Assembly (NCBI GenBank): GCA_965603295.1
Contig: CBFDCL010000001.1
Coordinates: 506 to 64,505 of the forward strand
Reading direction: 5' to 3'
Source of the DNA: an uncultured bacterium
GTDB taxonomy: Bacteria > BMS3Abin14
Length of the DNA: 64,000 nt
The translations under genes were made by a program, and so were the position numbers. The notes below the pieces were generated by a model. The model was not told where the DNA came from, did no database searches, and saw only the letters and a list, made by a program, of their open reading frames with translations. Below, piece by piece: positions 1 to 64,000 of this stretch. Within the stretch, counting starts at the first letter, position 1, and each line of letters opens with the position of its first letter.

Positions 1-24
1 GCTTACGCTTGCTCAGGGCAGAGA

Positions 25-180
25 AAAAATCCAAGATCCAAGAACCAAAATCCAAGATCCGGGGAAACCACGTTGAACGTTTAATGTTTAACGTAGCCCA
101 ATCCCGCAACTCTCAAACTCTCAAACATCAAACCTCAAACTTCAAACTTTCAAACTTTCAAATTCTCAAACTTTCAAACC
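25..180. repeat. composite heptamer-repeat element, type 2: (TCCAAGA)n - AACGTTTAACG - (CTCAAAC)n
   Basis: Core 45-125 recurs at 1343-1410 with about 90% identity. Confidence 0.7.
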
Positions 181-191
181 GTTCCAGCATC

Positions 192-701
192 CTAATCATC
201 GATCAATCCTGGCAGGTCCACAAGGAGAATCGTGCCCGTGGCAAGGTCCACATCCTTAATTGTACCGCTTGCGAAGGGGACCATGAAAGGTTTCCCGTCC
301 TCTCGGTCCCCCGAAAGGACAGGGGGCCCCCCTGTTTCGAGGATCCTGTCAACTCTCCCGATCCTGATACCGTTGTGGTCCAGCAGGATCAGGCCGACAA
401 GATCGTGGAGAAAGTACTCCCCTTCCCGGAGGGGAAGCAGATCCCCCAGAGGCAGACAAACGGCTACCCCCCGAAGGGTTTCGGCTTTGTCCATATCATC
501 GATGCCGTCCAGTTTCAAAAGAGGGGCGCCCTTGTGCATCCTCACACCGAGGACGCGGACCGGGTCCCCGGAGAGCTGTCCAAGGAAGACGCGGTTAGCG
601 CCAGTGAGTGTGGACAGGTGGTCCGTACAAAGTCGCAGCACGACTTCACCTCGGCGCCCGTGGGGACGGAGGATCTCGGCAATCATATAGAGGTCATCCA
701 T
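192..701 (-). CDS. rimM: 16S rRNA processing protein RimM
   Basis: 169-aa ORF with the RimM N-terminal motif (IAEILRPHGRRGEVVL) and PRC barrel; lies immediately downstream of rpsP in the classic ffh-rpsP-rimM arrangement. Confidence 0.8.
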   Translation of the reverse strand: MDDLYMIAEILRPHGRRGEVVLRLCTDHLSTLTGANRVFLGQLSGDPVRVLGVRMHKGAPLLKLDGIDDMDKAETLRGVAVCLPLGDLLPLREGEYFLHDLVGLILLDHNGIRIGRVDRILETGGPPVLSGDREDGKPFMVPFASGTIKDVDLATGTILLVDLPGLIDD

Positions 702-737
702 GGAAGAAAAAGCCGCATCGATGGCGGCCAGGGAGAA

Positions 738-1016
738 TCAGCTGTTCGGTGTGCTGGGCTTCTCGTCGAACTTCTTCATAACGCCGATCCTGGAGAAAAG
801 GCTGCGGACCGTGTCGGAAGGGATCGCGCCCTGCCCAAGCCAGTACAGGGCCTTGTCTTCCTCAATGGCGATCTCGGCGGGGTCCTGCCTGGGGTCGTAC
901 GTCCCGATGTTCTCGATGAAGCGGCCATCCCGGGGTGAACGGATATCGGCCACAACCACCCTGTAAAAAGGTTGCTTCTTCTTTCCCATTCTTCTCAATC
1001 TGATGCGGACTGCCAA
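738..1016 (-). CDS. rpsP: 30S ribosomal protein S16
   Basis: 92 aa beginning (M)[21 protein letters not shown], the canonical S16 N-terminus; apparent TTG start with AGGAGG 7 nt upstream. Confidence 0.9.
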
Positions 1017-1132
1017 CGTTTCTCCTCCTGAAAAACAGGGCGCGGGACGCGGGGCGCCGGGCGCAGTTATATTTATTAATGGAAGCGTTATTTAGTACCG
1101 TTTCTTAAAGGGTTAGTCAAATGGTTTAATAA

Positions 1133-1469
1133 ATGCGATTTCAAATTTCATCCGCCTTCGCTAACGCCTCCCGACCAGCTACGGCGGAGGGGGATTCCAA
1201 ATTTCAAATTAAATCTCAGATCTCAGATCTCAAAATTTATCCAGGATTCAGGACCTATCCGCCTTCGTTAACGCCTCTTGACCAGCTTCCGACTTCATTT
1301 TCCAGGCAACGACGGACAAAACGGCGGACAGGAAATCCAAGATCCAGGGGAACCACGGTGAACGTTTAACGTAGCCCAACCCCACAACTTCAAACTTCAA
1401 ATCTCAAACCGCAAACAGTAATCCTGAGTTCTTAATCCTCAATCTTCAATTCTCAATTCTCAACTGTTT
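1133..1469. repeat. repeat-filled 450-bp ffh-rpsP spacer containing the type-2 composite element and an internally duplicated 35-bp block
   Basis: tccgccttcg(c/t)taacgcctc..gaccagct occurs at 1153-1187 and 1258-1292; (TCTCAGA)n, (TCAAAC)n and (TCAATTC)n tracts are present. Confidence 0.7.
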
Positions 1470-2798
1470 TTAGAACGGCATCCCCGGTATCCCCCTCGGG
1501 CCTTTCCCCTTTCCCATCATCTTCATCATCTTCCTTGCCTGCTCGAACTGCTTTAAAAGCCGGTTGACGTCGGTCACCGTAGTCCCCGACCCGGCTGAGA
1601 TGCGTTTCCTCCGGCTGCCGTTGAGAATTTTCGGGTTCTGGCGCTCAGCCGGGGTCATGCTGTCGATAATAGCGGTGATACGCACCAGCTGCCCATCGTC
1701 CACATCTCCCGGGATGGCGTTCTTCATCTTCCCGGGAAGGGGGAGCATGGAAAGGATGTCCGAAAGGGAACCCATTTCCCGGACCTTTGAGAGCTGGTCC
1801 CTGAAGTCCTCGAGATCGAAATCGCCTTTTCGATGCTTCCGGGCCAGTTCCCGGGCCTCTTTTTCCTCGAAGGTCTTCTCAGCCTTGTCGATCAGTGTCA
1901 GAACGTCGCCCATCCCGAGGATTCTCGAAGCGACACGCTCCGGGTGGAACGGCTCAAGGCCCTCAAGACCCTCCCCCACACCGGCGAACTTGACTGGAAC
2001 ACCCGTCACGCTGCGCATCGACAGGGCGGCTCCTCCCCGTGCGTCTCCATCGAGCTTCGTCAGGATAATGCCGGTAAGGGCCAGACGTCCATGGAACGAT
2101 TCCGCCACGTTCACCGCGTCCTGTCCGGTCATGGCGTCCGTGACGAGGAGGGTTTCGTGGGGCCCGACAGCGGCCGATAGGGTTGAGATTTCTCTCATCA
2201 GATCCTCGTCCACGTGAAGGCGCCCTGCCGTGTCGATGATTACGGTGTCACACCCGGCCCGGCCCGCTTCCAAGGAAGCGTTTTTATAGACCTCCAGGGA
2301 AGAGGACGCACCTTCGATGGAGAAGACGGGGACATCGATCTTCTTCCCGAGGATAACCAACTGCTCCACCGCTGCGGGACGGCTGAGATCCGCGGGAACG
2401 AGACAGACCCGGCTGCCCTGTTCCTTAAGGCTGAGGGCAAGTTTTGCGCAGGTCGTGGTTTTCCCCGAACCCTGCAGGCCCACCACGAGGATCCTGGTGG
2501 GCGGGATGGAGGCCCGCGCCAGGGATGAGCGGGTGCCCCCCAGGACACCTGTCAGCTCAGCATGGACGATCTTGATTACCTGCTGAGCCGGGGTCAGGCT
2601 TTCGAGAACCTCCGATCCGAGAGCACGTTCCCGGATGCTGGAAATGAAGTTTTTGACGACCTTGAAGTTGACATCGGCCTCCAATAACGCTAGTTTTATT
2701 TCCCGGAGGGTCGCGTCAATATCGGCTTCGGAGAGCTTCCCCCGAGCTTTGAGTTTTTTAAAAACGCTTTCCAGTTTTTCCGCAAGGTTCTGGAACAT
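1470..2798 (-). CDS. ffh: signal recognition particle protein Ffh
   Basis: N domain, SRP54 GTPase motifs (GLQGSGKTTT, DTAGR, TKLD) and Met-rich M domain; start placed at MFQNLAEKL (ATG 2796-2798) with upstream AGAGGA. Confidence 0.9.
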   Translation of the reverse strand: MFQNLAEKLESVFKKLKARGKLSEADIDATLREIKLALLEADVNFKVVKNFISSIRERALGSEVLESLTPAQQVIKIVHAELTGVLGGTRSSLARASIPPTRILVVGLQGSGKTTTCAKLALSLKEQGSRVCLVPADLSRPAAVEQLVILGKKIDVPVFSIEGASSSLEVYKNASLEAGRAGCDTVIIDTAGRLHVDEDLMREISTLSAAVGPHETLLVTDAMTGQDAVNVAESFHGRLALTGIILTKLDGDARGGAALSMRSVTGVPVKFAGVGEGLEGLEPFHPERVASRILGMGDVLTLIDKAEKTFEEKEARELARKHRKGDFDLEDFRDQLSKVREMGSLSDILSMLPLPGKMKNAIPGDVDDGQLVRITAIIDSMTPAERQNPKILNGSRRKRISAGSGTTVTDVNRLLKQFEQARKMMKMMGKGKGPRGIPGMPF

Positions 2799-3040
2799 TT
2801 TGTATCCTCTTTGCGGCACCGCCATTCAAAGGGTGCGCGATGTTTCCATTGACTGCCTGAAAAAACGGATCGGAGTCCGTCAAGAGAGGTTTCGAGGTTG
2901 TTAAAGTCGGGAAATTATGAAATGGTTAAGCGTTTGTCAAGGCTTACCGGCAGCTTGATCCCGTCCGGATGGGGCAGCCGGAAAGCCGAAGTGGTTGAAA
3001 ACCGGATTTTTTCGAAACGAGATAGGAGTGAGGTAGGCCG

Positions 3041-3619
3041 ATGAAAACCCTTTTCCTGATTATCATCAGTACGGTATTCGTCAACAACTTCGTGCTGGCC
3101 CGGTTTCTGGGGCTTTGCCCGTTCATGGGGGTTTCCAAAAAGATCGAGACTGCCACGGGTATGGGCATGGCAGTTGTTTTTGTCATGACCGTGGCCGCGG
3201 CGGTGACGTGGAACATCCAGAGGTTTATTCTCACGCCGTTTGACCTGCAGTATCTCCAGACCATAATGTTTATCCTGGTGATCGCATCCCTGGTGCAGCT
3301 GGTGGAGATATTTATCCGGAAGGCCAGCCCCGCTCTATACCAGGCCCTGGGGATTTTTCTGCCCCTGATTACGACCAACTGCGCCGTGCTTGGCATGGCG
3401 ATCCTGACAATCCAGAAGGAACTCAACTTCATCTCCGCCATTACCTTTGCCCTTGGTTCCGCCCTCGGGTTCACGCTGGCCCTCGTTCTCATGGCCGGGA
3501 TCCGGGAACGGCTGGAGATGGCTGATGTTCCCAAACCGTTTGCAGGCACGGCCGCGGCTTACGTGACGGCCGGCCTCCTTTCCCTTGCATTCATGGGGTT
3601 CTCTGGAATGGTGAAATAA
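3041..3619 (+). CDS. rnfA: Rnf/Nqr-type electron transport complex subunit A
   Basis: 192-aa polytopic membrane protein; near-identical blocks to RnfA ([57 protein letters not shown]). Confidence 0.85.
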
Positions 3620-3623
3620 CGTT

Positions 3624-4613
3624 ATGATCGCTGCTGTCGCAAGTCTCACAGGTCTCGGTATCGTCGCCGCCTACGGTCTCAGCCTGGCGTCGAGGAAATT
3701 CCACGTTGATGTCGATCCCCGGCTTGAGGTTATCGAGGGGATCCTTCCCGGAGTGAACTGCGGTGCCTGCGGATATCCCGGATGCTCGGGATTTGCCGGC
3801 GGGCTCCTTGCGGGGGATGCGGTACCCACCGCCTGCGCTCCTGCCGATGAAGCCACCGTTGGAAAACTGGCGGAGTTCCTCGGCCTGGAGGTTGGGGATA
3901 TAGTCCGTATGGTCGCCGTGCGAAGATGCGGAGGCGGCCAGGGCAAAGCCGCTCTTCAGGCTATTTACGAAGGTGTGCACGATTGCCGGGCCGCTGTGCT
4001 AATTGGGGGAGGGAGCAAAACCTGCCTGTATTCCTGCGTCGGATACGGAACCTGCAAATCTGTTTGCCCCTTCGATGCCATCCAGATGAGTGAGGACAGC
4101 CTTTCCATCATTGATCCGGAAAAGTGTACAGGGTGCAACAAGTGTGTCGTTGCCTGTCCCAGGGACATCTTGACCCTCGAGTCCGCCGAGCACCAGGTTC
4201 ACGTGCGGTGCAGCTCCAATGATTCCGGGGCCCGGGTGAAGAAGGTCTGTCAGGTAGGATGCACCGGATGCGGGATCTGTGAGAAAGCCTGTCCGGTAAA
4301 TGCGATTGTCCTCGAGGACAGCCTCGCTTCCATCGATCCGGATACCTGTGTGGAGTGCGGAATCTGCTCCTCAAACTGCCCCACCGGTTCCATCTCCGAC
4401 GGCCTGCTGCCCCGTTCGCCCGTTTTCATCTCAGAGGCGTGCAACGGGTGTACGATCTGCGCCAAGGTCTGCCCCTACGATGCGATCTCGGGAGAAACAA
4501 AAGAACGGCACGTCGTGGATGAAAGCCGGTGTGTCGGTTGCGAACTCTGCGTCGAGAGGTGTCCGGTTCAGGCCATTAAATCCTGCGGAGGGACCGAGTT
4601 GGCTGTCGCTTAA
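3624..4613 (+). CDS. rnfB: Rnf-type electron transport subunit B with extra 4Fe-4S ferredoxin domains
   Basis: N-terminal membrane anchor plus CGACGYPGC motif typical of RnfB, followed by multiple CxxCxxCxxxCP ferredoxin motifs. Confidence 0.8.
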   Translation: MIAAVASLTGLGIVAAYGLSLASRKFHVDVDPRLEVIEGILPGVNCGACGYPGCSGFAGGLLAGDAVPTACAPADEATVGKLAEFLGLEVGDIVRMVAVRRCGGGQGKAALQAIYEGVHDCRAAVLIGGGSKTCLYSCVGYGTCKSVCPFDAIQMSEDSLSIIDPEKCTGCNKCVVACPRDILTLESAEHQVHVRCSSNDSGARVKKVCQVGCTGCGICEKACPVNAIVLEDSLASIDPDTCVECGICSSNCPTGSISDGLLPRSPVFISEACNGCTICAKVCPYDAISGETKERHVVDESRCVGCELCVERCPVQAIKSCGGTELAVA

Positions 4614-4631
4614 TAGATCGAGGCCCTGATT

Positions 4632-5450
4632 ATGGAAATCGTTTTCTTTTCGGCCTCCGCATTTTTCCTTTTTCTCGCCACCCTTCACTACCTGCTTTTC
4701 CTGGTTTACAGGAACCCTGTAGTGCCCCGGGTGGCGCGTTTTTCCCTTTTCCTGGCTTTCACGGTCCAGATCGCCTTTTTCGTGGCAAGGTTTATGGGTG
4801 GGGGGATTCCCCTCGGCACTAGTCTGTACGAATCCCTCATCTTTTTCTCCTGGTGCATTATTGCTTCCTACCTCCTTGTCACTGTCCGGTATAAGATCCC
4901 CGCTGTGGGGGCATTTGTCATCCCCGTCGCCTTTATCATTACTGTGGGTGCGGCTCTTTTGCCCAATAAGGGGATCGGCGAGATTCCCCCCGCTCTGAAA
5001 AGTTACTGGCTCTTCATTCATGTTCCCCTGAGTTTTCTGGGAGATGCCATGTTTGCCCTGGCTTTTGCTTCGGGGATCATGTACCTGCTCCAGGAGAGAC
5101 AGCTCAAGGGAAAAAGGCCCGGGGCCTTTTACTACAGGCTCCCCAGCCTGGAGGCTCTGGATTCTTTGAACTACCGGTCCCTGACCATCGGGTTCCCCCT
5201 GCTGACCCTGGGTATCATCACCGGTTCCATCTGGGCGCAATACGCATGGGGGTCCTATTGGCAGTGGGATCCCAAGGAAACCTGGTCGCTGATCACGTGG
5301 CTGATTTATGCCGCTGTCCTGCACGCGCGCATGACGGTGGGATGGCGGGGTCGTAAAGCCGCATGGTTTTCCATTATCGGATTTGCTGCGGTCCTGTTTA
5401 CCTTTCTTGGAGTCAACCTCTTCCTGACCGGCCTGCACTCTTATAACTGA
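4632..5450 (+). CDS. cytochrome c assembly protein, CcsA/ResC family (HemX-like, precedes hemA)
   Basis: 272-aa polytopic membrane protein with the Trp-rich WGSYWQWDPKETWS motif of the CcsA family; position upstream of hemA matches B. subtilis hemX. Confidence 0.75.
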   Translation: MEIVFFSASAFFLFLATLHYLLFLVYRNPVVPRVARFSLFLAFTVQIAFFVARFMGGGIPLGTSLYESLIFFSWCIIASYLLVTVRYKIPAVGAFVIPVAFIITVGAALLPNKGIGEIPPALKSYWLFIHVPLSFLGDAMFALAFASGIMYLLQERQLKGKRPGAFYYRLPSLEALDSLNYRSLTIGFPLLTLGIITGSIWAQYAWGSYWQWDPKETWSLITWLIYAAVLHARMTVGWRGRKAAWFSIIGFAAVLFTFLGVNLFLTGLHSYN

Positions 5451-5458
5451 AAGGTCTC

Positions 5459-6730
5459 ATGGAGATCCTTCTCGTCGGACTCAGTCATAAAACGGCCCCT
5501 GTTGGGATCAGGGAGAAGATTTCCTTTTCCGAACGGAATTTAGATGAGGGTATCCGTGGACTCGTCGCCTGCCCGAGTGTCCATGAGGGGCTTATCGTTT
5601 CCACCTGCAACCGTGTTGAGATATATGCCGCCGCTACGAAAAAAAACGTCCAATCCGCCCGAGAGGAGATCGCGCGGTTTCTGGCTGATTTTCATGATGT
5701 GGTCCTGGATCAACTTGAACCCCACCTCTACGTTCTTACCGGCGAGGAATGCGTGAAACATATCTTCCGCGTGTCGTCGAGTCTGGATTCCATGATTGTC
5801 GGAGAACCGCAGATCCTCGGCCAAGTCAAGGAAGCGTTCGGTTGCGCGGCCAGTGCCCAGGCAACCGGGAATATCCTTAACCGTCTTCTCCATAAGGCTT
5901 TTTCGGTTGCGAAAAGGGTGCGAACGGAAACGAGAATCTCTACCTCGGCCGTGTCTATTTCCTTCGCGGCTGTGGAGTTGGCTCGGAAGATCTTCGGGGA
6001 GCTTGAGGGCCGGACGGTTCTGCTCATCGGCGCTGGAGAGATGGCGGAACTCGCTGCCCGACACCTCATGGTCGGTGGAGTGGCGCGGATAATCGTTGTA
6101 AACCGTACTTTCGAAAAGGGGGTTTCCCTTGCCTCCGAGTTCGAAGGGGAGGCGGCCCCGTTCGATGAGCTGGAACAGCAGATGGAAAGAGCGGACATTG
6201 TCCTGAGTTCCACCGGTTCACCAAGCGTTATCATCGACAGGAAGATGGTACAGAGGATCATCAAGAAAAGACGCAACAAACCGATGTTCTTTATCGATAT
6301 TGCGGTTCCGCGGGATATCGATTCCGGGGTCAACGGGATTGAAAACGTATACGCGTACGACATTGATGACCTCGAGGGTGTGGTCCAGGCCAACATCAAG
6401 GCCCGGTCCAAGGAGGCAGCCAAGGCGGAAGAACTTGTCACCGGCGAGGTCCGCCAGTTCACGGAATGGATGCGTTCGAGGGAGGCCTTTCCCACTATTG
6501 TTGCTCTGAGGGAGTGGGCCGAAGGGGTTCGGCGCAGTGAACTGGAAAAGACCTTGAAGAAGATGGAGGGTTTAAGTGAGCCCGACTCCAAGAGGATCGA
6601 AGCCATGACGGAGGCGATCCTGAACAAGATCCTTCACCGTCCCATCTCCCGGATGAAAAAAGCTGCCCATAAGGGCTACGAAGAGGATGTCGGTGATATG
6701 GTTAGGAAGATCTTTGACCTTGAGGAGTAA
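5459..6730 (+). CDS. hemA: glutamyl-tRNA reductase
   Basis: 423 aa; MEILLVGLSHKTAPV start, catalytic Cys region (STCNRVEIY) and NADPH-binding GAGEMAELAARHL. Confidence 0.9.
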   Translation: MEILLVGLSHKTAPVGIREKISFSERNLDEGIRGLVACPSVHEGLIVSTCNRVEIYAAATKKNVQSAREEIARFLADFHDVVLDQLEPHLYVLTGEECVKHIFRVSSSLDSMIVGEPQILGQVKEAFGCAASAQATGNILNRLLHKAFSVAKRVRTETRISTSAVSISFAAVELARKIFGELEGRTVLLIGAGEMAELAARHLMVGGVARIIVVNRTFEKGVSLASEFEGEAAPFDELEQQMERADIVLSSTGSPSVIIDRKMVQRIIKKRRNKPMFFIDIAVPRDIDSGVNGIENVYAYDIDDLEGVVQANIKARSKEAAKAEELVTGEVRQFTEWMRSREAFPTIVALREWAEGVRRSELEKTLKKMEGLSEPDSKRIEAMTEAILNKILHRPISRMKKAAHKGYEEDVGDMVRKIFDLEE

Positions 6731-6746
6731 TGCCGACGACATCAAT

Positions 6747-6827
6747 TTCAAAATTCAAATTTCATATTTCAAAAGGTGTACGCGAGTTTCATTTTTTATT
6801 TGAAATTTGAAATGTGAAATCTGAAAT
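6747..6827. repeat. imperfect 28-bp inverted repeat (TTTCAAA/TTTGAAA heptamer arms) in the hemA-hemC spacer
   Basis: Arm 1 is 6747-6774 and arm 2 is 6800-6827, 24/28 complementary; could form a long AU-rich hairpin between hemA stop and hemC RBS. Confidence 0.45.
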
Positions 6828-6846
6828 TATAATCAGGAGGAATTCA

Positions 6847-7782
6847 GTGAGTAAAAAACTTCGCATCGGTACACGCGGGAGCCAATTGGCCCTCTGGCAG
6901 GCCAACTGGGTCAGGGAGCAGCTGGAAAACTGCTATCCGGACCTTGAAATCGAGATCGAAACCATCAAGACAACGGGGGACAAAATCCTGGACGTTCCCT
7001 TGGCCAAAATCGGCGGCAAAGGACTTTTCGTTAAGGAGATCGAGGCCGCTCTTCTGGAGAACACCATCGATATCGCGGTTCACAGCATGAAGGACGTCCC
7101 CACTGAACTTCCCGTGGAACTGGGAATCGTGGTTGTGACGGAAAGGGAGGACCCGAGGGACGCTGTTATCGGAAACAAGGAAATCCCCATCCTGGACCTT
7201 CCGGCCGGATCGAAAATCGGGACGAGCAGCTTGCGCCGCCAGGCTCAACTCCTGGTTTCCAGACCGGATTTTGTGTTAGAGCCCCTTCGAGGGAACGTAA
7301 ATACACGGCTGCGAAAACTCCGGGAAGGGATGTTCGATGCCATTATCCTTGCCATGGCAGGCGTCAAACGCCTTGGATGGGAAAACAAGGTCACCGAGGT
7401 TCTCGATACCCACGTCATGCTCCCGGCCATAGGACAAGGGGCGCTGGGTATCGAAGCCCGGCTGGATGATGAGGCTACCATTGCCCGGATCTTGTTTCTG
7501 GATCATGAGGCTACCCGTTTCTGTGTGACTGCGGAACGATCCTTCCTCCACAGGCTCGAGGGTGGCTGCCAGGTGCCCGTCGCGGCACACGGGACGATGG
7601 AGGAAAACGGGATTGTACTGGAGGGGCTGGTCGCCAGGATCAATGGGGAGAAGGTAGTCAGGATGTCGGATCGCGCCTCGGCAGCCGACGCGGCAGTCCT
7701 GGGTACGAAACTCGCCGACAGGATCCTTGAGGCCGGCGGCAGGGAGATCCTCGAGGAGCTTTACTGCCGTGAGTTAACCTAA
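6847..7782 (+). CDS. hemC: porphobilinogen deaminase (hydroxymethylbilane synthase)
   Basis: GTG start 7 nt after AGGAGG; (V)SKKLRIGTRGSQLALWQA is the HemC N-terminus; the cofactor-binding Cys region is present. Confidence 0.9.
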   Translation: MSKKLRIGTRGSQLALWQANWVREQLENCYPDLEIEIETIKTTGDKILDVPLAKIGGKGLFVKEIEAALLENTIDIAVHSMKDVPTELPVELGIVVVTEREDPRDAVIGNKEIPILDLPAGSKIGTSSLRRQAQLLVSRPDFVLEPLRGNVNTRLRKLREGMFDAIILAMAGVKRLGWENKVTEVLDTHVMLPAIGQGALGIEARLDDEATIARILFLDHEATRFCVTAERSFLHRLEGGCQVPVAAHGTMEENGIVLEGLVARINGEKVVRMSDRASAADAAVLGTKLADRILEAGGREILEELYCRELT

Positions 7783-7791
7783 GGCCGGGAC

Positions 7792-8580
7792 ATGGGGGAC
7801 TTTTCGCATCACCCATTACACGGCATCGGTATCCTTGTAACGAGGGCAAAGGAGCAGGCGGCCGAAACCATTTCCGGACTCGAAGCTCTCGGTGCCAGTG
7901 TTTTTGCTGTTCCCGCCATAAGAGTTGAACATCTCGCCCATCCGCCGGGACTGGATGAGTCCCTCATGAATATCGGGACGTACGACCATCTCGTTTTCAC
8001 TTCGGTTAACGGTGTATACTCTTTCCTTCGGCATGCTGGATCATCGGGTCCGGAACCCGGAAAGATGCCCTCGGCCCTGTGCGTGGGTCCCAAAACAGCC
8101 GAAGCATGGCGCCAGGCCGGAGGAACTGTAAAGGCTGTTCCAGGGAAATACTCCGCCGCGGACCTGGTGGATGTCCTCGGCGATGATCTGGATACGTTTT
8201 CCCTCCTGATTCTGAGGCCGGAGCACGTTAAAACCAACCTCGCGCAACAGCTTCAGATGCGCGGTGCCAGGGTCGATGAAATCATTCTCTACAGGACCAT
8301 AGCCGGGGAGGAAGATTCTGAGTCCCTGGAAGTCCTGCTAAAGAACGAAAAGGTGGATGTGATCCTCTTTGCCAGCCCTTCGGCTATTTACGGGATCCTT
8401 TCCATGGCCGGGGGGCCGGAAAGGATCAGGGACCTTCTCGCCGTATGCATCGGGCCGACCACCGCGAAGGCGGCCGTGGACAGCGGCATGGAGAGGGTTG
8501 TTTTCCCCGAACACTACACGTCGGAAGGGATGATCCAGGTCCTTCTCGCCAGGGCGGAAGAGATAAGGGACAGGAGGTAG
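7792..8580 (+). CDS. hemD: uroporphyrinogen-III synthase
   Basis: 262-aa HemD-fold protein (GILVTRAKEQA...) in hemC-hemD-hemB order. Confidence 0.75.
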   Translation: MGDFSHHPLHGIGILVTRAKEQAAETISGLEALGASVFAVPAIRVEHLAHPPGLDESLMNIGTYDHLVFTSVNGVYSFLRHAGSSGPEPGKMPSALCVGPKTAEAWRQAGGTVKAVPGKYSAADLVDVLGDDLDTFSLLILRPEHVKTNLAQQLQMRGARVDEIILYRTIAGEEDSESLEVLLKNEKVDVILFASPSAIYGILSMAGGPERIRDLLAVCIGPTTAKAAVDSGMERVVFPEHYTSEGMIQVLLARAEEIRDRR

Positions 8581-8586
8581 ACAGTC

Positions 8587-9558
8587 ATGCAGTATCCTAT
8601 CTACAGGCCGCGCAGGACCCGCCGGAACGAAACCCTTCGCCGGATGGTTAGGGAGACCTGCCTTTCTCCAGACAACCTCATCTATCCTCTTTTCGTAGTT
8701 CATGGGGAAGGGGTTCGAAAGGAGATCAGCTCCATGCCGGAAGTCTACCATCTCTCTGTGGACGAGATCGTCAAGGAGTGCCAGGAGTGTTGGGGATTAG
8801 GGATCCCGGCTGTAATCCTTTTCGGTATCCCTCATGGAAAAGACCCAATGGGCAGTGAGGCTTGCGACCCCGAGGGGGCGGTTCAGAAAGCCGTCCGGGC
8901 AATCAAAGACGCCGTTCCCGAGATGGTGGTCATCACGGATGTCTGCCTATGTGAATACACGGATCACGGCCACTGCGGTATCGTGGAGAAAGGAGAGGTC
9001 CTCAACGATCCCACCCTGGAACTCCTCGCGCGATCCGCCCTCAGCCACGCCCGGGCCGGTGCCGACATTGTTGCACCTTCCGACATGATGGACGGCAGGG
9101 TGGCGGCGATCCGTGACCTCCTCGATGAGGAGGGTTATTCCGACACCGTGATTATGGCCTACTCGGTTAAATATGCCTCCGCTTTCTATGGACCGTTCAG
9201 GGAAGCGGCCGAATCCACTCCCCAGTTCGGGGACCGGCGATCCTACCAGATGGATCCTTCCAACCGGGTGGAAGCCCTCCGGGAGGCTGCCCTTGACATA
9301 GAGGAAGGTGCGGACGTGATCATGGTCAAACCGGCTCTCCCCTACCTGGATATCATTGCCGCCCTGAAGGACCGGTTCGATATGCCCCTCGCTGCCTATA
9401 ACGTCAGCGGAGAATATTCCATGGTCCATGCAGGCGGCCGGCTGGGATGGATCGACGCGGAAAAGGTCATGATGGAGTCGCTGATCTCCATAAGGAGAGC
9501 GGGGGCGGGGATGATCCTGACGTATTTCGCCAAAGAGGCGGCTCGGGTCCTCGAGTGA
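8587..9558 (+). CDS. hemB: porphobilinogen synthase (delta-aminolevulinic acid dehydratase)
   Basis: 323 aa; [17 protein letters not shown] start and active-site lysine regions typical of HemB. Confidence 0.9.
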
Positions 9559-9561
9559 ACC

Positions 9562-9990
9562 ATGGGACGTGTCTTGGCCATAGATTGGGGCAAGCGAAGG
9601 ATCGGGATCGCCCTTTCCGATGAAAGCCGGGCCATCGCATCCCCCCACAAGGTTGTTCAAAGGGGCGGTTCCCTGGATCGGGATCTGGAGCACATTGCAG
9701 GCCTCACAAGGGAGCACGATGTCTCCCAGGTGGTTTTCGGTTTGCCTGTCCGTCTCGACGGATCCACTGGCCCGGAGGCCTCGGGAATCCTTGAGGTTGT
9801 GGAAAAGCTGAAGCAGAAGGTTGACATACCCGTGAGGACGTGGGACGAGCGGTTCAGCACTGTGGCCGCTGAAAGAGCCCTTATCGGAGGTAACGTGTCC
9901 AGGAAAAAGCGCCGTGACCTTGTTGACCAGGTAGCCGCAGCCCTCATTCTGCAGTCCTATCTCGACAGCGTCTCCGGGGAGGGATCATGA
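9562..9990 (+). CDS. ruvX: Holliday junction resolvase-like protein RuvX/YqgF
   Basis: 142 aa; N-terminal VLAIDWGKRRIGIALSD motif of the YqgF family. Confidence 0.85.
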   Translation: MGRVLAIDWGKRRIGIALSDESRAIASPHKVVQRGGSLDRDLEHIAGLTREHDVSQVVFGLPVRLDGSTGPEASGILEVVEKLKQKVDIPVRTWDERFSTVAAERALIGGNVSRKKRRDLVDQVAAALILQSYLDSVSGEGS

Positions 9991-11012
9991 TCATTGGGTC
10001 CCGAAGGGGAAAAAAGCGATGGCCCTGGCTGCTCCTGATTTTTTTCCTTCTTCTTGGGGGGTATTTTTCCACCAGAGCCGTTCTCTTTTGCAGCACTCCG
10101 GCGGAAAAGGAGGGCAGGGAGATTGTTATACAGGTGCCGGGCGGCACCTCCCTAGTGACAGCCGCCGGTCTCCTGGAGGAATCCGGAATCATAAGGTCCG
10201 TCAGGACGTTTGTTTTTCTGGTCAAACTGCGTGGGCGGGCCAACAGGATCCAGGCCGGGGAGCTTCTTTTTCGCACCGATATGACCCCTGTCCAGGTGAT
10301 GGACGTCCTTACTCGTGGGAAGGCGGTCACCTACCAGGTGACTATCCCGGAAGGGTTCAACATGGAGCAGATCATCACGGTCCTTGTATCCAAGGACCTC
10401 GGGGATAGGGAGATCTTCCGGGACTTGTCACGGGATGCACAGTGGTGTCAATCCCTCGGGTTGCCCGGGGAGACCCTGGAGGGTTTCCTTTTCCCGGATA
10501 CGTATTCCTGGCCCAGGGGTTTTTCGGAGAAGGAAATCCTGGGACAGATGGTGGCTCACTTCAAAAGGGTCTTTTCCGAAAAAATGAGGGAAAGGGCCAG
10601 AGAGTTGGGCATGACCGAACTGGAAGTGGTTACCCTGGCATCCATCATAGAGAAGGAAACAGGGGCGCCAGAGGAGAGGACTCTCGTTTCATCGGTTTTT
10701 CACAACCGCCTCAAGAAAGGATACCGGCTCCAGACGGACCCTTCCGTAATTTACGGTCTTAAGGATTTCGACGGGAACCTCACCCGGGAGCACCTTCGCA
10801 AGGATCATCCCTACAACACCTATACCCGCTCCGGTCTGCCCCCCGGTCCTATTGCCAACCCCGGTGAGGCTTCTCTGAACGCCGCCCTTTACCCGGCCGA
10901 GACCTTCTTCCTCTATTTTGTGGCCAGGGGGGATGGAACCCACGTGTTTTCAAAGACCCTGATCGAGCACAACGAAGCCGTCCGACTTTTCCAGTTGGGT
11001 GGTGAGAGATGA
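9987..11012 (+). CDS. mltG: endolytic murein transglycosylase MltG (YceG family)
   Basis: N-terminal TM helix; YceG motifs LEGFLFPDTY, ASIIEKE, LQTDPSVIY, NTYTRSGLPPGPI. Confidence 0.8.
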   Translation: MIIGSRRGKKRWPWLLLIFFLLLGGYFSTRAVLFCSTPAEKEGREIVIQVPGGTSLVTAAGLLEESGIIRSVRTFVFLVKLRGRANRIQAGELLFRTDMTPVQVMDVLTRGKAVTYQVTIPEGFNMEQIITVLVSKDLGDREIFRDLSRDAQWCQSLGLPGETLEGFLFPDTYSWPRGFSEKEILGQMVAHFKRVFSEKMRERARELGMTELEVVTLASIIEKETGAPEERTLVSSVFHNRLKKGYRLQTDPSVIYGLKDFDGNLTREHLRKDHPYNTYTRSGLPPGPIANPGEASLNAALYPAETFFLYFVARGDGTHVFSKTLIEHNEAVRLFQLGGER

Positions 11013-12409
11013 TCCCCCTCGATCCGAACCTTATGCAAGAGGTCATCGCCGCTCTTCTTTCCTCGGGAGGGGAGTTCGCGGACCTCTTTTTCCAGGATGT
11101 TACAGCCAGCCATCTGGAGGCCGAATCGGGAAGGGTGGAACGTGTTTCCACGGTGCGTGAGGCGGGAGCCGGACTCCGCCTTATCCGGGAGGGGGTCACG
11201 CATTTCGCCACGGCTGTGGACCTGACCCCGCGTCATTTACTTGACCTGGCTATGGACCTTGCTTCCGGGGCCGGAGCCACGGGAGACCGGCCCGGGATCA
11301 CCTTTCAACAGCAGGCCGGAGGATCCCTTCCTCCCGGGGAGGATCCCTCAGGGATATCCCTGGATGAGAAGAGCCGACTGGTGATGCGGGCCATCGAATC
11401 CCTCGAGAATTTTGACAGGAGACTCGTTCAGGTCAAGTCGGTTTACAGGGACTCCTCGGCCCTGGTCAGGATAGCCAATTCGGACGGTCTCCTGGGAGAG
11501 GATGTCAGAAGATATGGGGTCTTCCTGGTCCAGGGGGTGGCTTCGGACGGTGAACGCCTCCAGGTCGGTTATGAACCCGTGGGGGGTATCGGAGGTTATG
11601 GGGTATTCAGGCAGGTGAACCCAGAGGAGGTCGGGCTTACTGCCGCAAAACGTGCCCTGACGATGCTCGAGGCACCGGAGGCGCCTTCCGGAAAAATGAC
11701 CGTAATCCTTTCGTCCGAGGCCGGCGGAACGATGGTCCACGAAGCGGTGGGGCACGGTCTGGAGGCTGATCTTTCAGGTCAGGGGCTTTCGGTCTATACA
11801 GGAAAACTGGGGGAAAAAGTTGCCTCCTCCCTTATTACGGTTGTGGATGATCCAACCCTGGCCGGGAAACGGGGCTCATACAATATGGATGATGAGGGAA
11901 CCCCGGGATCGAAAACCGTCCTGGTGGAAAAAGGGGTCCTCGTGCGCTACATGAACGATCGGCTGAGTGCACTGCGTGACGGCAGTCCCCTGACGGGAAA
12001 CGGCCGCCGCCAGTCTTTCCGTTACTGGCCGATACCGAGGATGTCTAACACGATCATCGAACCGGGTGATCAGGATCCTGGAGAGATCCTGCGCAGTGTT
12101 GACCACGGGCTTTTCGTTCGGAAAATGGGGGGAGGTCAGGTGAACCCCGTGACAGGTGATTTTGTTTTCGAGGTCAGTGAGGGCAATTTGATCCGCGGGG
12201 GTGAGGTCGCAGAGGCGGTTCGCGGTGCTACCCTTGCCGGTAACGGCCCGGAAGTGCTAAAAAGTGTAGATATGCTTGGAAACGATCTTGGTTTCGGTAT
12301 CGGCACCTGTGGTAAGGAAGGACAGGGGGTGCCCGTAGGGGACGCGCAACCCACCCTGAGGATCCCGGACATGGTGGTGGGAGGCCGGGACGCTGGAGAG
12401 AACACCTGA
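11009..12409 (+). CDS. tldD: TldD/PmbA-family metalloprotease (TldD-like, HExxxH present)
   Basis: 466 aa with the TldD/PmbA fold and the HEAVGH motif. Confidence 0.7.
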   Translation: MIPLDPNLMQEVIAALLSSGGEFADLFFQDVTASHLEAESGRVERVSTVREAGAGLRLIREGVTHFATAVDLTPRHLLDLAMDLASGAGATGDRPGITFQQQAGGSLPPGEDPSGISLDEKSRLVMRAIESLENFDRRLVQVKSVYRDSSALVRIANSDGLLGEDVRRYGVFLVQGVASDGERLQVGYEPVGGIGGYGVFRQVNPEEVGLTAAKRALTMLEAPEAPSGKMTVILSSEAGGTMVHEAVGHGLEADLSGQGLSVYTGKLGEKVASSLITVVDDPTLAGKRGSYNMDDEGTPGSKTVLVEKGVLVRYMNDRLSALRDGSPLTGNGRRQSFRYWPIPRMSNTIIEPGDQDPGEILRSVDHGLFVRKMGGGQVNPVTGDFVFEVSEGNLIRGGEVAEAVRGATLAGNGPEVLKSVDMLGNDLGFGIGTCGKEGQGVPVGDAQPTLRIPDMVVGGRDAGENT

Positions 12410-14136
12410 TGAGGATCCCCGGATTCGGGAAAAAACACCATGATACCAAGGCATCGGGGCATCCCGGTGAGGGTTCGATTGGGGGGGTGCGGATCCTTTA
12501 CCAGTTCCTCCTGGTGACCCTGGCGGTTTCGGTTATCCCTCTCCTAATGGCCGCGTATAAGCTTGTCGGGATCAACCAGGTTTTCCTTGAGGACGAACTT
12601 CTCGCCCTTCACACCCAGGTTGCAAATTCCACTGCCGAGGAGATATCCACCGCCATGTCCACGATCCTCGGCAACCTGGAAATGGTTGCCAAGGCCCAGG
12701 GCGGGAACAGCCCCCTTCGAAACGAGGAAAGGGAACGGACTCTCGTCTTTTACCTTGACCAGTATCCCGAGATCATCCGCCTGACCCAGTATTCCACTGC
12801 GGGAAGGGAGATCGCACGGGTGCTGCGCATTGGGCTGTCCAAAGTCCCCCTTCTCGATGAATCGATCCTAACGGCCGCTGTTTCCGAGGCCTCGGGTGGA
12901 AGAACCTATGTGAGCCTTCCTACCGTCCTGGGAGAGCAAAGGGCGCCGGTGGTGGCGATAGCCATGCCCGTCTACGGGGTCTCGGGAGGCATCCAGAGCG
13001 TTCTGGTGGGAGAAGTCAGCCTCGAGAAGGTGCAGCAGACCGTTGAGCGCATCAACATCCGGAGGCAGGGCAACGCCTACGTGGTGGATCGGAACGGCAC
13101 CCTGATCGCCCATCAGGATCTCGAGAGGGTGATGAGATCCGAAGATATGAGTTCGGTGGAGATTGTGGGAAAGTATCTCCTGGCGGGCCTCAGCGCCGGG
13201 ACGATCCCTTTCAAGGATAAAATGGGCAAGGATATGGTGGGTTCCTACTCCAACGTTAAGGCCCTTGGGTGGGGGGTGGTGGTCCAGGAGCCCCGTGATG
13301 ACGCGTACAGGATCATCCGGGATATGACCTTTCAGACGCTGATCTGGGCCATTGTGGCGATATTGGCTGCCGGCGTCGCCAGCATCCTGCTGGCGATTCG
13401 GCTGGCCCGCCCCATCGGCATCCTTGCCGGCAAGGCGATGTCCCTGGCCAGGGGGAACTTTCAGGAAAGGGTGGACATCCGGTCACGGAACGAACTCGGG
13501 CAACTTGCCCGGACCTTCAATCACATGGCAGCGCAGCTCGAGAGGCATGACCAGAACCTTCGGGAGATGTTCATCGATACGACCAAAGCCCTGGCCGCCG
13601 CCATCGATGCCAAGGATCCGTATACCCGGGGGCACTCCCAGCGTGTGGCCCAGATCAGCCTGGAGATCGCCAAGGAGATGGGCCTTTCCCCGTCCGAGCA
13701 GCAGAAGGTTAACATCGCCGCGCTCCTCCACGATGTGGGCAAGATCGGTATCGAGGACCGTATCCTGAACAAACCCTCCCAGTTGACCGACGAAGAGTAC
13801 AATGTCATCAAGCAGCATCCCCGTTGGGGATCCATGATCATGGGGCATATCAGCCAGCTCAAGGAGATCGTGCCAGGGATTCAGTACCATCACGAGCGCC
13901 TTGACGGAACGGGTTACCCTGAGGGAAGGGCGGGCAACCAGATCCCCATGCTGGCGCGGATCATCGCCGTGGCTGACACGTTCGACGCCATGACAACGGA
14001 CCGCCTTTACCAGAAAGCCATGGACCCCCGGTTCGTAGTGAGCAAGCTCGTCGAATGGAAGGAAAACCGTTATGATCCATTGGTTGTGGATGCCATGACA
14101 CGGATTTACACCAGGATCGTAAACAAGGTCGCCTGA
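12409..14136 (+). CDS. membrane sensor with periplasmic Cache-like domain, HAMP and HD-GYP phosphodiesterase domain
   Basis: TM helix, HAMP, then HD-GYP (HDVGKIGI, HHERLDGTGYPEG); the true start may be an internal GTG near 12487. Confidence 0.7.
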   Translation: MRIPGFGKKHHDTKASGHPGEGSIGGVRILYQFLLVTLAVSVIPLLMAAYKLVGINQVFLEDELLALHTQVANSTAEEISTAMSTILGNLEMVAKAQGGNSPLRNEERERTLVFYLDQYPEIIRLTQYSTAGREIARVLRIGLSKVPLLDESILTAAVSEASGGRTYVSLPTVLGEQRAPVVAIAMPVYGVSGGIQSVLVGEVSLEKVQQTVERINIRRQGNAYVVDRNGTLIAHQDLERVMRSEDMSSVEIVGKYLLAGLSAGTIPFKDKMGKDMVGSYSNVKALGWGVVVQEPRDDAYRIIRDMTFQTLIWAIVAILAAGVASILLAIRLARPIGILAGKAMSLARGNFQERVDIRSRNELGQLARTFNHMAAQLERHDQNLREMFIDTTKALAAAIDAKDPYTRGHSQRVAQISLEIAKEMGLSPSEQQKVNIAALLHDVGKIGIEDRILNKPSQLTDEEYNVIKQHPRWGSMIMGHISQLKEIVPGIQYHHERLDGTGYPEGRAGNQIPMLARIIAVADTFDAMTTDRLYQKAMDPRFVVSKLVEWKENRYDPLVVDAMTRIYTRIVNKVA

Positions 14137-14140
14137 AACC

Positions 14141-15586
14141 ATGGAACGCGGATCTCGAAAAGGTGGCCGGTCCTCCGGGCGCCTGAAATGGCGCACCATT
14201 ATCATCCCCTTTTCAACCCTCCAGTTCTGGGTCAATTTTTTCATCGTTCTGGCTGTCCTGGGTACGGTCATGGTGGGCGTCTACTACCAGTTCCTGAGCC
14301 CCAAGGCCCAGGCCAGGCGGCTGATCGCGACTGCGGAGGAGCAATTTGACCAGGCTATCGTCCTGGGAGTCAAAGAACTTGCTTTTGAGGACTATCGGAC
14401 AGTCCAGGAGACCCTATTCCAGGCCAGGAAAAACTTCGATGGGCGGAAATACGCCGAGTCCCTCATCCTGGGTGAGCAGACGATGGCCAGCCTGAAAAAA
14501 GCCCTCGAGCGCCTCAGGTCGGATGAATATTTCCGGCGGGAGAGGTCCGCCTCCTTTTCCCACCTGAAGGGGGACATCCAGGTTCAGAAAGCTGGATCCC
14601 TGAACTGGGAGAGTGCCAGGAAGGGGATGAAACTCAGCAAGGGGGACCGTGTCCGGACGAGATCCAGCTCCACTTGTGTTGTTCAGTTCGATGATGGAAG
14701 CCGGCTGACGGTCAAGTCGGATTCACTGGTCCATATTGACGAACTCAGTGAGGATGTCAGAACAAGGACTAAAAATTCGGCCATCAAACTTCTCGTTTCC
14801 GACGTGGAGGCCAGTATCCTCCGGCCCACCGCCAAGGGGTCCCGATTCCTTATCGAGACACCCGGTTCGGTTGCCCAGGTTCGGAAAGCGCGGATGAATA
14901 TCCGCGTTGACGAAAAAAATGGGACGGAATACAGCCTGATCTCCGGAGATGTGTCTGTCAACGCGGGAGGCAGAAACGTCAGCCTGACGGGCGGGGAGGT
15001 AGTGCGCCTTGCCGGAGAGGGAAAAGTGGTGTCCCGGAGGAAGCTTCTTGGAGTACCGGTCCTTCGGAGTCCGCCTAACCTGCACTGGCGCGTCAGCGGT
15101 CGTGAGAAAATGCCGGTGGATTTCCGATGGATAAAGGTTCCCGGCGCCGATGTCTATCATCTCGTGGTAGCCACTGACCGTTATTTTACGAACGTGGTCC
15201 ATGACAACGGCCGCATCGGGAAAACCGCTGCGGCCTTGAATCTGCCCGCGGGGATGTACTACTGGAAAGTTTCTTCCGTCGACCGCCGGGGACGGGAAAG
15301 CCTCTTTTCCCATTTTTCCGTCTTCCGCCTCGTTCAGGACCGGACCGCCCCGTTTTTTGCCATGAACGACCCGATTATCCTCGATGCGGGCGGGGGAACC
15401 CGGGTCTTCCTCACGGGTGCGGTTGAACCGGGCAGCCGTCTCAGCATAAACGGGACGCCTGCCCCCCTTGGCCCGGACGGTTCTTTCCGGATCTTTACTC
15501 GCATGGCCCCCAGGACATCCAGGTTGAATATCGTTGCGGTGGATGCGGCCGGGAACGTTCTTTCCCAGGGAAGGAACCTGAGGTGA
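14141..15586 (+). CDS. membrane-anchored FecR-domain protein with C-terminal beta-sandwich domains
   Basis: N-terminal TM helix; FecR-like block (GDRVRTRSSSTCVVQFDDGSRLTVKSDSLVHIDEL); tightly linked to neighbours (5-bp gap, 4-bp overlap). Confidence 0.55.
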   Translation: MERGSRKGGRSSGRLKWRTIIIPFSTLQFWVNFFIVLAVLGTVMVGVYYQFLSPKAQARRLIATAEEQFDQAIVLGVKELAFEDYRTVQETLFQARKNFDGRKYAESLILGEQTMASLKKALERLRSDEYFRRERSASFSHLKGDIQVQKAGSLNWESARKGMKLSKGDRVRTRSSSTCVVQFDDGSRLTVKSDSLVHIDELSEDVRTRTKNSAIKLLVSDVEASILRPTAKGSRFLIETPGSVAQVRKARMNIRVDEKNGTEYSLISGDVSVNAGGRNVSLTGGEVVRLAGEGKVVSRRKLLGVPVLRSPPNLHWRVSGREKMPVDFRWIKVPGADVYHLVVATDRYFTNVVHDNGRIGKTAAALNLPAGMYYWKVSSVDRRGRESLFSHFSVFRLVQDRTAPFFAMNDPIILDAGGGTRVFLTGAVEPGSRLSINGTPAPLGPDGSFRIFTRMAPRTSRLNIVAVDAAGNVLSQGRNLR

Positions 15587-16539
15587 GAGGCCGCTGGATC
15601 CCCATAGCCCTTCTTTCCGTGCTCATCCTGGTGTCAGGGTGCAAGAGCAAGGCGACGAAGTTTGTCCTGGCACAGAGGATCAACGGGGTTGGTATCGCGC
15701 TCTACACCCAGGGAAACGTGGATAACGCCCTGGAGAGGTTTCAGAAGGCTATCGAATACGCACCCGATTTCGGGTTTGTTAGAAACAATGCCGGGGTGGC
15801 CTACTACCATCTCGGCCAGCTGGACCTCGCTGTCGCCCAGTTTCGCCGCGCGGTGGAGATCGAACCGGAAATGGCGGAGATCCATGGCAACCTCGGGGCT
15901 ACCCTTCTGGTCATGGAGCGTTTCGAGGAAGCCGAGGAGGAGTTGGTGGAAGCACTTCGCCTCGATCCGGACTACCTCCTTGCCTACAGTAACCTCGGTG
16001 TCCTACGTTACCGGACCGGACGGGTTGATCAGGCTATCAGTGTCTATCGTCGGGGTCTTAAGATCGACCCGAGTTTCAACCGGCTCCACCATAACCTCGG
16101 AGAGGCCCTCATGTCCCAGGGCAAGTACGCCGAGGCCGTGAAACATTACAACCATGCCCTGGAACTGAACCCGGACAACTCACGCACCTATAACAATCTG
16201 GCCTGGGCCTATGCCCAGCAGGGAGAGAACATCGAGGACGCGCTGGCCCTTGCCAACGCTGCCCTTGAACAGGATCAGGGAAACGGTTTTTTCTACGACA
16301 CCCTCGGATGGATCCACTTCAAGCAGGGGCAGTTTGATGAGGCCTACCAGGTCATGGCTAAAGCGATTCAGTACCAGCCGGCCATCCCCGAGATCCGTTA
16401 TCACATGGGGGAGATCCTGCGCTGGCAGGGAAAGTATCCGCAGGCTATGGAGGAGTATGGGAGGGTGATTGGGCTTGAGCCTTACGGGAAATGGGCAGAT
16501 AAAGCACAGAAGGCCATCTGGTCAATTAAAGGATTGTAA
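15583..16539 (+). CDS. TPR-repeat lipoprotein
   Basis: Lipobox (LILVSGC) followed by at least eight TPR repeats. Confidence 0.7.
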   Translation: MRGRWIPIALLSVLILVSGCKSKATKFVLAQRINGVGIALYTQGNVDNALERFQKAIEYAPDFGFVRNNAGVAYYHLGQLDLAVAQFRRAVEIEPEMAEIHGNLGATLLVMERFEEAEEELVEALRLDPDYLLAYSNLGVLRYRTGRVDQAISVYRRGLKIDPSFNRLHHNLGEALMSQGKYAEAVKHYNHALELNPDNSRTYNNLAWAYAQQGENIEDALALANAALEQDQGNGFFYDTLGWIHFKQGQFDEAYQVMAKAIQYQPAIPEIRYHMGEILRWQGKYPQAMEEYGRVIGLEPYGKWADKAQKAIWSIKGL

Positions 16540-16560
16540 GAGGGGCGGCGCGCGATAACG

Positions 16561-16815
16561 GGCAATCTGCTGTGTTCTCGGTCGCGCGTGATCCTCGAAG
16601 TACCCGGCAATGTACGTCTCCGGTCCCACGCTCCCTCGGGCCTTGCATCTTACCCATTCTCCCGCGCCGATAAGGGTGTTCCTTTGAAATGTGGCCTTAT
16701 TAGCGCAGCCCTTTACAAATCCTCGACGTATGTCGCCAAAATCCTGAGAGAAAAGTCCTCGGAGATAAGGGTAGTTCGATCAAACTTATCACTTATACAT
16801 AGGACTTGGGACCCA
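16561..16815. repeat. mosaic intergenic element, copy A (modules W 16561-16608, X 16653-16710, Y 16753-16815)
   Basis: Y has nested inverted repeats (AAGTCCT..GATAAG..CTTATC..AGGACTT); X has GCGCCGATAAG..CTTATTAGCGC; W recurs at 33396-33443. Confidence 0.65.
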
Positions 16816-16892
16816 TTAGGAATCCCCGGTGTCAGAGCAGAAGGTCGGTGATTGGTCATTGGTGACTGGCGATTGGAAAGGGAGGGGGTAAG

Positions 16893-17570
16893 GTGGAAAA
16901 GAGGAATAACCTCCCTGTTTTCAAGGGCCTCCCACTCGTCCTGGTGTTCCTCCTGGCTGTTGTCTCCTTCGGGTGTTCGAAAGAGGACGCGAGGCTCCGT
17001 CACGGGTTCGAATCAGGGCGGTACCGTACCATTGTTGCCTTCGGGGATTCCATCGTCGAGGGGTACGGTCAGCCCGAGGGGTGGCCGGAGATCCTCGGCC
17101 GCGAACTTTCCGCCCGGTTCGAAGGTGTCCGCATATTCAACGCGGGCCGTTCGGGGAATACTGCGGCTGACGGGGTGGCAAGGATCGGGAAGGATGTCCT
17201 TGACCGGAAACCGGACCTGGTTCTAATATCCTTCGGCCTCAACGACATGAAGAACGGCGTCTCGGTGCACTCTTTTGCCGAAAACCTGGTGAGTATCATG
17301 GAAAAGGTTTCCGGTTCCGGGGGAACGCCCGTACTGATGACCACGACCCGGCTCCAGAAAGGTGCCGGCAGCCTGGCCAGGGTGAACCCGTCACCCTTTA
17401 ACGATGTTATCCTGAGACTCGCTGACGAAAAAAAGGTGCCCCTCATTGATGTCTGGGGTCAATTCAAGGGATACAACACGGGAACATATCTGATGGACGT
17501 CGCCCATCCCAACGCCGAAGGCTACCGGGTGCTGGCTGAAATAATAAGGGAAGGGCTGGTTGGGGAATAG
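16893..17570 (+). CDS. SGNH/GDSL-family hydrolase lipoprotein
   Basis: Lipobox (SFGCS); GDS motif (AFGDSIVEG), GLNDM block and DxxHP C-terminal motif. Confidence 0.75.
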   Translation: MEKRNNLPVFKGLPLVLVFLLAVVSFGCSKEDARLRHGFESGRYRTIVAFGDSIVEGYGQPEGWPEILGRELSARFEGVRIFNAGRSGNTAADGVARIGKDVLDRKPDLVLISFGLNDMKNGVSVHSFAENLVSIMEKVSGSGGTPVLMTTTRLQKGAGSLARVNPSPFNDVILRLADEKKVPLIDVWGQFKGYNTGTYLMDVAHPNAEGYRVLAEIIREGLVGE

Positions 17571-17576
17571 AAATAG

Positions 17577-17607
17577 TGCACAGGTGCACCAGTGCACTAG
17601 TGCACTG
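17577..17607. repeat. cluster of four GTGCAC palindromes (AGTGCAC heptamer tract)
   Basis: agtgcacaggtgcaccagtgcactagtgcactg; similar clusters at 25474-25508, 29020-29050, 61770-61795 and 61880-61910. Confidence 0.6.
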
Positions 17608-17655
17608 AATTCATAATTTTAAAATTTGAAATCTGAAATTTGGAATGGAGATTCC

Positions 17656-18336
17656 ATGATCCTCAAAGGCACAATCGTCAACGTTATCGCCATTGTCGCC
17701 GGTACCCTCATTGGTCGCTATCTGGGGCACTTTATCCCCGAACGCGTGCGCCGCACGATCATGATGGGGCTTGGGCTGGCTGTCCTCCTTATCGGCATTC
17801 AGCTGGCCATCCAGTCAAGGAACCCGCTCATCGTCATCGGGGCCATGCTCATCGGGGGAGTTATCGGGGAAACCCTGTCCATCGAACAGCGCCTGGACAA
17901 CATGGGACACAGGCTTCAACAGCGGTTCCGGGAGGCCGGGAGCGTTGCTGAAGCGTTCGTCACCGCAAGCCTCCTGTACTGTATCGGGGCAATGGCCATC
18001 ATGGGATCCATCCAGGACGGGCTGGGGCAGGAACCCGCCATCCTGTACGCTAAGTCCGCCCTCGACGGCATCGCTTCTGTGGCTCTGACTTCAACCCTCG
18101 GCATTGGCGTGATCTTCTCCGTGATCCCCTTGGTTCTTTACCAGGGGAGTATTACCCTGGCGGCGGGCTGGGTTCAGGGGGTTCTCACCGACTCCGTTGT
18201 GGCTGAGATGAACGCCACGGGAGGGCTGCTTATTCTGGGCATCGGCCTTGACATCCTTCAGATCAGGAAAGTACCGGTCGGGAACCTTTTGCCCGCAATT
18301 TTCGTTGCTGCAGGGATTGCGATTCTGGTGGGGTGA
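17656..18336 (+). CDS. DUF554-family membrane protein (YqgA-like)
   Basis: Polytopic membrane protein; start placed at MILKGTIVNVIAIVAG, typical of DUF554. Confidence 0.65.
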   Translation: MILKGTIVNVIAIVAGTLIGRYLGHFIPERVRRTIMMGLGLAVLLIGIQLAIQSRNPLIVIGAMLIGGVIGETLSIEQRLDNMGHRLQQRFREAGSVAEAFVTASLLYCIGAMAIMGSIQDGLGQEPAILYAKSALDGIASVALTSTLGIGVIFSVIPLVLYQGSITLAAGWVQGVLTDSVVAEMNATGGLLILGIGLDILQIRKVPVGNLLPAIFVAAGIAILVG

Positions 18337-18462
18337 GGCAACGAAACCTGCGGGCAGAGTACCGTGTGCAAGATGCAGAAATAGGGGGAAAAATTTGCCG
18401 GAGAATTTATTTTTTCTTCCCACATTTTCGCTTGAGAACCATGCCCGGAACGGGAGGATTTT

Positions 18463-18768
18463 ATGAGTAAGATCCACATGATGGCCCTTTACCGGGTCAA
18501 GAGGGAAAAAGTGGAAGCGATCAGAGAGGCGGTTGCCGAGTTTGTAGCGGAGGTAAAGGAGAACGAACCGGGAGCTCTTTTCTATGAAGCCTATCAGGGC
18601 AGGGATGATGTGTCCTTCTTTCACGTCATGACCTTTGAGGACAGTGAATCCGAGGAGAACCACCGCCGGACACCCCACATGGAGACGTTTGTCGGGAAGC
18701 TCTATCCCAACTGCGAGGAGGAACCCGGGTTCGTGGAACTGAATCTGGTGGGGTCGAATGTGAGATGA
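18463..18768 (+). CDS. antibiotic-biosynthesis-monooxygenase (ABM) domain protein
   Basis: 101-aa ferredoxin-like ABM-fold protein. Confidence 0.55.
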   Translation: MSKIHMMALYRVKREKVEAIREAVAEFVAEVKENEPGALFYEAYQGRDDVSFFHVMTFEDSESEENHRRTPHMETFVGKLYPNCEEEPGFVELNLVGSNVR

Positions 18769-18925
18769 GGAACGACTGGGAGACCGGACGACTGGGCGAC
18801 TTAGCGATAAAGCTTAGTACAAAGCATTTAAATGGAGGCTTGCGTATATATCGACACTATAGGAATTCAACCAAACTCCTTTTCGCCAAGTTGAATATGA
18901 CGAATCTCAAATGGAGGATTTCCCC

Positions 18926-19147
18926 ATGTCCTGCTATTTCAGGCACATGAAAGATGTCATGGAGGCGGCGGGGGTCGAGATCACCCCCGGAAACAAGAAA
19001 GAGATTGACCGAATCCTTCACGGGATCGCCGGCGTCGAGTACAAGGACTGCTCCTCCGCCTGGAAGAAGATCAAGGAGATGGTCAAGGGGGACCCGGCTG
19101 AGCGGGAACTGTTTGTCAAGAAACTCAGGGCCGCTGTAAAAAGATAA
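18926..19147 (+). CDS. small hypothetical protein (73 aa)
   Basis: ATG preceded by GGAGGA; lysine-rich; no recognisable family. Confidence 0.35.
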   Translation: MSCYFRHMKDVMEAAGVEITPGNKKEIDRILHGIAGVEYKDCSSAWKKIKEMVKGDPAERELFVKKLRAAVKR

Positions 19148-19219
19148 AGCAGAATGCCGAATTCTGATCCGTGTGGCCAACCCTTTCTTTACATTCCACA
19201 TTCTTAGGAGGTTCCGCTC

Positions 19220-19921
19220 GTGTCCTCTTTCAGCGGTTTTCCGGACGGGGCGGTGAGGTTCCTTTCAGACCTGGCGATGAACAACAAAAAAGCCTGGTTC
19301 GAGGCCCACCGGAACGATTACGACAGGTTCATTGTTGATCCAGCCAAAGCTTTTACCGAAGCCATGGGGGAAAGGCTCACGGCCTATGCCCCCGGCATTG
19401 TCGCCGAACCGAGGGTCAACGGTTCGATCTTCCGCATTTACCGGGACGTGCGCTTCTCAAAGGACAAGCGGCCCTACAAGACCCACCTGGGTATTTTTAT
19501 GTGGGAAGGTGGGGGTCGGAAGATGGAGTGCCCGGGTTTTTACTTCCACCTCGAACCTCCCAACCTCCTGCTCGGTGGCGGGATCCACATTTTCTCGAAA
19601 ACCCTGCTCCATGAATACAGGAGATCCGTGGTCCATCCGAAACACGGCTCGGATTTGTCTGAGGCGGTCGTGTCCGTGTCGAAATGTCTCAACATAGGCG
19701 GCCGACACTACAAGAGAACACCCCGAGGGTACGATTCGGACCATCCTTTGTCGGACTTCCTGCTGTTTAACGGGCTTACGGTCTGGACCGAGGCGCCGAT
19801 ACCAGCCGCGCTGCACGGAGCGGAGATCATTGATCACTGTTTCGATGTGTTCAGGAAAATGCTGCCGATACACACATGGCTCCGCGGAATGGCAGGAAGA
19901 GCTCGCGGAGCCAGAATCTAG
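19220..19921 (+). CDS. DUF2461 (TIGR02453) family protein
   Basis: N-terminal FxxxxxxFLxxLxxNNxKxWF..R..Y signature of DUF2461. Confidence 0.6.
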   Translation: MSSFSGFPDGAVRFLSDLAMNNKKAWFEAHRNDYDRFIVDPAKAFTEAMGERLTAYAPGIVAEPRVNGSIFRIYRDVRFSKDKRPYKTHLGIFMWEGGGRKMECPGFYFHLEPPNLLLGGGIHIFSKTLLHEYRRSVVHPKHGSDLSEAVVSVSKCLNIGGRHYKRTPRGYDSDHPLSDFLLFNGLTVWTEAPIPAALHGAEIIDHCFDVFRKMLPIHTWLRGMAGRARGARI

Positions 19922-20151
19922 AATCTAGACTCCAGATACTAGACTCTGCTGATCTTCCCCCGACACCCCTGTACATCTGGTGCTTAACGCCCGATACGCC
20001 CACACATTGACATGCTGATACGTTTCAAAGGGAATGTACTCTCCCTGTTTTGGTTTACTTCTGTGTTTGGCATTCTGTATTCTGTATTCGTCATAGGAAC
20101 CAGGATTATTTTGAACCTTGGATTTGGATTCTTGAATAAGAGGATATACCC

Positions 20152-20946
20152 ATGGACTTCATGACCCACACTACCCTTGGCCGAACCGGCCTTTCGGTCA
20201 GTCGCCTGGGCATTGGTGCTTCCTATGGAGCGCCCGCATTCGCCCTAGAAAAGGCTTTTCACGAGCACGGGATCAACGCTTTTTACTGGGGTGCTTTGAG
20301 AAAGCCGAGCATGGGGGAAGCGTTGAAGAACCTGTGCCGCACGGAACGGGAAAAGGTCGTCGTCATGTTCCAGACCTACGACAGGTCCGGGTTTCTTATG
20401 AAACGGCGGCACGAGAAAGGGCTGCGGACACTGGGGATCGATCACGCGGACATCCTGATCATGGGTTGGGCCAACCGGGAGCCCGTGGGACGGTGGCTGG
20501 AAACAGCTGTCCGTCTCAAAGAGGAGGGAAAAGTGAAGCACCTCTGTGTCTCGGGGCATAAGCGGATGCTCCTGGGGGAGATGGCCGCCAGGCCTGACCT
20601 TCCCTTCGACGTCTATATGGTCCGCTACAACGCGGCTCACACGGGTGCCGAGCGGGATGTTTTTTCCTCTCTGCCCAAGGAAAACCCTCCGGGGGTGATG
20701 ACGTTTACGGCCACCCGATGGGGACAGCTCCTGCAGCCGAACCGGATGCCCCCTGGTGAAGAACCTTTGACCGCGGCGGACTGTTACCGCTTCTCCCTTT
20801 CAAATCCCCATGTTGACCTGTGCATGATGGGCCCGAGGAGCGCCGAAGAGCTGGAAAGCGGGTTGAGAGCCCTCCAACTCGGGCCTCTTTCGGATGAGGA
20901 AATGGGAAGGGTGAGGTGGATCGGGGCTCATGTGTACGGCCAGTAA
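20152..20946 (+). CDS. aldo/keto reductase family oxidoreductase
   Basis: AAGAGGA RBS; LGRTGLSVSRLGIGA N-terminal AKR motif. Confidence 0.7.
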   Translation: MDFMTHTTLGRTGLSVSRLGIGASYGAPAFALEKAFHEHGINAFYWGALRKPSMGEALKNLCRTEREKVVVMFQTYDRSGFLMKRRHEKGLRTLGIDHADILIMGWANREPVGRWLETAVRLKEEGKVKHLCVSGHKRMLLGEMAARPDLPFDVYMVRYNAAHTGAERDVFSSLPKENPPGVMTFTATRWGQLLQPNRMPPGEEPLTAADCYRFSLSNPHVDLCMMGPRSAEELESGLRALQLGPLSDEEMGRVRWIGAHVYGQ

Positions 20947-21100
20947 GCCAAACGGTGCGTTTATCGTTTATTGTTTAACGTTTAACGTGGTTTTCCTGGA
21001 CCTTGTGGTTCTTGAATTGATTTCAATCTTGAATTTTAAATTTTTATCTTTTCCAACCACTGTTCACTAATCACTGATCACCAATCACTTGGCTCCATTT

Positions 21101-23299
21101 CTACATCCTCCTGTTCTTCATGTATCCGCTTTTCATGGTTTTTTCCACGTACAGGCAGGCTTGACGGGAAAGGGCGATGAGCTTTTCAGGCCTGGGTTTT
21201 TCACCCTGACCGGATACCGCGGCTCCCAGAGCCAGATCATACCGTCCCCCGTGCTGTTCCCGGAAGTGCTCGATGAGGCGGTCGGCGTAGCCGTCCACCA
21301 GGGATGCATAGGTCAGGATGACAAACTCTCCCTGGGGCCGGCTCTGGATAAGATTGTCCTCCATTCTTCCATCATCCATGATGTGGAGGATGGTCTCCTC
21401 CATATCCCCCAGCGATTCGAATGAGTATGTGTCCTCAGAGGATGTCATGCCCGAGGCCGGGTTCACGTGCACGGTGAGGACTCCCACCGTTTTGCCCTCG
21501 GACAGGCGATTGGCCAACTCACCGGTGAACTCCTCGTCTCCGGGATGCCAGGCTGTGATTCCCCTCTGGGGACTGATGAGACCCTGGGTGGGCAGCGAGA
21601 ACCGGAAAGAGGTTTTCTCCCCGGGAGTGCTTGTGGCGGAAATGGTGCCTCCGTGCTGTTCCACCAACTCCTTCGTCAGGGAAAGGCCAAGCCCGGTTCC
21701 CTTGGATTCCGAATGTTCCTCGGCCGGTTCGTTGAGGATGCCCCTGTAGAAACGGTTGAAAACAAGGGATAGCTCCTCCTCTGAGATGCCTGGCCCGGTG
21801 TCGCTGACCTCGAAAACCGTATGCCCGTCCGAGGTGTGAAGGGCGATGTCGATGTGGACACCCGTTCCGCCGTACTTGATAGCGTTCCCGATGAGGTTAA
21901 CCAGGGCCTGTTCCACCCTGTCCCTGTCAGCGATGAGATTTGGGAGATCTTTTTCGGCGTGGAGCCTCACCACGGCTTTGCTGGCTTCGGCCTGAGGGTT
22001 GAGGAGCTTGACGGCGTTCTCCGCGATCTCGAGGGGGTTGAACGGTTCCTTGGTCAAGGCTAACTGTCCCGACTCGAGGCGGGCGAGGTCGAGGAAGTCG
22101 TTGATAAGCCGGTTGAGCCTCTTGCTCTCGTTGTGGATGATGAAGAGGTAGCGTTCGAGGGGTTCGGGTATGTCGTCTCTCCTGATCAGAAACTCCGAAA
22201 ACCCCTGAATCGAAGTGAGGGGCGTGCGAAGCTCATGGGATACGGTGGAAATGAGCTCCGTCTTGAGGTGATCGAGCTTGCGGATCTGAAGCCGGTCGAA
22301 AATCCCCTCCAGGAGTAGCCCGGAAAACTGCGTCAGGATGGCCTGGGAAACCTTCATCAGTTCCATGAACTCGGGGGAACCCTCCGGAACCGCCGAAAGG
22401 GCAATGCCGAAAAGGTTGTGCCGCGGGGGCAAAAGGCTCCTGAGGAGGCGAAGTCCGGAGCTGTTGAGGAGATCCCAGGCGAACCCCAGTTCCCGGAGGC
22501 GTTCGTTGTCCGGGTAAGGGGGGTGAAGTGATGCGGCAGCCAGGAACTGGTACACGGAGAAGCCGGAGGCGAAATCCATGACCGACATGTTGGTCCCCGT
22601 TTCCGGGTTAATGGTTCCTGCCCATGCCCGGTTGCTGCTCATCTCGCCTACGAGGATCATATGAGAGGATGATCCCAGAACGCTGTTCATCCCTCTGACC
22701 GTAGCCGGGATCAGGCCGGTCTCGATGTCCATGGATTTTCCATGGATTTCCTGGAGGGTGGAAAAGAGGGAGTTCGAGGAGATGCTTATGCGGTCGACCT
22801 CCTCCCACAGGTACAGGTTTTCCATCCCCATCCCAACCTGGAGGGCGAGGGATTTAAGGGTCCGGAGGTTTTCCTCGGTGAACCCCTCGTTCATCGTAGT
22901 ATCGGTGACGTTCATGACCCCGATCAGGCGCCCGCGGCTTTTCAGGGGAACGCTGATAAACGACCTGGTCCGGTATCGGTCCTGAAACTGAGCTGAAAAC
23001 CGGATATCCTGGTCCATATCGGGGACCAGGACGGCGTCACCGGTAGCGGCTACCCAGCCCGATACACCTTCTCCCACGGGGACTTTCACCCCTCCCATGT
23101 TTTCCGGGTAGCGACCGGCCCAGGCGGTCAGGGAAAGGTTCTGTCCCTGGGGGTCCAGGGAGAGGATGGAAACCCGCTCCGCGTCGAACAGCGCGAGGAC
23201 CCTGTTGCAGAAGGTGCGGAGGATCGTGACCTCATCAAGGTTGGAGTTAAGCAGTTCCTCCAGCTCCAGGAAAAGATCCTCCGTGATCTGTCGCGTCAT
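21101..23299 (-). CDS. sensor histidine kinase (GAF/PAS - HisKA - HATPase) with uncharacterised ~170-aa C-terminal domain
   Basis: GAF domain at the N-terminus, H-box (VSHELRTPLTSIQGF), N/G1/G2 boxes (NAIKYG, DTGPGI, GLGLSL), then an extra C-terminal region with no recognisable motif. Confidence 0.8.
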   Translation of the reverse strand: MTRQITEDLFLELEELLNSNLDEVTILRTFCNRVLALFDAERVSILSLDPQGQNLSLTAWAGRYPENMGGVKVPVGEGVSGWVAATGDAVLVPDMDQDIRFSAQFQDRYRTRSFISVPLKSRGRLIGVMNVTDTTMNEGFTEENLRTLKSLALQVGMGMENLYLWEEVDRISISSNSLFSTLQEIHGKSMDIETGLIPATVRGMNSVLGSSSHMILVGEMSSNRAWAGTINPETGTNMSVMDFASGFSVYQFLAAASLHPPYPDNERLRELGFAWDLLNSSGLRLLRSLLPPRHNLFGIALSAVPEGSPEFMELMKVSQAILTQFSGLLLEGIFDRLQIRKLDHLKTELISTVSHELRTPLTSIQGFSEFLIRRDDIPEPLERYLFIIHNESKRLNRLINDFLDLARLESGQLALTKEPFNPLEIAENAVKLLNPQAEASKAVVRLHAEKDLPNLIADRDRVEQALVNLIGNAIKYGGTGVHIDIALHTSDGHTVFEVSDTGPGISEEELSLVFNRFYRGILNEPAEEHSESKGTGLGLSLTKELVEQHGGTISATSTPGEKTSFRFSLPTQGLISPQRGITAWHPGDEEFTGELANRLSEGKTVGVLTVHVNPASGMTSSEDTYSFESLGDMEETILHIMDDGRMEDNLIQSRPQGEFVILTYASLVDGYADRLIEHFREQHGGRYDLALGAAVSGQGEKPRPEKLIALSRQACLYVEKTMKSGYMKNRRM

Positions 23300-23400
23300 G
23301 TTTCAACCTCCTGAGTGATCCTCGGTGGCGCTGACTCCCGATACTGCGACGGGATCGTTTCTCCGGCAATTTATCACAAAACGAAAGGGGAGGTAGGGAT

Positions 23401-23489
23401 AGAGAATTGAGGATTGAGAATTGAGAACTTAAACCAGTGATTGGTGATTCGTGATTGGAGGAAGGTTTGAGGTTTGATTTTTGAAGTTG
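23401..23489. repeat. composite heptamer element E-H-F: (GAGAATT)4-(GTGATTG)3-(GGTTTGA)3
   Basis: Same module order at 24335-24447, 37322-37402 and 61802-61863, at 54124-54200 as the reverse complement, and partially at 27521-27590 and 52074-52148. Confidence 0.75.
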
Positions 23490-23749
23490 CAGAAAATTCA
23501 CGTTGGATGTTTGACGTTGGACCTCTATTCTTCCCGCGCCCCACGCCCTGAGCTTGTCAAAGGGCGTCCCCTTCGCTAATCTCCCGACTGGGCTCTATGA
23601 CCTCAAACTTCAAACACCAAACCGTTCACTAATTATCAATGACCAATCACCAGTTTTTCTCGTTAAACATTGAACGTTAAACATTAAGCGTGTTTAATAT
23701 AAAATTCTTGCGCAAACATTTCCGCTACATCGGGGCAGGGGAGGATGGG

Positions 23750-24283
23750 ATGAAACAGATACCGGACAATTACAGGATCGTTCTGACGGCTGATCAGATC
23801 CAGGCCAGGATCAGGGAGATGGGGGCCGAGATCAGCCGGGACCTCGGGGGTGAGGCCCCGGTGGTGGTGGCCGTGCTTAAAGGGGCCTACGTTTTCCTTG
23901 CGGATCTGGTGCGGGCCATGTCTGTCCCCGTGGAGATCGATTTCGCACAGATATCCAGTTACGGGGACGAGACCGCATCCACCGGACGGATCAAGGTCAT
24001 GAAGGACATCTCCACACCCGTCGCCGGCCGGCACGTACTGGTGGTGGAGGATATCGTGGACACGGGACGGACGCTGCACTATTATCTGAACGAACTGCAG
24101 CAGCGCAACCCGGCTTCTCTGCGTCTGGCGGCCCTCATCAACAAACCTGAAAGGCAGGAGTTCACGCCGGAGGTTGACTACCTCGGATTCACGATCCCCA
24201 GCGGCTTTCTTGTGGGCTATGGGCTCGATCATGCGGGAAGATGGCGGGATCTGCCGGGGATTTACGAAGTGATCGATGCATGA
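23750..24283 (+). CDS. hpt: hypoxanthine phosphoribosyltransferase
   Basis: PRTase motif (VLVVEDIVDTGRTL) and Hpt-type flanking blocks; start at MKQIP. Confidence 0.85.
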   Translation: MKQIPDNYRIVLTADQIQARIREMGAEISRDLGGEAPVVVAVLKGAYVFLADLVRAMSVPVEIDFAQISSYGDETASTGRIKVMKDISTPVAGRHVLVVEDIVDTGRTLHYYLNELQQRNPASLRLAALINKPERQEFTPEVDYLGFTIPSGFLVGYGLDHAGRWRDLPGIYEVIDA

Positions 24284-24334
24284 TCATCGATCACTTCGAG
24301 TCCAAAGTCCAACGCCCAAAGCCCAAAGGGATAG

Positions 24335-24515
24335 AACAATTGAGGATTGAGGATTGAGAATTGAGAATTGAGAAAAAACAGTGATTAGTGATTCGTGATT
24401 GGTGATTGGAAAACGGTTTGAGGTTTGAAGTCTGAGGTTTGAAGTTTTACGTCAGAAGCCAGGATCCATAGGCCAGGAAGAAATTCACATTAAACATTAA
24501 ACAGTAAACGTTAAA
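24335..24515. repeat. composite heptamer element E-H-F followed by an (AAACGTT)n-like tract; direct repeat of 23401-23523 on the other side of hpt
   Basis: E 24335-24371, H 24378-24408, F 24413-24447, N' 24484-24515; preceded by (CCAAAG)n at 24299-24329. Confidence 0.75.
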
Positions 24516-24540
24516 CCTATATGCACCAGGGACTTTCTTT

Positions 24541-25425
24541 TTGAACATACTTTTTTATTTCGGCGTCGTCCTTATCTGGGGGACCACCTGGTTCGCCATT
24601 CTGTTCCAGCTCGGCAAGGTGGATCCCCTTGTCTCGATCATCTACCGCTTTTCCCTGGCTGCGTTGATGCTGATGTTCTACTGCATCCTCACCGGGAGGC
24701 GGATGCGGTTTTCCCTGCGGGACCATCTGTTCATGGCTCTGATGGGAACGTTTCTTTTTTCCCTGAATTACTGGTTGTTCTACGTGGCGGAACTCTATCT
24801 CGCCAGCGGCCTGGTGGCGGTGGTTTTTTCCACGATGGTCATCCTCAACATCCTTTTCGGGGTGGTCTTTATCGGTGCGCCCATACGGCCAAAAGTGGTC
24901 CTGGGAGCCCTTATGGGTCTGGCCGGGATCGCCCTGGTCTTCAGGCCGGAGCTGGCGGCCTTTACCCTGTCGGATAAGGGGTTGTTTGGTCTGCTGCTCA
25001 GCCTTGGAGCCACGATATCGGCGTCACTGGGGAATATCATCTCGGCTCGCAACCAGATGGTGCGGATTCCGGTGATCCAGGCCAACGCCTGGGGGATGAG
25101 CTACGGCGTTCTTTTAATGCTGATCACCGCTCTTCTCACCGGGAAGAAGTTCACCTTCGAGGTCACCGTCAGTTACGTCACATCCCTGTTGTACCTGGCT
25201 TTGTTCGGTACCGTCTTCGCTTTCGGAATGTACCTGACGCTCATCGGGCGAATCGGCGCCGACCGGGCCGCCTATGCGACCCTGCTTTTTCCCATCGTGG
25301 CCCTGGCGCTGTCCATGATGTTCGAGGGGTACCGGGGAAATCCGGGGGCTTTTGGAGGATTTGTCCTGATCCTCGCGGGGAACTTCCTGGCCCTTAGCAG
25401 GATGAAAAAACCCGTTGAGAGTTGA
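24541..25425 (+). CDS. DMT-superfamily (EamA) transporter
   Basis: 10-TM EamA-like profile; probable TTG start. Confidence 0.65.
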   Translation: MNILFYFGVVLIWGTTWFAILFQLGKVDPLVSIIYRFSLAALMLMFYCILTGRRMRFSLRDHLFMALMGTFLFSLNYWLFYVAELYLASGLVAVVFSTMVILNILFGVVFIGAPIRPKVVLGALMGLAGIALVFRPELAAFTLSDKGLFGLLLSLGATISASLGNIISARNQMVRIPVIQANAWGMSYGVLLMLITALLTGKKFTFEVTVSYVTSLLYLALFGTVFAFGMYLTLIGRIGADRAAYATLLFPIVALALSMMFEGYRGNPGAFGGFVLILAGNFLALSRMKKPVES

Positions 25426-25509
25426 GCGTTAAAGGTTGAGGGTTTGTGGTTTGCGGTGATGGGAAAAGTTTTCAGTGCCTCGATGCACCAGTGAACTTGT
25501 GCACTGACC

Positions 25510-25572
25510 CCTCAACTCTCAACCCTCAACTCTCAACCCTCAACTCTCAACCCTCAACTCTCAACCCTTAAC
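25510..25572. repeat. (CTCAACY)7 tandem heptamer array downstream of hcp
   Basis: cctcaactctcaaccctcaactctcaaccctcaactctcaacccttaac. Confidence 0.7.
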
Positions 25573-25581
25573 TTGGAACTA

Positions 25582-27225
25582 TTATTTCCCCAGTGCCTCA
25601 GCCAGGTCCTTGTCCACCTCCCCGATGGGGGCGATGCCGAAGTTGTCCACGAGCACCTGGAGAACGCCGGGCGTGATAAAAGCGGGCAGGGTCGGGCCCA
25701 GTTTGATGTTCCGGATCCCCAGGTGCAGCAGCGTCAGCAGGATGCAAACGGCCTTCTGCTCGTACCAGGACAGGATCATGGACAAGGGAAGGCTGTGAAG
25801 GTCCGTCTCGAAAGCGTCAGCCAGGGCCGATGCGATGCGGATGGCCGAGTAAGCGTCGTTGCATTGTCCAATATCCAGAAGTCGTGGGATGCCGCCGATG
25901 TCACCGAATTCCATCTTGTTAAACCGGTACTTTCCGCACGCCAGGGTAAGGATTACCGTGTCTTCGGGTGCCTTCTCGGCGAACTCGCTGTAGTAGTTGC
26001 GCCCGGGCTTGGCCCCGTCGCATCCTCCTATGAGGAAGAAGTGCCGGATGGCGCCCGATTTTACGGCGTCCACCACCGCCCCTGCAACGCCTAGAACCGC
26101 GTTGTGGCCGAACCCCACAGTGATGTTTTTTGCTTCCATGTCCTCAGCAAAGCCTTCCGATTCAAGGGCAGCCTCGATGACCGGGGAAAAATCGTCATTG
26201 CCAACGTGCCTGACCCCTGGCCAGGCCACGAGGCCCGTGGTAAAGATGCGGGCTTCGTAGCTTTTGCGGGGTTTCTGGATGCAGTTGGTGGTCATGAGGA
26301 TGGCTCCAGGGAACGCATCGAACTCCTTGTGCTGGTCCTGCCAGGCTCCGCCATAATTACCTACCAGGTGACTGTATTTCTTGAGTTCCGGGTAGCCGTG
26401 GCAGGGGAGCATCTCCCCGTGGGTATAGACGTTGATCCCCTTTCCCTTCGTCTGTTTCAGAAGGATTTCCAGATCTTTCAGGTCATGGCCGGAAACGAGG
26501 ATCGCCTTGCCCTTGACCGGCGTGATACGTACCTGGGTTGGTTCCGGGTGTCCGTAAACCCCGGTATTGGCCTCGTCGAGCAGCTCCATGACCCTCAGGT
26601 TGACTTCGCCCACTCTCATGGCCATGGCCACCAGGTCATCCGCCGAATGGTCCGTCGTGAGGTAATCGAGGGCTTCATGGAAAAAGGCGTTTATCCTCTG
26701 GTCAGTTTTCCCGAGAATGAGGGCGTGGTCGGCATAGGCTGCCATACCCTTGAGGCCGTATAAAATGAGTTTTTCGAGACCTGCTGCATCGTCCCCGACA
26801 GCCCGCTGCCGTATGGTGATCCCCACCGCACCGGCCTGGGCGAGGAGTCCGGCTCGGTCCTGGCCGGGGGAGAAGGCGGCTGCTTCGGAAATCTCCTCGG
26901 GTTTTTTCCCTGCCTGTCCGCAGGCGTCCTCGTAAAGTATTCTGGCGCGGTCACGGATTTGGATGCCCTGCCGGATCATGGCCTCGATCCGGTCAGGGTC
27001 GAAGTTCACGTTGGTGACGGTGGTAAACAGCGCTTCGATGACGAAGCGATCGATCGATTGATCCGCGGCCCCCAGTTGCCGTGCCCGATGGGCGTACTGG
27101 CTGATCCCCTGGACTGTGTGGATCAGGAGGTCCTGGAAGTCTGAAGTTTCGTCATCCTTGCCGCACACCCCGAACCTGTCGCATCCGGTCCCATGGGCGG
27201 TCTGCTCGCACTGGTAACAGAACAT
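25582..27225 (-). CDS. hcp: hybrid cluster protein (hydroxylamine reductase)
   Basis: Start [15 protein letters not shown] (N-terminal Cys cluster) with GGAGATAACC RBS; 547 aa; hybrid-cluster ligand regions. The ORF-track N-terminal extension was rejected. Confidence 0.9.
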
Positions 27226-27285
27226 GATGGTTATCTCCTTTTCTAAGATCAAAATAGTATCAGCATATCTTTTGCTGTCATGGAA

Positions 27286-27327
27286 AGTATATCGCGCCTT
27301 GTGCGGAGAAACCTTGACGGGGGTCAA
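27286..27327 (-). promoter_or_regulatory. hcp promoter: CRP/FNR-type palindrome TTGAC-N4-GTCAA centred 29.5 bp upstream of a TATACT -10
   Basis: Palindrome ttgacgggggtcaa at 27314-27327 (top strand), centre 27320.5. The TATACT -10 hexamer is agtata on the top strand at 27286-27291 (minus-strand sense), giving class-II spacing with the site at about -41.5. An AGGAGA RBS sits before the hcp ATG. Confidence 0.5.
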
Positions 27328-27628
27328 TAAACGGTGTTTGACGACCTGGCGAGGGGGCGACTGGGCGACGGGGAGGGAAGAGAGGGATCTAACCTCCAAT
27401 GCTTGCCAAGCCGTAGCTTTAGCGAAAGCTGGTCCAACGCCTGCCCACCGTAGCCTTGCGCGAAGGTGGGTCCAACGGGAGAGGCAGTTCAGAGTGCAAA
27501 GTTCAGAGTGCAGAGGGAACATTGTTGAGAATTGAGAATTGAGGGTTGGAAATCCAAGAATGCCGTTTGCTGTTTGTAGTTTGAAGTCGCGAATTTGAAA
27601 TTGTATGTCTGGAACCAGGAACTAGGTA

Positions 27629-28300
27629 CTAGGCACCAGATACTGCCTTGATGTTCTCCGGCCCGTTGTTTCCCGGCGCGTTGACCTTCTTCGACACGTC
27701 CCAGGCGTCCATCTGCCCGGCGGGGTAAAGGACGAGGAGGGGAGACAATATCTCCGGGTCCTGAACGGCGTTGTCAAGCCACAGGTCGCGCTTGTCCCTG
27801 CGGATGATGGCAGGCATGCGGTCGTGGATGGGAGCGAGAAGTTCATTGGGCTGGGTGGTCACGATGCTGCAGGTGCGGATACTTTCCCCTTCCGGCGAAG
27901 TCCAGTCGGAGTAGAGCCCCGCGAACCCGAAGGGCCGTCCGTCCTTCATGGTGATGAAGACCGGTACCTTCCCCCCTTCGGTCTTGCGCCACTCGTAGAA
28001 CCCGTCGGCGGCGATGAGGCACCGGTGTTTTTTAAAGGGTCCTTTAAAGCTCGGTTTTTCCGCCAGAGTCTCGGCTCGGGCGTTGATCATGCGGCTGCCG
28101 ATGGACAGGTCTTTCGACCATGGGGGGATGAGGCCCCAACGGGCCAGCATGAGTTGGTTCCCGTCCTCGTTCACCACCACCGGAACGTCCTGCGTGGGGG
28201 CTATGTTCCAGGAGGGGCGGAGGGGGATCTCCGGACTCTGGAGGTTGAATTCCTGTTTTAGGAGGGGGAAAAGTTTAAATTGTACGTATCTGCCACACAT
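27629..28300 (-). CDS. SOS-response-associated peptidase (SRAP/YedK family)
   Basis: Starts MCGRY (catalytic Cys2) with conserved SRAP blocks. Confidence 0.8.
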   Translation of the reverse strand: MCGRYVQFKLFPLLKQEFNLQSPEIPLRPSWNIAPTQDVPVVVNEDGNQLMLARWGLIPPWSKDLSIGSRMINARAETLAEKPSFKGPFKKHRCLIAADGFYEWRKTEGGKVPVFITMKDGRPFGFAGLYSDWTSPEGESIRTCSIVTTQPNELLAPIHDRMPAIIRRDKRDLWLDNAVQDPEILSPLLVLYPAGQMDAWDVSKKVNAPGNNGPENIKAVSGA

Positions 28301-28327
28301 ATCATTTGTCGCCATAGTCCAAAGAGA

Positions 28328-28461
28328 TAAGTCCTCAGAGATAAGGGTACTATGCTCAAACTTATCACGTATACTTAGGACTTAGGACCCATTTATCCCA
28401 TTCTCCTGCGCTGATAAACGTATTTTCATGCAAAGCGGCTTATTGGAACCGCTCCTCGGGA
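28328..28461. repeat. mosaic intergenic element, copy B (modules Y 28328-28390, X 28396-28455; order swapped relative to copy A)
   Basis: About 85-90% identity to copy A modules; stems are conserved while loops differ. Confidence 0.65.
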
Positions 28462-28502
28462 ATCCTCACGTACGTCACAGTCCAGACTCCAGATACCAGT
28501 AA

Positions 28503-28955
28503 CTAGACACTCGGAGGAGCGAGCAGGGCTCGCTCCTCCGCATTCGGCAATATCCCGAACAACTGGCCCTCGATAACCGTTTCGTCCCTCTGGTTGACGA
28601 ATATTGCCGAACACTTGACGCGCCCGCGCTCATCCATCTCGTCGATGGTGAGGGTACAGGTTACCGTGTCGCTGAAGTAGACGGGAAGGCGGAAGCGAAA
28701 GTTCATTCCTGAGGCCAGCATGGCAAGCTGGCCCCCGATCTCGGACATGAGACTGCCCACGTGAAGCCCGTGGCAGATCAGACCATCCAAACCTTTTCCC
28801 TTCGCATATTCCCTGTTGGAGTGCACCGGGTTGTGGTCGTTGGAAACATCGGTAAACAGATGGACGTCCTCTCCGGTGAAGGTTCGTGTGACGGAGAAGG
28901 AGTCCCCGACGGTGATTTCCCCCTCAATGAGTCTGCGGCGGATGGTGGCGGTCAT
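28503..28955 (-). CDS. MaoC-like (R)-hydratase, hot-dog fold
   Basis: Hot-dog motifs (NDHNPVHSN, ICHGLH); start trimmed to MTATIRR because the upstream codons are encoded by a heptamer repeat. Confidence 0.6.
   Translation of the reverse strand: MTATIRRRLIEGEITVGDSFSVTRTFTGEDVHLFTDVSNDHNPVHSNREYAKGKGLDGLICHGLHVGSLMSEIGGQLAMLASGMNFRFRLPVYFSDTVTCTLTIDEMDERGRVKCSAIFVNQRDETVIEGQLFGILPNAEERALLAPPSV
28511..28539 (-). terminator. perfect 13-bp GC-rich stem-loop (cggaggagcgagc-agg-gctcgctcctccg) at the 3' end of the MaoC-like gene
   Basis: Exact inverted repeat; lies within the last ~12 codons of the MaoC ORF as read; no strong U-tract follows. Confidence 0.35.
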
Positions 28956-29071
28956 TAATCTCTCCGGCAAGAAAATTCCAAATTTCAAAATTGATCTCAG
29001 ATCAAAAAGTTCCTTGTGCGCATTTGTACCCGTGCATTAGTGCATTGAATCACGGATCTCAACCCCAAACC

Positions 29072-29914
29072 TCAAACTTCAAACTCATTGTTTTGCCCGA
29101 GCTTCTCCCTCAACTCTTTCCTGAACCTCTTCACGTCCTCGGTCACTCCGGATAAAATCTCGCCCTTTTTATAAAAATCCATGAACTGGATGTTCGCGAG
29201 TTCGGGGTGAACCAGGATGTCCGGCCCCGAGGAGGACATTTTGCCCCTGACGATGGAGGCCTGCATGATCTGGAAGGTTGAGAAAATGTTCTCCAGCATG
29301 GAGGGTACAGGGTGCTCGTCGTCCGGGACTTTTTGCCCCGATACATCGATGGCCGCAAGGATGTCGCATTCGGACCGGATCAAATCGTAAGGGAGGGGGT
29401 TAACCGTGCTGCCGTCAGTAAGGACCCTGCCGCCGAGTTGATAGGGTTCCAGGAGGACGGGAACCGAGATGCTGGCACGGAGGGCCTGGATGAGCGGCCC
29501 AGACCGGAAAACAACCTCCTCGCGCTTCCAGAAGTCGGTGGCGACGATGCGAAGGTCGAGGGAAAGTTCCTCGAAGGAGAGAACCGGAAGGTGTCCCCTC
29601 AGGAAATCCTCCACTTTTTTCCCCTTGAGAACCCCGAGAGTGCTGAAAACGGAAAAGTCCAGCATGCCGGTCATCCGGCGAATCCCCATCCCGTCGAAGA
29701 TTTCCTCGATTTGCCTGCCGGTGAGCCCCCCCGCGTAAAAAGCCCCGATCACCGCCCCGATGGATGTACCGGAAATGATGGAGGGGCGGATGTCCATCTG
29801 GTCGAGAGTTTTCAAAAAGGCAATGTGGCACAGCCCCTTGGCCCCTCCGCCCCCCAGGGCCAGGCCGACACGACGGGTGCTCTTGTTTGCGGATTTCAAT
29901 ATAAGATCCAACAT
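29072..29914 (-). CDS. patatin-like phospholipase
   Basis: GGGAKG oxyanion motif, GTSIGA nucleophile elbow and DGG motif; N-terminus trimmed out of the repeat tract. Confidence 0.75.
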   Translation of the reverse strand: MLDLILKSANKSTRRVGLALGGGGAKGLCHIAFLKTLDQMDIRPSIISGTSIGAVIGAFYAGGLTGRQIEEIFDGMGIRRMTGMLDFSVFSTLGVLKGKKVEDFLRGHLPVLSFEELSLDLRIVATDFWKREEVVFRSGPLIQALRASISVPVLLEPYQLGGRVLTDGSTVNPLPYDLIRSECDILAAIDVSGQKVPDDEHPVPSMLENIFSTFQIMQASIVRGKMSSSGPDILVHPELANIQFMDFYKKGEILSGVTEDVKRFRKELREKLGQNNEFEV

Positions 29915-29954
29915 CCAAGGTCCAAGGTTGAACTTCAAACTTCAAACTTGGAGT

Positions 29955-31517
29955 TTAGAACGTTCCCGCCCCCCAACGCTCCTGGAAACGGTACACCCCG
30001 GTTTTGATGAACCGTTTGAGCCCGTTTTCCTGCCAGTCCTCGTAGGGAAGAGTGTGGCTCAGGCCGTCGGAGTTATCCCAGAGGGTGTCGAAATAACGGT
30101 TAAAAGCCGCGGTGATGTGAGGCGCGTTGTCCAGAAGGAGATCGGCCTCAAGGTTGAAGTTGCCGATGTTGCGCCTGGTCCAGTTGGCGGAACCGGTAAT
30201 AAAGACGCTGTTTCCGGAATGCCTGTATATTATGGATGCTGATTTGGTGTGGAACTGTTCGCCGTGGGTGTCGGCCCAGCGAACGGAGATATCGTGTTCA
30301 TCGGAAAGTTTCATCAGTTCGGCTGCCACGGGCCGATTGGGAATCCCTATCTTCCTCATTCCAAAAGCGTCGCGGTTCGCGTCCAGGATAAGACGGATGG
30401 TGACGCCCCGTTCGACGGCTTTTTTTATCGCTTCCACGATCTCCCTCTGGGAGAGATAAAACAGGGCGATACGGACCTCGTCCCCCATGCTGGTGCCTTC
30501 AAACAGGCTCACCAGGGAACGGCCCACGGCTCCCTCCGTGAGCACTTTGACTTCCGGCCATCCCGGGGCTGCTGCTGTGCCTCCTGTCAGGCCAACTGCC
30601 TGCCTTCTGACGGACTCGGCCTTAAAAAGCAGGGCATCCGTTGTCCCGGTAATGAGGTTGTTTTGACCTTCCAGGCTCCATCGCAGAACCTCGAGCTCCG
30701 AGTGAAGAATCTCCAGAACCGATCGTCCCCTGACGTGGAGGGCCATGTTGGAATGAGCGGAGCTGCCGTCAGCGGGGTTGAGGCTTCCGATGAGCATCTC
30801 CAGGCCGGTTTTTGAAGAACCGGCGACCACCACCTTCCGATGGTTGGCGTTGAACCTGAGCATCCTGCCGAACTGGAGAATCGATATTTCCGGCCCGCCT
30901 GTCTCGAAAGGGTTGGAAAGCCTCGGAGCCCCGGCCCATTTTTTAAACATGGGGGAGTTTAGGACCTTTTCAAGGATGGACCAGTAAGGAGCATAGATCC
31001 TGTTCGAATCCGAGAGGAAAGTAAGGTCGGTGGATACAACCGGTATCCCTGATTGGAAGAGGTCCTTGAAAAATCCCGGTTGGCTGGATCCGTAGATGCG
31101 GTTGATCGGGTCGGAAAGAACGATAATGTCAAGGTCGGGTATTTCCTGCTTTCTTTGGATAAGGGCCTCGGCCAGTTCCGCAGACAGCTTGCGGTGTTCC
31201 CCGGGGACGCTTCCTTTCCAGGGGTTCCAGAGGAACATGTCGAGGAAGAGGAACCGGTCCGCCCTCCCGATCATGGCCAGGATCTCGTCGAAAATCTCCT
31301 GGTTAAAGACCCGTTTACCGGCTGTGGGGTCCCAGGCCGTATCGTCGATGAGGAGCCTGATGTCCCCGGGGGGGGTGGGAACGTGTGCGGCTTCGATGTC
31401 GAACCCCGGGGGCGCGGGTTTCAGGGTGTAAAGCAGTAGAGGGGAAAGGACAAGGGCAACGGCTGCAAGAGACCATATGGCGGTTGCCTTCCAGTGGCGG
31501 GAAAAGAGGTTTTTCAT
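29955..31517 (-). CDS. phospholipase D / cardiolipin-synthase-like protein with two HKD motifs
   Basis: N-terminal TM helix; HRKVVV and HTKSASI HxK motifs. Confidence 0.7.
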   Translation of the reverse strand: MKNLFSRHWKATAIWSLAAVALVLSPLLLYTLKPAPPGFDIEAAHVPTPPGDIRLLIDDTAWDPTAGKRVFNQEIFDEILAMIGRADRFLFLDMFLWNPWKGSVPGEHRKLSAELAEALIQRKQEIPDLDIIVLSDPINRIYGSSQPGFFKDLFQSGIPVVSTDLTFLSDSNRIYAPYWSILEKVLNSPMFKKWAGAPRLSNPFETGGPEISILQFGRMLRFNANHRKVVVAGSSKTGLEMLIGSLNPADGSSAHSNMALHVRGRSVLEILHSELEVLRWSLEGQNNLITGTTDALLFKAESVRRQAVGLTGGTAAAPGWPEVKVLTEGAVGRSLVSLFEGTSMGDEVRIALFYLSQREIVEAIKKAVERGVTIRLILDANRDAFGMRKIGIPNRPVAAELMKLSDEHDISVRWADTHGEQFHTKSASIIYRHSGNSVFITGSANWTRRNIGNFNLEADLLLDNAPHITAAFNRYFDTLWDNSDGLSHTLPYEDWQENGLKRFIKTGVYRFQERWGAGTF

Positions 31518-31921
31518 GATCTCAGTGTGACCGCTTAGCCGGGATCGTGTCAACAGTAGATCCAAGAGGAATCAAAGCCCAATGCCCAAAGACCAAAGAA
31601 AACACAGGTGATTAGTAACTGGTGACCCCTCGACAGGCTTCCTCCTTCGCCTGAAGCTTAGGTGGACAGGCAGGGGATCCGGGGGGTCCAGGGAACAGAG
31701 TCCAGAGTCCAGAGAAAAGAAGGATCCAAGGTCCAACATCCAGGAAAACCACGTTAAACGTTAAACAATAAATGAAAAACGTTATTTCCCTCTGAGCACT
31801 GAACCCTGAACAGCTCTTCTGCCTCATTGAATCCTTGAAGACCGGGTCGATTAAGGATAACCTTTCCTGAACGGATTGGGCCGGTAGGGGGAAACCTGGT
31901 GTATTGACAGGGAGGCAAGAA

Positions 31922-32212
31922 ATGTCCGAGAAAAAGAGCGTATGGAAAAATTTTACTACGGGGCAAACCTGGCTGCGGGGCTTGTTCATGCTCCTGTTCG
32001 CCCTGATTTACAGCTTCGCGGAGGTCATCGTTGGCATCGTGGTTCTGCTCCAGTTCCTGTTCGTCCTGTTCTCCGGCGAAGAGAATCGCCGGTTAAAGGA
32101 GTTTGGTGCGGGGCTGTCCGTCTATATCTACCGGATCATCGCGTACTGGACCTATAACTCGGAGGAGAAGCCGTTCCCCTTTGCCCCGTGGCCAGAGAGT
32201 GATGAGACATAG
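31922..32212 (+). CDS. small hypothetical membrane protein (96 aa)
   Basis: Two predicted TM helices; no recognisable family. Confidence 0.4.
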   Translation: MSEKKSVWKNFTTGQTWLRGLFMLLFALIYSFAEVIVGIVVLLQFLFVLFSGEENRRLKEFGAGLSVYIYRIIAYWTYNSEEKPFPFAPWPESDET

Positions 32213-32391
32213 TTTCATCACCTCGGTGCGAAAGGCGCAAAGCGCTGGGATGCCCAAAAGGGAAAATCCAGGGATGGGTTGGAAATCTTTGAGGAGACAG
32301 GAGCTTCGATCCCCCCCTCTCCGTGTCTCCGCGTCTCCGTGTCAAACGGTCTAGACAAGAATTAACCTGTCTGTCACATAGAGAACCCCAT

Positions 32392-33294
32392 ATGACCACC
32401 GATCCCCGATCCCATGTACCTCTTTCCGGAGGGGCACTCCTCATCTTAGTGTGCCTCATCTGGGGCGGGAACATGGTTTCCATCAAGTTCAGCAACCAGG
32501 GGGTTCCTCCCATGATTGCTGCCACCCTGAGATCCGTTTTGGCGGCGGTATGTCTGTGGGGTTTTGCGGCACTCAGGGGAAAACGGGTGCTCCTCCGGGG
32601 GGCGGACCTCAAACACGGGATCGTCATAGGGATCCTCTTCGGTCTGGATTTTTTCTTCCTTTATTGGGGAACCGCTTTCACGGTGGCATCCCGGGCCATC
32701 ATTTTCCTTTATACCCACTCCATCTGGGCCGCCATCGGAGCCCATTTCTTTCTCAAGGGAGACCGTCTCACTCCGATGAAAACCGGGGGCCTTCTCCTTG
32801 CATTCCTCGGTGTCGCATCGGTGTTCGGAGTCCGGTCAGAAGGACTCCCCCCGTCCTTCTGGATCGGGGATCTCATGGAGGTTGCCGCCGCCCTGTTCTG
32901 GGCCGCGACCACTCTATATATCAAGAGGGTTGCCAGCACGAGGCCCATTGACCATTACCAGACCCTTTTCGCCCAGCTGCTTTACTCTATTCCCGTTCTG
33001 GCCCTGGGTTGGCTGTTCCTGGACCTGGGCAAGCCGGTGACTCTTGACAGACTTGTCCTCGGGGCCCTGGCCTACCAGATTCTGCTTACGGCATTTTTCA
33101 GCTACGTTCTCTGGTTCTGGATGATTCACACCTACCCGGTGAGCCGTCTTGCCGCCTTTATCTTCCTCGCCCCCCTGTTCGGAGTTCTCCTGGGAGCGGT
33201 TGCTCAGGGGGATCCTATAACGATGCAGTTGATGATGGGGTTGGGGTGTGTCGGTGGAGGCATATATCTCGTAAATAAACCCCAGAAAAGTTAA
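32392..33294 (+). CDS. DMT-superfamily (EamA) transporter
   Basis: 10-TM EamA profile; start at MTTDPRS. Confidence 0.7.
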   Translation: MTTDPRSHVPLSGGALLILVCLIWGGNMVSIKFSNQGVPPMIAATLRSVLAAVCLWGFAALRGKRVLLRGADLKHGIVIGILFGLDFFFLYWGTAFTVASRAIIFLYTHSIWAAIGAHFFLKGDRLTPMKTGGLLLAFLGVASVFGVRSEGLPPSFWIGDLMEVAAALFWAATTLYIKRVASTRPIDHYQTLFAQLLYSIPVLALGWLFLDLGKPVTLDRLVLGALAYQILLTAFFSYVLWFWMIHTYPVSRLAAFIFLAPLFGVLLGAVAQGDPITMQLMMGLGCVGGGIYLVNKPQKS

Positions 33295-33395
33295 CGAGAT
33301 ATATGCCTCCAGTTCCTAGTGTGTGTCTGGACCTGGAAACCAGGAACCAGGTGCAAGATACTGCCCTTCTGCACTCTTGACGGCCGAAAAACAAT

Positions 33396-33443
33396 TAGCA
33401 TCTGCTGCGTTCTCAGTCGCGCGTGATCCTCGAAACACCCGGC
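33396..33443. repeat. module W copy (gcatctgctgcgttctcagtcgcgcgtgatcctcgaaacacccggc)
   Basis: About 43/48 identical to 16561-16608. Confidence 0.6.
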
Positions 33444-33449
33444 TGGGCC

Positions 33450-33944
33450 CTAACGGTTTTTCTCCGTGTCTCCGTGTCCCTGTGTCTTCGCGTCTGACGA
33501 TTTACCCCTTAGAGTCTCGATCTCCACGCGGATGACCACGACATTCTCGAGGTCTATCCCGGGAAAATCATATTTTCGGTCCGAATACTGGCCCATGAGG
33601 ATGGCAAGACCCTTTTTCTTGTCCTCGGGTCCGGTGAGGATGCGGGCTTTGCCTGTGCCGATGATGCTGCGGAATTCGGCCGTCCAGGAACAGGCTTTTT
33701 CGCCCCGGGCCAGCCTGTAATGGGAAACAACGGTGAAACAGATCTCGGGGTTTTTCCCCAGGACATCGATCTTCCGGCCTTCAGGAGCGGAGTGGAAGAA
33801 AAGGGCGTCGTCCCAGTAACCAAAGTTTAACGGAACGACGTAGGGCTTCCCGTCGTCCACCATGGAGAGATAACAGATCTCGCCCCGGCGGAGGATGTCG
33901 ATGAGTTCCTCTTGGGACTCAATTATTTTGTCTTTCCGGCGCAT
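33450..33944 (-). CDS. pyridoxamine 5'-phosphate oxidase-like FMN-binding protein
   Basis: PNPOx split-barrel blocks; the last ~12 codons are encoded by a CTCCGTG repeat tract. Confidence 0.6.
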   Translation of the reverse strand: MRRKDKIIESQEELIDILRRGEICYLSMVDDGKPYVVPLNFGYWDDALFFHSAPEGRKIDVLGKNPEICFTVVSHYRLARGEKACSWTAEFRSIIGTGKARILTGPEDKKKGLAILMGQYSDRKYDFPGIDLENVVVIRVEIETLRGKSSDAKTQGHGDTEKNR

Positions 33945-34139
33945 AGGTTTTTTATATCAGAATTCAGAAGGCAGGAGAAAAGGAGAGTTGAGCATAAAGG
34001 ATCATTAAGGGTTTCTCGTTTCTGGAATATACAACTTCAAAAACTTCCGTTTCGACTCCGACCGGAACCAGGACTAGGATTACCTCTCCCCCTTGTGGTA
34101 TCTTTTTCGCAAAGTTCCTGATTAAAGGAGACCATACGC

Positions 34140-34856
34140 ATGAAGCGCAGCTTTCTTTTCATCCTGATCCTAATTTTCCTCCTCGGCCCTGCCCACAATT
34201 CCTCCGCGGGTTTCCTTGACGATCTTCTCAAGCAGGTGACGGGATCGAAGGAGAGCGAGGAAGACACCCTTGTCTCCGGCCTGAAGGAGGCACTGGACAT
34301 CGGGACGAAGAACGCGGTGAAAACCGTTTCGCAGGAAAACGGGTATTTCGGGAACCTTGACATAAAGATCCCGGTTCCCCGGAAGATTGAGAAGGCGGAA
34401 TCGGTCCTGAGGAAAATCGGACTGGGCAAGCAGGTGGACGAGTTCATCCTCAGCATGAACAGGGCGGCTGAAGGAGCGGCCCCTCAGGCAGTGGACATCT
34501 TCGTGGGGGCCATCCGTGACATGACCGTGGTGGATGCCTACGGGATCGTGAAGGGTGAGGAGACCGCCGGCACCGAGTATTTCCGGGGGAAAACCTCCGA
34601 CGACCTGACTGGCCTCTTCCGTCCGGTAATTACCGAATCCATGGCCCGTGTCGGCGTGGTGAAAAGCTACAAAAAAATGATCGACAAGTACAATTCCCTT
34701 CCCCTTGTGAATAAAGTGGATGTGGATCTGGAAGGATATGTCACCGAAGAAGCCCTGAACGGTCTTTTCTTCATGGTTGGAGAAGAGGAGAAGAAGATCC
34801 GGACGGACCCGGCAGCAAGGGTGACGGAGTTGTTACGGAAAGTTTTTGGCAATTAA
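34140..34856 (+). CDS. secreted protein, DUF4197-like
   Basis: Signal peptide; family call from memory only. Confidence 0.45.
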   Translation: MKRSFLFILILIFLLGPAHNSSAGFLDDLLKQVTGSKESEEDTLVSGLKEALDIGTKNAVKTVSQENGYFGNLDIKIPVPRKIEKAESVLRKIGLGKQVDEFILSMNRAAEGAAPQAVDIFVGAIRDMTVVDAYGIVKGEETAGTEYFRGKTSDDLTGLFRPVITESMARVGVVKSYKKMIDKYNSLPLVNKVDVDLEGYVTEEALNGLFFMVGEEEKKIRTDPAARVTELLRKVFGN

Positions 34857-34970
34857 TGGCAGAATGCAGAATGGGGAAGTCAGAACAAGACAAGGCAAAT
34901 AGAATCTCATCAAACAGGTTTGCTTCTGGCTCCTGGCTCCTGGATTCCAAACTTACCGAGGAAAATCCTG

Positions 34971-35444
34971 ATGTTTAAAAAACAGATCAGTTCAACAATC
35001 GATATTGAAGCCTCCCCGGAAGAGATCTGGAAGCACCTGACCGATTTTGCGGCCTATTCCCAGTGGAACCCTTTCATTGCCGGAATTGAGGGGGAAACCG
35101 TTGTCGGTGCCCGCATCCAGGTTACCCTTCACCTGGAGAACGGTAAGACGATGGTTTTTAAGCCCACTGTCAGAGAGGCTACCCCCGGGAAAAACCTGAT
35201 GTGGTTGGGGCGCACTGCCCTGCCGGGGCTGCTGGACGGGAAACACTCGTTTACCATCGAGAGGCAAGGCGAAAGGTCATCCCGTTTCATCCAGGCGGAG
35301 GTCTTCTCCGGGATCCTGGTTCCCCTGTTACCCGGTGCTCTTCTTGAGCAGAGTGTGAAAGGTTTTGAAATGTTTAACGCCGTGCTGAAAGAGAGGGCGG
35401 AAGGGAAGGAGGAGCCAGGAGATTTAAGTCAGGATCCGGAATAA
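34971..35444 (+). CDS. SRPBCC-superfamily (polyketide cyclase/dehydrase-like) protein
   Basis: About 157 aa with a START/Bet v1-like pattern. Confidence 0.55.
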   Translation: MFKKQISSTIDIEASPEEIWKHLTDFAAYSQWNPFIAGIEGETVVGARIQVTLHLENGKTMVFKPTVREATPGKNLMWLGRTALPGLLDGKHSFTIERQGERSSRFIQAEVFSGILVPLLPGALLEQSVKGFEMFNAVLKERAEGKEEPGDLSQDPE

Positions 35445-35555
35445 ACAGGAATATTCATAGGTTGATACATGTTGAGAGTTGAGTGTTGAGTGTTGAGGGT
35501 TTATGTTCGCAACGCCCAACGGTCAACCCGTAACCTTTCCGTCAGGGGGTGAACC

Positions 35556-35789
35556 ATGAAACACAATATGGGAACAGTCGATCGAATCATCAGGGGGCTT
35601 GTGGCGGTTGTTCTTGCCTACCTGATCTTCTCGAAGGCGGTCAGCGGTGCTCTGGCCATTGTCCTGGGTGTTGTGGCTCTGGCCATGATTGTTACGGCCA
35701 TCTTTGCTTACTGTCCGCCTTATGACCTGCTGGGAATAAAGACGTGCCGATGCGACGATCACGGGGAAGACAAGTCGGCCGAGGTGTAA
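35556..35789 (+). CDS. DUF2892 (YgaP-like) small membrane protein
   Basis: GTVDRIIRG...CPPYDLLGIKTC signature. Confidence 0.6.
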   Translation: MKHNMGTVDRIIRGLVAVVLAYLIFSKAVSGALAIVLGVVALAMIVTAIFAYCPPYDLLGIKTCRCDDHGEDKSAEV

Positions 35790-35870
35790 GGACAGCTGCT
35801 GCAGCTTTTTTTGAGGGGTTCTCTTTGGGAGAGGAGGCCCCTTTTCTCATGGTCCGTTCGGGAGCATTCT

Positions 35871-37343
35871 ATGGCCATGAACCGGGGTTTTACCGAAGAG
35901 CCTTCCGGAGATCTTCCGGACCACCTGGCACGAGTGAAAAGCTACGTACTCTCGGTTGGGGAATCCGCAGTTGACATTGCGGTCTCCATCCTGGCCCTCG
36001 TTATTGTGGGGCGTTTCTACGGGCCCGAGGGGATGGGCGTCTACACTTTCCTCATGTCCGTCTTTGTGATTGTTGTTTTCCTGTCGGAAGTCGGTATCGA
36101 CAAATGGATCGAAAAGGAACTGGCATCCGAGGGGCAGATTGATACTTCCCGAATGCTTGCCGAGGCAAAGGGCGCGGTTCTCCTCTCTGGACTGGCGGGC
36201 TGTCTGGCGATGTTGATTTTCGGAGCCTGGGCTTCGAAAAGCCCAACAGTGGCCGGGGGTACCTGGCCGGGGTTTGTTCTCCTTGCCCTTGCCGTGCCTC
36301 TGAACCTCAGGTCAGGGCTTCAGGTGTCGGTGCTCCACGGACAGGGAAAGCCCGGTGAGGCGGCTCGAGCGGGGTTCGTCAAACGCTCTGTTTTTCTGGC
36401 AAGCGTATTTACCCTTGCCTATCTTCGCTTCCGGCCCGAGCTGCTCATGGCTGGTTTTGTTCTGTCCGAGGCGGCATCCCTGGCTTCGGCCAGGAGGCGT
36501 GTCAGGATGCCTTCCATAGGCGCGGTTCTCAAGAGGATCCGTGGGGTCGGGGAAACGTTCCGGATGGGCTCACAGTATTATTTTACTCACGAGGCGCTCA
36601 AGGTCCTCTTCTTCGTGGATTTTTTTATCCTTGGGTTGTTCGTGTCTGCCACTCAAGAGGGGTCTTATGCCCAGGCCTCGGTTCTGGCCCGTTTCTTCCT
36701 GCTCATCCCTCTGGGGGCGGCTCCCCTTTATCGGGTCAAAGTGTACAGGGCTTCGGGTTCCGGGCAAGGAGAGATCTTTTCCGATTCCGCCCGGACCGCA
36801 GCCAGGCTTTTCACTCTTCACTCGATGGCGGGGTTGTTGTTCCTGCTCTACTTTCCCCATGTTCTCAGGGTCGTATTCAGGGTCCAAGGAGATACACCTG
36901 TTTTTTTCCAGGTTTTTTCCCTCCTTCTCCCGGGTTTGCTTTTATTTGCTTCCACTCTTGTTCTTGAACCGTTCTTCGGTGCCAGTGGGCGGGAAGAAGA
37001 CCTTAACCGTATCGCCCTGAAGGTTTTCATCCTCAACGCGTTCCTGAACTCCTACCTGATCCCTTACGCGGGGGTCCTCGGCGCCGCAACCGCTACGACC
37101 ATCTCACTCTCCGTGTATTTTGTCCTGTTTTCCAGGGAACTCGGGGAAATCGGTACCATTCCCCTTGGCTCTTACCTCCTGAGCGGGATCCTGGTGTATG
37201 TCAGCTACCATGTTTTATTTCCGGTTCAACCTTATCTTTTCATTGTCTTGCCCCTGGTTTTCGTCGTCCTGCCGGTCTTGTTCTGGGTGTTGGGTTTATT
37301 CGGTCAGGGGCAGGGAAAAAGACAATTGAGAATTGAGAGTTAA
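35871..37343 (+). CDS. polysaccharide biosynthesis protein / Wzx-like flippase (MOP superfamily)
   Basis: About 14 TM helices; the C-terminal 7 codons and stop are supplied by a GAGAATT repeat. Confidence 0.6.
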   Translation: MAMNRGFTEEPSGDLPDHLARVKSYVLSVGESAVDIAVSILALVIVGRFYGPEGMGVYTFLMSVFVIVVFLSEVGIDKWIEKELASEGQIDTSRMLAEAKGAVLLSGLAGCLAMLIFGAWASKSPTVAGGTWPGFVLLALAVPLNLRSGLQVSVLHGQGKPGEAARAGFVKRSVFLASVFTLAYLRFRPELLMAGFVLSEAASLASARRRVRMPSIGAVLKRIRGVGETFRMGSQYYFTHEALKVLFFVDFFILGLFVSATQEGSYAQASVLARFFLLIPLGAAPLYRVKVYRASGSGQGEIFSDSARTAARLFTLHSMAGLLFLLYFPHVLRVVFRVQGDTPVFFQVFSLLLPGLLLFASTLVLEPFFGASGREEDLNRIALKVFILNAFLNSYLIPYAGVLGAATATTISLSVYFVLFSRELGEIGTIPLGSYLLSGILVYVSYHVLFPVQPYLFIVLPLVFVVLPVLFWVLGLFGQGQGKRQLRIES

Positions 37344-37768
37344 GAATTTCAGCCGGTGACTGGTGATTGGTGACTGGGGAACGGTTTGATGTTTGAAGTT
37401 GGATAACCGCGCTGTCATCGCGAGCTGGCATCTGCGCGAAGCGATCCCATAGTGAAGGTTGAAAATCGAGCCTTGGACAGGCTCAGGCCGGGGGAGTTGA
37501 AAATTGAGGATGAACGACAGTGGATCTTTGGGGTCAGAGACCAGCTTTTCGGAAGCCCCAATCCGGATGTCTAAAGGCCAGGGAAAACGGTGATTAGTGA
37601 TTGGTGAATGGAAGATGATGATCAGTTTTACGTTTGAAGTTCAATCTTGGATTCTGAATCTATTCCTTCTTCAACTTTCCACCTTTTTTCTTCCTGTTCT
37701 GTTCACCATTCCCAGTGTTTAACTTCAAACCCGAACATCAACTTCCAAACTCTCAAACTCTCAAACTC

Positions 37769-38806
37769 TCAAACTTTTTTTACGCTTTTCCCCCTGGCAA
37801 GAGCGAAACGGTTGGTCCATTTCTTGGCCGAACCGACGGCCTTATTTTTCGGTTTCAAACCCGTGATGAGCTCCAGGATGTGGCCGGCCTTCGATCCGTT
37901 TTTCAGGAACAGGTTCTTGCATCCCATGCACGAGGTGATGATGGTGGTGCCACTGGAAATCGTTACCGCCTTTTCGGTAAACAGCCGGGCAAGGTCCGGA
38001 TCCTGAGCGGCGAGACTTCCACCGTATCCGCAGCAGGCGGGGGACCCCTGTTCTTCCATCTCACCGTTTACGGCAAGGCCTACGATCCGGCCTGTTTTCC
38101 CGGCCATCGCCTCCACGTGGTAGAAGGGGCACGGATGGTGAAGGTAGAGGTTCTCACCGTCGGGTCGTTCATCCAGGATGTCCTCCGGAAGGAGTTCGAT
38201 CACGTAGCTGGTCTTTACACCGGGCATGAACCCATCGAAAACCTTCTTGCAGTTCGCGCACCCGACGATGAGTCGCTCGACGCCAGCGTGAGAGAGCCTC
38301 TCCCGAATCCGTCCGCATGCGTCTAGCACCGGCCCCGTGTCCCCCATCTGCCACAGGGGATCGAAGCAGCAGTCCATCGCGAGGCCGACATCCTCACCAA
38401 GGACCGTTTCCAGCAACCGGCGTGTGGCCTCGGTGGCTTCAGGGCTCGTTCCGGCCAGGGAACAGCCCGGCCAGAAGGCTGTCGGCAAGGGATCGTAACG
38501 GATAAATGGCGCATTGTGTCCCCTTTCCGCGAAGCTTTTTGCCCCTTTGATTGCCCTGGCGGCGGTATCCGGGAGCTTCCCCGCTTCAATACGGCTTTGC
38601 TTTGTCAGGAACATTGCCGAGGACGGGGAAAGGTCGAGAGGGCACCGATGGTCGCACCCTTTGCAGTTAGTACAGAGGAAGGCAAGGTCAGGCCTGTTGG
38701 AGATAATGTCCTCGGGAGAGCCGTGGGTCTCGAGAAAGGGACAGGCGGGGACGCACCGGGCGCAGGAGGTACAATCGTTCAGGAAATCGGGCACGGAATC
38801 AGACAT
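37769..38806 (-). CDS. (Fe-S)-binding oxidoreductase with two CCG domains (GlcF/HdrD/LutA-like)
   Basis: CxxCxxCxxxCP ferredoxin motifs plus CCG motifs (CCGYGG). Confidence 0.7.
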   Translation of the reverse strand: MSDSVPDFLNDCTSCARCVPACPFLETHGSPEDIISNRPDLAFLCTNCKGCDHRCPLDLSPSSAMFLTKQSRIEAGKLPDTAARAIKGAKSFAERGHNAPFIRYDPLPTAFWPGCSLAGTSPEATEATRRLLETVLGEDVGLAMDCCFDPLWQMGDTGPVLDACGRIRERLSHAGVERLIVGCANCKKVFDGFMPGVKTSYVIELLPEDILDERPDGENLYLHHPCPFYHVEAMAGKTGRIVGLAVNGEMEEQGSPACCGYGGSLAAQDPDLARLFTEKAVTISSGTTIITSCMGCKNLFLKNGSKAGHILELITGLKPKNKAVGSAKKWTNRFALARGKSVKKV

Positions 38807-38960
38807 GGGTTACGGACTATAACAATAAGGAAATGTTTCGGGAAGAGGGGATTGCCTGGACAGATAATGGGATCAGAAAATGATTGAAAGAATATCTTGA
38901 TACCAATAGTTTAAAAGGGAACGCTTCTTGAAATTTGAAATATGAAAAATAGTTTCCCTC

Positions 38961-39290
38961 ATGGATTTTGAAAAACTCAAAAAAGAATGCGAAATCAACA
39001 CTTTCCGGGCTCCCGGGCCCGGGGGACAGCACAAGAATGTCACCGATTCCGCGGTGCGTTTGAAGCATCGACCCACGGGGATCGTTGTTATCGGACGCAG
39101 GCACCGGTCCCAGCATCGCAATATGGCCGATGCGTTGAGTCGCCTGGCTGAAAAGATCGAGGAGAGCCGCAGGGTCCGGAGGAAGAGGAAGCCTACCCGG
39201 AAGCCGAGAGCCGTTCGGGAAAGGGAGCTGGAAATGAAGAAAAAGACAGGAGTTCGAAAGTCCCTGCGTCGCAGGATCCCTCCTCCCTAA
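38961..39290 (+). CDS. arfB: peptidyl-tRNA hydrolase ArfB-like (class I release-factor GGQ domain, basic tail)
   Basis: GPGGQHKN GGQ motif and Arg/Lys-rich C-terminal tail. Confidence 0.65.
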   Translation: MDFEKLKKECEINTFRAPGPGGQHKNVTDSAVRLKHRPTGIVVIGRRHRSQHRNMADALSRLAEKIEESRRVRRKRKPTRKPRAVRERELEMKKKTGVRKSLRRRIPPP

Positions 39291-39525
39291 CCGGGGGACC
39301 CGCGAGTCAAGAATGCGGCTTTAAGAGCGGATCCAGGATCCAGGAACCAAGATCCAAGAAAAAATCCAGAGATCAGAAACTAATTGGAAATATGAAGACT
39401 CTAGATTCAAACCACGAATCTCAACTTGAAACCTCAAACTGCAAACTTCAAACACTAACCCTCAACTCTCAATTCTCAACTGCCTTTCCCGTTGGACATT
39501 GGACGTTGGACGTTGGACTCTGCCT

Positions 39526-40947
39526 TTAACCTACTTCGTGAAGTGGCCTCACCCGGAACCTGGCCCCCATGTCCTTCGCGATTTTCCGGCAGGCTTCCAC
39601 GTCCACGTCAGGGTGGCGCACCACTGTCAGGATGACGTCCAGATTCGCCTCGACGCACTTTCTGGAAAAATCCAGGAGAGAGCGGTAGGGGTCCGGTCCA
39701 AGGCTCGGCCGGCAGACTCCTTCAAAAGTCGCGGCATCCTGGGCGTTGAGGCTGATGGACACGGTATCGACAGCTCCCGCCAGTTCCTCCACTATATTTC
39801 TCCGGTGGAAAAGGTTGCCCAGGCCGTTGGTGTTAAGACGGATCCTGACGGCGGGTGAACTTTCCCGGACCCTTGCCGCCGTTTCGAGGATCTCGGGAAG
39901 CCGCATGGTGGGCTCTCCGTAACCGCAGAACACGACCTCTTCACTCGTCCGCCAACCCTCGAGTTCAAGGGCCTGGAGCATCTCCTCCGGGGTGGGATCC
40001 CGTTCAAGCCTCAGGTCGTGGCCCTTGACCACCGGGTTGATGGTTCTCTGGCAGAATGTGCACGCGTTCGTGCACTGACTGGTAACGTTCAGGTACACCG
40101 AGTCCCGTATCGTATAGGCAACTTTCGAGGGAGGCAGATCCACCGGGAGGCGGAAGAAGCGAACGGCGTTTCGTGTCGTGATGCGGGCAACATCGTCAAC
40201 GGACAATCCTTTAACCTTGGCGATGCGCTCGGCCACGAGGTGAACATGGGCTGGTTCGTTCCTCTGACCTCGGAAGGGGTGAGGCGCCAGGTAAGGGCTG
40301 TCCGTTTCCACCATCATGCGCTCGAGGGGGACAAAGGAAAGGACCTTCTCGGACCACTCCCGGTTCTTTTTTCCCTCGTAAGTCACCGTGCCTGTAAAGG
40401 AGAGGTTCAGACCCATTTCGAGGAAAGCCGCCGCGTCATCCACAGTCCCGGAGAAACAGTGCACTACCGCTCCCATCTGCCCGACACCCTCTTCCCCCAG
40501 GACACGGAGAGCATCCGCGTAAGCATCCCTGACGTGAATGACCAGGGGTTTCCCGGCCTCCCGGGCCAGGGCCAGGTGGAGCCGGAACGATTTCTCCTGT
40601 AAGGGCCTGGGAGAATGGTCCTTGAAAAAGTCCAGCCCGGTCTCCCCGATCCCTACCACAGGTTTTCTCGCGGCCAGTTTGGACAGTTCGGTCATGACCC
40701 CGTCATCGACATCCGAGGCGTCGTGAGGATGCACCCCGACCACGGCAGACACCTCACGGTACTTTTGGGCGATCTTAAGGGCCCGCCTGCTCTCGGCAAG
40801 GGTCGACCCCACGGTGACGAGGTGAATGATCCCCGAAGCGTGAGCGCGTTCGAGAACCTGCTCCAGGTCGGCTTTGAACTGGCGCATCTCCAGATGCGCG
40901 TGGGAGTCAATGAGAAAGGAGGGCATTGTTTGGAGTTCGGAGTTCAT
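39526..40947 (-). CDS. tatD: TatD-family hydrolase fused to a TatD-associated radical SAM domain
   Basis: N-terminal TatD (SHAHL, GIGETGLD, HCFSG, ETDSPYL); C-terminal CTNACTFC Cx3Cx2C radical-SAM motif; directly downstream of metG. Confidence 0.8.
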   Translation of the reverse strand: MNSELQTMPSFLIDSHAHLEMRQFKADLEQVLERAHASGIIHLVTVGSTLAESRRALKIAQKYREVSAVVGVHPHDASDVDDGVMTELSKLAARKPVVGIGETGLDFFKDHSPRPLQEKSFRLHLALAREAGKPLVIHVRDAYADALRVLGEEGVGQMGAVVHCFSGTVDDAAAFLEMGLNLSFTGTVTYEGKKNREWSEKVLSFVPLERMMVETDSPYLAPHPFRGQRNEPAHVHLVAERIAKVKGLSVDDVARITTRNAVRFFRLPVDLPPSKVAYTIRDSVYLNVTSQCTNACTFCQRTINPVVKGHDLRLERDPTPEEMLQALELEGWRTSEEVVFCGYGEPTMRLPEILETAARVRESSPAVRIRLNTNGLGNLFHRRNIVEELAGAVDTVSISLNAQDAATFEGVCRPSLGPDPYRSLLDFSRKCVEANLDVILTVVRHPDVDVEACRKIAKDMGARFRVRPLHEVG

Positions 40948-40996
40948 AGGTCAGGGTTCAGAGTCTAGAATCTAGAATCAAGAATCTTACTGCTGC

Positions 40997-42937
40997 CTAC
41001 CTGATCCTCATCCCCGGCTTGACTTCTTTGTCGAAGGTCACCAGAGAGAGGTTCTCCCCATCGTGGGCGGCCAGGAGCATCCCGTTGGACTCGACCCCCA
41101 TGAGCTTTGCGGGGGCAAGGTTCCCAACGACGGCAATGGAAAGGCCAACGAGTTCCTCGGGTTTGTAAAATTCGGCGATCCCTGCCACGATCTGGCGCTC
41201 AACCCCGGTGTCCACGATTATTCGGATCAGCTTTTGAGACTGGGGGACGTTCTCGGCCTGGAGGACTTTCCCGGTGACGAGCTCCACTTTGGCGAACTCA
41301 TCGATAGTGATGACGTTTTCCATGGTTTCTTTCTTCTCCCTTCCTTCTTCTTCCTTCTCGGTTTCCTTTTCCCCCACCGGGATCTCCGGCAGTTCCTCAA
41401 TGCGCGGGAACAGGGAAGGCCCCCTGAAAACTTTCGTCCCCCCTGGCATGCCTCCCCACACGTCGAGGGAAGTCACGGCGTGGAGCTCTTTTTCCTGGGC
41501 GATACCGAGCTGGCGGTACATCTTCTGGCCGGTCTCCGGCATGAAAGGGGTGATCATCACGGCCACCTGCCGAATGGCTTCGAAAAGGGAATACATCACC
41601 GAGTCCAGCTGCGCGTCCTTCCCTTCCTTGAAAAGGGCCCAGGGAGCAGCCGAATCAACATATTTGTTGGCCGCTCTGATGAATTCCCAGACAGATTTAA
41701 GAGCACGGTCGAAAGCGAGGTTCCCCATCTGTTTTGCAAGTTCGTCCCTCGCGGTTCCGGCAGCCGCCTGGAGGCTCCGGGAGAGGTCGTCCCCCTCCCC
41801 ATCGGATGGGGAGGGAGGTATAACTCCATCCCTGTACTTTTCCAGCATGCCGAGGGAGCGCTGGAGAAGGTTTCCCAGATCGTTGGCCAGGTCAGAGTTT
41901 ATCCGGCCAACAAGGGCGGAGTGGGAAAAATCCCCGTCCAGTCCGAAGGGAACTTCCCTGAGAAGAAAATACCGAACCGGATCAGCCCCGTATTCATCCG
42001 TGAGCATGTTCGGCTCAACCACGTTCCGGAGGGATTTGGACATTTTGCGCCCCTCTACCGTCCACCAGCCGTGGGCAAAGACACGGGCCGGAGGGGCAAG
42101 CCCTTCCCCCTGGAGCATCGTGGGCCAGTAAACGGTGTGGGTGGTCAGGATATCCTTCCCGATGAGGTGGGTGCAGTTTTTCCACAGGGCTTGGAACCGG
42201 TCGTCATCGGTTGTGTAGCCAGAGGCCGTGACGTAGTTGATAAGGGCGTCAAACCAGACGTAGGTTACGTATTCCCTGTCAAAGGGGATTTCCACACCCC
42301 AGTGGAGACGGCTCTTGGGGCGGCTGATGCAGAGATCTTCCAGGGGCTGCTTGAGAAAACCAATGATCTCGTTCCGCCGTGAATCCGGCCTAATGAAGTC
42401 GGGGTTCTCCTCGATATGGCGGGTGAGCCATTCCTGGTATTTGCTCATTCGGAAAAAGTAGTTGCTCTCCTCGATCTGAACGACTTCTCTCCCGCAGTCC
42501 GGACATTTGCCGTCAGTCAGGTCCTTCTCGGTCCAGAACCTTTCGTCGGGTACGCAGTACCAGCCGGAGTACGAGGACTTGTAGATATCCCCGCTGTTGA
42601 AAAGTTTCTGGAGAAAATGCTGGACCACCAGGATATGGCGATCCTCCGTGGTGCGGATGAAGTCGTCGTTGGAGATGTTGAAACGTCTCCAGAGATCCTG
42701 AAATCGGACCACCATCTGATCACAGTGTGTCTGGGCATCCAGGCCCCGCTCTTTCGCGGCCTGTTCCACCTTTTGCCCGTGCTCATCGGTTCCCGTCAGG
42801 AACATGACGGTCCGGCCGGTGGATCTCATGTAGCGGGCGATAACGTCAGCTGCCACTGTTGTGTAAACGTGCCCGATATGGGGGACGTCGTTGACATAGT
42901 AGATCGGTGTGGTCACGTAAAAGGTGTCGCCGTTCAT
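40997..42937 (-). CDS. metG: methionine--tRNA ligase with C-terminal tRNA-binding (EMAP/Trbp111-like) domain
   Basis: HIGH (HIGH-V) and KMSKS motifs, zinc knuckle, C-terminal OB-fold. Confidence 0.9.
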   Translation of the reverse strand: MNGDTFYVTTPIYYVNDVPHIGHVYTTVAADVIARYMRSTGRTVMFLTGTDEHGQKVEQAAKERGLDAQTHCDQMVVRFQDLWRRFNISNDDFIRTTEDRHILVVQHFLQKLFNSGDIYKSSYSGWYCVPDERFWTEKDLTDGKCPDCGREVVQIEESNYFFRMSKYQEWLTRHIEENPDFIRPDSRRNEIIGFLKQPLEDLCISRPKSRLHWGVEIPFDREYVTYVWFDALINYVTASGYTTDDDRFQALWKNCTHLIGKDILTTHTVYWPTMLQGEGLAPPARVFAHGWWTVEGRKMSKSLRNVVEPNMLTDEYGADPVRYFLLREVPFGLDGDFSHSALVGRINSDLANDLGNLLQRSLGMLEKYRDGVIPPSPSDGEGDDLSRSLQAAAGTARDELAKQMGNLAFDRALKSVWEFIRAANKYVDSAAPWALFKEGKDAQLDSVMYSLFEAIRQVAVMITPFMPETGQKMYRQLGIAQEKELHAVTSLDVWGGMPGGTKVFRGPSLFPRIEELPEIPVGEKETEKEEEGREKKETMENVITIDEFAKVELVTGKVLQAENVPQSQKLIRIIVDTGVERQIVAGIAEFYKPEELVGLSIAVVGNLAPAKLMGVESNGMLLAAHDGENLSLVTFDKEVKPGMRIR

Positions 42938-43803
42938 TGGAGTTTCTCCCTCAACTCGTCGATATCCATAACAATGGGTTTGCCGTCGGTCATGTCAATG
43001 GTCACGGTTCTGGAGAAGATATCAATGAACCTGATCTTCCCGGTTCCCTCGGGCACGGTCACCTTTTTCCCGACCTTGGGGAGGCCCTCGAAAACCTCCT
43101 TGTACTGGCCGTATTCGTAACTGAGGCAGCAAAGAAGCCGCCCGCAGCCGCCGGAGATCTTGGTCGGGTTCAGGATCACGTTCTGTTCCTTGGCCATTTT
43201 CACCGAGATCGCGTCGAACTCCTTCAGGAAAGTGCTGCAGCAAAAGGCCATTCCGCACGGGCCCAGGCCCCCGAGCAGCCTGGCTTCGTCGCGGATTCCG
43301 ATCTGCCGCATCTCGATCCGGGTTCCAAACTCCTTTGCCAGCATCCTCACGAGTTCCCGGAAGTCCACCCTTTTTTCCGCGGTGAAATAAAAGATGGCTT
43401 TGGAACGATCAAGGAGGAATTCCACCCTGACCAGACGCATGGAAATGTCCCACTCCTGAATGGTGTTGGCGCAAAATTCGAAGGCTTTGCGCTCGAGCTC
43501 CCTGTTCTCGTCGTCCTTTTCCGTTTCTTCCGGGGTCGCCTTCCTCAGCACAATGAGGTCCTTGCACCCGCGGCACTCGAGGGTCACGGGAGGCTCCATC
43601 ACAACCCCGACGGCCTTGCCCTTCTCCGTCTGGACCACCACTTCGTCTCCCTGCCTGAGGGTATGCTCCCCGGCGTTGAAATGGGAGGAGCGGTTCTGGC
43701 CTCGAACGGCCACCAGGACCGTTCTCAGGCCGGCGATACCGGAGTCGTTATCCGTTTGTTCTGTGGGTTCGTTAAGAGTGTTGTCGCCGTTTTCGGGTTC
43801 CAT
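42934..43803 (-). CDS. PSP1 C-terminal domain protein (YaaT-like)
   Basis: PSP1 domain; position holB-yaaT-(...)-metG as in Firmicutes. Confidence 0.75.
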   Translation of the reverse strand: MEPENGDNTLNEPTEQTDNDSGIAGLRTVLVAVRGQNRSSHFNAGEHTLRQGDEVVVQTEKGKAVGVVMEPPVTLECRGCKDLIVLRKATPEETEKDDENRELERKAFEFCANTIQEWDISMRLVRVEFLLDRSKAIFYFTAEKRVDFRELVRMLAKEFGTRIEMRQIGIRDEARLLGGLGPCGMAFCCSTFLKEFDAISVKMAKEQNVILNPTKISGGCGRLLCCLSYEYGQYKEVFEGLPKVGKKVTVPEGTGKIRFIDIFSRTVTIDMTDGKPIVMDIDELREKLQ

Positions 43804-43807
43804 TTTC

Positions 43808-44812
43808 TTAAACTCTTTTCTCCCCGGACGCTGTTTGCTCGCGGATGGTAAGCAGCAGGCTGTCCAGGGTCAACTGGATATTGGTGTTGGCGTTTAAAGC
43901 TTCGCGAGCGTCCTCAATGGATTCGAGAACGGCATCGAAGGGGTATCCCGCGTTTTTTGCCACGGCTTCCCTGAGTGCCGGGATGTGGGCGGCGCTGATG
44001 ACCTGGCTTTCCTTTCCTCCTTCGGACAGGATCAAAAGGTCCCTGTACCACTGGATCATAAGTTCAAGGGTTCTGACGGTCTCCTGACGGTTTTTGCTCC
44101 AGGTTTGAGAAAGATCAAGGGTTTTTCCTGGCCCCAGGTCGCCGAGGGTCAGAAGCCGGTCAAACTCCCCGGTGCTGCTCAGGAGGACCCCGTCCCGGTG
44201 GAGGGACAGGGCCCGTTCCATACTTCCTTCCGCCATGGAGGATAACCGTTCCGCATCCGCGGCGGAGATGCCCTTTTCCTTCAGCAGATCGCTGAGCACC
44301 TTTTTCCCCAGGGGCCTGAAAGGCAGAACCTGGCATCTCGAGGTGATGGTAGGAAGGACGGATTCCCTGTGGGGGGCAATCAAGATGAAGTGCGACGTTT
44401 CCGGGGGCTCTTCAAGGGTTTTCAGAAAGGCGCTCGCAGCGTTGGTGTTCATGAGCTGTGCGTCCTCCACGATAAAAGTCGAACTACTTCCTATCATGGG
44501 TTTGAGGTAGGCTTTTTCCAGGATCTCCTCGCGAACCTGCTGGATAAGGATCTGCCTTTTGCCCTTGGCCGGCCCAATGAGGTGGAGGTCGGGATGATTT
44601 CCCGCCGCGTAGAGACGGCAGGAGGAACAGGTTCCGCAGGCAAAGGGCCCTGACTCGCAATTCAGGCCGGCTGCCACGGCGACCGCCGCCGGCATCCTCC
44701 CACATCCGTCAGGTCCGGTGAACAGGTAGGAGGTAGGTATCCTTTTGTTTTTAAGGGCTTTTGTCAGGATTGCGAGGGGACCATCCTGACCCTTTATCCG
44801 GTCAAAATACAT
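43808..44812 (-). CDS. holB: DNA polymerase III subunit delta'
   Basis: AAA+ clamp-loader motifs (YLFTGPDGCGR), Cys4 zinc module, SRC motif. Confidence 0.8.
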   Translation of the reverse strand: MYFDRIKGQDGPLAILTKALKNKRIPTSYLFTGPDGCGRMPAAVAVAAGLNCESGPFACGTCSSCRLYAAGNHPDLHLIGPAKGKRQILIQQVREEILEKAYLKPMIGSSSTFIVEDAQLMNTNAASAFLKTLEEPPETSHFILIAPHRESVLPTITSRCQVLPFRPLGKKVLSDLLKEKGISAADAERLSSMAEGSMERALSLHRDGVLLSSTGEFDRLLTLGDLGPGKTLDLSQTWSKNRQETVRTLELMIQWYRDLLILSEGGKESQVISAAHIPALREAVAKNAGYPFDAVLESIEDAREALNANTNIQLTLDSLLLTIREQTASGEKRV

Positions 44813-45449
44813 GGGGAAACCTCGCTGCTAACTCCCTGATCACCGCCTCGGAGAGCTCCGGTGGCTGCGACTCCCCGTCGAGGAGCAGGAACCTTTCCGG
44901 GTCCTCCTTCATTATCCTGAGGTAACCTTCCCGGACCCGGTGGTGAAAAGCCAGTTCTTCCTCGTCGATCCGCGATTCCGACTGATCCGCTGCCAGGTTG
45001 TTACGCCTCCTGGCCCTCTCGAGGCCCAACTCGGCGGGAAGGTCCAGCAGAACGGTCATGTCGGGCCGGATCCCACCTCGTGCGGCCCCGTCAACCGCAT
45101 TCACGGTTTCGGGTGGGACTCCCCGTCCGTGACCCTGGTATGCGAGGGTCGCATCGGAGAACCGGTCACACAGGATCATGCCGCCGGCTTCAAGGGTCGG
45201 ACGGACCACTTCAGCCACATGCTGGGCCCGGTCGGCTCCGAACAGCATGAGTTCTGTCACGGCTTCCATCCCCGCTGCCCCGGGATCGAGGAGGACATTC
45301 CGTAATGCGATCCCGAGATCGGTGCCGCCCGGTTCCCTGGAGAGGAGGGGATCAAACCCCTTCTCCCGAAGGGCATGGGCAACCAGGTCCATAAGGGTTG
45401 TTTTTCCCGACCCCTCGATTCCCTCGAATGTAATGAATATCCCGCGCAT
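44802..45449 (-). CDS. tmk: thymidylate kinase
   Basis: Start MRGIFITFEGIEGSGKTT (P-loop); the upstream ORF-track extension was rejected. Confidence 0.85.
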   Translation of the reverse strand: MRGIFITFEGIEGSGKTTLMDLVAHALREKGFDPLLSREPGGTDLGIALRNVLLDPGAAGMEAVTELMLFGADRAQHVAEVVRPTLEAGGMILCDRFSDATLAYQGHGRGVPPETVNAVDGAARGGIRPDMTVLLDLPAELGLERARRRNNLAADQSESRIDEEELAFHHRVREGYLRIMKEDPERFLLLDGESQPPELSEAVIRELAARFPHVF

Positions 45450-45469
45450 CAGACGGTTTTCCCGCGTTG

Positions 45470-45584
45470 AGAAGCCAGGAGCCAGGAGCCAGTGGCCAGT
45501 GGCCAGTGGGTTCTGAAATGGTGTAATCATAGCCGGAATTTTTGAACTTCTCCTGACTCTTGAATTCTGACTCCTGGCTCCTGC
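45470..45584. repeat. inverted arrays of (GCCAGGA)/(CCAGTGG) versus (CTCCTGG/CTCCTGA) heptamers in the tmk-mogA spacer
   Basis: gccaggagccaggagccagtggccagtggccagtgg at 45470-45510; ctcctgactcttgaattctgactcctggctcctg at 45550-45584; the word recurs at 34921-34940. Confidence 0.6.
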
Positions 45585-45585
45585 A

Positions 45586-46089
45586 TTATTCGGAGCCACA
45601 CTCCGATGGATCGCCCTTGATCTTGAGAAGCAGGTGCTCGAGGAAGCCGAAGAGCACCTCCATGTTCTCACGCACCGCTTTCGGACTCCCGGGAAGGTTG
45701 ACGATCAGCGTTGTTCCGCGGATTCCGGCGACCCCCCGGGTAAGTGCTGAGGTGGGGATCCGATCCCGGGCAACGGCCCTCATGGCCTCGGGGATGCCGG
45801 GTATCTCCACATCCAAAGCTCCCCGGGTTGCCTCCGGTGTTCTGTCCCTGGGGGAGGGGCCTGTCCCTCCGGTTGTCAGGATTAGATCGAGTTGGTCCTC
45901 ATCGGCCCAGATTCTGAGTTTCTTCGTAATCAGGAGTTCCTCGTCGGGGAGGACTTCCCGGTGAGCCCACAGGACATCGAATTCCGGATGGGCGGTGAAG
46001 CTTTCCATGATTGCGGGGCCGCTGAGATCTTCGTACTCCCCCCTGCTGGATCGATCGCTGAGGGTCAGAACACCGGCATTAATCCTCAA
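45586..46089 (-). CDS. mogA: molybdenum cofactor biosynthesis protein MogA/MoaB family
   Basis: (L)RINAGVLTLSDRSSRGEYEDLSGP N-terminal motif; probable TTG start overlapping the MOSC gene by 11 nt. Confidence 0.65.
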   Translation of the reverse strand: MRINAGVLTLSDRSSRGEYEDLSGPAIMESFTAHPEFDVLWAHREVLPDEELLITKKLRIWADEDQLDLILTTGGTGPSPRDRTPEATRGALDVEIPGIPEAMRAVARDRIPTSALTRGVAGIRGTTLIVNLPGSPKAVRENMEVLFGFLEHLLLKIKGDPSECGSE

Positions 46090-46531
46090 CGATGCCCCCC
46101 CTGCTCTCCAGATCGATGGGATCTCCCGTTCGGATGACGCCCCCGGCGAGAACTCTGCAAAAAACCCCCTCCCGGGGCATGACGCAGTCCCCGGCCTTTT
46201 CATAGATGGCACACCGATCGTGGCACTCCTTGCCCTTCTGGGTGATCTCGATCAGTGTTTCCTTTCCGAGGAGCAGTTTCTGGCCGACGGGCAGGGAGGG
46301 AAGGTCCACCCCCTCGGTGGTGATGTTTTCAGCGAAATCCCCCGGGCCGACCTCGAGCCCTTTGGCAAGCATCTTTTCAATGCTTTCCTTTGCGAGCAGG
46401 CTCACCTGCCGGTGCCAGTCCCCTGCGTGGGCATCGGTTACGATGCCAAAATCTTTCCGGAGAAGGGCGTGGGTGACGTTTCTCTTGGGGATGCCCTTCC
46501 GCTCACTGACGGAGATGGCATGGATTCGCAT
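46079..46531 (-). CDS. MOSC-domain protein (YiiM-like)
   Basis: MOSC beta-barrel with a conserved Cys near the C-terminus. Confidence 0.7.
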   Translation of the reverse strand: MRIHAISVSERKGIPKRNVTHALLRKDFGIVTDAHAGDWHRQVSLLAKESIEKMLAKGLEVGPGDFAENITTEGVDLPSLPVGQKLLLGKETLIEITQKGKECHDRCAIYEKAGDCVMPREGVFCRVLAGGVIRTGDPIDLESRGGIVED

Positions 46532-46558
46532 TTTCGTTTATATCCTCCGATGTTACGG

Positions 46559-46579
46559 TTTTTATTGAACCAATAAAAA
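46559..46579. promoter_or_regulatory. perfect 21-bp palindrome TTTTTATTG-aac-CAATAAAAA immediately upstream of the MOSC gene RBS
   Basis: 9-bp arms exactly complementary; sits 28 bp 5' of the MOSC ATG on the minus strand; candidate operator or weak hairpin. Confidence 0.35.
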
Positions 46580-46589
46580 TACACTATCC

Positions 46590-46690
46590 ACCATAAGAGG
46601 GCAAGGAGAGAGGAAAAGGTAGAAAGTAGAAGGTAGAAAGTAGAAGGTGGAAAGGGGAAGGTGGAAAGGGGGAGGCCGTGAGCTTGTCGA
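46590..46690. repeat. (GAAGGTRGAAAGKA)n purine-rich tandem array
   Basis: aaggtagaaagtagaaggtagaaagtagaaggtggaaaggggaaggtggaaaggggg. Confidence 0.55.
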
Positions 46691-46766
46691 AGGGTGGAAC
46701 GTGGAAAGAGGATTGGCCCTGTTTGATTTCCCTTTCCCCTTTCCACTTGAACCTTATTGCTGTTTT

Positions 46767-47609
46767 TCACATCCCCATCGTGAACCCGACAACGACCCGG
46801 TCGGTCTTTTTTGTGTCCTTGTTGTAAAGGACAGCGGCATCAAGGCTTCCGTTGACATCGGAATAGGTGACGCCAGCGGCAAAGTAGATTTTTCCATTGG
46901 CGAGGTCCTGGTAGCCGAACCTTCCGGTGAGCCACGTAAACGGGCTGAACTCGAGGCCGGATCTTTTGTCCTCTTCGCCGCCTGTAAAAGGGATCTCCTC
47001 GTAGTCCACGGTGACAAGAAGGGTCCACGGCAGATGAAAGGCAGCTCCGAACCCGGTCGTTCTTTCGAGAAGATCGCTGTCGCTGCGGTAGAGGTTCCGG
47101 GCCATGTACCCGAGGGAAACGTGCTCACCCAGGCTCAGCAGCAACCCCAGGTCGGCGGCGGACAAGTCCCGGTTACTGCCTGTCTCCGGGGTGTATTCCC
47201 CCATGTGAAAACTTTCTCCCAGGGTCAGGAAGGGGGTAAGTGTCTGGGCAAAGGCGACGCCCCAGAGGTTTTTTTCGAAGCCGGTAAACTGAGGGTCGGA
47301 GTAATAGTTCAGAGCTCCTCTCACGGAAGAGCTTGTGTCCACTACCGAGACCACCCAGGTTCCTTTATCTGCTTCTCTATCCCTGAGGTACTCTGCTCCG
47401 AGGGCGAAAAAACCGTCAGGGGTCAACGTCGCGGGGTTGCCCAGAGCGCTGCTTTTTCCCGGCGGGGAGGCGATGACCGTCCCCCCTCTGCCCAGGGATT
47501 GGGCGTCGGTGCCGGATGTGGGGAAGGCCGGGTCCGCCACCAGCCACCCCGGCAGGATGAACGTCAGGGAAAGGGCGAAAAGAATGGAGTAGAAATATCT
47601 TTTATCCAT
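46767..47609 (-). CDS. outer-membrane beta-barrel protein (hypothetical)
   Basis: Signal peptide and alternating amphipathic beta-strand pattern. Confidence 0.5.
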   Translation of the reverse strand: MDKRYFYSILFALSLTFILPGWLVADPAFPTSGTDAQSLGRGGTVIASPPGKSSALGNPATLTPDGFFALGAEYLRDREADKGTWVVSVVDTSSSVRGALNYYSDPQFTGFEKNLWGVAFAQTLTPFLTLGESFHMGEYTPETGSNRDLSAADLGLLLSLGEHVSLGYMARNLYRSDSDLLERTTGFGAAFHLPWTLLVTVDYEEIPFTGGEEDKRSGLEFSPFTWLTGRFGYQDLANGKIYFAAGVTYSDVNGSLDAAVLYNKDTKKTDRVVVGFTMGM

Positions 47610-47855
47610 GGTAGTGTAGATATCCGGTCGTGGCGGCCCATGTCAAGGGGCAGGAAAGTGGGCCGATTCGCGAATGCCGATTTTCCGACCGGAGGTTACG
47701 CTGCCCAGGATGGAGAGGCTGTTGCGATTCGAGGGTTGCGTTGTGAGCCAGGGTCGAAATCGGTTCCATCAGGGGTCGTCTTTTTTCAGGAATTTCCCCT
47801 TGCCACCTTGACCGAAATACAGTATCAGGGAAAGTTATCTTTATTACGGGATTGG

Positions 47856-48221
47856 ATGATGACGGAAAAAGAGCTGCAAGCACTCATAGAGAAACTCAAG
47901 TTCTGGAGGGATGAACTCATCGTTGAGGCCACCAGGACTGTGGACGGCATGACCGAGGAAAAGGCCCAGTTCGCCGATCCCTCGGACAGGGCATCCATGG
48001 AGACCGACCGTAACTTCCTGCTCCGGATCCGGGATCGTGAAAGGAAACTCATCACCAAGATCGATCGTACCCTGGAAAAGATCGAGGAAGGGAATTTCGG
48101 CCTCTGCGAGGAGTGCGGCGAGGAGATCGAATTCAAACGGCTCGAAGCCCGTCCTGTGGCAACCCTTTGTATCGAGTGTAAAATCCTTCAGGAAGAGGAA
48201 GAGAAACTCCAGAAGAGCTGA
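47856..48221 (+). CDS. dksA: RNA polymerase-binding transcription factor DksA
   Basis: About 120 aa; coiled-coil with acidic tip; C4 zinc finger (CEECGEEI...CIEC). Confidence 0.8.
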   Translation: MMTEKELQALIEKLKFWRDELIVEATRTVDGMTEEKAQFADPSDRASMETDRNFLLRIRDRERKLITKIDRTLEKIEEGNFGLCEECGEEIEFKRLEARPVATLCIECKILQEEEEKLQKS

Positions 48222-48335
48222 ATTGACCTGTAACAGGGCTGGTTTCCCCTGTAGCCCCCCACACCTTTTCCTCTTCCATCTGCGCCTGACGAAACGGTCA
48301 GGTCGATCCGTCTTCCTGACGACCGTGGATGAATC

Positions 48336-50678
48336 ATGTTTTTTCGAACGCGGTACCGGAACCTGTCCCTGGAGGTTTTAAAGGCCTTTCAGGTCTCCGC
48401 GGAACCCAGGGTCCAGCTGTTAAGGACCGCCCGCACCCTTGCGGCGACTCTCGGGGCGGATCTGTGCCAGATTCTCGTCAGGGGTTCTGCGTCCGACGGT
48501 TTTCAGCTAAGGGCATGGGCCGGGCCGGGAGTTCAGGGACCGGTTGAACCCGATTTGCCCCTTGAACAACACCTCCATCGTCTTGCTGTTTCCGGGGTGG
48601 TCCATCGCTGGTCCTCTGGAAAGGGCGGACCCCCTCCATTTCCCAGGGTTCAGGCGGAGGATCTCACGAGCGCCGTTGCGGTGCCCATCCTGTGGCGGCA
48701 CCGGCCGGTGGCCATTGTCGTTGCCGGTTTCGCTGATCGGAGCCGTGTCCCTCCCCGGATGGTTCGGGAGATCCAGGATCTTTCCGCATCCCTTGCTCCC
48801 CTTATCAGGGGCAGCCTTTCCAGACTTTACCAGATGCGCAAAAACGAGGCGGCGGGAGAACTCCTGAGGGTTTCAGAAGACCTCAGCCTTGCGGGGAACG
48901 TTCCCAGTTGTTTCGCCCGGATTGCCAGAGCCGCGGCTACTCTGACGGGATCGTCCGGATCCATGCTTCGGATGGAGGAAAGCTCGATCCTGAAAGTCAA
49001 GGCGTTTTTTGCCAGCGGGATGCCGGGGATAAAGGCTATCGGGGTCCCGAACGACTTTCCTTTCGCTGAGCGGGCCCTTAGAAGCGGTCGTTCCGTTGTT
49101 ATCGATCACCTTCACCGGGAAACCGGGGAAAATGGCGCTCCTGTCAGGCGAAACCTGTTGTGCGTTCCGTTCACCGACGGCAGCAGCCGAGGGGTTTTGA
49201 CCCTTTTCGATCGGGATGACGGCCATGGGGCCTCACCCTATTCCCGCCTCGAAAGGGAAACGGCAAGAGCGCTTCTCCGCGTGGGAATAATGTCCCTTCG
49301 TCACATCGGCAACGAGACCGAAGTGCTCAAGATATCCCGATCCCTCGAATGGCGGGTCAGGGAGCTGACCCTTCTGCACCAGATCAGCCGTGTGGCCCTC
49401 GATCACAGTGACCCAGAGGAGGTCCTGCGGTCCATCCTTGAAGCGGTTACCAACGTCGTGGGGTTCGGTTTCCATCGCGCTTTTCTATTCATGCATAATA
49501 TCGGGAAAAGTGTCCTCAAGGGCGCCATGGGTGTGGAAGCTCTTCCGGTTTCCGGGATCAACGCCCAGACCTCGAGCCCGGCGGATTCCTTTGGCATCAT
49601 TCACCAGAACATCGATGAGGTGGTTTCCGGTCTTGAAATCGCCGTAAAGCCGGGGGGCGGGGTTCTGTCGAGGGCGGTCCTCGAGCGCAAGTCTTTCAGG
49701 ATGAGGATACCGGGGGACCACAATCTGCTGGGTTCCGATGTGATAACGCAGCTGGGCAACGTCCAGGGTTTCGCGGTGGCCCCCCTTCTTTCCGACGAGG
49801 CTGTGCTCGGTGTGATCTGGGTGGATAATTACAGGACTATGCGCCCCATCCGGTTGGACGATTTCCGTCTGCTCGTGACCGCGGCGGCTCAGGCAGCGCT
49901 GGCCATGGAAAGGTCGTCCCGTGCCCAGGCCGTGGATCTTTTGAGCAGTAAACTCCTCGATCTTCAGAACCAGCTTATCCAGTGGGAAAAGATGGCTGCC
50001 CTGGGAGAGATGGCCGCCTCCGTTGCTCACGACATCAGGAACCCCCTGGTTTCCATCGGGGGGTTTGCCCGCAGGCTGAAGAGGCAGCTTTCCGGGGATC
50101 ACAAAGGGAGCAGATACGCCGAAGTTATCATCCAGGAAGTGGATCGGCTCGAGCGGACACTGGAAAACGTCATGTCCTACACGCGCACTTACGGGATGAC
50201 AGAAAGAAAGCCCTCCAGGCTTTACGCCCTGCTGTCGGAGTGCGCTGAACTCTTCAGTGAGAATTTCAGGAAGAAACAGGTTGTGCTAAAGCGGCAGTTC
50301 GAGAGGGATATCCCGGAGATCCTGCTTGATGAACGCCAGATCAAGCAGGCGGTGATCAATATCCTGTTTAATGCCGGGGAGGCCGTACCGGAGGGGAGCG
50401 AAGTGAGGCTGTCAGCACGCGTGGGGAAGACCGAGCAGGGTGATTTTATTGTCATTGATATCTCCGACGAAGGTCAGGGCATCACCGACGGAGATCTCAA
50501 AAAGGTTTTTCAGCCGTTTTTCACCACGAAGGCCAGCGGTACCGGTCTGGGGCTCGCCATTGCCCAACGAGCCGTATCCGGGCACGGCGGCGAAATTCGG
50601 GTGGACAATCGATGTGGTGAAGGGGTAACTTTCAGCATATATCTGCCTTTAGCCCCTTGGACTCCAGCGGAAGAGTAA
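48336..50678 (+). CDS. sensor histidine kinase with tandem GAF domains
   Basis: H-box (VAHDIRNPLVSIGGF); N, G1, G2 boxes. Confidence 0.8.
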   Translation: MFFRTRYRNLSLEVLKAFQVSAEPRVQLLRTARTLAATLGADLCQILVRGSASDGFQLRAWAGPGVQGPVEPDLPLEQHLHRLAVSGVVHRWSSGKGGPPPFPRVQAEDLTSAVAVPILWRHRPVAIVVAGFADRSRVPPRMVREIQDLSASLAPLIRGSLSRLYQMRKNEAAGELLRVSEDLSLAGNVPSCFARIARAAATLTGSSGSMLRMEESSILKVKAFFASGMPGIKAIGVPNDFPFAERALRSGRSVVIDHLHRETGENGAPVRRNLLCVPFTDGSSRGVLTLFDRDDGHGASPYSRLERETARALLRVGIMSLRHIGNETEVLKISRSLEWRVRELTLLHQISRVALDHSDPEEVLRSILEAVTNVVGFGFHRAFLFMHNIGKSVLKGAMGVEALPVSGINAQTSSPADSFGIIHQNIDEVVSGLEIAVKPGGGVLSRAVLERKSFRMRIPGDHNLLGSDVITQLGNVQGFAVAPLLSDEAVLGVIWVDNYRTMRPIRLDDFRLLVTAAAQAALAMERSSRAQAVDLLSSKLLDLQNQLIQWEKMAALGEMAASVAHDIRNPLVSIGGFARRLKRQLSGDHKGSRYAEVIIQEVDRLERTLENVMSYTRTYGMTERKPSRLYALLSECAELFSENFRKKQVVLKRQFERDIPEILLDERQIKQAVINILFNAGEAVPEGSEVRLSARVGKTEQGDFIVIDISDEGQGITDGDLKKVFQPFFTTKASGTGLGLAIAQRAVSGHGGEIRVDNRCGEGVTFSIYLPLAPWTPAEE

Positions 50679-50684
50679 ACGATC

Positions 50685-51062
50685 ATGACCAGCGAGGAGC
50701 ACAGAAAAACGGTCCTCGTCGTGGACGACGAGGAAAGTGTCCGCTTCCTGTACAAGGAAGAACTCGAGGAGGACGGTTACCGTGTCATCACGGCGGCCGA
50801 TGGTGATGAGGCTCTCCACAAGGTTAAGGTGGACCGGCCGGATCTGATCACCCTCGACATACGGATGCCGGGAATGGACGGTATTGAGGTCCTCCACCTG
50901 ATCAGGGAAATGGACAAGGAAATCCCGGTGATCATGTCCACGGCCTACGGGGAGTACAGGAACGATTTCAACATCTGGGCTTCGGACGCTTATGTTGTCA
51001 AGACAGCCAACCTCGATGAGTTGAAAAAGAACATCCGGCGGCTCCTTGGTGATGATGATTGA
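50685..51062 (+). CDS. single-domain response regulator (CheY-like)
   Basis: REC domain with DD...D...T...K residues (VLVVDDE, LITLDIRMP). Confidence 0.8.
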   Translation: MTSEEHRKTVLVVDDEESVRFLYKEELEEDGYRVITAADGDEALHKVKVDRPDLITLDIRMPGMDGIEVLHLIREMDKEIPVIMSTAYGEYRNDFNIWASDAYVVKTANLDELKKNIRRLLGDDD

Positions 51063-52086
51063 CAGGTTCCCGGATTCCCTTCCGGGGTGTTCCCGTTTCC
51101 CCCGAATATTCTGCCTTCTGATCACGGTTATCTTTCTGGTTTCCGGGTGTTCCGGTTCGCGAAAGCCCGTTCGTGAGACCCGCTTCCTGATGGGGACCCT
51201 CGTCGATGTGATCGCCTACGGGGACCAGGAAACGGCCGCCGAGGCGGTGGGCCGGGCCTTCGAAAGGATGGCGGAGGTGGAAGAGGCATCTCATAGTAAG
51301 GGCTTGGGTTCCCTTCTTGGGGCCATCAGGGACGGAAAGGGTGCCCTTCTTACCGGTGATGCCGCTCTCGTCATGGAAACGGCCCTGTCCGTCGCTGTGG
51401 CCAGTTCGGGGGCTTTTGATCCCACTCTGGGGGAACTGGTGGAACTGTGGGGGATCGCCACCGGTCATCCGGAAGTGCCCGATGACGAGAAGATCAAAGA
51501 GGCCCTTTCCCGTTCCGGGTACCAAAGGATCCCGGAGACAGGGTGCTGTCCCGATGGGATGAAGGTGTGGCTGGACCTGGGCGGTGTGGCCAAAGGGTAC
51601 GCGGTGGATGAAGCGGTCAAAGTGCTGAAGGAGGCGGGGGTCCCCTCGGGGATCGTTAACGCGGGCGGGGATCTGAGGTCCTTCGGTCAAAAGCCGGGGA
51701 AAATTCCCTGGAAGATCGGGATCCAGAATCCCGATGACCCTCAGGATCTGGCGGGGGTCCTGGATGTTAACGAGGTCTCCGTCGCGACCTCGGGGGATTA
51801 TCAGCGATACTTTGAGGTGAGCGGTGTCCGGTATCACCATATCCTCGATTCGACCACCGGACATCCCGCACGGTCAGGGGTCCGCAGTGTGACAGTCCTC
51901 ACGGATGACTGCGCTCTTGCCGATGCCCTGGCCACAGCCGCTTTCGTGATGGGTCCCGAAAGGGGCCTGGGTCTGCTGGAGGCCTGGGAAGATGTGGAGG
52001 GGATCATCATTTCCCAGGACGGTACCTATCACCTGACGTTGGGCATAGGAACGAAGATCCCGTTTGAGAAGCGAATTGAGGATTGA
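51052..52086 (+). CDS. apbE: FAD:protein FMN transferase ApbE (lipoprotein)
   Basis: Lipobox (LVSGCSG); ApbE motifs (DLGGVAKGYAVD, GGD); the stop codon lies inside a GAGGATTGAG repeat. Confidence 0.8.
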   Translation: MMIDRFPDSLPGCSRFPRIFCLLITVIFLVSGCSGSRKPVRETRFLMGTLVDVIAYGDQETAAEAVGRAFERMAEVEEASHSKGLGSLLGAIRDGKGALLTGDAALVMETALSVAVASSGAFDPTLGELVELWGIATGHPEVPDDEKIKEALSRSGYQRIPETGCCPDGMKVWLDLGGVAKGYAVDEAVKVLKEAGVPSGIVNAGGDLRSFGQKPGKIPWKIGIQNPDDPQDLAGVLDVNEVSVATSGDYQRYFEVSGVRYHHILDSTTGHPARSGVRSVTVLTDDCALADALATAAFVMGPERGLGLLEAWEDVEGIIISQDGTYHLTLGIGTKIPFEKRIED

Positions 52087-52324
52087 GAATTGAGAGTTGA
52101 GGATTGAGAAAAAAGTTTGAAAGTTTGAGAGTTTGAGGTTTGAAGTTGTGAATTCAGGAGACAGGAGCCAGAATCCAGAAGGCAGCATTTCTTTGGCCTT
52201 TGGGCATTGGGCTTTGGGCTGTTCTTCCAATCACCAATCACTGGTCACAAATCACCGAAATTTTCTTGGATCTTGGATCTGTTTTGAAATTTGGAATTTG
52301 AAATTGCCTTTTGAGATTTGAGAT

Positions 52325-52717
52325 ATGAGGTCTGAAATAGGAACTCGATCCATTCGCCTGACCCGTCCCCGATGGGCGGACGGGGTCCTGCTGGTCCTCC
52401 TGATCGCCCTGACGTTCCTTCCCCCACGGTTGATCCCGGCCGGTCCCAAAGGCGACACCCTCGTGGTCAGGACGTCGGGGTCCGTTTTTGAGGTGGATCT
52501 TACCGATGAAGGGCCCCATCCCATCGATGGCCCGCTGGGAGAGGCTGTCCTCATGGTCCGGGACGGGAAGGCCTGGCTTCAGAACGCTCCCTGTCCGCTC
52601 AAGATCTGCGAGGGGATGGGCCCCATTGACGAGTCCGGCGAGATCATCCTGTGCCTGCCGAACCGGATTCATATTCAGGTAGCAGGGAGCGGTGGTGTTG
52701 ATGCGATCTCCCGGTAG
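52325..52717 (+). CDS. NusG domain II-containing membrane protein
   Basis: N-terminal TM helix plus small beta domain; family call from memory only. Confidence 0.45.
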   Translation: MRSEIGTRSIRLTRPRWADGVLLVLLIALTFLPPRLIPAGPKGDTLVVRTSGSVFEVDLTDEGPHPIDGPLGEAVLMVRDGKAWLQNAPCPLKICEGMGPIDESGEIILCLPNRIHIQVAGSGGVDAISR

Positions 52718-53222
52718 GATCGCCGCCCTGGCGCTGATGGTGGCGGGTGCTTTCGCTCTGGCTTCCCTCGAGAGGGCTCTGCCAAACCCCTTTCCCATGG
52801 TGCGTCTGGGCCTGGGAAACATCATGACCCTCGTGGCTTTCACCACGATGGGGGTCTCGGCCGGGGTGTGGGTGGCCGTCGGCAGAGTAAGTTTGGTGGC
52901 TCTGCTCTGGGGGGGGCTCATCGGGCCGACGGCGGTCCTGTCGGCCTCTGGGGCGGCCGCAAGCCTCCTTGTCATGATCCCACTTCTGCTCGCTGGGCGC
53001 TTCAGCCTCTACGGTGTCAGCCTGGGAGGCGCCTACGCTCATGTCCTCGGGCAGCTGCTTGTCGCTTCCCTGCTCTACGTCAGGTCCCCCGCGCTCCTGG
53101 TCCTCCTCCCGGTCATGGGGGCCGCGGCCATCGTGACAGGAGTCGTCAATGCCTGGGCGGCGGGGAAACTGATTGCCTATCTTCCCGGCAATTTCAGTTC
53201 AGAAAGGCCGTCCAAGGTCTAA
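52692..53222 (+). CDS. Gx transporter family protein (heptaprenyl-diphosphate-synthase component I-like)
   Basis: Small 5-6 TM protein; typical partner of NusG_II proteins. Confidence 0.5.
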   Translation: MVLMRSPGRIAALALMVAGAFALASLERALPNPFPMVRLGLGNIMTLVAFTTMGVSAGVWVAVGRVSLVALLWGGLIGPTAVLSASGAAASLLVMIPLLLAGRFSLYGVSLGGAYAHVLGQLLVASLLYVRSPALLVLLPVMGAAAIVTGVVNAWAAGKLIAYLPGNFSSERPSKV

Positions 53223-53328
53223 CGTTTAACGTCCAACGGAAAAGCGGTGATCGGTAATTAGTGATTGGTGATTGGATGGTAACCCAAGGGAAAATACGTT
53301 AAACGTTTAACGTTGAACGTGGAAAGCT

Positions 53329-53910
53329 GTGTTGCGGATCATGATCAAGCGCTGCCAGTGGGTCGAAAACGCCAGCCCCGAGATGGTTGCCTACCACGAT
53401 GAGGAGTGGGGCGTCCCCGTCCGCGATGACCGGAAACTGTTCGAAATGCTCTCTCTCGGAGGTGCCCAGGCGGGACTATCCTGGGAGATCGTTTTCAGGA
53501 AACGCGCCGGGTACCGGAAACTGTTTCACGATTTCGACATGAAAAAGTGTGCCCGGATGACCGATGCTTACATCGAAAATATCCTCAAAGACCCCGCCAT
53601 TATCCGTAACCGTCTGAAGGTCAACTCGGTTCGAAAAAACGCCAGAGCAGTTCTTGAGGTGATCGAAGAGTTCGGTTCCTTCTCTGACCTGCTATGGAGC
53701 TTTGTCGGCGGCAAGCCCATCGTGAACCGGATCCGGGAGATTTCGGATATCCCGATCACATCCCCTGAGAGCGACGCCATGAGTAAAGAGCTGAAAAAAC
53801 GGGGTTTTTCCTTCGTGGGCAGCACTATCTGCTACGCTTTCATGCAGGGAGTGGGAATGGTGAACGACCACGAGGTGGGGTGTCGATGTTTTGAGGAGTT
53901 GACTGCCTGA
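53329..53910 (+). CDS. tag: DNA-3-methyladenine glycosylase I
   Basis: RCQW...YHDEEWGVP...DDRKLFEMLSLGGAQAGLSWEIVFRKRAGYR signature and zinc site. Confidence 0.85.
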   Translation: MLRIMIKRCQWVENASPEMVAYHDEEWGVPVRDDRKLFEMLSLGGAQAGLSWEIVFRKRAGYRKLFHDFDMKKCARMTDAYIENILKDPAIIRNRLKVNSVRKNARAVLEVIEEFGSFSDLLWSFVGGKPIVNRIREISDIPITSPESDAMSKELKKRGFSFVGSTICYAFMQGVGMVNDHEVGCRCFEELTA

Positions 53911-54123
53911 CGTTCGGAGATTGAGGGCTGCAAGCCACAGGATCAGCTACATCATGGGGCAACCTTGGGGGCAGAGCTTTCCCCCTTGCTCTTTAGAGCT
54001 CCGGAGGACAAGCAAATTCTCAGGTTTTCATTAATTAAAAAATAAAAAAGATTCCCTGTAGTTCCTTTCAGTCACGCTTGAGATCGCTTCGGTCGGGTTA
54101 ACCTCGCGATGACTGCGCTGGGC

Positions 54124-54200
54124 AACTTCAAACCTAAAACATCCAACCAATCACCAATCACGGTTTTTATTCTCAATTCTCAATCCTCAATTCTCAATTT
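54124..54200. repeat. composite heptamer element in reverse-complement orientation (F'-H'-E')
   Basis: caacttcaaacctaaaac / ccaatcaccaatcacgg / ttctcaattctcaatcctcaattctcaa; overlaps the pgeF stop. Confidence 0.7.
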
Positions 54201-54921
54201 TTCTCCCCCTGGCCTTGATGAACGACACCATCCTCTCCCCGTCCCTCCTTGCCCGCCAGGACCAGAACCGGTCTTCGTCACAGGATGTGCATCCAGGGAT
54301 CCTTTCAATGGAACCAGGTGGAATCCCCACGGCAAGTAGCTGGTTTTTCGCCCCTGACGCCAGGTCAAGGTACAGCCCGTTCCCCCGCCGTTGGCAGGGA
54401 CCCTCTGCCCCTGAACCGGGGCAAAGCGTTTTTTGGACATCCTTCCCCACCTCGTAGCAGCACGGGCCGATGGAGGGCCCGAGGGCGGCCACGAGCCCCC
54501 CCGGCTTCGAACCCGTCAGTTTTAGCAGGGCCCTCGTCCCTTTGGCGGCGAGACCAAGGGCCAGGCTGCGCCACCCGCAGTGGATGGCGGCCACTGCGCC
54601 TGTGGACGGATCCCCCACCAGGATGGGAAGACAGTCCGCCGTTCGGATGCCGAGGGGGACTTCCGGAATGTCCGTTACAAGGGCATCCCCTTCGTCGAAA
54701 CGAAACGGCTCCTCCGGGAGGTCTCGCACCACGAGATCAGGGTTTTCTCCGTGCTCAGCGCCCGGCGCCCTGCGCCCTGCGGTCAACACCACAATCCTCT
54801 CCCCGTGGACCTGTTTCAGAATATGAACATTTCCAGGGAGATCGACGGGTGTCGACAGCCTCATTCCGAAACCGTGGTCAAAACCGGCCCGGGTCAGCGT
54901 TGGCGACCGCAGGACCGTCAT
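54187..54921 (-). CDS. pgeF: purine nucleoside phosphorylase / laccase-domain protein PgeF (YfiH)
   Basis: His/Cys triad motifs (HGxxI, TADCLPIL, HCGWRS); the last 5 codons are encoded by a GAGAATT repeat. Confidence 0.75.
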   Translation of the reverse strand: MTVLRSPTLTRAGFDHGFGMRLSTPVDLPGNVHILKQVHGERIVVLTAGRRAPGAEHGENPDLVVRDLPEEPFRFDEGDALVTDIPEVPLGIRTADCLPILVGDPSTGAVAAIHCGWRSLALGLAAKGTRALLKLTGSKPGGLVAALGPSIGPCCYEVGKDVQKTLCPGSGAEGPCQRRGNGLYLDLASGAKNQLLAVGIPPGSIERIPGCTSCDEDRFWSWRARRDGERMVSFIKARGRKIEN

Positions 54922-55871
54922 GATGTCTCACCCCTGATCCACTGGAACAGGCTGGCCAGATCCTCGGGGGGAGGGGACTCAAAGGCCATCCGTTCCCCGG
55001 AGGACGGATGGTCGAAATGGAGTTCCAGGGCGTGAAGGGCGGGCCGGGTCAGAGCCCGCGCCAGGGAGCCTCCCCGGCCAGCACCCCGGTGCAGCGATCG
55101 CGTGGATCCTCCGTAGGTTGTGTCTCCCAGAATGGGGTGCCCGATGGAAGACAGATGGACCCTGAGCTGATGGGTCCTGCCCGTTCCCGGCGAAAGCTTC
55201 ACCAGACTGATCCCTGAGCGCCTCGCGATGACCCTGTATTCTGTTAGGGCCCTCCGACCGTCCTCCCGGACCCCGATCCGCTTGCGGTCCTTCGTGTGGC
55301 GTGCCAGCGGTTTTTCGATAAGCCCGGTGTCACTTCCCAACTCACCCTTGACGGCCGCGAGGTAAACCCGGCTGATTGTGTGATCCTTGAACTGTCTGGC
55401 AAGAGCATGGTGAGACAGGTCATTTTTTGCCGCCACCATGACGCCGGATGTCCCCTTGTCGAGCCTGTGGACGATCCCGGGCCTGGTAACCCCTCCGATG
55501 CCGGAAAGGTCCCGGCAGTGATGCAGAAGGGCGTTGACCAGCGTCCCCGAGGAGTGCCCATGGGCCGGGTGGACGACCATGTGCGGCGGCTTGTCGATGA
55601 CGATGAGATGGGCGTCCTCGTAAAGGATGGTCAGAGGGATCTGTTCCGGGATGGTTCCGGACGGTTCAGGAGCGGGAACGTCGATGATGATCGTGTTTCC
55701 GGGCCGGAGGAGAACGCCGGCCTTGGGCGGCAGGTCATCAAGAAGCACATGTCCGCCATCGATGAGTTTTCTGATGCGGGAACGGGACAGTTCGGAAAGA
55801 TGCCGGGCGAGGAAAACGTCCAGACGCTCACCCGATTCCTCAGAGGTCACGGTAAAACGGGATCTCCCCAT
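54918..55871 (-). CDS. rluD: 23S rRNA pseudouridine synthase, RluD subfamily
   Basis: S4 domain plus RluA catalytic motif (HRLDKGTSGVMV). Confidence 0.8.
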   Translation of the reverse strand: MGRSRFTVTSEESGERLDVFLARHLSELSRSRIRKLIDGGHVLLDDLPPKAGVLLRPGNTIIIDVPAPEPSGTIPEQIPLTILYEDAHLIVIDKPPHMVVHPAHGHSSGTLVNALLHHCRDLSGIGGVTRPGIVHRLDKGTSGVMVAAKNDLSHHALARQFKDHTISRVYLAAVKGELGSDTGLIEKPLARHTKDRKRIGVREDGRRALTEYRVIARRSGISLVKLSPGTGRTHQLRVHLSSIGHPILGDTTYGGSTRSLHRGAGRGGSLARALTRPALHALELHFDHPSSGERMAFESPPPEDLASLFQWIRGETS

Positions 55872-55879
55872 GGGGAGGG

Positions 55880-56150
55880 TTACCAGATGTCGGAATCGAT
55901 GTCCCCGAAGCGTTTGACCAGGACGTCCACGATGGCCCTGTTATAGGGAACCCATCTCCCGGGCATTTCGGGGTCGACCCGTGACTCGTAAAGCTTCCGC
56001 CCTTCCTCCAACTGGTCGGCTATATCCGTGAACAGGGAATCGTTTTTTATGCTCTTCCGTATTTTTTCCTGGTTGTAAAGGGCGATGTCGGACATGATGG
56101 TTCGCGCAAGCCTATCGGCGTCCTTGACGTTGTTGATGAGCGTCATCCGG
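55880..56150 (-). CDS. small hypothetical protein (~89 aa)
   Basis: Start at MTLINNV; the remainder of the ORF-track frame is Arg/Gly-rich and looks non-coding. Confidence 0.35.
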
Positions 56151-56565
56151 TTGTCCTCCCGCTCTCGAGAACTCTGGAAATAAACGGTGCCGGAGCCATT
56201 CTCTTCCTGTCCAGGACGAAAAGCCAGGTAAAGGCCAGTGCCAGTCCAACCACACATCCGATGATAGCCCCGGTATCCGTTCCGGAACGGGACCAGCCGA
56301 TGGCGGCCCCGGCAACGGCGGCTACCGCTGGCATAAGATAGGCCGAGGCTGAGGCTTTCAGAAGCTCCTCGGGGGGGAGGGAAATGATCACTTTGTCTCC
56401 GGCCTGAGCTCCTGCAGTGTTGAGAACCTCCATCTCCATGATTTTGCTGGAGGTGGGATGGCAAATATGCTGGGCGCTGCAAGCCCCACAGGCTTCGGAT
56501 CGAGTCAGTGTCACCCTCGCCCGGTTCCCTTCTGTAGCTATGACGGAAGCGGTTTCCTCAAGCAT
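56143..56565 (-). CDS. rseC: RseC/MucC-family protein (sigma-E positive regulator / SoxR-reducing system component)
   Basis: N-terminal Cys pair (CGACSAQHIC) and two C-terminal TM helices. Confidence 0.6.
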   Translation of the reverse strand: MLEETASVIATEGNRARVTLTRSEACGACSAQHICHPTSSKIMEMEVLNTAGAQAGDKVIISLPPEELLKASASAYLMPAVAAVAGAAIGWSRSGTDTGAIIGCVVGLALAFTWLFVLDRKRMAPAPFISRVLESGRTTG

Positions 56566-56732
56566 CTTCCCACCCTAAGTGACCCGTACGGGAAAATCAA
56601 GGGGGCTTGTCATTTTCACCGTGGCTTGAAGTGGCGGGAATCCCGCCACTTCAAGCCCTCAAACTTCAAACAGAGTTCTCCACGTTTAACGTTGAACGTT
56701 GAACGTGATTCCAACTTCAAACTCTCAAACTC

Positions 56733-57650
56733 TCAAACTTGGAATTTCTCCCCCGTGAGCAGTTCGAACGCCTCCACGTATTTCCCCCTCGTTTTACCCA
56801 CAATATCGTCCGGGAGAGTGGGGGCTGGCGGCGTTTTGTTCCAGTTCAGATCCTCCAGGTAGTCCCGGACAAACTGTTTGTCGAAGCTTTCGGGGCTTGT
56901 TCCCACCTTGTACGTGGAAGCCGGCCAGAACCGGGAGGAGTCGGGTGTCAGCACTTCGTCGATCAGGAGCAATCCCCCGTCGATGGCCCCGAATTCGAAC
57001 TTGGTGTCGGAGATGATGATGCCTCGCTGCCTGGCGAAAGCAGCGGCTTTTTCATAGACGGCGATAGTGATCTCCTTAAGCTTTATGAGGGTTTGGGCCC
57101 CAACTGTTTCCGCGGCTTGGGCGAAGGAGATGTTCTCATCATGTCCCGTGTGGGCTTTTCTGGCAGGGGTGAAGATGGTTTCTTCCAGTTTCTGTGCCTG
57201 TTGCAGGCCGTCGGGGAGGGGGATGCCGCACACTTCCCCCGATTCCCGGTAATCGTTCCATCCGGTTCCCGCCAGGTACCCCCTTGCCACACATTCCACC
57301 GGGAAGGGATCCGTCTTCCGGACCAGCATGCTTCTACCCTCCAGCAGCGGGGCGTGTTTCTGAAGGGAAGGAGGGTAATCCTCCACCTTGGCGGAAACAA
57401 GATGGTTTTTCACGATGTCCTCGGTGAAACGGAACCAGAAAAGTGACATCTGTGTCAGGATCTTCCCTTTGTCAGGAATCCCGTTGGGCATAATCACGTC
57501 GAAGGCGGAGATCCGGTCCGTGGCTACGATCAGGAGGTGCTCGCCCAGGTCGTAAACATCGCGAACCTTGCCCCGTCGAAAAAGGAGAACCCCCGGAAGA
57601 TCGGTTTTCACTACCGTTTTTCTGTTCTCAGTACTGTTTTCCCGTTTCAT
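56733..57650 (-). CDS. purC: phosphoribosylaminoimidazole-succinocarboxamide synthase
   Basis: Long-form PurC (RGKVRDVYD, ATDRISAFD); start MKRENST at 57650 with AGGAGAG RBS. Confidence 0.85.
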   Translation of the reverse strand: MKRENSTENRKTVVKTDLPGVLLFRRGKVRDVYDLGEHLLIVATDRISAFDVIMPNGIPDKGKILTQMSLFWFRFTEDIVKNHLVSAKVEDYPPSLQKHAPLLEGRSMLVRKTDPFPVECVARGYLAGTGWNDYRESGEVCGIPLPDGLQQAQKLEETIFTPARKAHTGHDENISFAQAAETVGAQTLIKLKEITIAVYEKAAAFARQRGIIISDTKFEFGAIDGGLLLIDEVLTPDSSRFWPASTYKVGTSPESFDKQFVRDYLEDLNWNKTPPAPTLPDDIVGKTRGKYVEAFELLTGEKFQV

Positions 57651-58026
57651 TGCCCTCTCCTGGTTTTGCGAACGGGTCACCCCGGCATCTGGCGGAGAAA
57701 ATGAAAAAATACAGCAAGTGCAGAAGGTTTGCAACGAGGCGACAGTCGGAGGGGCTTGTAAGCAGTGCACGGTGTCTGGTATCTAGAAGAGAAGTTGGTT
57801 GGAGTTTGAGAGTTTGAGAGTTTGAAAGTTGCAGGTCAGTGCAGAGTGTAAAGTGCATCCCCCTTCGCCAAGGCTACGGGGGACAGGGGGTGCAGAGGGG
57901 AAAGTCCGACGCGGAGACACGATGACGCGGGGACGCGGAGGAAGACCGAGATTTGAAGTTTGATGTTTGAAGTTGGAAACACGTTCAACGTTCAACGTGT
58001 TCTTCTTGAATCTTGAATCTTGAATC

Positions 58027-59442
58027 TTGAATCTTGAACCCGATCGAAAGGGGCTCGGATTGAGCCAGGACGCGAAAAAGATCGAGAAATACAGGGGCAT
58101 CATCAAGTTCCTTGAGCACGCTGTCAGAAACATCGCTATTTACCCCTCTGAACACCCATCGGTTAAGGGGGTGTCAAAGCGCGCTTTTGATCTCCTCGGC
58201 CAGATTTTGGAGGAAGCTCCCGAGGTCCGGGTCCGGGTTGTCAACGGGACCCTTTTTCTGGACGAATATTCCTTCTCCGAGCCGACACCCTATTCCCGGA
58301 ACTTTATGAAGGTCCTTGATAGCTTCGGGATCGACGACCTGTTTTTCCGGAAAGGTGTTTCCGAGGATGAGTTCCTCATGCTTTCCGAGGTTCTGAATGC
58401 CAGGGAACGAAGCAGGGAAATGTTCCAGGAGATGTGCGAAAGGGAAGGGATACGGAATATCGGTCTGGGGAGGGAAGGACCCCGGCAGGATCATGGGGAC
58501 GGGGCCGAAGGGGATGTCCAGACCCTCGAGGATGCGGTGGGGAGAGTTGAGCAGTTTTTCAATGAAGTGGGCGGAGGCGGGTTCCCCTCCCTGCATGATG
58601 TGGAAAGTCTCGTTGAAGGCTTGATGAAAATTTCGGGAACCCGTGAGGCCTTTTCCCCTCATCTTTTTGGTGAAAAAGGGTACGACTCTTATACATTTGG
58701 CCACTGTGTCAACGTGGGAATCCTTTCCCTTCTCCTCGCTCGCCAGAAAGGGCTTAGCGAACAGGATGTCAGGAAGGCCGCCCTCGCCGGGTTAATGCAC
58801 GACATCGGAAAGGCGAGGGTGCCCCCTGGGATCGTTCAAAAGCCGGGCTTTCTGACCCCCCGGGAAAATGAGGAGATGAAATCCCACGCTGACTATTCGG
58901 GAGAAGTTGTGCGGCGGATGGGCGGTGCCGAGGATGTGGCAGGGGCTGTGGAGAACCATCACAGGTTTCACGACGGGGGCGGCTACCCGGCTCGGGAAGA
59001 TGGGGAAAATGTCCCGGCCCTTGCCGGTCTGGTATCGGTTGCGGATTTTTTCGACGCTGCCACGGCGGCTCGTCCCTATCGGGTGGCCTTGAACCCCGTC
59101 GAGGTTATGGATTATCTGAGGAAAGAACGAGGCCGCAGGTTCGACCCTGTTCACGTGGATGCCCTTTTCGCCCTGCTTGGACCGTTTCCTCCGGGATCCG
59201 TCATCCGGCTCTCGAGCAACGAGATTGGCGTTGTTGTCACGGGCGGGGAGCATTCGGGAGCCCTTTCCGTGAGGATGATCATCGACCGGGATGGTGATCC
59301 TTTCGGCAGTAGGCGCATCCTGGACCTGAATGGACCTGATGCGGCGGGGAGGGTTGTGGCTGGAGTTGTCGATCCGGCCCTTTACGGTCTGGAAATATCG
59401 GTTGCCCTTTCCTTCGGTTCTTACGCGAACCTGTCGCGATAA
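58027..59442 (+). CDS. cytoplasmic HD-GYP domain phosphodiesterase
   Basis: HDIGK and HHRFHDGGGYP motifs; the real start is probably an internal TTG/GTG. Confidence 0.7.
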   Translation: MNLEPDRKGLGLSQDAKKIEKYRGIIKFLEHAVRNIAIYPSEHPSVKGVSKRAFDLLGQILEEAPEVRVRVVNGTLFLDEYSFSEPTPYSRNFMKVLDSFGIDDLFFRKGVSEDEFLMLSEVLNARERSREMFQEMCEREGIRNIGLGREGPRQDHGDGAEGDVQTLEDAVGRVEQFFNEVGGGGFPSLHDVESLVEGLMKISGTREAFSPHLFGEKGYDSYTFGHCVNVGILSLLLARQKGLSEQDVRKAALAGLMHDIGKARVPPGIVQKPGFLTPRENEEMKSHADYSGEVVRRMGGAEDVAGAVENHHRFHDGGGYPAREDGENVPALAGLVSVADFFDAATAARPYRVALNPVEVMDYLRKERGRRFDPVHVDALFALLGPFPPGSVIRLSSNEIGVVVTGGEHSGALSVRMIIDRDGDPFGSRRILDLNGPDAAGRVVAGVVDPALYGLEISVALSFGSYANLSR

Positions 59443-59498
59443 TTTCCAGGACTTGACCTTGGGGTTCCGAACGGTTCCTGAATCCGGAAACCGGAAAT

Positions 59499-60080
59499 TT
59501 ATTCGGGACCGGGCAGGAGGTTCCCCAGGGCTTCCACGATTTTGGTTTTAAGAAAGGGGTCGTTTGTTTCCTTAAGGATCTTCAGAAGGTGAGGTTCCGC
59601 CGAGGGGTCACCGTTGCGGCCCAGGCTTTTGGCTGCGACACACGCGGTTTCAGTATCCTCACCCTGAAGGAATGGAAGGATGAACTCTGTAATCCGGGGA
59701 TCCCTGAAAAGGGAAAGGGTTTCCATAACTACCTGGATCACCGATGGGTTCGGGTCTTCCAGGGCTCCCAGGAGCGGTATGAAGGAGCGCTCGGGCAGAT
59801 GAAGACCGATGGCCTTCACGGCCGCAACGCGGATGTCCGGTTCGGGGTCTAGCAGGAAAGTTAGCATCTTTTCCACCGATTCCGGGGTGTTCAGAAAGCC
59901 GAGGAAGTATATGGCCCGCAGCCGGTCGGGTTTGTCCCCCTCTGCGGCGGTCCGGGCGATGTAACCGAGGCGTTCCAACCCTTCAACGCGGTCAAGGGCG
60001 CGGGAAGCGGCCGTGCGAACAGCGTCTTCCGGGTCCTGAAGAGCTTTAACAAGAACCTCTTTTCTTTCGGACAGGGACAT
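59499..60080 (-). CDS. HEAT/PBS-lyase repeat protein
   Basis: Tandem HEAT-like repeats (VRxxAxxALGxIG). Confidence 0.55.
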   Translation of the reverse strand: MSLSERKEVLVKALQDPEDAVRTAASRALDRVEGLERLGYIARTAAEGDKPDRLRAIYFLGFLNTPESVEKMLTFLLDPEPDIRVAAVKAIGLHLPERSFIPLLGALEDPNPSVIQVVMETLSLFRDPRITEFILPFLQGEDTETACVAAKSLGRNGDPSAEPHLLKILKETNDPFLKTKIVEALGNLLPGPE

Positions 60081-60146
60081 GGTTTTTCCTTTGTTCGGGG
60101 CCGGGTTGATATATTGTTAAAACATTATGATGATAAGGAGGAACCT

Positions 60147-61757
60147 GTGTCAAGGATTCACGCATTCCCTCTGATTGTTCTCCTGATTCTCACGGCCGTT
60201 TTTTTGCTTCCCGCCCTGCTTCCGGCGGCGGTTGAGGGAGCTCCCGAAGACGGTGACTGGCTGGTCCGCCATATCAGGGCGGAACCGGCCACCCTCAACC
60301 CCCTGACCGCTACAGACGTCTACGAGAGCACGATCAACGCCTATGTTTACGAAAGCCTCCTGGAAAGGGACAACAGGACCCTCGGCCTTGTGCCTTTACT
60401 GGCGCAGAGTTACGAAGTGTCACCTGATCGTTTGAGCTACCTGTTCACCCTCCGTGACGACGTCCGTTGGCAGGATGGGACTCCCCTTACGGCCGAGGAT
60501 GTCAAATTCACTTTTGATCGCATTGTTGACCCGAAAGTGGATTGTCCTCACCTGAAAAGCTATTTCAAGGATCTTGTGGGTGTCAACGCTCTCGATGAGA
60601 GGTCGGTGCGGTTTACCTTCGCGGGGCCCTATTTCAAATCCCTGGAGATGATCGGGGGCCAGTCTATTCTTCCTAAGCACATTTTTGAAAAAGGGGAATT
60701 TAACACCCATGCTGCGGGCCGGGAGCCCATGGGAAGCGGGCCTTACCGTTTTGTACGATGGGAAACCGGCAAGGAGATCGTTCTGGAGAGGAACCCCGAA
60801 TACCGTGGGGAGAAACCGCACCTGGACAGGATCGTGTTCAGGATCATCACCGACGATAACGCTGCCCTGCAGGTGTTAAAGAGCGGGGAAATGGACCTCA
60901 TGGGTCTCACCCCTGTCCAGTGGGTTAAACAGACCGAGAACAGCAGGTTCAAGAGGAGGTTCAACAAGCACAAGTACTACCTTCCCGGCTACAGTTATAT
61001 CGGGTGGAACTCAAAACGCACGTTTTTCGAAGACCCCATGGTGAGAAGGGCAATGACCATGCTCGTGGATCGCCCGGCAATCCTGGAAAGGCTGCGTTTC
61101 GGATTCGGAAGGATCGTGACGGGTAGTTTTTTCTATGAGAGCCCGGAGTACGATAAAAGCATCGAGGCGTGGCCCTTTGACCCTAAAAAGGCTGCCCGCC
61201 TGCTCGCGGAGGCCGGCTGGAAGGATTCGGACGGCGACGGTATCCTGGACCGGAACGGTGTGCCTTTCCGGTTCGAGTTCTCCATCGTTTCCGGAGTCCT
61301 GTTCCATGAACAGCTGTCGACGATCCTCAAGGAAGAGTTGTCCAAAGTCGGGATCGAGATGACCATCCGCCCCCTGGAATGGGCCCTGTTTACCAAGGTG
61401 CTGGATGAGCGCACCTACGATGCTGTGACCCTGGGATGGAGCCTGCCCGTGGAAGCGGATCCCTACCAGGTCTGGCATTCCAGCCAGACCGAAAAAGGTT
61501 CGAACCATGTGGGTTTTCGAGACAAAGAGGCGGACCGGATTATTGAGGAGGCCAGGATCACCTTTGACAAAGAAAAAAGGATCCAGCTTTATCGGGATTT
61601 CCATCGTATTCTCCACGAACAGCAGCCATATACGTTCCTGTTTGTCAGTGAAAGCCTGGTGGCGGTGGACAGGCGTTTTAACAACGTCAATGTCTACCCC
61701 TTGGGGATTGATACGACCGAATGGTGGGTGCGGGGCAAGGATCAGCGGTACCGCTGA
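60147..61757 (+). CDS. ABC transporter substrate-binding protein, family 5 (peptide/nickel)
   Basis: GTG start 5 nt after AGGAGG; signal peptide; SBP_bac_5 profile. Confidence 0.75.
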   Translation: MSRIHAFPLIVLLILTAVFLLPALLPAAVEGAPEDGDWLVRHIRAEPATLNPLTATDVYESTINAYVYESLLERDNRTLGLVPLLAQSYEVSPDRLSYLFTLRDDVRWQDGTPLTAEDVKFTFDRIVDPKVDCPHLKSYFKDLVGVNALDERSVRFTFAGPYFKSLEMIGGQSILPKHIFEKGEFNTHAAGREPMGSGPYRFVRWETGKEIVLERNPEYRGEKPHLDRIVFRIITDDNAALQVLKSGEMDLMGLTPVQWVKQTENSRFKRRFNKHKYYLPGYSYIGWNSKRTFFEDPMVRRAMTMLVDRPAILERLRFGFGRIVTGSFFYESPEYDKSIEAWPFDPKKAARLLAEAGWKDSDGDGILDRNGVPFRFEFSIVSGVLFHEQLSTILKEELSKVGIEMTIRPLEWALFTKVLDERTYDAVTLGWSLPVEADPYQVWHSSQTEKGSNHVGFRDKEADRIIEEARITFDKEKRIQLYRDFHRILHEQQPYTFLFVSESLVAVDRRFNNVNVYPLGIDTTEWWVRGKDQRYR

Positions 61758-61958
61758 TCTCCGGAGTGCAGGATATAGAGTGCAGTGTGCAGAGGGTAAG
61801 AACAATTGAGAATTGAGGATTGAGAATCACGGTTTGAAGTTTGAGGTTTTGAGTTTGAAGTTGCCGATTTGCTTTGTCTCTGCACTTTACACCCTGCACT
61901 CTGCACTCAATTCTCTGGACTCTGAACCCTGAACTCTGAACTCTGAACCGGCCTTTTT

Positions 61959-62969
61959 ATGAATCTTCGCGAATACCTGATAAGGCGTCTATGGCTGATC
62001 ATCCCCACGTTCCTGGGGATCACCCTTATTACCTTCCTGGTGATCCAGCTGGCGCCCGGGAGCCCGGCCGCCATGAAGCTCCGCCTGGGTGAGCAGGGTC
62101 ATATGGGAGACGAGGTAACAAGGGAGATCGTCCAGCAGACCAAAGCCCTTTACGGCCTCGACAAGCCCTTGTGGGTCCGTTACGGGATCTGGCTGCGGAG
62201 GGTGGTAACCTTCGATTTCGGGAATTCCTACAAGGATCACCGGCTGGTCCTGACGAAAATCATGGAGCGTCTTCCCGTAACCCTTGAACTTAACCTGATC
62301 TCGATCTTCCTCGTTTACCTCATCTCCATCCCCGTGGGGGTGTTCTCCGCGGTCAAACAGGGGAGTGTAGCCGACCGGGCCACGACGGTGGTCCTGTTCC
62401 TCCTTTATTCACTGCCCAACTTCTGGGTGGCAACCCTTCTGATCATGTTTCTGGGAGGGGGGGATTTCCTCGACTGGTTCCCGGTTTACGGCATCTCCTC
62501 CCCCGGGATGGAGGGCGCGTCCTTTTTCCCCCGCCTCGGGGATCACCTCTGGCACCTGGTCCTGCCGATTTTCTGCCTCACCTATGGAGGGCTGGCCGCC
62601 CTGTCCCGGTATCAGCGGGCGGGGATGCTCGAGGTTATCCGCCAGGATTACATTCGAACCGCGCGCGCCAAAGGGCTTCCGGAAAAGCTGGTGATCTTCA
62701 AGCATGCCTTTCGAAACTCCATCATTCCCATTGTCACCCTGTTGGGATATCTGCTGCCCGGGATGTTCGGAGGCAGCGTGATTATCGAAAGTATCTTTTC
62801 CATCCCCGGGATGGGGCAGCTCGGTTTTGAATCGGTCCTTTCCAGGGATTACCCGGTAGTCCTCGCGATCGCAACCATCTCGGCGATCCTGACCCTGCTG
62901 GGGCTCCTTGTTTCGGACCTGCTCTATGTCTGGGTGGACCCCCGGATCACATACGAAGGGGAACCATGA
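61959..62969 (+). CDS. ABC transporter permease (OppB/DppB-like)
   Basis: EAA-loop permease. Confidence 0.8.
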   Translation: MNLREYLIRRLWLIIPTFLGITLITFLVIQLAPGSPAAMKLRLGEQGHMGDEVTREIVQQTKALYGLDKPLWVRYGIWLRRVVTFDFGNSYKDHRLVLTKIMERLPVTLELNLISIFLVYLISIPVGVFSAVKQGSVADRATTVVLFLLYSLPNFWVATLLIMFLGGGDFLDWFPVYGISSPGMEGASFFPRLGDHLWHLVLPIFCLTYGGLAALSRYQRAGMLEVIRQDYIRTARAKGLPEKLVIFKHAFRNSIIPIVTLLGYLLPGMFGGSVIIESIFSIPGMGQLGFESVLSRDYPVVLAIATISAILTLLGLLVSDLLYVWVDPRITYEGEP

Positions 62970-63949
62970 TCCCACGGAACCGTAAACAGAGTTACACCAG
63001 GCTTATCTGGAAACAGTTCCGGCGGGATCCGGCTGCCCTTGCGGGCATGTTTTTTGTCCTTGTCCTGTTTGCTCTGGCCATCCTGGCCCCATTCCTTGCG
63101 GGCAGCCGGCCTATCGCTGCCGTCGTGGACAGTGATCTGGTTTTTCCCGCCCTGTCGAAGAAGGCACGACTGGTCTGGGATCAATCCGCCGAAAGTGATC
63201 GGGGATGGTCCCTCCGGCCCCTTGTCCCGCACGGGCCCACCGATATCGACCTGTCGGCAAACCTGATGCCGCCGGACCGAGATCATCTTCTTGGCACGGA
63301 CGATCGTGGACGGGACATCCTGGCCAGGATGATCCACGGGTCCCGGGTTTCCCTTTCGGTGGGGTTCGTGGCTGTGTCCATTTACACGGTCATCGGGATC
63401 TTTCTCGGGGCCCTGGCGGGATTCTATGGGGGGCGGGTGGACATGGTCATCAGCCGGATCATCGAAGAGATGATGTGTTTCCCTACATTTTTCCTTATCC
63501 TGGCCCTCCTGGCCTTTCTGCCGAGGAATATCTTCATGGTCATGGCTGTTATCGGTTTTACGGGTTGGACGGGTGTGGCCCGCCTGGTGCGTGGGGAGTT
63601 CCTCAAGCAGCGCAAGCTGGATTACGTCACGGCGGGGAAAGCTATCGGGGCTTCCAACCTGAGGATCATCTTTTTTCACATCCTGCCAAATTCGCTGGCC
63701 CCGGTCCTCGTTTCAGCCTCCTTCGGGGTGGCCGGGGCTATCCTGACGGAATCGTCCCTGAGTTTTCTTGGATTCGGCGTTCCCCCGCCGACGCCCTCCT
63801 GGGGAGATATCCTCTCCCAGTCCAAACAGTATATCGACTTTGCCTGGTGGTTGACCGTCTTCCCCGGGGCGGCCATCTTCCTGACGGTCACGGCGTATAA
63901 CCTTGTGGGCGAAGGGTTGAGGGACGCCGTGGATCCAAGACTGAAGTGA
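62966..63949 (+). CDS. ABC transporter permease (OppC/DppC-like)
   Basis: EAA-loop permease; 4-bp overlap with the upstream permease. Confidence 0.8.
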   Translation: MIPRNRKQSYTRLIWKQFRRDPAALAGMFFVLVLFALAILAPFLAGSRPIAAVVDSDLVFPALSKKARLVWDQSAESDRGWSLRPLVPHGPTDIDLSANLMPPDRDHLLGTDDRGRDILARMIHGSRVSLSVGFVAVSIYTVIGIFLGALAGFYGGRVDMVISRIIEEMMCFPTFFLILALLAFLPRNIFMVMAVIGFTGWTGVARLVRGEFLKQRKLDYVTAGKAIGASNLRIIFFHILPNSLAPVLVSASFGVAGAILTESSLSFLGFGVPPPTPSWGDILSQSKQYIDFAWWLTVFPGAAIFLTVTAYNLVGEGLRDAVDPRLK

Positions 63950-64000
63950 GAATAGCCCAAAGGCCAAAGACCTAAAGATACAGTCCGGGATTTATGCTGA

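Follow-up and report, generated by a model that had tools for sequence, protein, structure and literature searches.

The STRR sequences of filamentous cyanobacteria, among them STRR1 (unit CCCCAGT), STRR2 (TTGGTCA) and STRR3 (CAACAGT), are built of 7-nt units that form several families per genome and lie as few-copy arrays dispersed between genes. Some of these intergenic arrays form hairpins (PMC2670836), and TTTTGAA-type arrays of Nostoc stand near start codons (10.1101/2022.06.06.494920). Heptamer arrays have also been published for Xanthomonas (PMC4692102), for Beggiatoaceae and Bacteroidetes (PMC4679880) and for Geobacter metallireducens (PMC2700814), and are not confined to heterocystous cyanobacteria, for whose hallmark a sequence-only reading of the DNA studied here had taken them. 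As Mrazek et al. (2007) are cited in PMC4679880 and PMC4692102, heptanucleotides are the most over-represented class of long simple sequence repeats (SSRs) in many bacterial genomes, such SSRs having units of 5-11 nt, arrays that exceed the expectation from composition and copy numbers that change by slippage. In that account and the one of Xanthomonas, the over-represented heptamers are intergenic, have a mode of about four units and include inverted pairs, with length and sequence varying extensively among close relatives while location is kept.

The individual systems differ in vocabulary and placement. The arrays of Xanthomonas, ~186 per ~5-Mb genome, consist essentially of a single unit, GGGAATC, which is G-rich and quadruplex-prone (PMC4692102). 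The TAACTGA repeats of marine Beggiatoaceae, some Cyanobacteria and Bacteroidetes, phylogenetically patchy, consist of a single unit in 2-6 copies in spacers, mostly just 5' of start codons, where it replaces the Shine-Dalgarno sequence and where RNA-level roles have been proposed (PMC4679880). G. metallireducens carries tens of 'global regulator binding sites' per 4-Mb genome, including TCTCCGTS x3 and MTYCTGA x5, which occur as paired sites, are found in one species and not in its sister species, and have been read as IHF/HU sites (PMC2700814). The phase-variable contingency SSRs of host-adapted pathogens, finally, are hypervariable tandem units with slippage-driven copy change, located within the coding sequence or the promoter of particular surface genes.

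Results

Arrays fill the spacers of an uncultured anaerobe

Judged from its genes, the host of the window (the whole 64-kb stretch analysed here) is an uncultured, non-cyanobacterial anaerobe. Its closest homologues come from unclassified MAGs, the nearest named relative is 'bacterium BMS3Abin14' with 65% Ffh identity, and Ca. Deferrimicrobiaceae and Deltaproteobacteria MAGs follow at ~58% (Ffh). Pfam matches in the window comprise Rnf-Nqr, a poly-ferredoxin and a hem operon, with Prismane/hcp and HD-GYP assigned by synteny; both the lineage and the anaerobic gene content agree with the sequence-only reading.

In the window, TRF reported 72 rows of period 7, 11 of period 8 and 12 of period 14; 30 dinucleotide-preserving shuffles averaged 1.2 of period 7 (at most 4) and 1.7 of period 8, and periods 5, 6 and 9-12 were unenriched over the same shuffles. 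Arrays have between 2.1 and 9.7 copies, most often 3-4, and their bases are richer in AT than the genome. Under a crude, deliberately generous longest-ORF gene model that covers 88.5% of the window, the non-ORF remainder (11.5%) holds 73% of the array bases, and arrays cover 20% of non-ORF versus 1.0% of ORF DNA, which bears out the earlier description of heptamer-filled spacers. Where arrays overlap ORFs, they nearly always do so at an end, covering an over-extended 5' end or the stop codon. Of the 34 spacers that measure 50 nt or more, 27 contain one or more arrays. All 14 units that had been listed are present, AGTGCAC and CTCCGTG being in truth the octamers TAGTGCAC and TCTCCGTG. Exact AATTGAG arrays (at least two copies) occur at 9 loci, and those of GTGATTG and GTTTGAA at 4 each; furthermore, lineage DNA on other contigs (~80 kb, non-overlapping) has the same units at the same density, so that their sharing between loci extends beyond the window. 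A supposed link to restriction sites such as that of ApaLI was not borne out, GTGCAC and the other embedded palindromes not being avoided elsewhere in the window. Rfam 15 gave no match in the window at gathering score. CRISPR arrays are ruled out by the 7-8-nt, head-to-tail units, as opposed to 24-48-nt repeats with similar-sized unique spacers.

The array loci are as follows, with the strand where one applies.

29-179: ATCCAAG x4.6, AACTCTCA x9.4 (period 8), TCAAACA x3.9; second-cassette copy
1213-1515: ATCTCAG x2.9, AACTTCA x3.4, TTCTCAA x5.0, just 3' of ffh (minus strand); cassette A-C in gene-sense orientation, and second copy of the 29-179 cassette
6747-6828: inverted pair (TTCAAAA)x4 ... 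(ATTTGAA)x4.4 between hemA and hemC; hairpin z = -3.6
17574-17646, plus: TAGTGCAC x4.1 (period 8), then TTTGAAA x4.1 directly abutting the next gene's ribosome-binding site
19913-20089: AGAATCT x5.0 (over stop codon), ATTCTGT x2.6
20958-21089: CGTTTAA x4.4, CACTGAT/CAATCAC x4.6; convergent spacer
23402-23690: mirror arrangement; GAGAATT x3.7, GTGATTG x3.1, GGTTTGA x3.7 and ACGTTGG-like units on the first side, then a unique centre, TCAAAC and CAATCAC units, and ACRTTAA units upstream of hpt
24302-24516, plus: fullest cassette, CCAAAGC x3.9, AATTGAG x5.3, GTGATTG x4.1, GGTTTGA x4.7, ACATTAA x4.3
25414-25573: inverted pair (GTTGAGR)x4.4 ... (CTCAACY)x9 between convergent EamA and hcp; hairpin z = -5.1
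27348-27639: upstream of hcp, GGCGACGG x3.2, a 38-nt tandem x2.2, AGTTCAGAGTGCAA x1.9, TTGAGAA x2.7 (cassette copy), GGAACCA x4.1
29061-29084, minus: AACCTCA x3.4 (sense GGTTTGA), over the stop codon of a minus-strand gene
29903-29949: AAGATCC x3.4, AACTTCA x2.7
31573-31784: CAAAGCC x3.7, CAGAGTC x2.7, ACGTTAA x4.9
32318-32343, plus: octamer TCTCCGTG x3.2
33461-33495, plus: octamer TCTCCGTG x4.4
34859-34943, plus: GCAGAAT x2.1, GCTCCTG x3.1
35470-35501, plus: TGTTGAG x4.6, 26 nt past a stop codon
37324-37410, plus: cassette, AATTGAG x3.6 (containing the stop codon of gene 35811-37343), GGTGACT x3.3, then GTTTGA units
37746-37775, minus: octamer CAAACTCT x3.8 at the stop codon of a minus-strand gene
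38928-38947, plus: TTGAAAT x2.9, 14 nt 5' of a start codon
39329-39518: GGATCCA x4.0; CAAACTG x2.7 and AACTCTC x3.6, a cassette in sense orientation of a minus-strand gene; CGTTGGA x4.1
40960-40987: AGAATCT x4.0
45473-45583: AGCCAGG x2.9, GCCAGTG x3.1, CTCCTGA x4.9, in a probably non-coding 5' extension of an ORF
46603-46671, plus: purine-rich GTAGAAA x5.1, AAGGGGA x3.9
52073-52329: densest spacer, GAATTGA x5.4 (supplying a stop codon), AAGTTTG x5.3, CTTTGGG x4.3, CCAATCA x4.3 (supplying the stop codon of a minus-strand gene), TCTTGGA x2.4, TTTGAAA x3.3, TTTGAGA x2.9
53209-53320, plus: CGTCCAA x4.3, GGTGATT x4.3, ACGTTAA x3.6, upstream of a plus-strand gene
54146-54199, minus: cassette, ACCAATC x2.3, ATTCTCA x4.4, sense to a minus-strand gene and containing its stop codon
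56682-56739: ACGTTGA x3.6, octamer AACTCTCA x3.5
57802-58038: GAGTTTGA x3.6, GACGCGGA x4.1, TTTGAAG x3.9, ACGTTCA x2.6, TCTTGAA x5.0 (perfect)
61776-61948: GAGTGCA units, AATTGAG x3.4, GTTTGAA x4.4, then CTCTGCA/CTCTGAA x9.7; outer arrays pair (z = -2.8) with the cassette in the loop

Taken together, the arrays are a very dense new example of a known repeat class and no new kind of element. With periods of 7 and 8, more repeats than composition predicts, a modal copy number close to that of Xanthomonas, inverted pairs and a -14/+28-nt copy change at 25509-25573, they fit the Mrazek-type description. Their number sets them apart from Xanthomonas: at least 38 units at ~1.1 arrays per kb, which would be ~30-fold denser if the window is representative, and by inspection quadruplex-forming potential is not apparent in the unit sequences. 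The likeness to STRR that had been proposed holds for form (7-nt, many units, dispersed, intergenic) and extends to the TTTGAAA arrays, which resemble those of Nostoc; it fails for the STRR1-3 units themselves, none of which forms a three-copy array in the window at up to two mismatches, the nearest approach being GTGATTG (rotation TTGGTGA), one mismatch per unit from STRR2. The host, moreover, is non-photosynthetic, and its vocabulary centres on NNTTGAR in recurring cassettes. With the TAACTGA repeats the arrays share heptamers in few copies in spacers and a patchy phylogenetic distribution, but here the units are many, position follows its clearest rule at 3' ends, and a TAACTGA array is absent from the window. 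There are also sequence matches to G. metallireducens, whose class 2 and 3 consensus sequences are represented by TCTCCGTG x3.2 (32318) and x4.4 (33461) and by CTCCTGA x4.9 (45550), although such units are a minor part of a far larger heptamer population. The first two TCTCCGTG arrays share a strand and are separated by 1.1 kb, another lies far off on the opposite strand (57908), and a related contig, L250, has an opposite-strand pair.

Most units form one network and recur in cassettes

Of 80 arrays, 34 share TTGA (complement TCAA) as their core, where 7.5 were expected and none of 400 permutations exceeded 16; ATG/CAT occurs 3 times versus 19.7 expected, and TA-containing trimers are 4- to 19-fold depleted. 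Single substitutions link the units into a network of 32 Hamming-1 edges (null 12.9, maximum 23), the largest component of which unites 26 of the 38 units (null 5.7, maximum 16). Arrays are further combined into cassettes. The first, with 9 aligned copies in 64 kb and non-repeat linkers common to the copies, follows the pattern GGG..A-rich leader, (RATTGAG)n, [(GTGATTG)n], (GTTTGAR)n, AGTTG; the second is present at 29-183 and 1333-1470, the two copies being 86-90% identical, linkers included. Cassette make-up is modular and variable, with the B array optional and the order not fixed. The window holds no transposase, and by inspection the cassette ends show neither terminal inverted repeats nor target-site duplications. 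Interspersed among the arrays is a further, distinct palindrome, GC-rich and REP-like.

Arrays change by whole units and turn over between relatives

In the 14-18 kb that two strains of 99.6-99.7% identity have in common with the window, the sole indels are -14 nt (L130) and +28 nt (L128), both in the 9-copy array at 25509-25573, whereas ~25 shorter arrays are unchanged and have a substitution density like that of ORFs. From these alignments, the longest array has changed by slippage. The related units, recurring cassettes and whole-unit strain indels together indicate that both dispersal and slippage act: dissemination, as earlier suggested, is upheld by shared linkers and the dense unit network, but not in place of local slippage. 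Phase-variation loci are ruled out, since only 1 of ~27 arrays differs among three strains and arrays flank all kinds of genes.

Among relatives, period-7 array density ranges from 0.12 to 1.53 per kb with mostly different units; L250 (72% kinase identity) has a mostly different vocabulary, and an orthologous spacer in L125 holds GATTGAG where the window has GTTGAGR and offers no clean empty site. The octamer TCTCCGYG family is conserved across the clade (L122, L250) and also found in G. metallireducens. Our own scans found heptamer arrays in many phyla and in phages.

Orientation follows transcription at gene 3' ends

At 3' ends in the window, 18 arrays have their C-poor, TGA-bearing strand in sense and 2 have it in antisense (p = 4e-4), and on the ~80 kb of independent lineage contigs the ratio is 21:3 (p = 3e-4); 5' ends on those contigs have no orientation bias (9:8). 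Within the same 100-nt zones, array bases have a sense-strand GC skew of +0.44, compared with +0.04 for bases outside arrays; the strand skew near 3' ends therefore belongs to the arrays. In other phyla, too, the sense strand near 3' ends has G>C, a bias that persists for stop-codon-symmetric units (39 to 16). Stop codons fall inside arrays, and several genes owe their stop codon to the array; with TGA on the sense strand, at least three copies close all three reading frames. Some phage contigs carry the same unit reversed, as (CTCAATT)4-5 ending at ATG, which makes the orientation rules system-specific. Three inverted pairs fold (z = -5.1, -3.6 and -2.8), whereas direct, non-inverted cassettes are unstructured (z about 0), so that any hairpin role is limited to a minority of arrays. 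Intrinsic-terminator-like sites occur at chance level (24 vs. 23.5 and 26 vs. 26.4).

Discussion

We propose, at a rough probability of 0.55, that these STRR-type hepta- and octanucleotide arrays act as a self-renewing satellite of intergenic DNA and serve mostly as sequence-independent 'punctuation' at gene ends. Array length shifts by whole-unit replication slippage; point mutation diversifies the units, with variants amplified into a connected family around NNTTGAR; multi-array cassettes, linkers included, have been copied to many spacers; and array load differs about ten-fold, with largely different units, between close relatives. A polymerase footprint has been suggested as the reason for the preference for 7 nt over 6 or 9 (Mrazek et al. 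2007, as cited in PMC4679880 and PMC4692102). Selection would filter the surviving units, as in the avoidance of ATG and TA, stop-adjacent sense orientation would close reading frames and provide stop codons, and inverted pairs may form long hairpins between convergent genes in a genome without evident canonical intrinsic terminators. On these grounds the arrays are taken as punctuation, tolerated or co-opted where genes end, rather than as dozens of operators. Against the proposal stand a window free of any transposase that could copy the cassettes, and hairpins that would explain only a minority of arrays. The orientation bias is equally compatible with a real RNA-level function as with a tolerance filter, the clade-conserved TCTCCGYG octamers look more like a genuine binding site, and arrays of some phage contigs stand in the opposite orientation directly at ATG.

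An RNA-level function carries a small but appreciable chance of being the better account. Arrays in 5' leaders and 3' trailers would be single-stranded platforms on which each unit is occupied by a protein with a ~7-nt footprint (such as a cold-shock-domain protein or S1), keeping the RNA unstructured and tuning translation or stability. Strand bias relative to transcription (18:2, 21:3, skew +0.44), its persistence in stop-symmetric units of other phyla, TTTGAAA-type arrays that lead straight into ribosome-binding sites and the phage arrays at ATG all speak for it, as do the binding of heptamer repeats by B. subtilis CspB, one protein per heptamer, the proposal of S1, Csp or CsrA for TAACTGA arrays (both PMC4679880) and the altered reporter expression upon deletion of TTTTGAA-type arrays, reported in a Nostoc preprint (10.1101/2022.06.06.494920). 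With at least 38 units and the turnover seen in L250, however, such binding would need to be nearly sequence-independent; 5' ends on the independent contigs are unbiased, and the window has no csp gene.

Operators for oligomeric, duplex-binding regulators or nucleoid proteins (e.g. IHF/HU, or of the ToxT/H-NS type, as with the TTTTGAT heptads of the cholera toxin promoter) are a doubtful general explanation. The typical 3-5 copies match published cases, arrays are AT-rich, the TCTCCGYG and MTYCTGA arrays match G. metallireducens classes 2 and 3, and both L122 and L250 retain the octamer family, yet a duplex binder should ignore the sense strand, 38 unit types would require many regulators, units turn over fast among relatives, and arrays often lie at or on stop codons rather than promoters.

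We also consider it unlikely that the arrays are polar, Rho-related insulators that let sense transcripts pass and terminate antisense and convergent read-through, the sense RNA being C-free and hence Rho-refractory and the antisense RNA, C-rich and G-free, an ideal rut site. The commonest units (AATTGAG, GTGATTG, GGTTTGA, GTTGAGR, TTTGAAA, GAGTTTGA) do lack C on one strand, this is the sense strand beside 3' ends, convergent genes run through their own C-free arrays and then their partner's C-rich ones (52073-52260, 25414-25573), and intrinsic terminators are at chance level. But CCAAAGC arrays are C-rich in sense just after stop codons (24302, 63985), many units are unskewed (ACGTTAA, AGAATCT, TAGTGCAC), by our calculation ~40% of random low-GC 7-mers are expected to lack C or G, and phage arrays have the C-rich strand as sense; Rho, moreover, prefers C residues spaced ~11-13 nt apart, not 7.

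Improbable, too, are non-autonomous mobile elements (MITE- or REP-like) that depend on an enzyme encoded elsewhere, a transposase or one of RAYT type, to move them in trans, the heptamers being merely internal structure of the cassettes. The 86-90% linker identity, the recurrence of one cassette at least 9 times within 64 kb, preferentially beside gene 3' ends, the REP-like palindrome and an rve-family integrase fragment in which L250 terminates would suit such elements; modular cassettes without terminal inverted repeats or target-site duplications on inspection, a window free of transposases and orthologous spacers that hold related arrays instead of clean empty sites would not. An assembly or sequencing artefact, considered because the contig was assembled from a metagenome, is ruled out by four independent assemblies from other samples and different pipelines (L128, L130, L239 and L244; ENA, JGI), which contain the arrays at 99.6-99.8% identity.

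Density and placement of the arrays

TRF returned 110 rows in the 64-kb window, 72 of them at period 7, 11 at period 8 and 12 at period 14, against a mean of 1.2 period-7 rows (maximum 4) and 1.7 period-8 rows in 30 dinucleotide-preserving shuffles; by the same comparison all other periods stay at background. Copy number in the window is most often 3 to 4, within a range of 2.1–9.7. Genes were modeled as longest ORFs, a deliberately generous scheme that covers 88.5% of the window and in which five wrong-strand picks were fixed with Pfam; a Shine-Dalgarno-scored refinement of starts over-trimmed genes and was dropped in favor of this model together with the gene calls of two close strains (L128 and L130). 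Under the generous model the 11.5% of DNA outside ORFs contains 73% of array bases and is 20% array, as against 1.0% for ORF DNA. Of the 34 spacers 50 nt or longer, 27 have one or more arrays; the load is about one array per kilobase and takes up a fifth of the noncoding DNA. The sequence-only reading, which described spacers packed with heptamer arrays, is confirmed by these counts; all 14 units that it listed are present, two of them, AGTGCAC and CTCCGTG, being really the octamers TAGTGCAC and TCTCCGTG. An assembly artefact is ruled out, as contigs from other samples and assemblers (L128 and L130 from ENA, L239 and L244 from JGI) reproduce the arrays at 99.6–99.8% identity.

Arrays that overlap ORFs lie nearly all a few tens of bases from the ORF end, some on false 5' extensions and some on the stop codon itself, the latter in at least seven genes of the window:

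Genes ending at 25425, 37343 and 52086, plus strand: stop codon inside a heptamer array
Genes ending at 27629, 29072, 52238 and 54187, minus strand: stop codon inside a heptamer array

The C-termini of genes ending inside arrays are defined by those arrays. Since arrays hold both stop codons and false 5' extensions, gene calling is affected, and the arrays matter practically for automated gene calling and for metagenome assembly.

Host lineage

Pfam identifies SRP54, RnfA/E, a poly-ferredoxin, a cytochrome c assembly protein, hemA-C-D-B, YceG, EamA transporters and a TatD/radical-SAM fusion in the window, with hcp (Prismane), an HD-GYP protein, FecR, hpt and others assigned by synteny with annotated relatives. 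The nearest named sequence to its Ffh is that of “bacterium BMS3Abin14” (65% identity), followed by Candidatus Deferrimicrobiaceae and “Deltaproteobacteria bacterium GWC2_65_14” (about 58–59%), and the GAF histidine kinase at 21101–23299, our yardstick of divergence, has homologues of 60–77% identity solely in unclassified MAGs, two of the kinase-bearing relatives being complete genomes of 2.16 and 2.78 Mb (GCA_020352595.1 and GCA_020350725.1). The host is certainly not a cyanobacterium, as had been proposed from gene content, but an uncultured anaerobe, plausibly in or near the candidate phylum BMS3Abin14, a name used as a phylum-level label in PMC11382960. The kinase gene adjoins hpt in the window and in the related loci L125, L250 and L251; in the two complete genomes (L121, L122 10001–12199) it sits inside a V-type ATPase operon, with the genes for subunit I and subunit c on either side.

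Composition and descent of the units

Relative to letter permutation within units, TTGA/TCAA is found in 34 of 80 arrays against 7.5 expected (maximum 16 in 400 trials), TTG/CAA and TGA/TCA occur twice as often as expected, and ATG/CAT drops to 3 occurrences against 19.7 expected; trimers containing TA are all depleted 4- to 19-fold. Most families fit the scheme NN-TTGA-R (AATTGAG, GGTTGAG, GTTTGAG, GTTTGAA, ATTTGAA, TCTTGAA, CGTTGAA and the octamer AGTTTGAG). Canonicalization by rotation and strand leaves 38 distinct heptamers, joined by 32 single-substitution edges (null mean 12.9, maximum 23), and the largest connected component takes in 26 of the 38 units, carrying 50 arrays (null mean 5.7 units, maximum 16). 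The window’s units are therefore not a random sample of heptamers but are related by descent.

In a second group, the units contain 6-bp palindromes (AACGTT, TCTAGA, GTGCAC, GGATCC, TGGCCA, AGATCT). A restriction or methylation explanation, raised earlier because GTGCAC is the ApaLI site, was rejected: DNA outside the arrays shows no avoidance of GTGCAC, AACGTT, TCTAGA, GGATCC or similar sites, and the window thus bears no restriction-modification signature. Octamer TCTCCGYG arrays recur in L122 and L250, relatives whose heptamers otherwise differ:

Window 32318–32343, 33461–33495 and 57908–57940: TCTCCGYG arrays, two of which bracket an EamA transporter gene
L122 794–823: TCTCCGYG array
L250 12226–12257 and 13030–13063: TCTCCGYG pair on opposite strands, bracketing an 800-nt gene-free stretch

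Dispersed cassettes

Arrays are also grouped into recurring cassettes. The first, with nine aligned copies in the window, runs from a GGG..A-rich leader through (RATTGAG)3-5, an optional (GTGATTG)2-4 and (GTTTGAR)3-5 to AGTTG; the second consists of (ATCCAAG)n, GGGGAAACCAC, GTTGAACGTTTAACGT, AGCCCAAYCCCRCAACT and (TCAAAC..)n, with partial copies at four further sites:

23385, 24320, 27515, 37305, 52060 and 61790, plus strand: first cassette
1475, 39495 and 54210, minus strand: first cassette
29–183 and 1333–1470: second cassette, 86–90% identical, nonrepeat linkers included

Because independent slippage cannot yield shared linkers, the cassettes have been copied between spacers. Together with the single-mutation unit network, they substantiate the earlier suggestion that the units have been disseminated. 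Units are also shared with loci beyond the window, so that the outcome which would have refuted the sequence-only reading, units confined to the window, did not occur. A metagenome scan for the junction of a RATTGAG-type with a GTGATTG-type array gave 28 contigs, 19 of which have a GC content of 0.50–0.58 and no overlap with the window (about 80 kb in total); many of their units are the window’s own, and 7 of the 19 stem from metagenome Ga0114922, which also contains the window species. Their density of 1.5 period-7 arrays per kb is biased upward, each contig having been picked for one cassette, and is estimated at about 1 per kb once the selected arrays are subtracted.

Slippage and turnover among relatives

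Through cluster members of the kinase we reached two close strains, one overlapping the window over 14.4 kb at 99.7% identity and the other over 18.1 kb at 99.6%. Their sole indels fall in the longest array, at 25509–25573 (9 heptamers, or 4.6 fourteen-mers), where L130 lacks 14 nt and L128 gains 28 nt; some 25 shorter arrays are unchanged, and arrays (2 substitutions in 516 nt) show no excess of substitutions over ORFs (30 in 12,608 nt). Length change is thus ordinary length-dependent replication slippage and not contingency-locus hypervariability, and the claim of dispersal rather than slippage has to be amended, as both act.

Among more distant relatives at the kinase locus, array load differs about ten-fold.

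Array load at the kinase locus (locus; kinase identity to the window; period-7 arrays per kb)
L252; 60%; 0.12
L121 (GCA_020352595.1); 74%; 0.14
L125; 75%; 0.27
L251; 70%; 0.46
L122; 62%; 0.54
Window; 100%; 1.12
L250; 72%; 1.53

L250 (1–22199 of ENA ERZ23486227 scaffold_1888) is array-rich like the window, with 34 period-7 and 16 period-8 arrays in 22 kb, and its units are mostly different (GAATGTA, TTGGACA, ACCGATC, GGACACGG); coding density over these 22 kb is 69%, with spacers of up to 650 nt, and a fragment of an rve-family integrase lies at the locus edge. The spacer between hcp and the EamA gene holds (GATTGAG), (GTGCACWG), (CTCTGAA) and (GATTGAG) in L125, and (GTTGAGR), a degenerate GTGCAC stretch and (CTCAACY) in the window, related arrays which indicate that they are old there and that their units drift and re-homogenize.

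Orientation at gene ends

Many units are strongly skewed, with one strand free of C. When the nearest skewed array within 100 nt of each gene 3' end is counted, the C-poor, TGA-bearing strand is sense in 18 cases and antisense in 2 in the window (p = 4e-4) and 21:3 on independent contigs (p = 3e-4), and arrays that overlap a stop or lie within 15 nt of it are sense 12:0 in the window table count. At 5' ends the window gives 10:2 against 9:8 on independent contigs, and we make no orientation claim there. In matching 100-nt zones, array bases have a sense-strand GC skew of +0.44 and nonarray bases one of just +0.04; the skew is a property of the arrays, not of 3' regions generally, and the latter value leads us to reject transcription-coupled mutation bias as its cause. 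Three copies of a TGA heptamer close all three frames, because 7 is coprime to 3, and the C-poor and stop-bearing properties are for the most part confounded, as no stop codon has a C. In 120 loci listed from other phyla, the sense strand of period-7 arrays close to a 3' end is richer in G than in C by 126:63, and still by 39:16 for units with stop content equal on both strands. The sense-strand rule is thus reproduced on independent contigs and, less strongly, in other phyla.

Folding

Three inverted array pairs fold far better than shuffles:

25412–25561: inverted array pair, z = −5.1
6742–6832: inverted array pair, z = −3.6
61772–61921: inverted array pair, z = −2.8

Direct cassettes fold no better than shuffles (z = −0.07 and +0.22), and array-rich spacers average z = −1.0 (range −4.0 to +1.5). 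With only some spacers beating shuffles and direct cassettes near zero, a general hairpin or terminator role was rejected; consensus intrinsic terminators are at chance level in the window (24 vs. 23.5 and 26 vs. 26.4), almost none of them at gene ends, and Rfam gives no matches there.

Similar arrays in other phyla and in phages

A genome scan for (RATTGAG)3 found at least 120 stretches in at least ten phyla, the matches listed including Cyanobacteria, Acidobacteriota, Bacteroidota, Chloroflexota, Planctomycetota and Desulfobacterota; among these matches, loci in other phyla carry 0.1–2.5 period-7 arrays per kb with many other units, and several show the motif as an inverted pair adjoining gene ends. 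In viral contigs AATTGAG forms 61 stretches against 16 and 14 for composition-matched control heptamers, themselves far above chance, so that it is favored only about 4-fold. Given these controls, and since the other units at cross-phylum (AATTGAG)n loci differ from the window’s among the matches listed, the sharing is largely convergent and was rejected as evidence of horizontal spread. Likewise, where RATTGAG-type and GTGATTG-type arrays adjoin in unrelated genomes of 33–74% GC, the adjacency comes from in-phase mutation of GATTGAG to GATTGGT rather than from a common element. Loci of unrelated high-GC genomes have (GATTGAG)n changing gradually and in phase to (GATTGGT)n, with a (CTCAATC)n arm in inverted orientation after it; they show unit mutation inside one array and hairpin pairs beside gene ends:

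L230 11585–11875 and L232 4429–4719 (GC 0.73): graded array with inverted arm
L236 1142–1432: graded array with inverted arm

Phage-like contigs (GC 0.53–0.59) carry sense-strand (CTCAATT)4-5 between co-directional genes, ending right at the ATG (“ctcaattATGaaa”) with no visible Shine-Dalgarno sequence, an orientation opposite to the window’s 3'-end rule. Their layout suggests that arrays can serve as translation leaders:

L156 (IMG/VR 3300026159_000618), 1707–8206: (CTCAATT)4-5
L141 (IMG/VR 3300025871_000023), 2913–5609: (CTCAATT)4-5
L145 (IMG/VR 3300021256_000414), 2374–6801: (CTCAATT)4-5
L170 (IMG/VR 3300026161_000635), 969–2002: (CTCAATT)4-5

Discussion

In form the window’s arrays are STRRs, as the sequence-only reading held, with 7-nt units of many types, dispersed and intergenic; by strict membership they are not, for the canonical STRR units are absent from the window and its host, unlike those of STRRs, is not cyanobacterial. 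They fall squarely within the published bacterial heptanucleotide class of long SSRs, the most abundant such class in many genomes (PMC4679880, PMC4692102), for which both papers credit a polymerase-footprint proposal for 7-nt units to Mrazek et al. 2007. The surprise at finding them outside cyanobacteria does not hold, as they have been published for Xanthomonas (about 186 GGGAATC arrays, typically of four units, sometimes in inverted pairs, conserved between species in position but not in length; PMC4692102) and, as TAACTGA arrays, for marine Beggiatoaceae and Bacteroidetes as well as some Cyanobacteria (PMC4679880). The present case is an unusually dense, multiunit example in a new uncultured lineage and the observation is solid; what is new is quantitative, namely a network of units centered on TTGA, cassettes that recur, a sense-strand rule at stops that replicates, and a sharp contrast of array-rich with array-poor sister genomes.

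In the literature, the function of STRR and heptanucleotide arrays appears to be at most proposed, and any function in the window’s lineage is one we infer. Slippage resizes the arrays, units share common descent, cassettes have dispersed, load and vocabulary turn over quickly among relatives, and orientation at stops is nonrandom. We propose that the arrays would be a satellite of intergenic DNA that renews itself, with selection letting through units that lack ATG, contain little TA and, wherever an array touches a gene end, have the stop-bearing or C-poor strand as sense. Some may have been co-opted as hairpins between convergent genes, three-frame stops or A/U-rich leaders beside ribosome-binding sites. 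Any functional model is constrained by the TTGA core with its avoidance of ATG and TA, by the single-mutation network and by sense orientation at stops.

The strand bias speaks against a role in duplex DNA alone. Several rivals are less probable than the satellite proposal. As RNA, the arrays may be a platform for proteins that each cover 7 nt, cold-shock-domain proteins for example, CspB being reported to bind heptamer repeats with one protein per heptamer (PMC4679880), or they may be polar Rho sites, the sense RNA being C-free and the antisense RNA C-rich and G-free. They may also be sites for regulators or nucleoid proteins, most credibly in the case of the TCTCCGYG octamers, which match the consensus of the multicopy class 2 “global regulator” sites of G. 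metallireducens (PMC2700814); the large number of units and the speed at which they are replaced speak against dozens of regulators each dedicated to one sequence. Finally, the cassettes may have MITE-like mobility, although inspection of their ends showed no terminal inverted repeats or target duplications and the 64-kb window has no transposase.

Beyond the satellite proposal, we give roughly one chance in five to the reading that heptad arrays are a transcription-direction-aware punctuation code across bacterial phyla and phages, with the C-poor strand sense downstream of genes and read by a universal single-strand-binding machine. The candidate reader would have a footprint of about 7 nt or a polar C/G preference (cold-shock-domain proteins, S1 or Rho), and the arrays would set 3'-end formation, block antisense transcription or organize leaders. 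If true, such punctuation would be of high interest, and the clade would offer a natural experiment for the responsible factor: with one of the densest cases, array-rich (window, L250) and array-poor (GCA_020352595.1, L252) members, and at least two fully assembled small relatives, array load can feasibly be correlated with gene content, including mismatch repair, polymerases, rho, csp and IHF/HU.

Other intergenic repeats

Interspersed among the heptamer arrays is a separate GC-rich, REP-like palindromic element of the CCGCCTTCGC...GCGAAGGCGG type, present once upstream of hcp as a 38-nt tandem of 2.2 copies, and two dispersed intergenic repeats are not heptameric:

Window ~1147–1185, ~1243–1275, 23560–23590, 57845–57880 and 27395–27477: REP-like palindrome
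L125 6140–6233 and 9138–9333: REP-like palindrome, flanked on both sides by GTCCAACGTCAAACG
Window 16731–16817 and 28307–28393: 87-nt repeat, 85% identity
Window 16565–16608 and 33400–33443: 44-nt repeat, 91% identity

Follow-up and report, generated by a model that had tools for sequence, protein, structure and literature searches.

Gene and repeat organization of the locus

The window analyzed here is a stretch of 64,000 nucleotides from an uncultured bacterium. Near its left end it carries, on the minus strand, the genes ffh, rpsP and rimM together with two look-alike repeat elements, copy A and copy B. The features between positions 26 and 2798 are as follows.

26-60, minus strand: D block of copy A, a (GGATCTT)-type heptamer array of ~5 units (TRF period 7, 4.6 copies; tract list; word map)
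61-69, minus strand: copy A linker GGTTTCCCC, between the N and D blocks (sequence; junction pattern)
70-94, minus strand: N block of copy A, (ACGTTNA)3 + ACGT, with an AACGTT palindrome
95-110, minus strand: copy A linker GTTGCGGGATTGGGCT, itself two degenerate TTGSGGS units
111-179, minus strand: F block of copy A, a (GTTTGAR / GTTTGARA) array of period 7 and 8, ~9 units
192-701, minus strand: rimM (ORF; Pfam RimM on the called gene)
711-729, minus strand: terminator-like hairpin with a T run behind it, in the rpsP-rimM spacer, outside the repeat family
738-1016, minus strand: rpsP (ribosomal protein S16), TTG start
1036-1066, minus strand: GC-rich (GCGCCCN)4 heptamer tract, presumed rpsP leader
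1092-1120, minus strand: promoter-like TTGACT-17-TACTAA, ending ~75 nt before the rpsP start
1150-1188, minus strand: hairpin module 2, a 31-nt duplicated block plus ACGGCGGA, with a TCCGCC...GGCGGA stem
1195-1241, minus strand: short (AATTTGA)n and (GAGATCT)3 arrays, separating the hairpin modules
1257-1328, minus strand: hairpin module 1, in which the 31-nt block recurs, followed by a 33-nt insert and ACGGCGGA
1333-1346, minus strand: D block of copy B, 2 units
1347-1354, minus strand: copy B linker GGTTCCCC
1355-1372, minus strand: N block of copy B, one unit fewer than in copy A
1373-1388, minus strand: copy B linker GTTGTGGGGTTGGGCT
1389-1416, minus strand: F block of copy B, (GTTTGAR)n
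1429-1467, minus strand: E block of copy B, (AATTGAG)n, beginning a few nucleotides past the ffh stop codon
1470-2798, minus strand: ffh, encoding an SRP54 homologue (442 aa in the gene call of the collection)

One copy lies downstream of rimM and the other between rpsP and ffh, as a preliminary description of this DNA had placed them. Copy A occupies the junction between rimM and trmD, the start of trmD falling just left of window position 1 (seen in locus L001). That the two copies are related was borne out by sense-strand local alignment, in which positions 48-140 and 1333-1416 are identical at 76 of 84 sites (90%) with one 7-nt indel; the alignment score is 101, compared with 16.5 ± 2.5 for shuffled sequences, or ~34 standard deviations above them. 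The coordinates first proposed (45-125 and 1343-1410) mark the same elements, although the second copy was placed ~10 nt off. A separate repeat search recovered two matches, 48-87 with 1333-1372 (40 nt, 90%) and 77-111 with 1355-1389 (35 nt, 86%), whose offsets of 1285 and 1278 differ by 7 nt, i.e., one repeat unit. The junction strings GGGRTTGGGCTACGTTAAAC and CGTGGTTYCCCYGGATCTTGGAT are found in both copies at a chance expectation of 0.00-0.01 matches. The (CTCAAAC)n tracts reported to follow each copy are likewise present, at 108-179 (period 7/8, 9.4 copies) and 1386-1409 (3.4 copies), and an additional tract, (TTCTCAA)5 at 1429-1463, lies beside copy B. At least 14 independent metagenome contigs, drawn from two sources (ENA and JGI assemblies), contain the region, which rules out an assembly artefact.

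What had been called a core is a set of heptanucleotide arrays. Its sequence on the sense (minus) strand is (AATTGAG)n-(GTTTGAR)n-linker-(ACGTTNA)n-GGTTYCCC-(GGATCTT)n, with copy B also including the (AATTGAG)n block, and the C content of this strand is 10% in copy A and 14% in copy B. The internal duplication described for the ffh-rpsP spacer exists, yet it measures 31 nt rather than 35 bp (1150-1180 and 1257-1287, 90% identity). The motif ACGGCGGA comes after each block, directly in one case (1181-1188) and behind the 33-nt insert in the other (1321-1328). These hairpin modules were found, among all loci compared, only in this ffh-rpsP spacer; their two 31-nt blocks differ at three positions, at which the predicted pairs would break without compensation.

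A genome-wide family of ordered heptamer mosaics

Copies A and B do not make up a discrete second element type with two members, as had been suggested, but belong to one ordered family with 17 mosaics within the window. Fifty-seven period-7 tracts were found in the 64 kb, compared with 0.35 in local shuffles, which gives a density of 0.89 tracts per kb; in 77 unrelated bacterial loci, 637 kb in all, the density is 0.020 per kb. The periodicity is narrow, with 165 high-match positions at lag 7, 30 at lag 8 and 0 at lags 3-6 and 9-12. Although only 13% of the window is intergenic, 1,505 of the 1,879 tract bases (~80%) are intergenic; 19% of intergenic bases belong to tracts, and a tract is present in 23 of the 35 spacers of at least 60 nt. 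The genes beside the mosaics are unrelated housekeeping genes with no link to any gene class.

The 17 mosaics follow a common block order, on the sense strand (AATTGAG)n-(GTGATTG)n-(GTTTGAR)n-(ACGTTNA)n-(GGATCTT)n, with 45 concordant and 7 discordant pairs (0 of 20,000 permutations), a test that is partly post hoc in that the five words and their order were defined on the same window. The same E-F-N-D order recurs in a copy at a locus outside the window (L094), which is 84% identical to copy B over 107 bases. Other mosaic pairs are closer, e.g., 45 of 47 positions between mosaics C and D and 41 of 43 between mosaics E and F, and subfamilies reach 95-98% identity over 43-48 nt. The N-D junction pattern occurs within the window in copies A and B and at a third site (31731-31753), and a metagenome scan for this junction returned 25 loci, only five of which are relevant (four from Ga0114922 and L098).

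The mosaics are also biased in strand. In spacers between co-directional genes, eight of nine mosaics lie in the sense orientation, and 12 of 13 do so when convergent spacers are counted (P = 0.003), the tests covering 9 to 13 cases on a gene map made in the present analysis. Stop codons in all three frames are present on the sense strand of 18 of the 38 co-directional tracts and on the antisense strand of 3. The excess of G over C per tract (25 vs. 12, P = 0.047) is only weakly significant, and the strand argument is therefore not based on it. E blocks overlap the stop codons of four genes, and inverted array pairs are present at other spacers in the window.

At least ten different repeat words were distinguished. 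Units of the same word vary mainly at one or two positions (chi-square P = 0.017 to 8 × 10−10 in four of five words), and a TTGR core is found in 35 of the 57 tract consensus units, where 17 ± 3 are expected.

Variation among strains and related genomes

Fourteen strain-level contigs share 99.6-99.9% identity with the window. Each of the three indels observed within the window falls inside an array and corresponds to whole repeat units: an F block differs by 8 nt, an N block by 7 nt and an E block by 14 nt. One strain contig (L003), for instance, has a copy A F block without one 8-nt unit. L002 has one more indel, a deletion of 22 nt located beyond the window and not in an array. Nucleotide substitutions do not mark the arrays as hypermutable among these strains, SNP density in the tracts being no higher than in coding sequence, so that indels alone distinguish them.

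The presence of the arrays varies among lineages. The nearest genomes are unclassified metagenome-assembled genomes with 71-73% Ffh identity, and no cyanobacterium is found among the best 80 loci by Ffh. In three syntenic relatives (L007-L009) the ffh-rpsP spacer holds different words, and the rimM-trmD junction is without an array.

Promoters, terminators and RNA structure at the two junctions

The ffh-rpsP spacer, given earlier as ~450 bp, is indeed 453 nt long (ffh stop at 1470-1472, rpsP TTG start at 1016), compared with ~215-370 nt in the nearest genomes and ~34-100 nt in outgroups. This check of spacer lengths against related genomes and outgroups agrees with the proposal that repeats account for the unusual length. 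The accompanying premise of a normally tight junction does not hold, for the spacer is 248 bp in E. coli K-12 and is already long in relatives without the composite. The preliminary description had named long spacers in relatives devoid of repeat similarity as an observation that would speak against it, and because relatives lacking this composite do have long ffh-rpsP spacers, that observation has in part been made. At the rimM-trmD junction, the spacer measures 225-247 nt here and 30 nt in E. coli K-12; the three nearest genomes have ~5-12 nt between the two genes and outgroups roughly 15-35 nt.

A promoter-like TTGACN-17-TAnnnA is found upstream of rpsP in all four related genomes (this one and L007, L008 and L009); it was identified by a fixed-pattern search, the pattern having been set post hoc, and was matched in <1% of shuffles for each genome. 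Automatic alignment of the rpsP upstream regions failed to line up these sites because their distance to the rpsP start codon varies. In the present genome the site sits downstream of copy B. Judging from this promoter-like site before rpsP in four genomes, ffh and rpsP are probably separate units and not parts of one ffh-rpsP-rimM operon, as had been assumed. Another promoter-like site lies upstream of rplS, again outside the mosaics.

The mosaics themselves had been suggested to act as internal terminators, processing sites or promoters. Within copies A and B, however, there is no terminator-like site (a G+C-rich hairpin followed by a U run) and no sigma-70-like −35/−10 pair with a spacing of 16-18 nt. 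The terminator-like site nearest to them is the one between rpsP and rimM, whose fold is no better than those of shuffles. No promoter of its own was detected for trmD. Since trmD comes next without such a promoter, copy A can hardly be a strong terminator; TrmD is essential.

Comparisons with known RNA families gave no match at the gathering score in the 64 kb (Rfam) and none at E ≤ 1 in positions 1-1600. The 453-nt ffh-rpsP spacer folds no better than shuffles (z = −0.36), and neither do the mosaics and hairpin modules, with z between +0.45 and −1.82 (including a value of −1.6). A linker-linker hairpin (GGGCU / GGUUU, requiring G-U pairs) appeared possible by eye in copies A, B, F and G; it was dropped, being absent in C, D, E, H and I and showing no clean compensatory change. 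Criteria for CRISPR arrays (23- to 50-nt repeats with unique spacers) do not describe the tracts, the units of which are 7-8 nt long and contiguous.

Comparison with known heptanucleotide repeats

Cyanobacteria have been known since about 1990 to carry heptanucleotide repeats between their genes, and such repeats were later found in Burkholderia, Xanthomonas, Geobacter and Beggiatoaceae, their function being unsettled. A literature search for the repeat words found here returned no bacterial match. Heptanucleotides are the commonest class of long simple sequence repeats (LSSRs, with 5- to 11-nt units), for which an origin by polymerase slippage with a preferred 7-nt step has been proposed, as Mrazek et al. 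(2007) is summarized in PMC4679880 and PMC4692102. The arrays resemble LSSRs as outlined there in all three respects compared: head-to-tail tandem heptamers beyond chance, a mainly intergenic, non-coding location, and unit-number polymorphism between strains. They differ in their density (0.89 tracts per kb, 19% of intergenic bases) and in the many words held in fixed order and orientation, an arrangement that does not figure in the 2007 survey as those two papers summarize it.

Calothrix and Nostoc carry short tandemly repeated repetitive (STRR) and contiguous heptamer repeats such as GGGGAYT and TTTTGAA, located near start codons or promoters and sometimes within operons (pecE-pecF); some arrays form inverted pairs, and their function is unsettled (PMC4692102; 10.1101/2022.06.06.494920). 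As in these cyanobacteria, the present genome has intergenic heptamer arrays with several unit types, and a word like the TTTTGAA of Nostoc is arrayed at 6744-6828. Dimers of the STRR units CCCCAGT, TTGGTCA and CAACAGT are absent from the window, save for one TTGGTCA dimer with one mismatch at 16852. The host here is not a filamentous cyanobacterium, and an ordered multi-word mosaic is not described for the cyanobacterial repeats in the texts consulted.

In marine Beggiatoaceae, TAACTGA repeats of 2-6 units are intergenic, often abut start codons and also occur inside ribosomal-protein operons; the genes concerned follow no functional pattern, and a post-transcriptional role has been suggested (MacGregor 2015, PMC4679880). 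There, a single word dominates and related heptamers are seldom repeated, whereas at least ten words are repeated here; the window has no TAACTGA dimer. Geobacter metallireducens has hepta- and octanucleotide elements of 3-5 tandem units in intergenic and intra-operon positions (proB-proA), which are species-specific and absent from G. sulfurreducens, and which mostly form opposite-strand pairs interpreted as IHF/HU sites (Aklujkar et al. 2009, PMC2700814). Two of their consensuses, TCTCCGTS and MTYCTGA, are also arrayed in the window (32317-32343, 33459-33495 and 45550). Copies A and B match none of GTTGCTYN, TCTCCGTS, MTYCTGA and GGACCGG, the TCTCCGTG and CTCCTGA arrays lying elsewhere in the window; unlike the Geobacter sites, they are single and direct, are built of other words and have no inverted partner.

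Possible origin and role of the mosaics

We favor, at a rough probability of 0.55, the reading that copies A and B are paralogous members of a dispersed family of slippage-prone heptanucleotide-repeat mosaics carried as spacer RNA. The arrays would lengthen and shorten through slipped-strand mispairing, whole units at a time, and the mosaic would have spread as one block to many spacers through recombination or some form of templated copying. Riding in the transcript of the flanking gene, it would form a C-poor, stop-codon-rich and weakly structured spacer RNA. Copy B and the two tandem hairpin modules would thus occupy the 3′ flank of ffh, upstream of the conserved promoter-like site of rpsP, and copy A would have expanded an otherwise very short rimM-trmD junction through which transcription must read for trmD to be expressed. 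The mosaic is unlikely to act as a discrete terminator, promoter or processing signal; most likely its effect is passive or quantitative, through spacing, uncoupling of rimM and trmD translation, or length-dependent tuning. At hmw1A of Haemophilus influenzae, the number of upstream 7-nt units reportedly varies by slippage and tunes expression stepwise; that is a single contingency locus of a pathogen, whereas the mosaics form a genome-wide ordered family.

Several observations run against slippage as a neutral process acting alone, namely the bias in word position, the TTGR excess, and the strand bias with fixed block order, the last two of which recognition would explain as well. The tract SNP density, not raised above that of coding sequence, is also a point against purely neutral slippage. 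Here, in an uncultured, deep-branching bacterium, heptamer repeats take an extreme and unusually regular form, with about one array per kb, a small vocabulary of words with a common TTGR core, a fixed order, a sense preference and one or two free positions per unit. Such regularities are hard to derive from slippage alone and make the question of junk or function concretely testable.

A less likely alternative is that the arrays are binding platforms, in which a hypothetical protein with a footprint of ~7 nt would recognize a 5- to 6-nt core (often TTGR) on the sense transcript or the DNA and control gene boundaries genome-wide, the rimM-trmD and ffh-rpsP junctions included. It might be S1, a nucleoid protein, or a protein that has a cold-shock domain or resembles CsrA. 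Conservation of all but one or two positions per word would be expected of recognition sites, yet slippage amplifying a few variant units could also produce it. The enrichment of TTG/CAA in unit consensuses (35 vs. 17 ± 3), the sense-strand bias and fixed block order, and the GTTTGA core kept in both the 7- and 8-nt variants of the F word point in the same direction. So does the occurrence of the same or nearly the same words in distant phyla (TCTCCGTG and CTCCTGA in G. metallireducens, TTTTGAA-like in Nostoc), and like proposals have been made for TAACTGA (PMC4679880), the Nostoc repeats (10.1101/2022.06.06.494920) and the Geobacter sites (PMC2700814). With at least ten words, however, either many factors or a single very tolerant one would be required; syntenic relatives keep neither the words nor their positions, no gene class is singled out, and unit counts differ between strains. 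A more specific form, which we regard as doubtful, would make the mosaics a new class of UTR element: ordered arrays of recognition sites with a 5- to 6-nt core (often TTGR) every 7 nt, read on the sense transcript by one or more single-strand-binding proteins of 7-nt footprint, marking gene boundaries throughout the genome and adjusting how strongly neighboring cistrons, e.g., rimM and trmD, are expressed relative to each other.

We consider it unlikely that the mosaics represent non-autonomous mobile elements (MITE or REP/BIME type) whose movement depends on a transposase or RAYT-like enzyme. REP/BIME elements of E. coli are extragenic but transcribed, lie at gene 3′ ends and between cistrons as mosaics of modules, and number hundreds of copies per genome, the REP units being imperfect palindromes that form hairpins. 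The present family is similarly dispersed, and identity within subfamilies reaches 95-98% (43-48 nt); its extragenic positions, with co-transcription inferred, and its recurring modules recall BIMEs, and E blocks lie over the stop codons of four genes as insertions at gene 3′ ends would. The mosaics are nevertheless direct repeats without stable structure or a ~20- to 40-nt stem-loop palindrome. No terminal inverted repeats were found with a 6-nt seed, and no REP-like palindrome is present, inverted repeats being limited to the internal AACGTT and, in copy A only, a weak N-F complementarity. The copy boundaries are ragged, built from variable-length arrays, and at these ends no target-site duplication can be recognized.

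Even less probable is a role as regulatory inserts specific to the ribosomal operon, be it as internal terminators, RNA processing sites or promoters. It is true that both copies are found at junctions within the ffh / rpsP-rimM-trmD-rplS cluster, that the rimM-trmD expansion is unique to this species and that endonucleases could in principle cut A/U-rich single-stranded repeats. The same mosaics, however, stand beside unrelated genes across the window; they contain no terminator-like or promoter-like match and no stable structure, the promoter-like sites of rpsP and rplS fall outside them, and copy A must permit read-through into trmD, which has no detectable promoter of its own. We see no sign of a switch specific to the ribosomal operon, and the impression of a dedicated regulator is thereby removed. 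That the similarity is a low-complexity chance product or an assembly artefact can be dismissed: simple repeats in both copies do inflate similarity scores, yet the non-repetitive linkers match too, the score far exceeds that of shuffles, and the artefact is already refuted by the 14 independent contigs.

The arrays also hold a lesson for annotation, as they create long spurious antisense ORFs (e.g., 9-938 on the plus strand), blur start-codon calls and in some cases provide the genuine stop codons of real genes.

Composition of the two repeat copies

The two repeat copies lie in a minus-strand gene series that continues left of window position 1 with trmD, rplS and rnhB in succession (same-organism contigs from ENA metagenome assemblies):

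2798-1470, minus strand: ffh
1016-738, minus strand: rpsP, TTG start
701-192, minus strand: rimM

Copy A lies between rimM and trmD, and copy B between rpsP and ffh. The ~80-bp core of the preliminary description is a genuine repeat pair: a repeat search matched 48-87 to 1333-1372 (90%) and 77-111 to 1355-1389 (86%), two segment pairs whose offsets differ by exactly 7 nt. In a single local alignment (48-140 vs. 1333-1416), 76 of 84 positions are identical and the score is 101, compared with 16.5 ± 2.5 for shuffles. Nonrepetitive junction strings are also present at both copies, with a chance expectation of 0.00-0.01 matches. On the sense (minus) strand, copy A reads (GTTTGAR/GTTTGARA)~9 - GTTGCGGGATTGGGCT - (ACGTTNA)3ACGT - GGTTTCCCC - (GGATYTT)5, and copy B reads (AATTGAG)~5 - TGTTTGCG - (GTTTGAR)3 - GTTGTGGGGTTGGGCT - (ACGTTNA)2CCGT - GGTTCCCC - (GGATYTT)2; the lone indel separating them is one repeat unit. 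Given this block make-up, the core is a string of heptanucleotide arrays, here called a mosaic, and each period-7 array is called a tract.

The internally duplicated block reported for the ffh-rpsP spacer was recovered as 31 nt at 1150-1180 and 1257-1287 (90%). Roles as terminators, processing sites or promoters had been suggested for the two copies. Neither copy contains a terminator-like or sigma-70-like site, a terminal inverted repeat or a REP-like palindrome; no Rfam family matched, and neither mosaic folds better than shuffles.

Two further features were observed around copy A. A 309-aa ORF (9-938, plus strand) antisense to rimM and rpsP stays open across the mosaic, since the arrays have no stop codons in antisense, and it probably gives rise to false gene calls. 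In the 36-nt rpsP-rimM gap, a terminator-like hairpin (GGCCGCCATCGATGCGGCT, then TTTTCTT; 711-729, minus strand) has its end at the rimM start codon. Attenuation or masking of rimM expression is a possible effect of this hairpin, and its fold is no better than that of shuffles.

Heptamer arrays across the window

Similar arrays were found throughout the 64-kb window, which together with a few short loci makes up the data. Tandem Repeats Finder returned 110 rows, almost all of period 7, and a lag analysis counted strongly self-matching positions at lag 7 (165) and lag 8 (30) and at no other lag from 3 to 12. A single fixed criterion yields 57 period-7 tracts where locally shuffled sequence yields 0.35; the tract density is 0.89 per kb, compared with 0.020 per kb around ffh in 77 unrelated bacterial loci (637 kb). 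About 80% of tract bases fall in the intergenic 13% of the window, as defined by our own codon-score gene map, amended from the gene calls of the collection; 19% of intergenic bases belong to tracts, and 23 of the 35 spacers of at least 60 nt contain them. Tracts adjoin start and stop codons on either side, the median distance being ~10 nt and the positions of the adjoining start codons being uncertain, and the surrounding genes are unrelated housekeeping genes. Four genes take their stop codons from (AATTGAG)n arrays and end inside the first units, as if the array had overwritten their 3' ends or now supplied them:

52073-52102: array in which an ApbE gene ends, at 52086
54168-54201: array in which a laccase-like gene ends, at 54187
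37321-37345: array in which a gene ends, at 37343
1470-1494 of L094, a metagenome locus outside the window: array in which one gene ends

Other repeats in the window include a period-8 array of the palindromic word GTGCAC (17576-17607, plus strand: GTGCACAG GTGCACCA GTGCACTA GTGCACTG) and a period-38 tandem repeat of 2.2 copies (27395-27477) in the 5' part of the minus-strand gene 25582-27522.

Block order and orientation

Most units belong to five words, E (AATTGAG), H (GTGATTG), F (GTTTGAA), N (ACGTTNA) and D (GGATCTT). When blocks were grouped into same-strand runs, each read on its own strand, 17 runs were obtained, among them copy A (F-N-D) and copy B (E-F-N-D). Forty-five block pairs agree with the order E-H-F-N-D and seven do not, three of the latter stemming from one tandem EHF-EHF duplication. 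Such concordance was not reached in any of 20,000 permutations within runs, a test that is partly post hoc because words and order were defined on the window itself. The only independent confirmation of the order is a mosaic found by metagenome scan in L094 (JGI sample Ga0114922), which is ordered E-F-N-D, aligns with copy B over 107 bases at 84% identity and begins within the stop codon of the gene upstream of it. Other F-N-D or N-D copies in the window are:

57951-58035, plus strand
56658-56722, minus strand
20957-21010
31721-31790, minus strand

The last two have 34 identical bases in common. Elsewhere, a single convergent spacer holds two complete E-H-F mosaics in tandem (37324-37638, plus strand), and a perfect 17-bp inverted repeat with a 1-nt loop (GGCTTGAAGTGGCGGGA / TCCCGCCACTTCAAGCC, 56623-56657) lies directly downstream of a minus-strand mosaic, between purC and rseC.

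In co-directional spacers, 8 of 9 runs are on the sense strand. In all four convergent spacers (two of them marginal), the run has its 5' end closest to the stop codon of whichever gene shares its sense strand, which gives 12 sense runs out of 13 combined (P = 0.003). Runs in plus and minus orientation occur in similar numbers, so the bias tracks transcription rather than replication. Read on the sense strand, the words are rich in G and T and poor in C (10% C in copy A, 14% in copy B), and the per-tract bias of G over C is weak (25 vs. 12, P = 0.047). Among 38 co-directional tracts, 18 carry stop codons in all three frames on the sense strand and 3 on the antisense strand.

Promoter-like sites and paired arrays

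The pattern TTGAC-N18-TA-N3-A, chosen after seeing the sequences and matched by <1% of shuffles per genome, has a single match in the ffh-rpsP spacer of each of the four related genomes, the window's own included, and this match precedes the rpsP start by 50-113 nt. The match of the window spans 1120-1092; copy B and two hairpin modules, each built on a copy of the 31-nt block, are upstream of it. Copy B therefore sits in the 3' flank of ffh, upstream of a probable rpsP promoter, and not, as first described, inside an operon. Upstream of trmD there is no promoter-like site, so copy A must be transcribed through. Farther along, the trmD-rplS spacer carries a strong promoter-like TTGCCT-16-TATAAT (10 of 12) upstream of rplS (11847-11874, plus strand, of the same-organism contig L001), which suggests that rplS is also transcribed separately.

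Arrays can build structure when paired: in the hemA-hemC spacer (6744-6828, plus strand), inverted (AATTTCA)n and (TTTGAAA)n arrays with 30-nt arms, 87% complementary, form a long hairpin (z = -2.3). Just beyond the window, inverted (CAGAATC)n ... (CTGACTC)n in the rplS-rnhB spacer (L001 12289-12405, plus strand) give a hairpin of -36.6 kcal/mol (z = -3.0) directly 3' of rplS, which may mark the operon end.

Relatives and strain variation

Among 185,579 species genomes, the closest Ffh proteins (71-73% identity; the next 58%) belong to three unclassified MAGs, which are syntenic with the window from hemA to rpsP at ~70% nucleotide identity. The ffh-rpsP spacer, put at ~450 bp in the preliminary description, is 453 nt. 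Outgroups have ~34-100 nt at this junction, the three MAGs ~215-370 nt and E. coli K-12 248 bp. The expansion of the rimM-trmD junction is specific to this species: 225-247 nt here, compared with ~5-12 nt in the MAGs, roughly 15-35 nt in outgroups and 30 bp in E. coli K-12. The ffh-rpsP spacers of the MAGs contain heptamer arrays of other words (TTCCAAT, ATTCCAG, GTTTCTA), thus the array-forming tendency is common to the lineage, and words and positions turn over.

One MAG (L009, 3841-3944) has inverted (AGTTGAA)n / (TTCAACT)n arrays in its divergent rnfA-ffh spacer; the window's ortholog of that spacer (2826-3040) is free of arrays. In an unrelated phylum, three Thermoanaerobaculia MAGs (L023, L026, L041) carry AGTCGAG, GTTCCAG and CCTAACA arrays downstream of ffh in the same gene cluster (~5900-7400).

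In fourteen strain-level contigs, 99.6-99.9% identical to the window, three indels occur over its length, each consisting of complete repeat units within an array:

8 nt, F block of copy A (L003)
7 nt, an N block (L116)
14 nt, an E block (L114)

SNP density in tracts equals that in coding sequence. The sole strain indel other than a repeat unit lies outside the window: a 22-nt deletion with one substitution directly upstream of the trmD start in L002 (~11020-11045), relative to L001, L003 and L005.

Known repeats and possible mechanism

Heptanucleotide repeats are a known kind, which includes long simple sequence repeats, cyanobacterial STRR, Nostoc heptamer repeats and others. The Beggiatoaceae TAACTGA repeats, whose sites include ribosomal-protein operons (PMC4679880), are alike in kind and position, and the tandem hepta- and octanucleotide elements of G. 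metallireducens are alike in kind. Copies A and B contain no defining unit sequence of the STRR, Nostoc, TAACTGA or G. metallireducens families, and a literature search for the words returned nothing bacterial. The accessible portions of the literature on heptanucleotide repeats hold no description of such density, fixed multi-word order or sense bias. We therefore count the mosaics as a new variant.

Tandem arrays, a family of mosaics, their order and strand bias, unit-step polymorphism and turnover are observed. The arrays would be changed by slipped-strand mispairing; a 7-nt step for bacterial DNA polymerases was proposed by Mrazek and colleagues, according to summaries in PMC4679880 and PMC4692102. 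Whole mosaics may be copied between spacers as blocks, their orientation being filtered by selection on the transcript. Rho loads on C-rich, G-poor, unstructured and untranslated RNA. Antisense mosaic RNA would resemble such sites and sense RNA is C-poor, a possible reason for the filter. At this locus a quantitative effect is likely: the mosaics would act through spacing, would uncouple the translation of trmD from that of rimM and would allow tuning that depends on length.

The chief alternative sees the arrays as platforms bound by a factor whose footprint is 7 nt. Consistently, variation within units is uneven, with differences clustered at F position 7, N position 6, E positions 1-2 and H position 7 (P from 0.017 to 8×10−10); the D word shows no positional clustering (P = 0.43). 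The words also have a TTGR core in common, TTG/CAA occurring in 35 of 57 tract consensus units (17 ± 3 expected), and words already known in Geobacter and Nostoc recur here (TCTCCGTG, CTCCTGA, TTTTGAA-like). CTCCTGA units at 45550-45583 match the G. metallireducens class 3 consensus MTYCTGA, and TCTCCGTG octamers match the "class 2 global regulator site" consensus TCTCCGTS. Arrays of this octamer, (TCTCCGTG)3-4, flank the gene 32323-33294 in the same orientation (32317-32343 and 33459-33495, plus strand) and also occur in L094 (~1620-1680).

Follow-up and report, generated by a model that had tools for sequence, protein, structure and literature searches.

The spacer at 16540-16892 of the window, by which we mean the whole 64-kb stretch of DNA analysed here, separates a TPR lipoprotein gene (15583-16539; Pfam TPR) from a GDSL esterase gene (16893-17570) and contains three short sequence modules, W, X and Y, that recur at two other spacers. 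This raises the question of what kind of element has been repeated, and whether any structure in it is under selection. Reading the letters alone, an earlier note had placed W, X and Y here (locus A), X and Y between the MaoC and SRAP genes (locus B) and W between the EamA and PNPOx genes (locus C), and had proposed a selected secondary structure within a dispersed family, a structured RNA or a MITE. The modules, the flanking genes and the module order, X-Y in A and Y-X in B, are all borne out (table 1).

Shared Modules and Their Genomic Setting

Within the window, blastn aligns W over 44 nt (16565-16608 vs 33400-33443; 91% identical, E 3e-10), and the two Y copies align without gaps over 87 nt at 85% identity, with a blastn core of 71 nt (87%, E 2e-14). 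The best local match between the X copies is 21 nt at 90% (E 0.27 when taken alone; about 72% identity globally), and we regard them as homologous because they are collinear with Y and recur in two other species. Neither blastn nor covariance model (CM) searches found a further copy of W, X or Y in the 64-kb window.

Table 1.— Features of the repeat loci in the window, with coordinates and the strand on which each is read.
Feature	Position	Strand	Description
Intact long hairpin, subfamily alpha	16540..16672	-	Supported by RNA minimum free energy (MFE), CM matches and covariation
Module W	16561..16608	-	3' arm of the long hairpin (minus-strand reading); model columns ~65-112, alignment A4
Module X, copy A	16651..16712	-	Linear leader overlapping the hairpin base; nhmmer and four-copy alignment
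Junction motif J, copy A (GGCGACATACGTCGAGGATTT)	16717..16737	-	Resembles first ~20 nt of the hairpin 3' arm; fused to X
Module Y, copy A	16731..16817	-	Decayed remnant of a second hairpin type; minus strand begins AATGGG
CCCCGGTGTCAGAGCA	16824..16839	+	Conserved block specific to this locus, ahead of the GDSL (or MgtC) gene; outside the repeat family
Module Y, copy B	28307..28393	-	Just upstream of the SRAP start; co-oriented with MaoC and SRAP
Module X, copy B	28395..28449	-	Leader ahead of Y, which starts GAGAATGGG; matches copy A at 42/58 positions
Junction motif J, copy B (GTGACGTACGTGAGGATTCCCGAGGAGCG)	28450..28478	-	Truncated hairpin 3' arm; 24/25 identical to L044 1089-1113
Locus C, half copy	33396..33446	-	3' arm of the long hairpin only; 44 nt, 91% to the A arm

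The window genes with a Pfam match are all housekeeping genes, and about 10 open reading frames are without a match; neither the 64-kb window nor any fetched locus of a relative encodes a transposase, RAYT, integrase or reverse transcriptase. Judged by Ffh, the closest relatives with a name are bacterium BMS3Abin14 (65%) and Deferrimicrobiaceae (58%). The true start of SRAP is at 28300, the protein beginning MCGRY, as taken from a 223-aa database protein (P0001). Contigs of the same organism from marine-sediment-type metagenomes (JGI, ENA, Logan) carry identical elements: 14 same-species contigs (L001-L014) are either identical or differ at two sites, both outside the hairpin, and comparison of these strains revealed no polymorphism for excision or insertion. 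Contigs of several assemblies break inside the hairpin.

For comparison among species we used the syntenic MaoC-SRAP spacer (L044) and the A-locus orthologue, that is, the TPR-GDSL spacer cut by a contig end (L049), both of GCA_964635735.1 (SRAP 79% identical to that of the window); the TPR-GDSL spacer of a third species (L048); L050 of GCA_029210965.1; L059 from a fifth genome; and two further relatives with a MaoC-SRAP spacer, L045 and L047 (SRAP of L047 78% identical). The block CCCCGGTGTCAGAGCA occurs once in the window and is identical in the window, L048 and L049.

Several other readings of the sequences were tried and set aside. Six-frame translation gave no frame conserved among A, B and L044, which speaks against a coding element, and the 103-codon open frame that follows the TPR stop codon is not common to the other copies. 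By eye, the spacing fits neither a LexA/SOS box upstream of SRAP nor a sigma-54 promoter in X or in CCCCGGTGTCAGAGCA. Likenesses of GAGAACACAG to loop B of the hairpin ribozyme and of the L044 apex (AUGAUGA ... CUGA) to C/D boxes were dropped for mismatched architecture, absence of the motif from other copies and negative Rfam results.

A Long Hairpin under Selection in One Strand

Module W is one arm of a larger structure. The minus strand forms an imperfect hairpin of about 125 nt, with its outermost pairs at 16547/16668 and its apex, GTAC-ATTGCCGG-GTAC, around 16603-16618, so that the stretch between W and X (16609-16652) constitutes the apex and the 5' arm. The hairpin begins about 6 nt past the TPR stop codon, in antisense orientation to the genes on either side. 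This main unit is a rod in which conserved tandem G.A/A.G loops break up some 33 canonical pairs. For 16535-16680 the minus strand has an RNA MFE of -59.7 kcal/mol (z -2.8), and the plus strand adopts a different fold at -48.5 kcal/mol (z +0.87). The same extended hairpin is predicted for L044 1020-1155 (-48.9 kcal/mol, z -6.4; opposite strand -34.8), and the four intact copies have one common hairpin fold, with z from -2.8 to -7.1.

The L044 spacer, although syntenic with locus B, aligned to window locus A as well as to locus B. Further copies of the long hairpin were found with two successive covariance models, R1 and then R2, against which the window copy at 16540-16672 scores 153.7 and 144.2 bits. 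These searches returned L048 9517-9648 on the minus strand in the TPR-GDSL spacer (105-140 bits), L059 3715-3847 in the PNPOx-EamA spacer (121 bits) and L050 5037-5158 in the DUF554-ABM spacer (about 40-41 bits), as well as the A-locus orthologue at L049 1-90, two partial units (L048 9679-9749 and 9763-9873) and an interrupted copy (L050, about 4693-4972). Locus C gives a weak match of 20.5-21.9 bits, in which many pairs are broken on its 5' side. The window and L049 are 96% identical, including a 67-nt identical run at the contig end, where an assembly chimera is possible.

Pairing is kept among these copies while the paired bases change. In a MAFFT alignment of the window and L044 only, RNAalifold gives 33 pairs, of which 11 are changed on both sides and none is broken. 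With four sequences, 110/110 cells are paired and double changes occur in 16 pairs, and in the seven-sequence alignment A6, 97.4% of 196 pair cells are paired (31-49% in controls with slid partners) and 21/33 pairs show double, compensatory changes, values reached by 0/500 shuffles; because the alignments counted here had been fitted to the model, they are biased towards the structure, but the two-sequence MAFFT/RNAalifold result and independent MFE folds agree nonetheless. The termini of the hairpin covary as well, columns 8-12 and 134-138 showing pairs of the GC, CG, UA and AU types. Compensatory change among homologues, which the earlier note had offered as a test of its proposal, is thus present in the W-type hairpin and, as had been suggested, a secondary structure is under selection and the repeats do form a dispersed family; the strong structure, however, is the hairpin that contains W and not Y, for which it had been claimed.

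The types of pairs distinguish the two strands. Among the 132 pair cells of the four intact copies, 117 are Watson-Crick and 15 are G.U, the latter spread over nine pair positions, with no A.C and no other combination. Two 2x2 internal loops are 5'-GA/5'-GA in all copies; at two further loops, a copy has either GA/GA or Watson-Crick pairs (CC/GG or CG/CG). Because these tandem GA/GA loops are conserved, one strand folds far better than the other: The sense strand of the long hairpin is more stable by 11-20 kcal/mol with RNA parameters and by 4-7 kcal/mol with DNA parameters, since the complement turns GA/GA and G.U into UC/UC and A.C mismatches. From the pair types, the GA/GA loops and this energy gap it follows that the structure of the long hairpin is selected in one single strand. 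The strand that keeps the structure is the minus strand at all three window loci.

Modules X, Y and J

The two nested stems of Y, AAGTCCT/AGGACTT and GATAAG/CTTATC, are, as had been noticed, present unchanged in both window copies, and all 13 differences between the copies fall outside the 26 stem bases; the associated hypergeometric probability (P = 0.006) is post hoc, as the stems were picked from conserved sequence. The further proposal that this pattern marks a selected structure is not supported. Neither Y nor X folds more stably than shuffled sequences on either strand (z -1.07 to +0.31; +0.31 and -0.75 given for copy A of Y), and no double change was found in the Y stems across the three known Y copies. 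The third of these is in L044, where positions 918-1022 hold an intact palindrome of the Y type, about 95 nt long (-43.9 kcal/mol, z -7.1), of the form GAATGGGA...TCCCATTC, whose GATAAGcGATAAG stem measures 13 bp. All three copies have the same inner stem; of the seven outer pairs, five are kept in L044, four of these only as G.U on the minus strand, and two are broken.

The Y type is a second type of hairpin, likewise starting GAATGGG, and the window copies of Y are decayed remnants of the ~95-nt hairpin, which is intact only in L044, the outer part of the palindrome having been lost. The window copies are 78-85% alike and only 48-55% like the orthologous Y of L044, a pattern suggestive of within-genome copying or conversion. 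They lie 7-93 nt before the SRAP start and 76-162 nt before the GDSL start. Y is absent from the A-locus spacer of L049 and from upstream of the same genes in L048, L047 and L045. As to more copies of Y elsewhere, the exact pattern GATAAGGGTA-N4-10-CAAACTTATC had eight matches in the genome collection, all in unrelated taxa, about the number expected by chance (~8, our own estimate), and in the metagenome collection its sole matches, apart from chance ones, were copies A and B in contigs of the same organism; the only homologue from outside is the diverged one in L044.

Module X is a linear leader of about 45 nt whose last bases, GGGAGAATGGG in every case, are also those with which a hairpin opens; this hairpin is of the W type in A, L048 and L049 and of the Y type in B. 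Its conserved core, from nhmmer and the alignment of A, B, L048 and L049, is GCCGCTTTnCAAAGGAACACnCTTATCGGnGCGGGAGAATGGG. A stem had also been read in X; its GATAAG/CTTAT pairing is degraded in copy B, where ATAAA replaces ATAAG and the MFE fold differs, and it is not kept in L048 or L049. The junction motif J (CGTACGTGAGGATT...) stands ahead of X in A, B and L048 (copy L048-3). The X-Y and Y-X orders result from X-plus-hairpin units following truncated hairpins. The tandem or permuted unit that had been suggested is better seen as a mosaic in which hairpin units are variously whole, truncated or nested, and the modules recognised by eye are the arms and remnants of larger palindromes.

Subfamilies, Dispersal and Turnover

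The long hairpins fall into at least three subfamilies, told apart by their basal stems, each of which is found in more than one species and at different spacers. Subfamily alpha comprises window A, L049, L048-2 and L050-2 (A vs L049 86/90 identical; A vs L048-2 33/34; L048-2 vs L050-2 44/49), the last two being at different loci in different species. Subfamily beta comprises L048-1, L050-1 and L059 (L048-1 vs L050-1 45/52), L059 being placed here by eye from basal and 3'-arm sequence common with L048-1 and standing outside the pairwise comparison. Subfamily gamma comprises L044 and L048-3 (47/52), again at different loci in different species. Identity within subfamilies between species is 87-97%, and 87-90% for members at non-orthologous loci; because third codon positions of the flanking genes are only 54-69% identical in the same species pairs, the repeats are conserved far above the neutral level. 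For the syntenic elements of the A and C loci the values are 96-97% against 54-58% for third codon positions of the neighbouring genes.

Copies occupy the TPR-GDSL, MaoC-SRAP, DUF554-ABM and PNPOx-EamA spacers of different species in both orientations to the genes: A, L048-1, L048-3 and L050-1 are antisense to their neighbours, and L044, L050-2, B and C/L059 are sense. Four units are within 15 nt of a stop codon and two are 17-24 nt before a start codon. Occupancy varies among relatives: The MaoC-SRAP spacer is 52 nt long and empty in L047 and is without an element in L045, and the DUF554-ABM spacer is filled in L050 only, although the A locus is retained in synteny in three species and the C locus in two. 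In the latter case, the window has only a half copy, which starts 1 nt past the PNPOx stop codon and is co-oriented with that gene, and the orthologous spacer of L059 has an intact copy in the same orientation. Units are also nested, about 150 nt of other hairpins being inserted at the apex of L050-1, and a small hairpin, GTCACGCCGCTGGCG(T/G)GA, replaces the centre of both L048-2 and L050-2. The observed density is low, with one intact copy in the 64-kb window and none in 21 kb of the relative L055.

The repeated unit is the hairpin alone, the flanks being unrelated between copies. The 3' flanks of the intact copies are GCCCCTC, GATATTC, GTTATTA and GCTATTA, and a check for target-site duplications gave nothing consistent, the longest flanking direct repeats of the four intact copies being 0, 2, 0 and 5 nt. 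Neither promoter and terminator scans nor inspection of the flanks of intact copies revealed a shared promoter or T-run; the scans gave a single sigma-70-like site inside X, in L049 only. No intrinsic terminator, in the form of a GC-rich stem with a T/U run, is present at the hairpin in the window, L048 or L049. Four pattern matches in viral contigs were not confirmed by the covariance model, and phage records and plasmids had no similarity beyond one 36-nt chance match in a Pseudomonas phage.

Origin of the Repeats and Competing Explanations

We consider W, X and Y to be fragments of a lineage-specific family of strand-specific, non-coding, hairpin-forming intergenic repeats of the REPIN/ERIC kind, to which we give about an even chance; it is the most likely reading because the anatomy and the dynamics match those of palindromic intergenic repeats, while membership in any named family fails. 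Under this reading, hairpin-competent copies would be duplicated or converted into new intergenic sites, as with REPINs and ERIC-type repeats; the selected form would be a single-stranded hairpin, most likely ssDNA recognised by an enzyme encoded elsewhere; older copies would degrade, leaving half units such as locus C, the arm stubs seen as J and worn hairpins such as the window copies of Y; and hairpin units would become nested or fused into mosaics. The comparisons above show the structure, its strand specificity, its dispersal, the products of decay and a conservation beyond neutral; the manner of copying, the enzyme and the preference for ssDNA over RNA are inferred. Several observations count against the REPIN/ERIC-like reading: the lack of a mobilising enzyme in the window and the fetched loci, the low density, the syntenic A and C copies, the inconsistent target-site duplications, the fit of G.U pairs and tandem G.A loops to RNA at least as well as to ssDNA, the restriction of the exact Y pattern in the collections, the absence of strain polymorphism and the possible chimera at the L049 contig end.

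Its strongest competitor, which we hold to be possible though clearly less probable, is a structured RNA used by the host (an sRNA, an antisense RNA or a cis element in a 5' or 3' UTR) that would be transcribed from the sense strand of the hairpin, be kept at its loci by purifying selection and have few paralogues; a cis element might serve as a barrier to RNase III or an exonuclease, or as a protein-binding rod. Strand-specific G.U pairs, tandem sheared G.A pairs and exchange between GA/GA and Watson-Crick pairs are classic patterns of RNA helices, and such a role would sit well with the retention of the A and C elements in the same spacers of three and two species at 96-97% identity, with the joint conservation of X and the hairpin, and with the closeness of units to stop and start codons. 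However, the same strand keeps the structure throughout in about four sense and about four antisense copies, and given this mixed gene orientation a role inside the mRNAs of the neighbours cannot explain all copies. The absence of a conserved promoter or terminator beside the unit, the truncation, nesting and presence or absence of copies between close relatives, and the lack of an Rfam match even at E up to 10 also weigh against a host RNA.

The earlier suggestion of a MITE in the classical sense, a deletion derivative of an insertion sequence with a DDE transposase that moves as dsDNA through conserved terminal inverted repeats and leaves target duplications, would account for small, non-coding, palindromic elements dispersed between genes in both orientations, and for contigs breaking inside them. 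It is disfavoured, and we judge it unlikely, because the termini covary instead of staying conserved: They differ by subfamily (GGCGCGGGAG, GGCCGCCAAG, GGCTCACAAG, GGCTCGCTAG) with only their complementarity kept, and the conserved part is the internal loops, the reverse of what is expected of inverted repeats bound by a transposase. Besides, target duplications are inconsistent, no parent insertion sequence was found in the window or the fetched loci, and the strand asymmetry would have no role in double-stranded transposition. Still less probable is that the GATAAG/CTTATC palindromes of X and Y are dsDNA sites for a transcription factor, or duplicated promoter pieces, regulating SRAP and GDSL; both Y copies do lie upstream of gene starts and the inner 6-bp half-sites are invariant in three Y copies, but an operator would not typically have half-sites 15 nt apart within a larger hairpin, Y is missing upstream of the same genes in L049, L048, L047 and L045, the palindrome of X is not conserved, and no sigma-70-like promoter is predicted there. 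That the modules reflect chance similarity or a neutral segmental duplication, with neither structure nor family, might be suggested by there being only two copies of each module in the window and by the unremarkable folds of Y and X, but it is hardly credible in view of the E values of Y and W, the homologues in four other species and covariation far above controls.

A bolder view, tentative and in our estimate rather doubtful, is that the ~125-nt rod represents a new class of strand-specific structured nucleic acid, either a host RNA at fixed loci or the ssDNA substrate of a recombinase. As an RNA it would be a regulatory rod that binds protein or is processed by RNase, with the regularly spaced tandem sheared G.A pairs as a recognition surface; as ssDNA it would be acted on by a recombinase specific for hairpins, as yet undescribed, in a candidate phylum-level lineage. 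Either version would explain conservation far above synonymous sites across species. More generally, the hairpin provides a poorly described uncultured lineage with a well-supported structured non-coding element, with 21 covarying pairs, strand specificity, G.A motifs and a covariance model ready for a census. If REPIN-like, the hairpins point to a mobilising enzyme; if RNAs, they are a new motif with an unusual tandem G.A run. The hairpins also explain the contig breaks in several metagenome assemblies of the window organism.

Comparison with Known Repeat Families

The Rfam search that had been proposed (Rfam 15) gave no match at the gathering score in the window, and none at E up to 10 in 16520-16900 or the L048 spacer; in L044 the sole match, sR33, is at chance level (14.9 bits against a gathering score of 37).

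The attC sites of integrons are imperfect palindromes of 57-141 nt found right after open reading frames, in which the structure of one strand is conserved and the sequence is not. Conservation of one-strand structure in imperfect palindromes adjoining open reading frames is also what we see here; however, the ends of the intact copies have no RYYYAAC/GTTRRRY cores on either strand, orientation is mixed, and neither an integrase nor a cassette array is present in the window or the fetched loci. The non-autonomous Correia or NEMIS elements of Neisseria are likewise small intergenic palindromes, and as RNA they fold into long hairpins, but being MITEs they have conserved terminal inverted repeats and target duplications, neither of which is seen here.

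The ERIC or IRU sequences, to which YPAL is related, are imperfect palindromes of about 127 bp that are intergenic, occur in either orientation and are strikingly conserved between species; insertions inside the palindrome occur, and to our knowledge no transposase is known for them. The long hairpin is alike in its length, in forming a single long imperfect hairpin, in its intergenic position and both orientations, in conservation across species and in internal insertions. It differs in belonging to another phylum-level lineage, in the strand-specific G.A/G.U pattern documented here, and in sequence, a blastn search in distant mode against 5,426 complete Escherichia coli genomes having given no match to anything in that species, its repeats included. 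The BIMEs of E. coli are intergenic mosaics that combine a few modules in varying order and orientation, frequently just past a stop codon (see also PMC3733652). The loci described here are likewise mosaic clusters built from few modules in varying order and orientation, although BIME modules are 20-40-bp REPs with short linkers and ours are long hairpins, truncated arms and a leader of about 45 nt.

In behaviour the repeats also resemble REPINs, hairpins of 71 or 110 bp in which compensatory changes are frequent and singlets decay, and which have been proposed to act as ssDNA or mRNA hairpins (PMC3116915); REP families with GTAG and CGTC tags have been surveyed (PMC3733652). The arms of our hairpin differ from REPs in not being self-complementary palindromes of 20-40 bp (as defined in PMC3733652), its ends are GGC...GCC without a GTAG or CGTC tag, and its conserved parts are the internal tandem G.A loops rather than terminal REP cores; furthermore, no gene for a RAYT, a Y1 HUH transposase that is flanked by its repeats, is present in the window or the fetched loci, and the observed copy number is low beside the tens to hundreds of extragenic copies that REPs and REPINs have in a genome. 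What the repeats have in common with REPINs, such as those mobilised by RAYT in Pseudomonas fluorescens SBW25, is that they are extragenic, non-coding hairpins forming several subfamilies in one lineage, with compensatory changes, half units and clustering: Two halves form one long hairpin, double changes are found in 21/33 of its pairs, and a half copy at 33396-33446 and the arm stubs of J accompany the intact units.

Coding Frames at the Repeat Loci

At locus A, the spacer between the TPR and GDSL genes, the frame of the TPR gene stays open past its stop codon for 103 codons through the repeat modules W, X, and Y. As no matching frame is open in locus B (the MaoC–SRAP spacer) or in the related locus L044, this is probably chance in GC-rich DNA. 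In locus B, the longest SRAP ORF begins at 28315 (minus strand) as MATNDMCGRY..., a start used in several metagenome gene calls, and the database SRAP protein of 223 amino acids begins MCGRY at 28300 (minus strand). Cys2 is catalytic in SRAP proteins, so the MCGRY start is the expected one; the longer start in those gene calls is probably wrong.

At locus C, between the PNPOx and EamA genes, the PNPOx-family ORF extends into repeat DNA and stops 1 nt short of the half hairpin; its C-terminal tail is encoded by 8-nt tandem repeats, and a related array was also observed. In the related locus L059, which has an intact hairpin at this position, a gene of the 23S-rRNA-IVS/bAvd four-helix-bundle family adjoins the PNPOx gene; no reverse transcriptase was found near it.

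Several independent metagenome contigs, from this organism and from GCA_964635735.1 (L012, L013, L014, L006, L034, and L049), terminate within the long hairpin, W, or Y, consistent with assembly-graph breaks at repeats.

Conserved Block and Other Inverted Repeats

A 16-nt block found once in the window, CCCCGGTGTCAGAGCA, is shared by three species upstream of GDSL (or MgtC–GDSL) genes, with heptamer arrays coming after it; the block is possibly a regulatory site specific to this locus. The core TCCCGCC...GGCGGGA of a perfect palindrome in the window is also that of small GC-rich hairpins nested in two copies of the hairpin family in related genomes, and these may form a small REP-like family of their own. 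An inverted repeat extending across the EamA stop codon (33292–33294) resembles a terminator hairpin, with no clear T-run present; another, also without a T-run, overlaps the 3′ end of MaoC (minus strand; stop codon 28503–28505).

Features of the window (unless a locus is named) and of related loci
Feature	Position	Details
Open frame after TPR stop	16540-16848	plus strand
PNPOx-tail 8-nt repeats	33453-33494	TCTCCGTG, plus strand
Related array	32310-32351	
IVS/bAvd-family gene	L059 2421-2783	
16-nt block	16824-16839; L048 9932-9947; L049 131-146	identical in all three
Palindrome, 17 bp	56623-56657	GGCTTGAAGTGGCGGGA/TCCCGCCACTTCAAGCC
Nested hairpin	L048-3	TCCCGCCTGTGGCGGGA
Nested hairpin	L050-2	TCCCGCCATCGGCGGGA
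Inverted repeat, 21 nt	33255-33311	TGGAGGCATATATCTCGTAAA / TTAACGAGATATATGCCTCCA, 95% complementary
GC-rich inverted repeat	28512-28540	GGAGCGAGC AGG GCTCGCTCC
Heptamer-array spacers (examples)	95-182, 1376-1472, 6744-6828, 23377-23490, 24317-24445, 25414-25601, 37296-37406, 52046-52153, 61764-61949	
Inverted array pair	25414-25444 with 25521-25565	potential long stem
Inverted array pair	61764-61799 with 61887-61922	potential long stem

Intergenic Heptamer Arrays

Tandem heptamers, including TTCAAAC, TTGAGAA, GTGATTG, CTCAACC, and others, are densely packed in almost all intergenic spacers of the window. The arrays are frequently inverted, one at each side of the same spacer, so that long stems could form by pairing. 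The same habit, with different heptamers, was seen in the relatives L045, L049, and L048. We found no published account of intergenic heptamer repeats for the lineage of the source organism; in Beggiatoaceae and cyanobacteria, heptamer direct repeats are abundant in intergenic DNA (PMC4679880).
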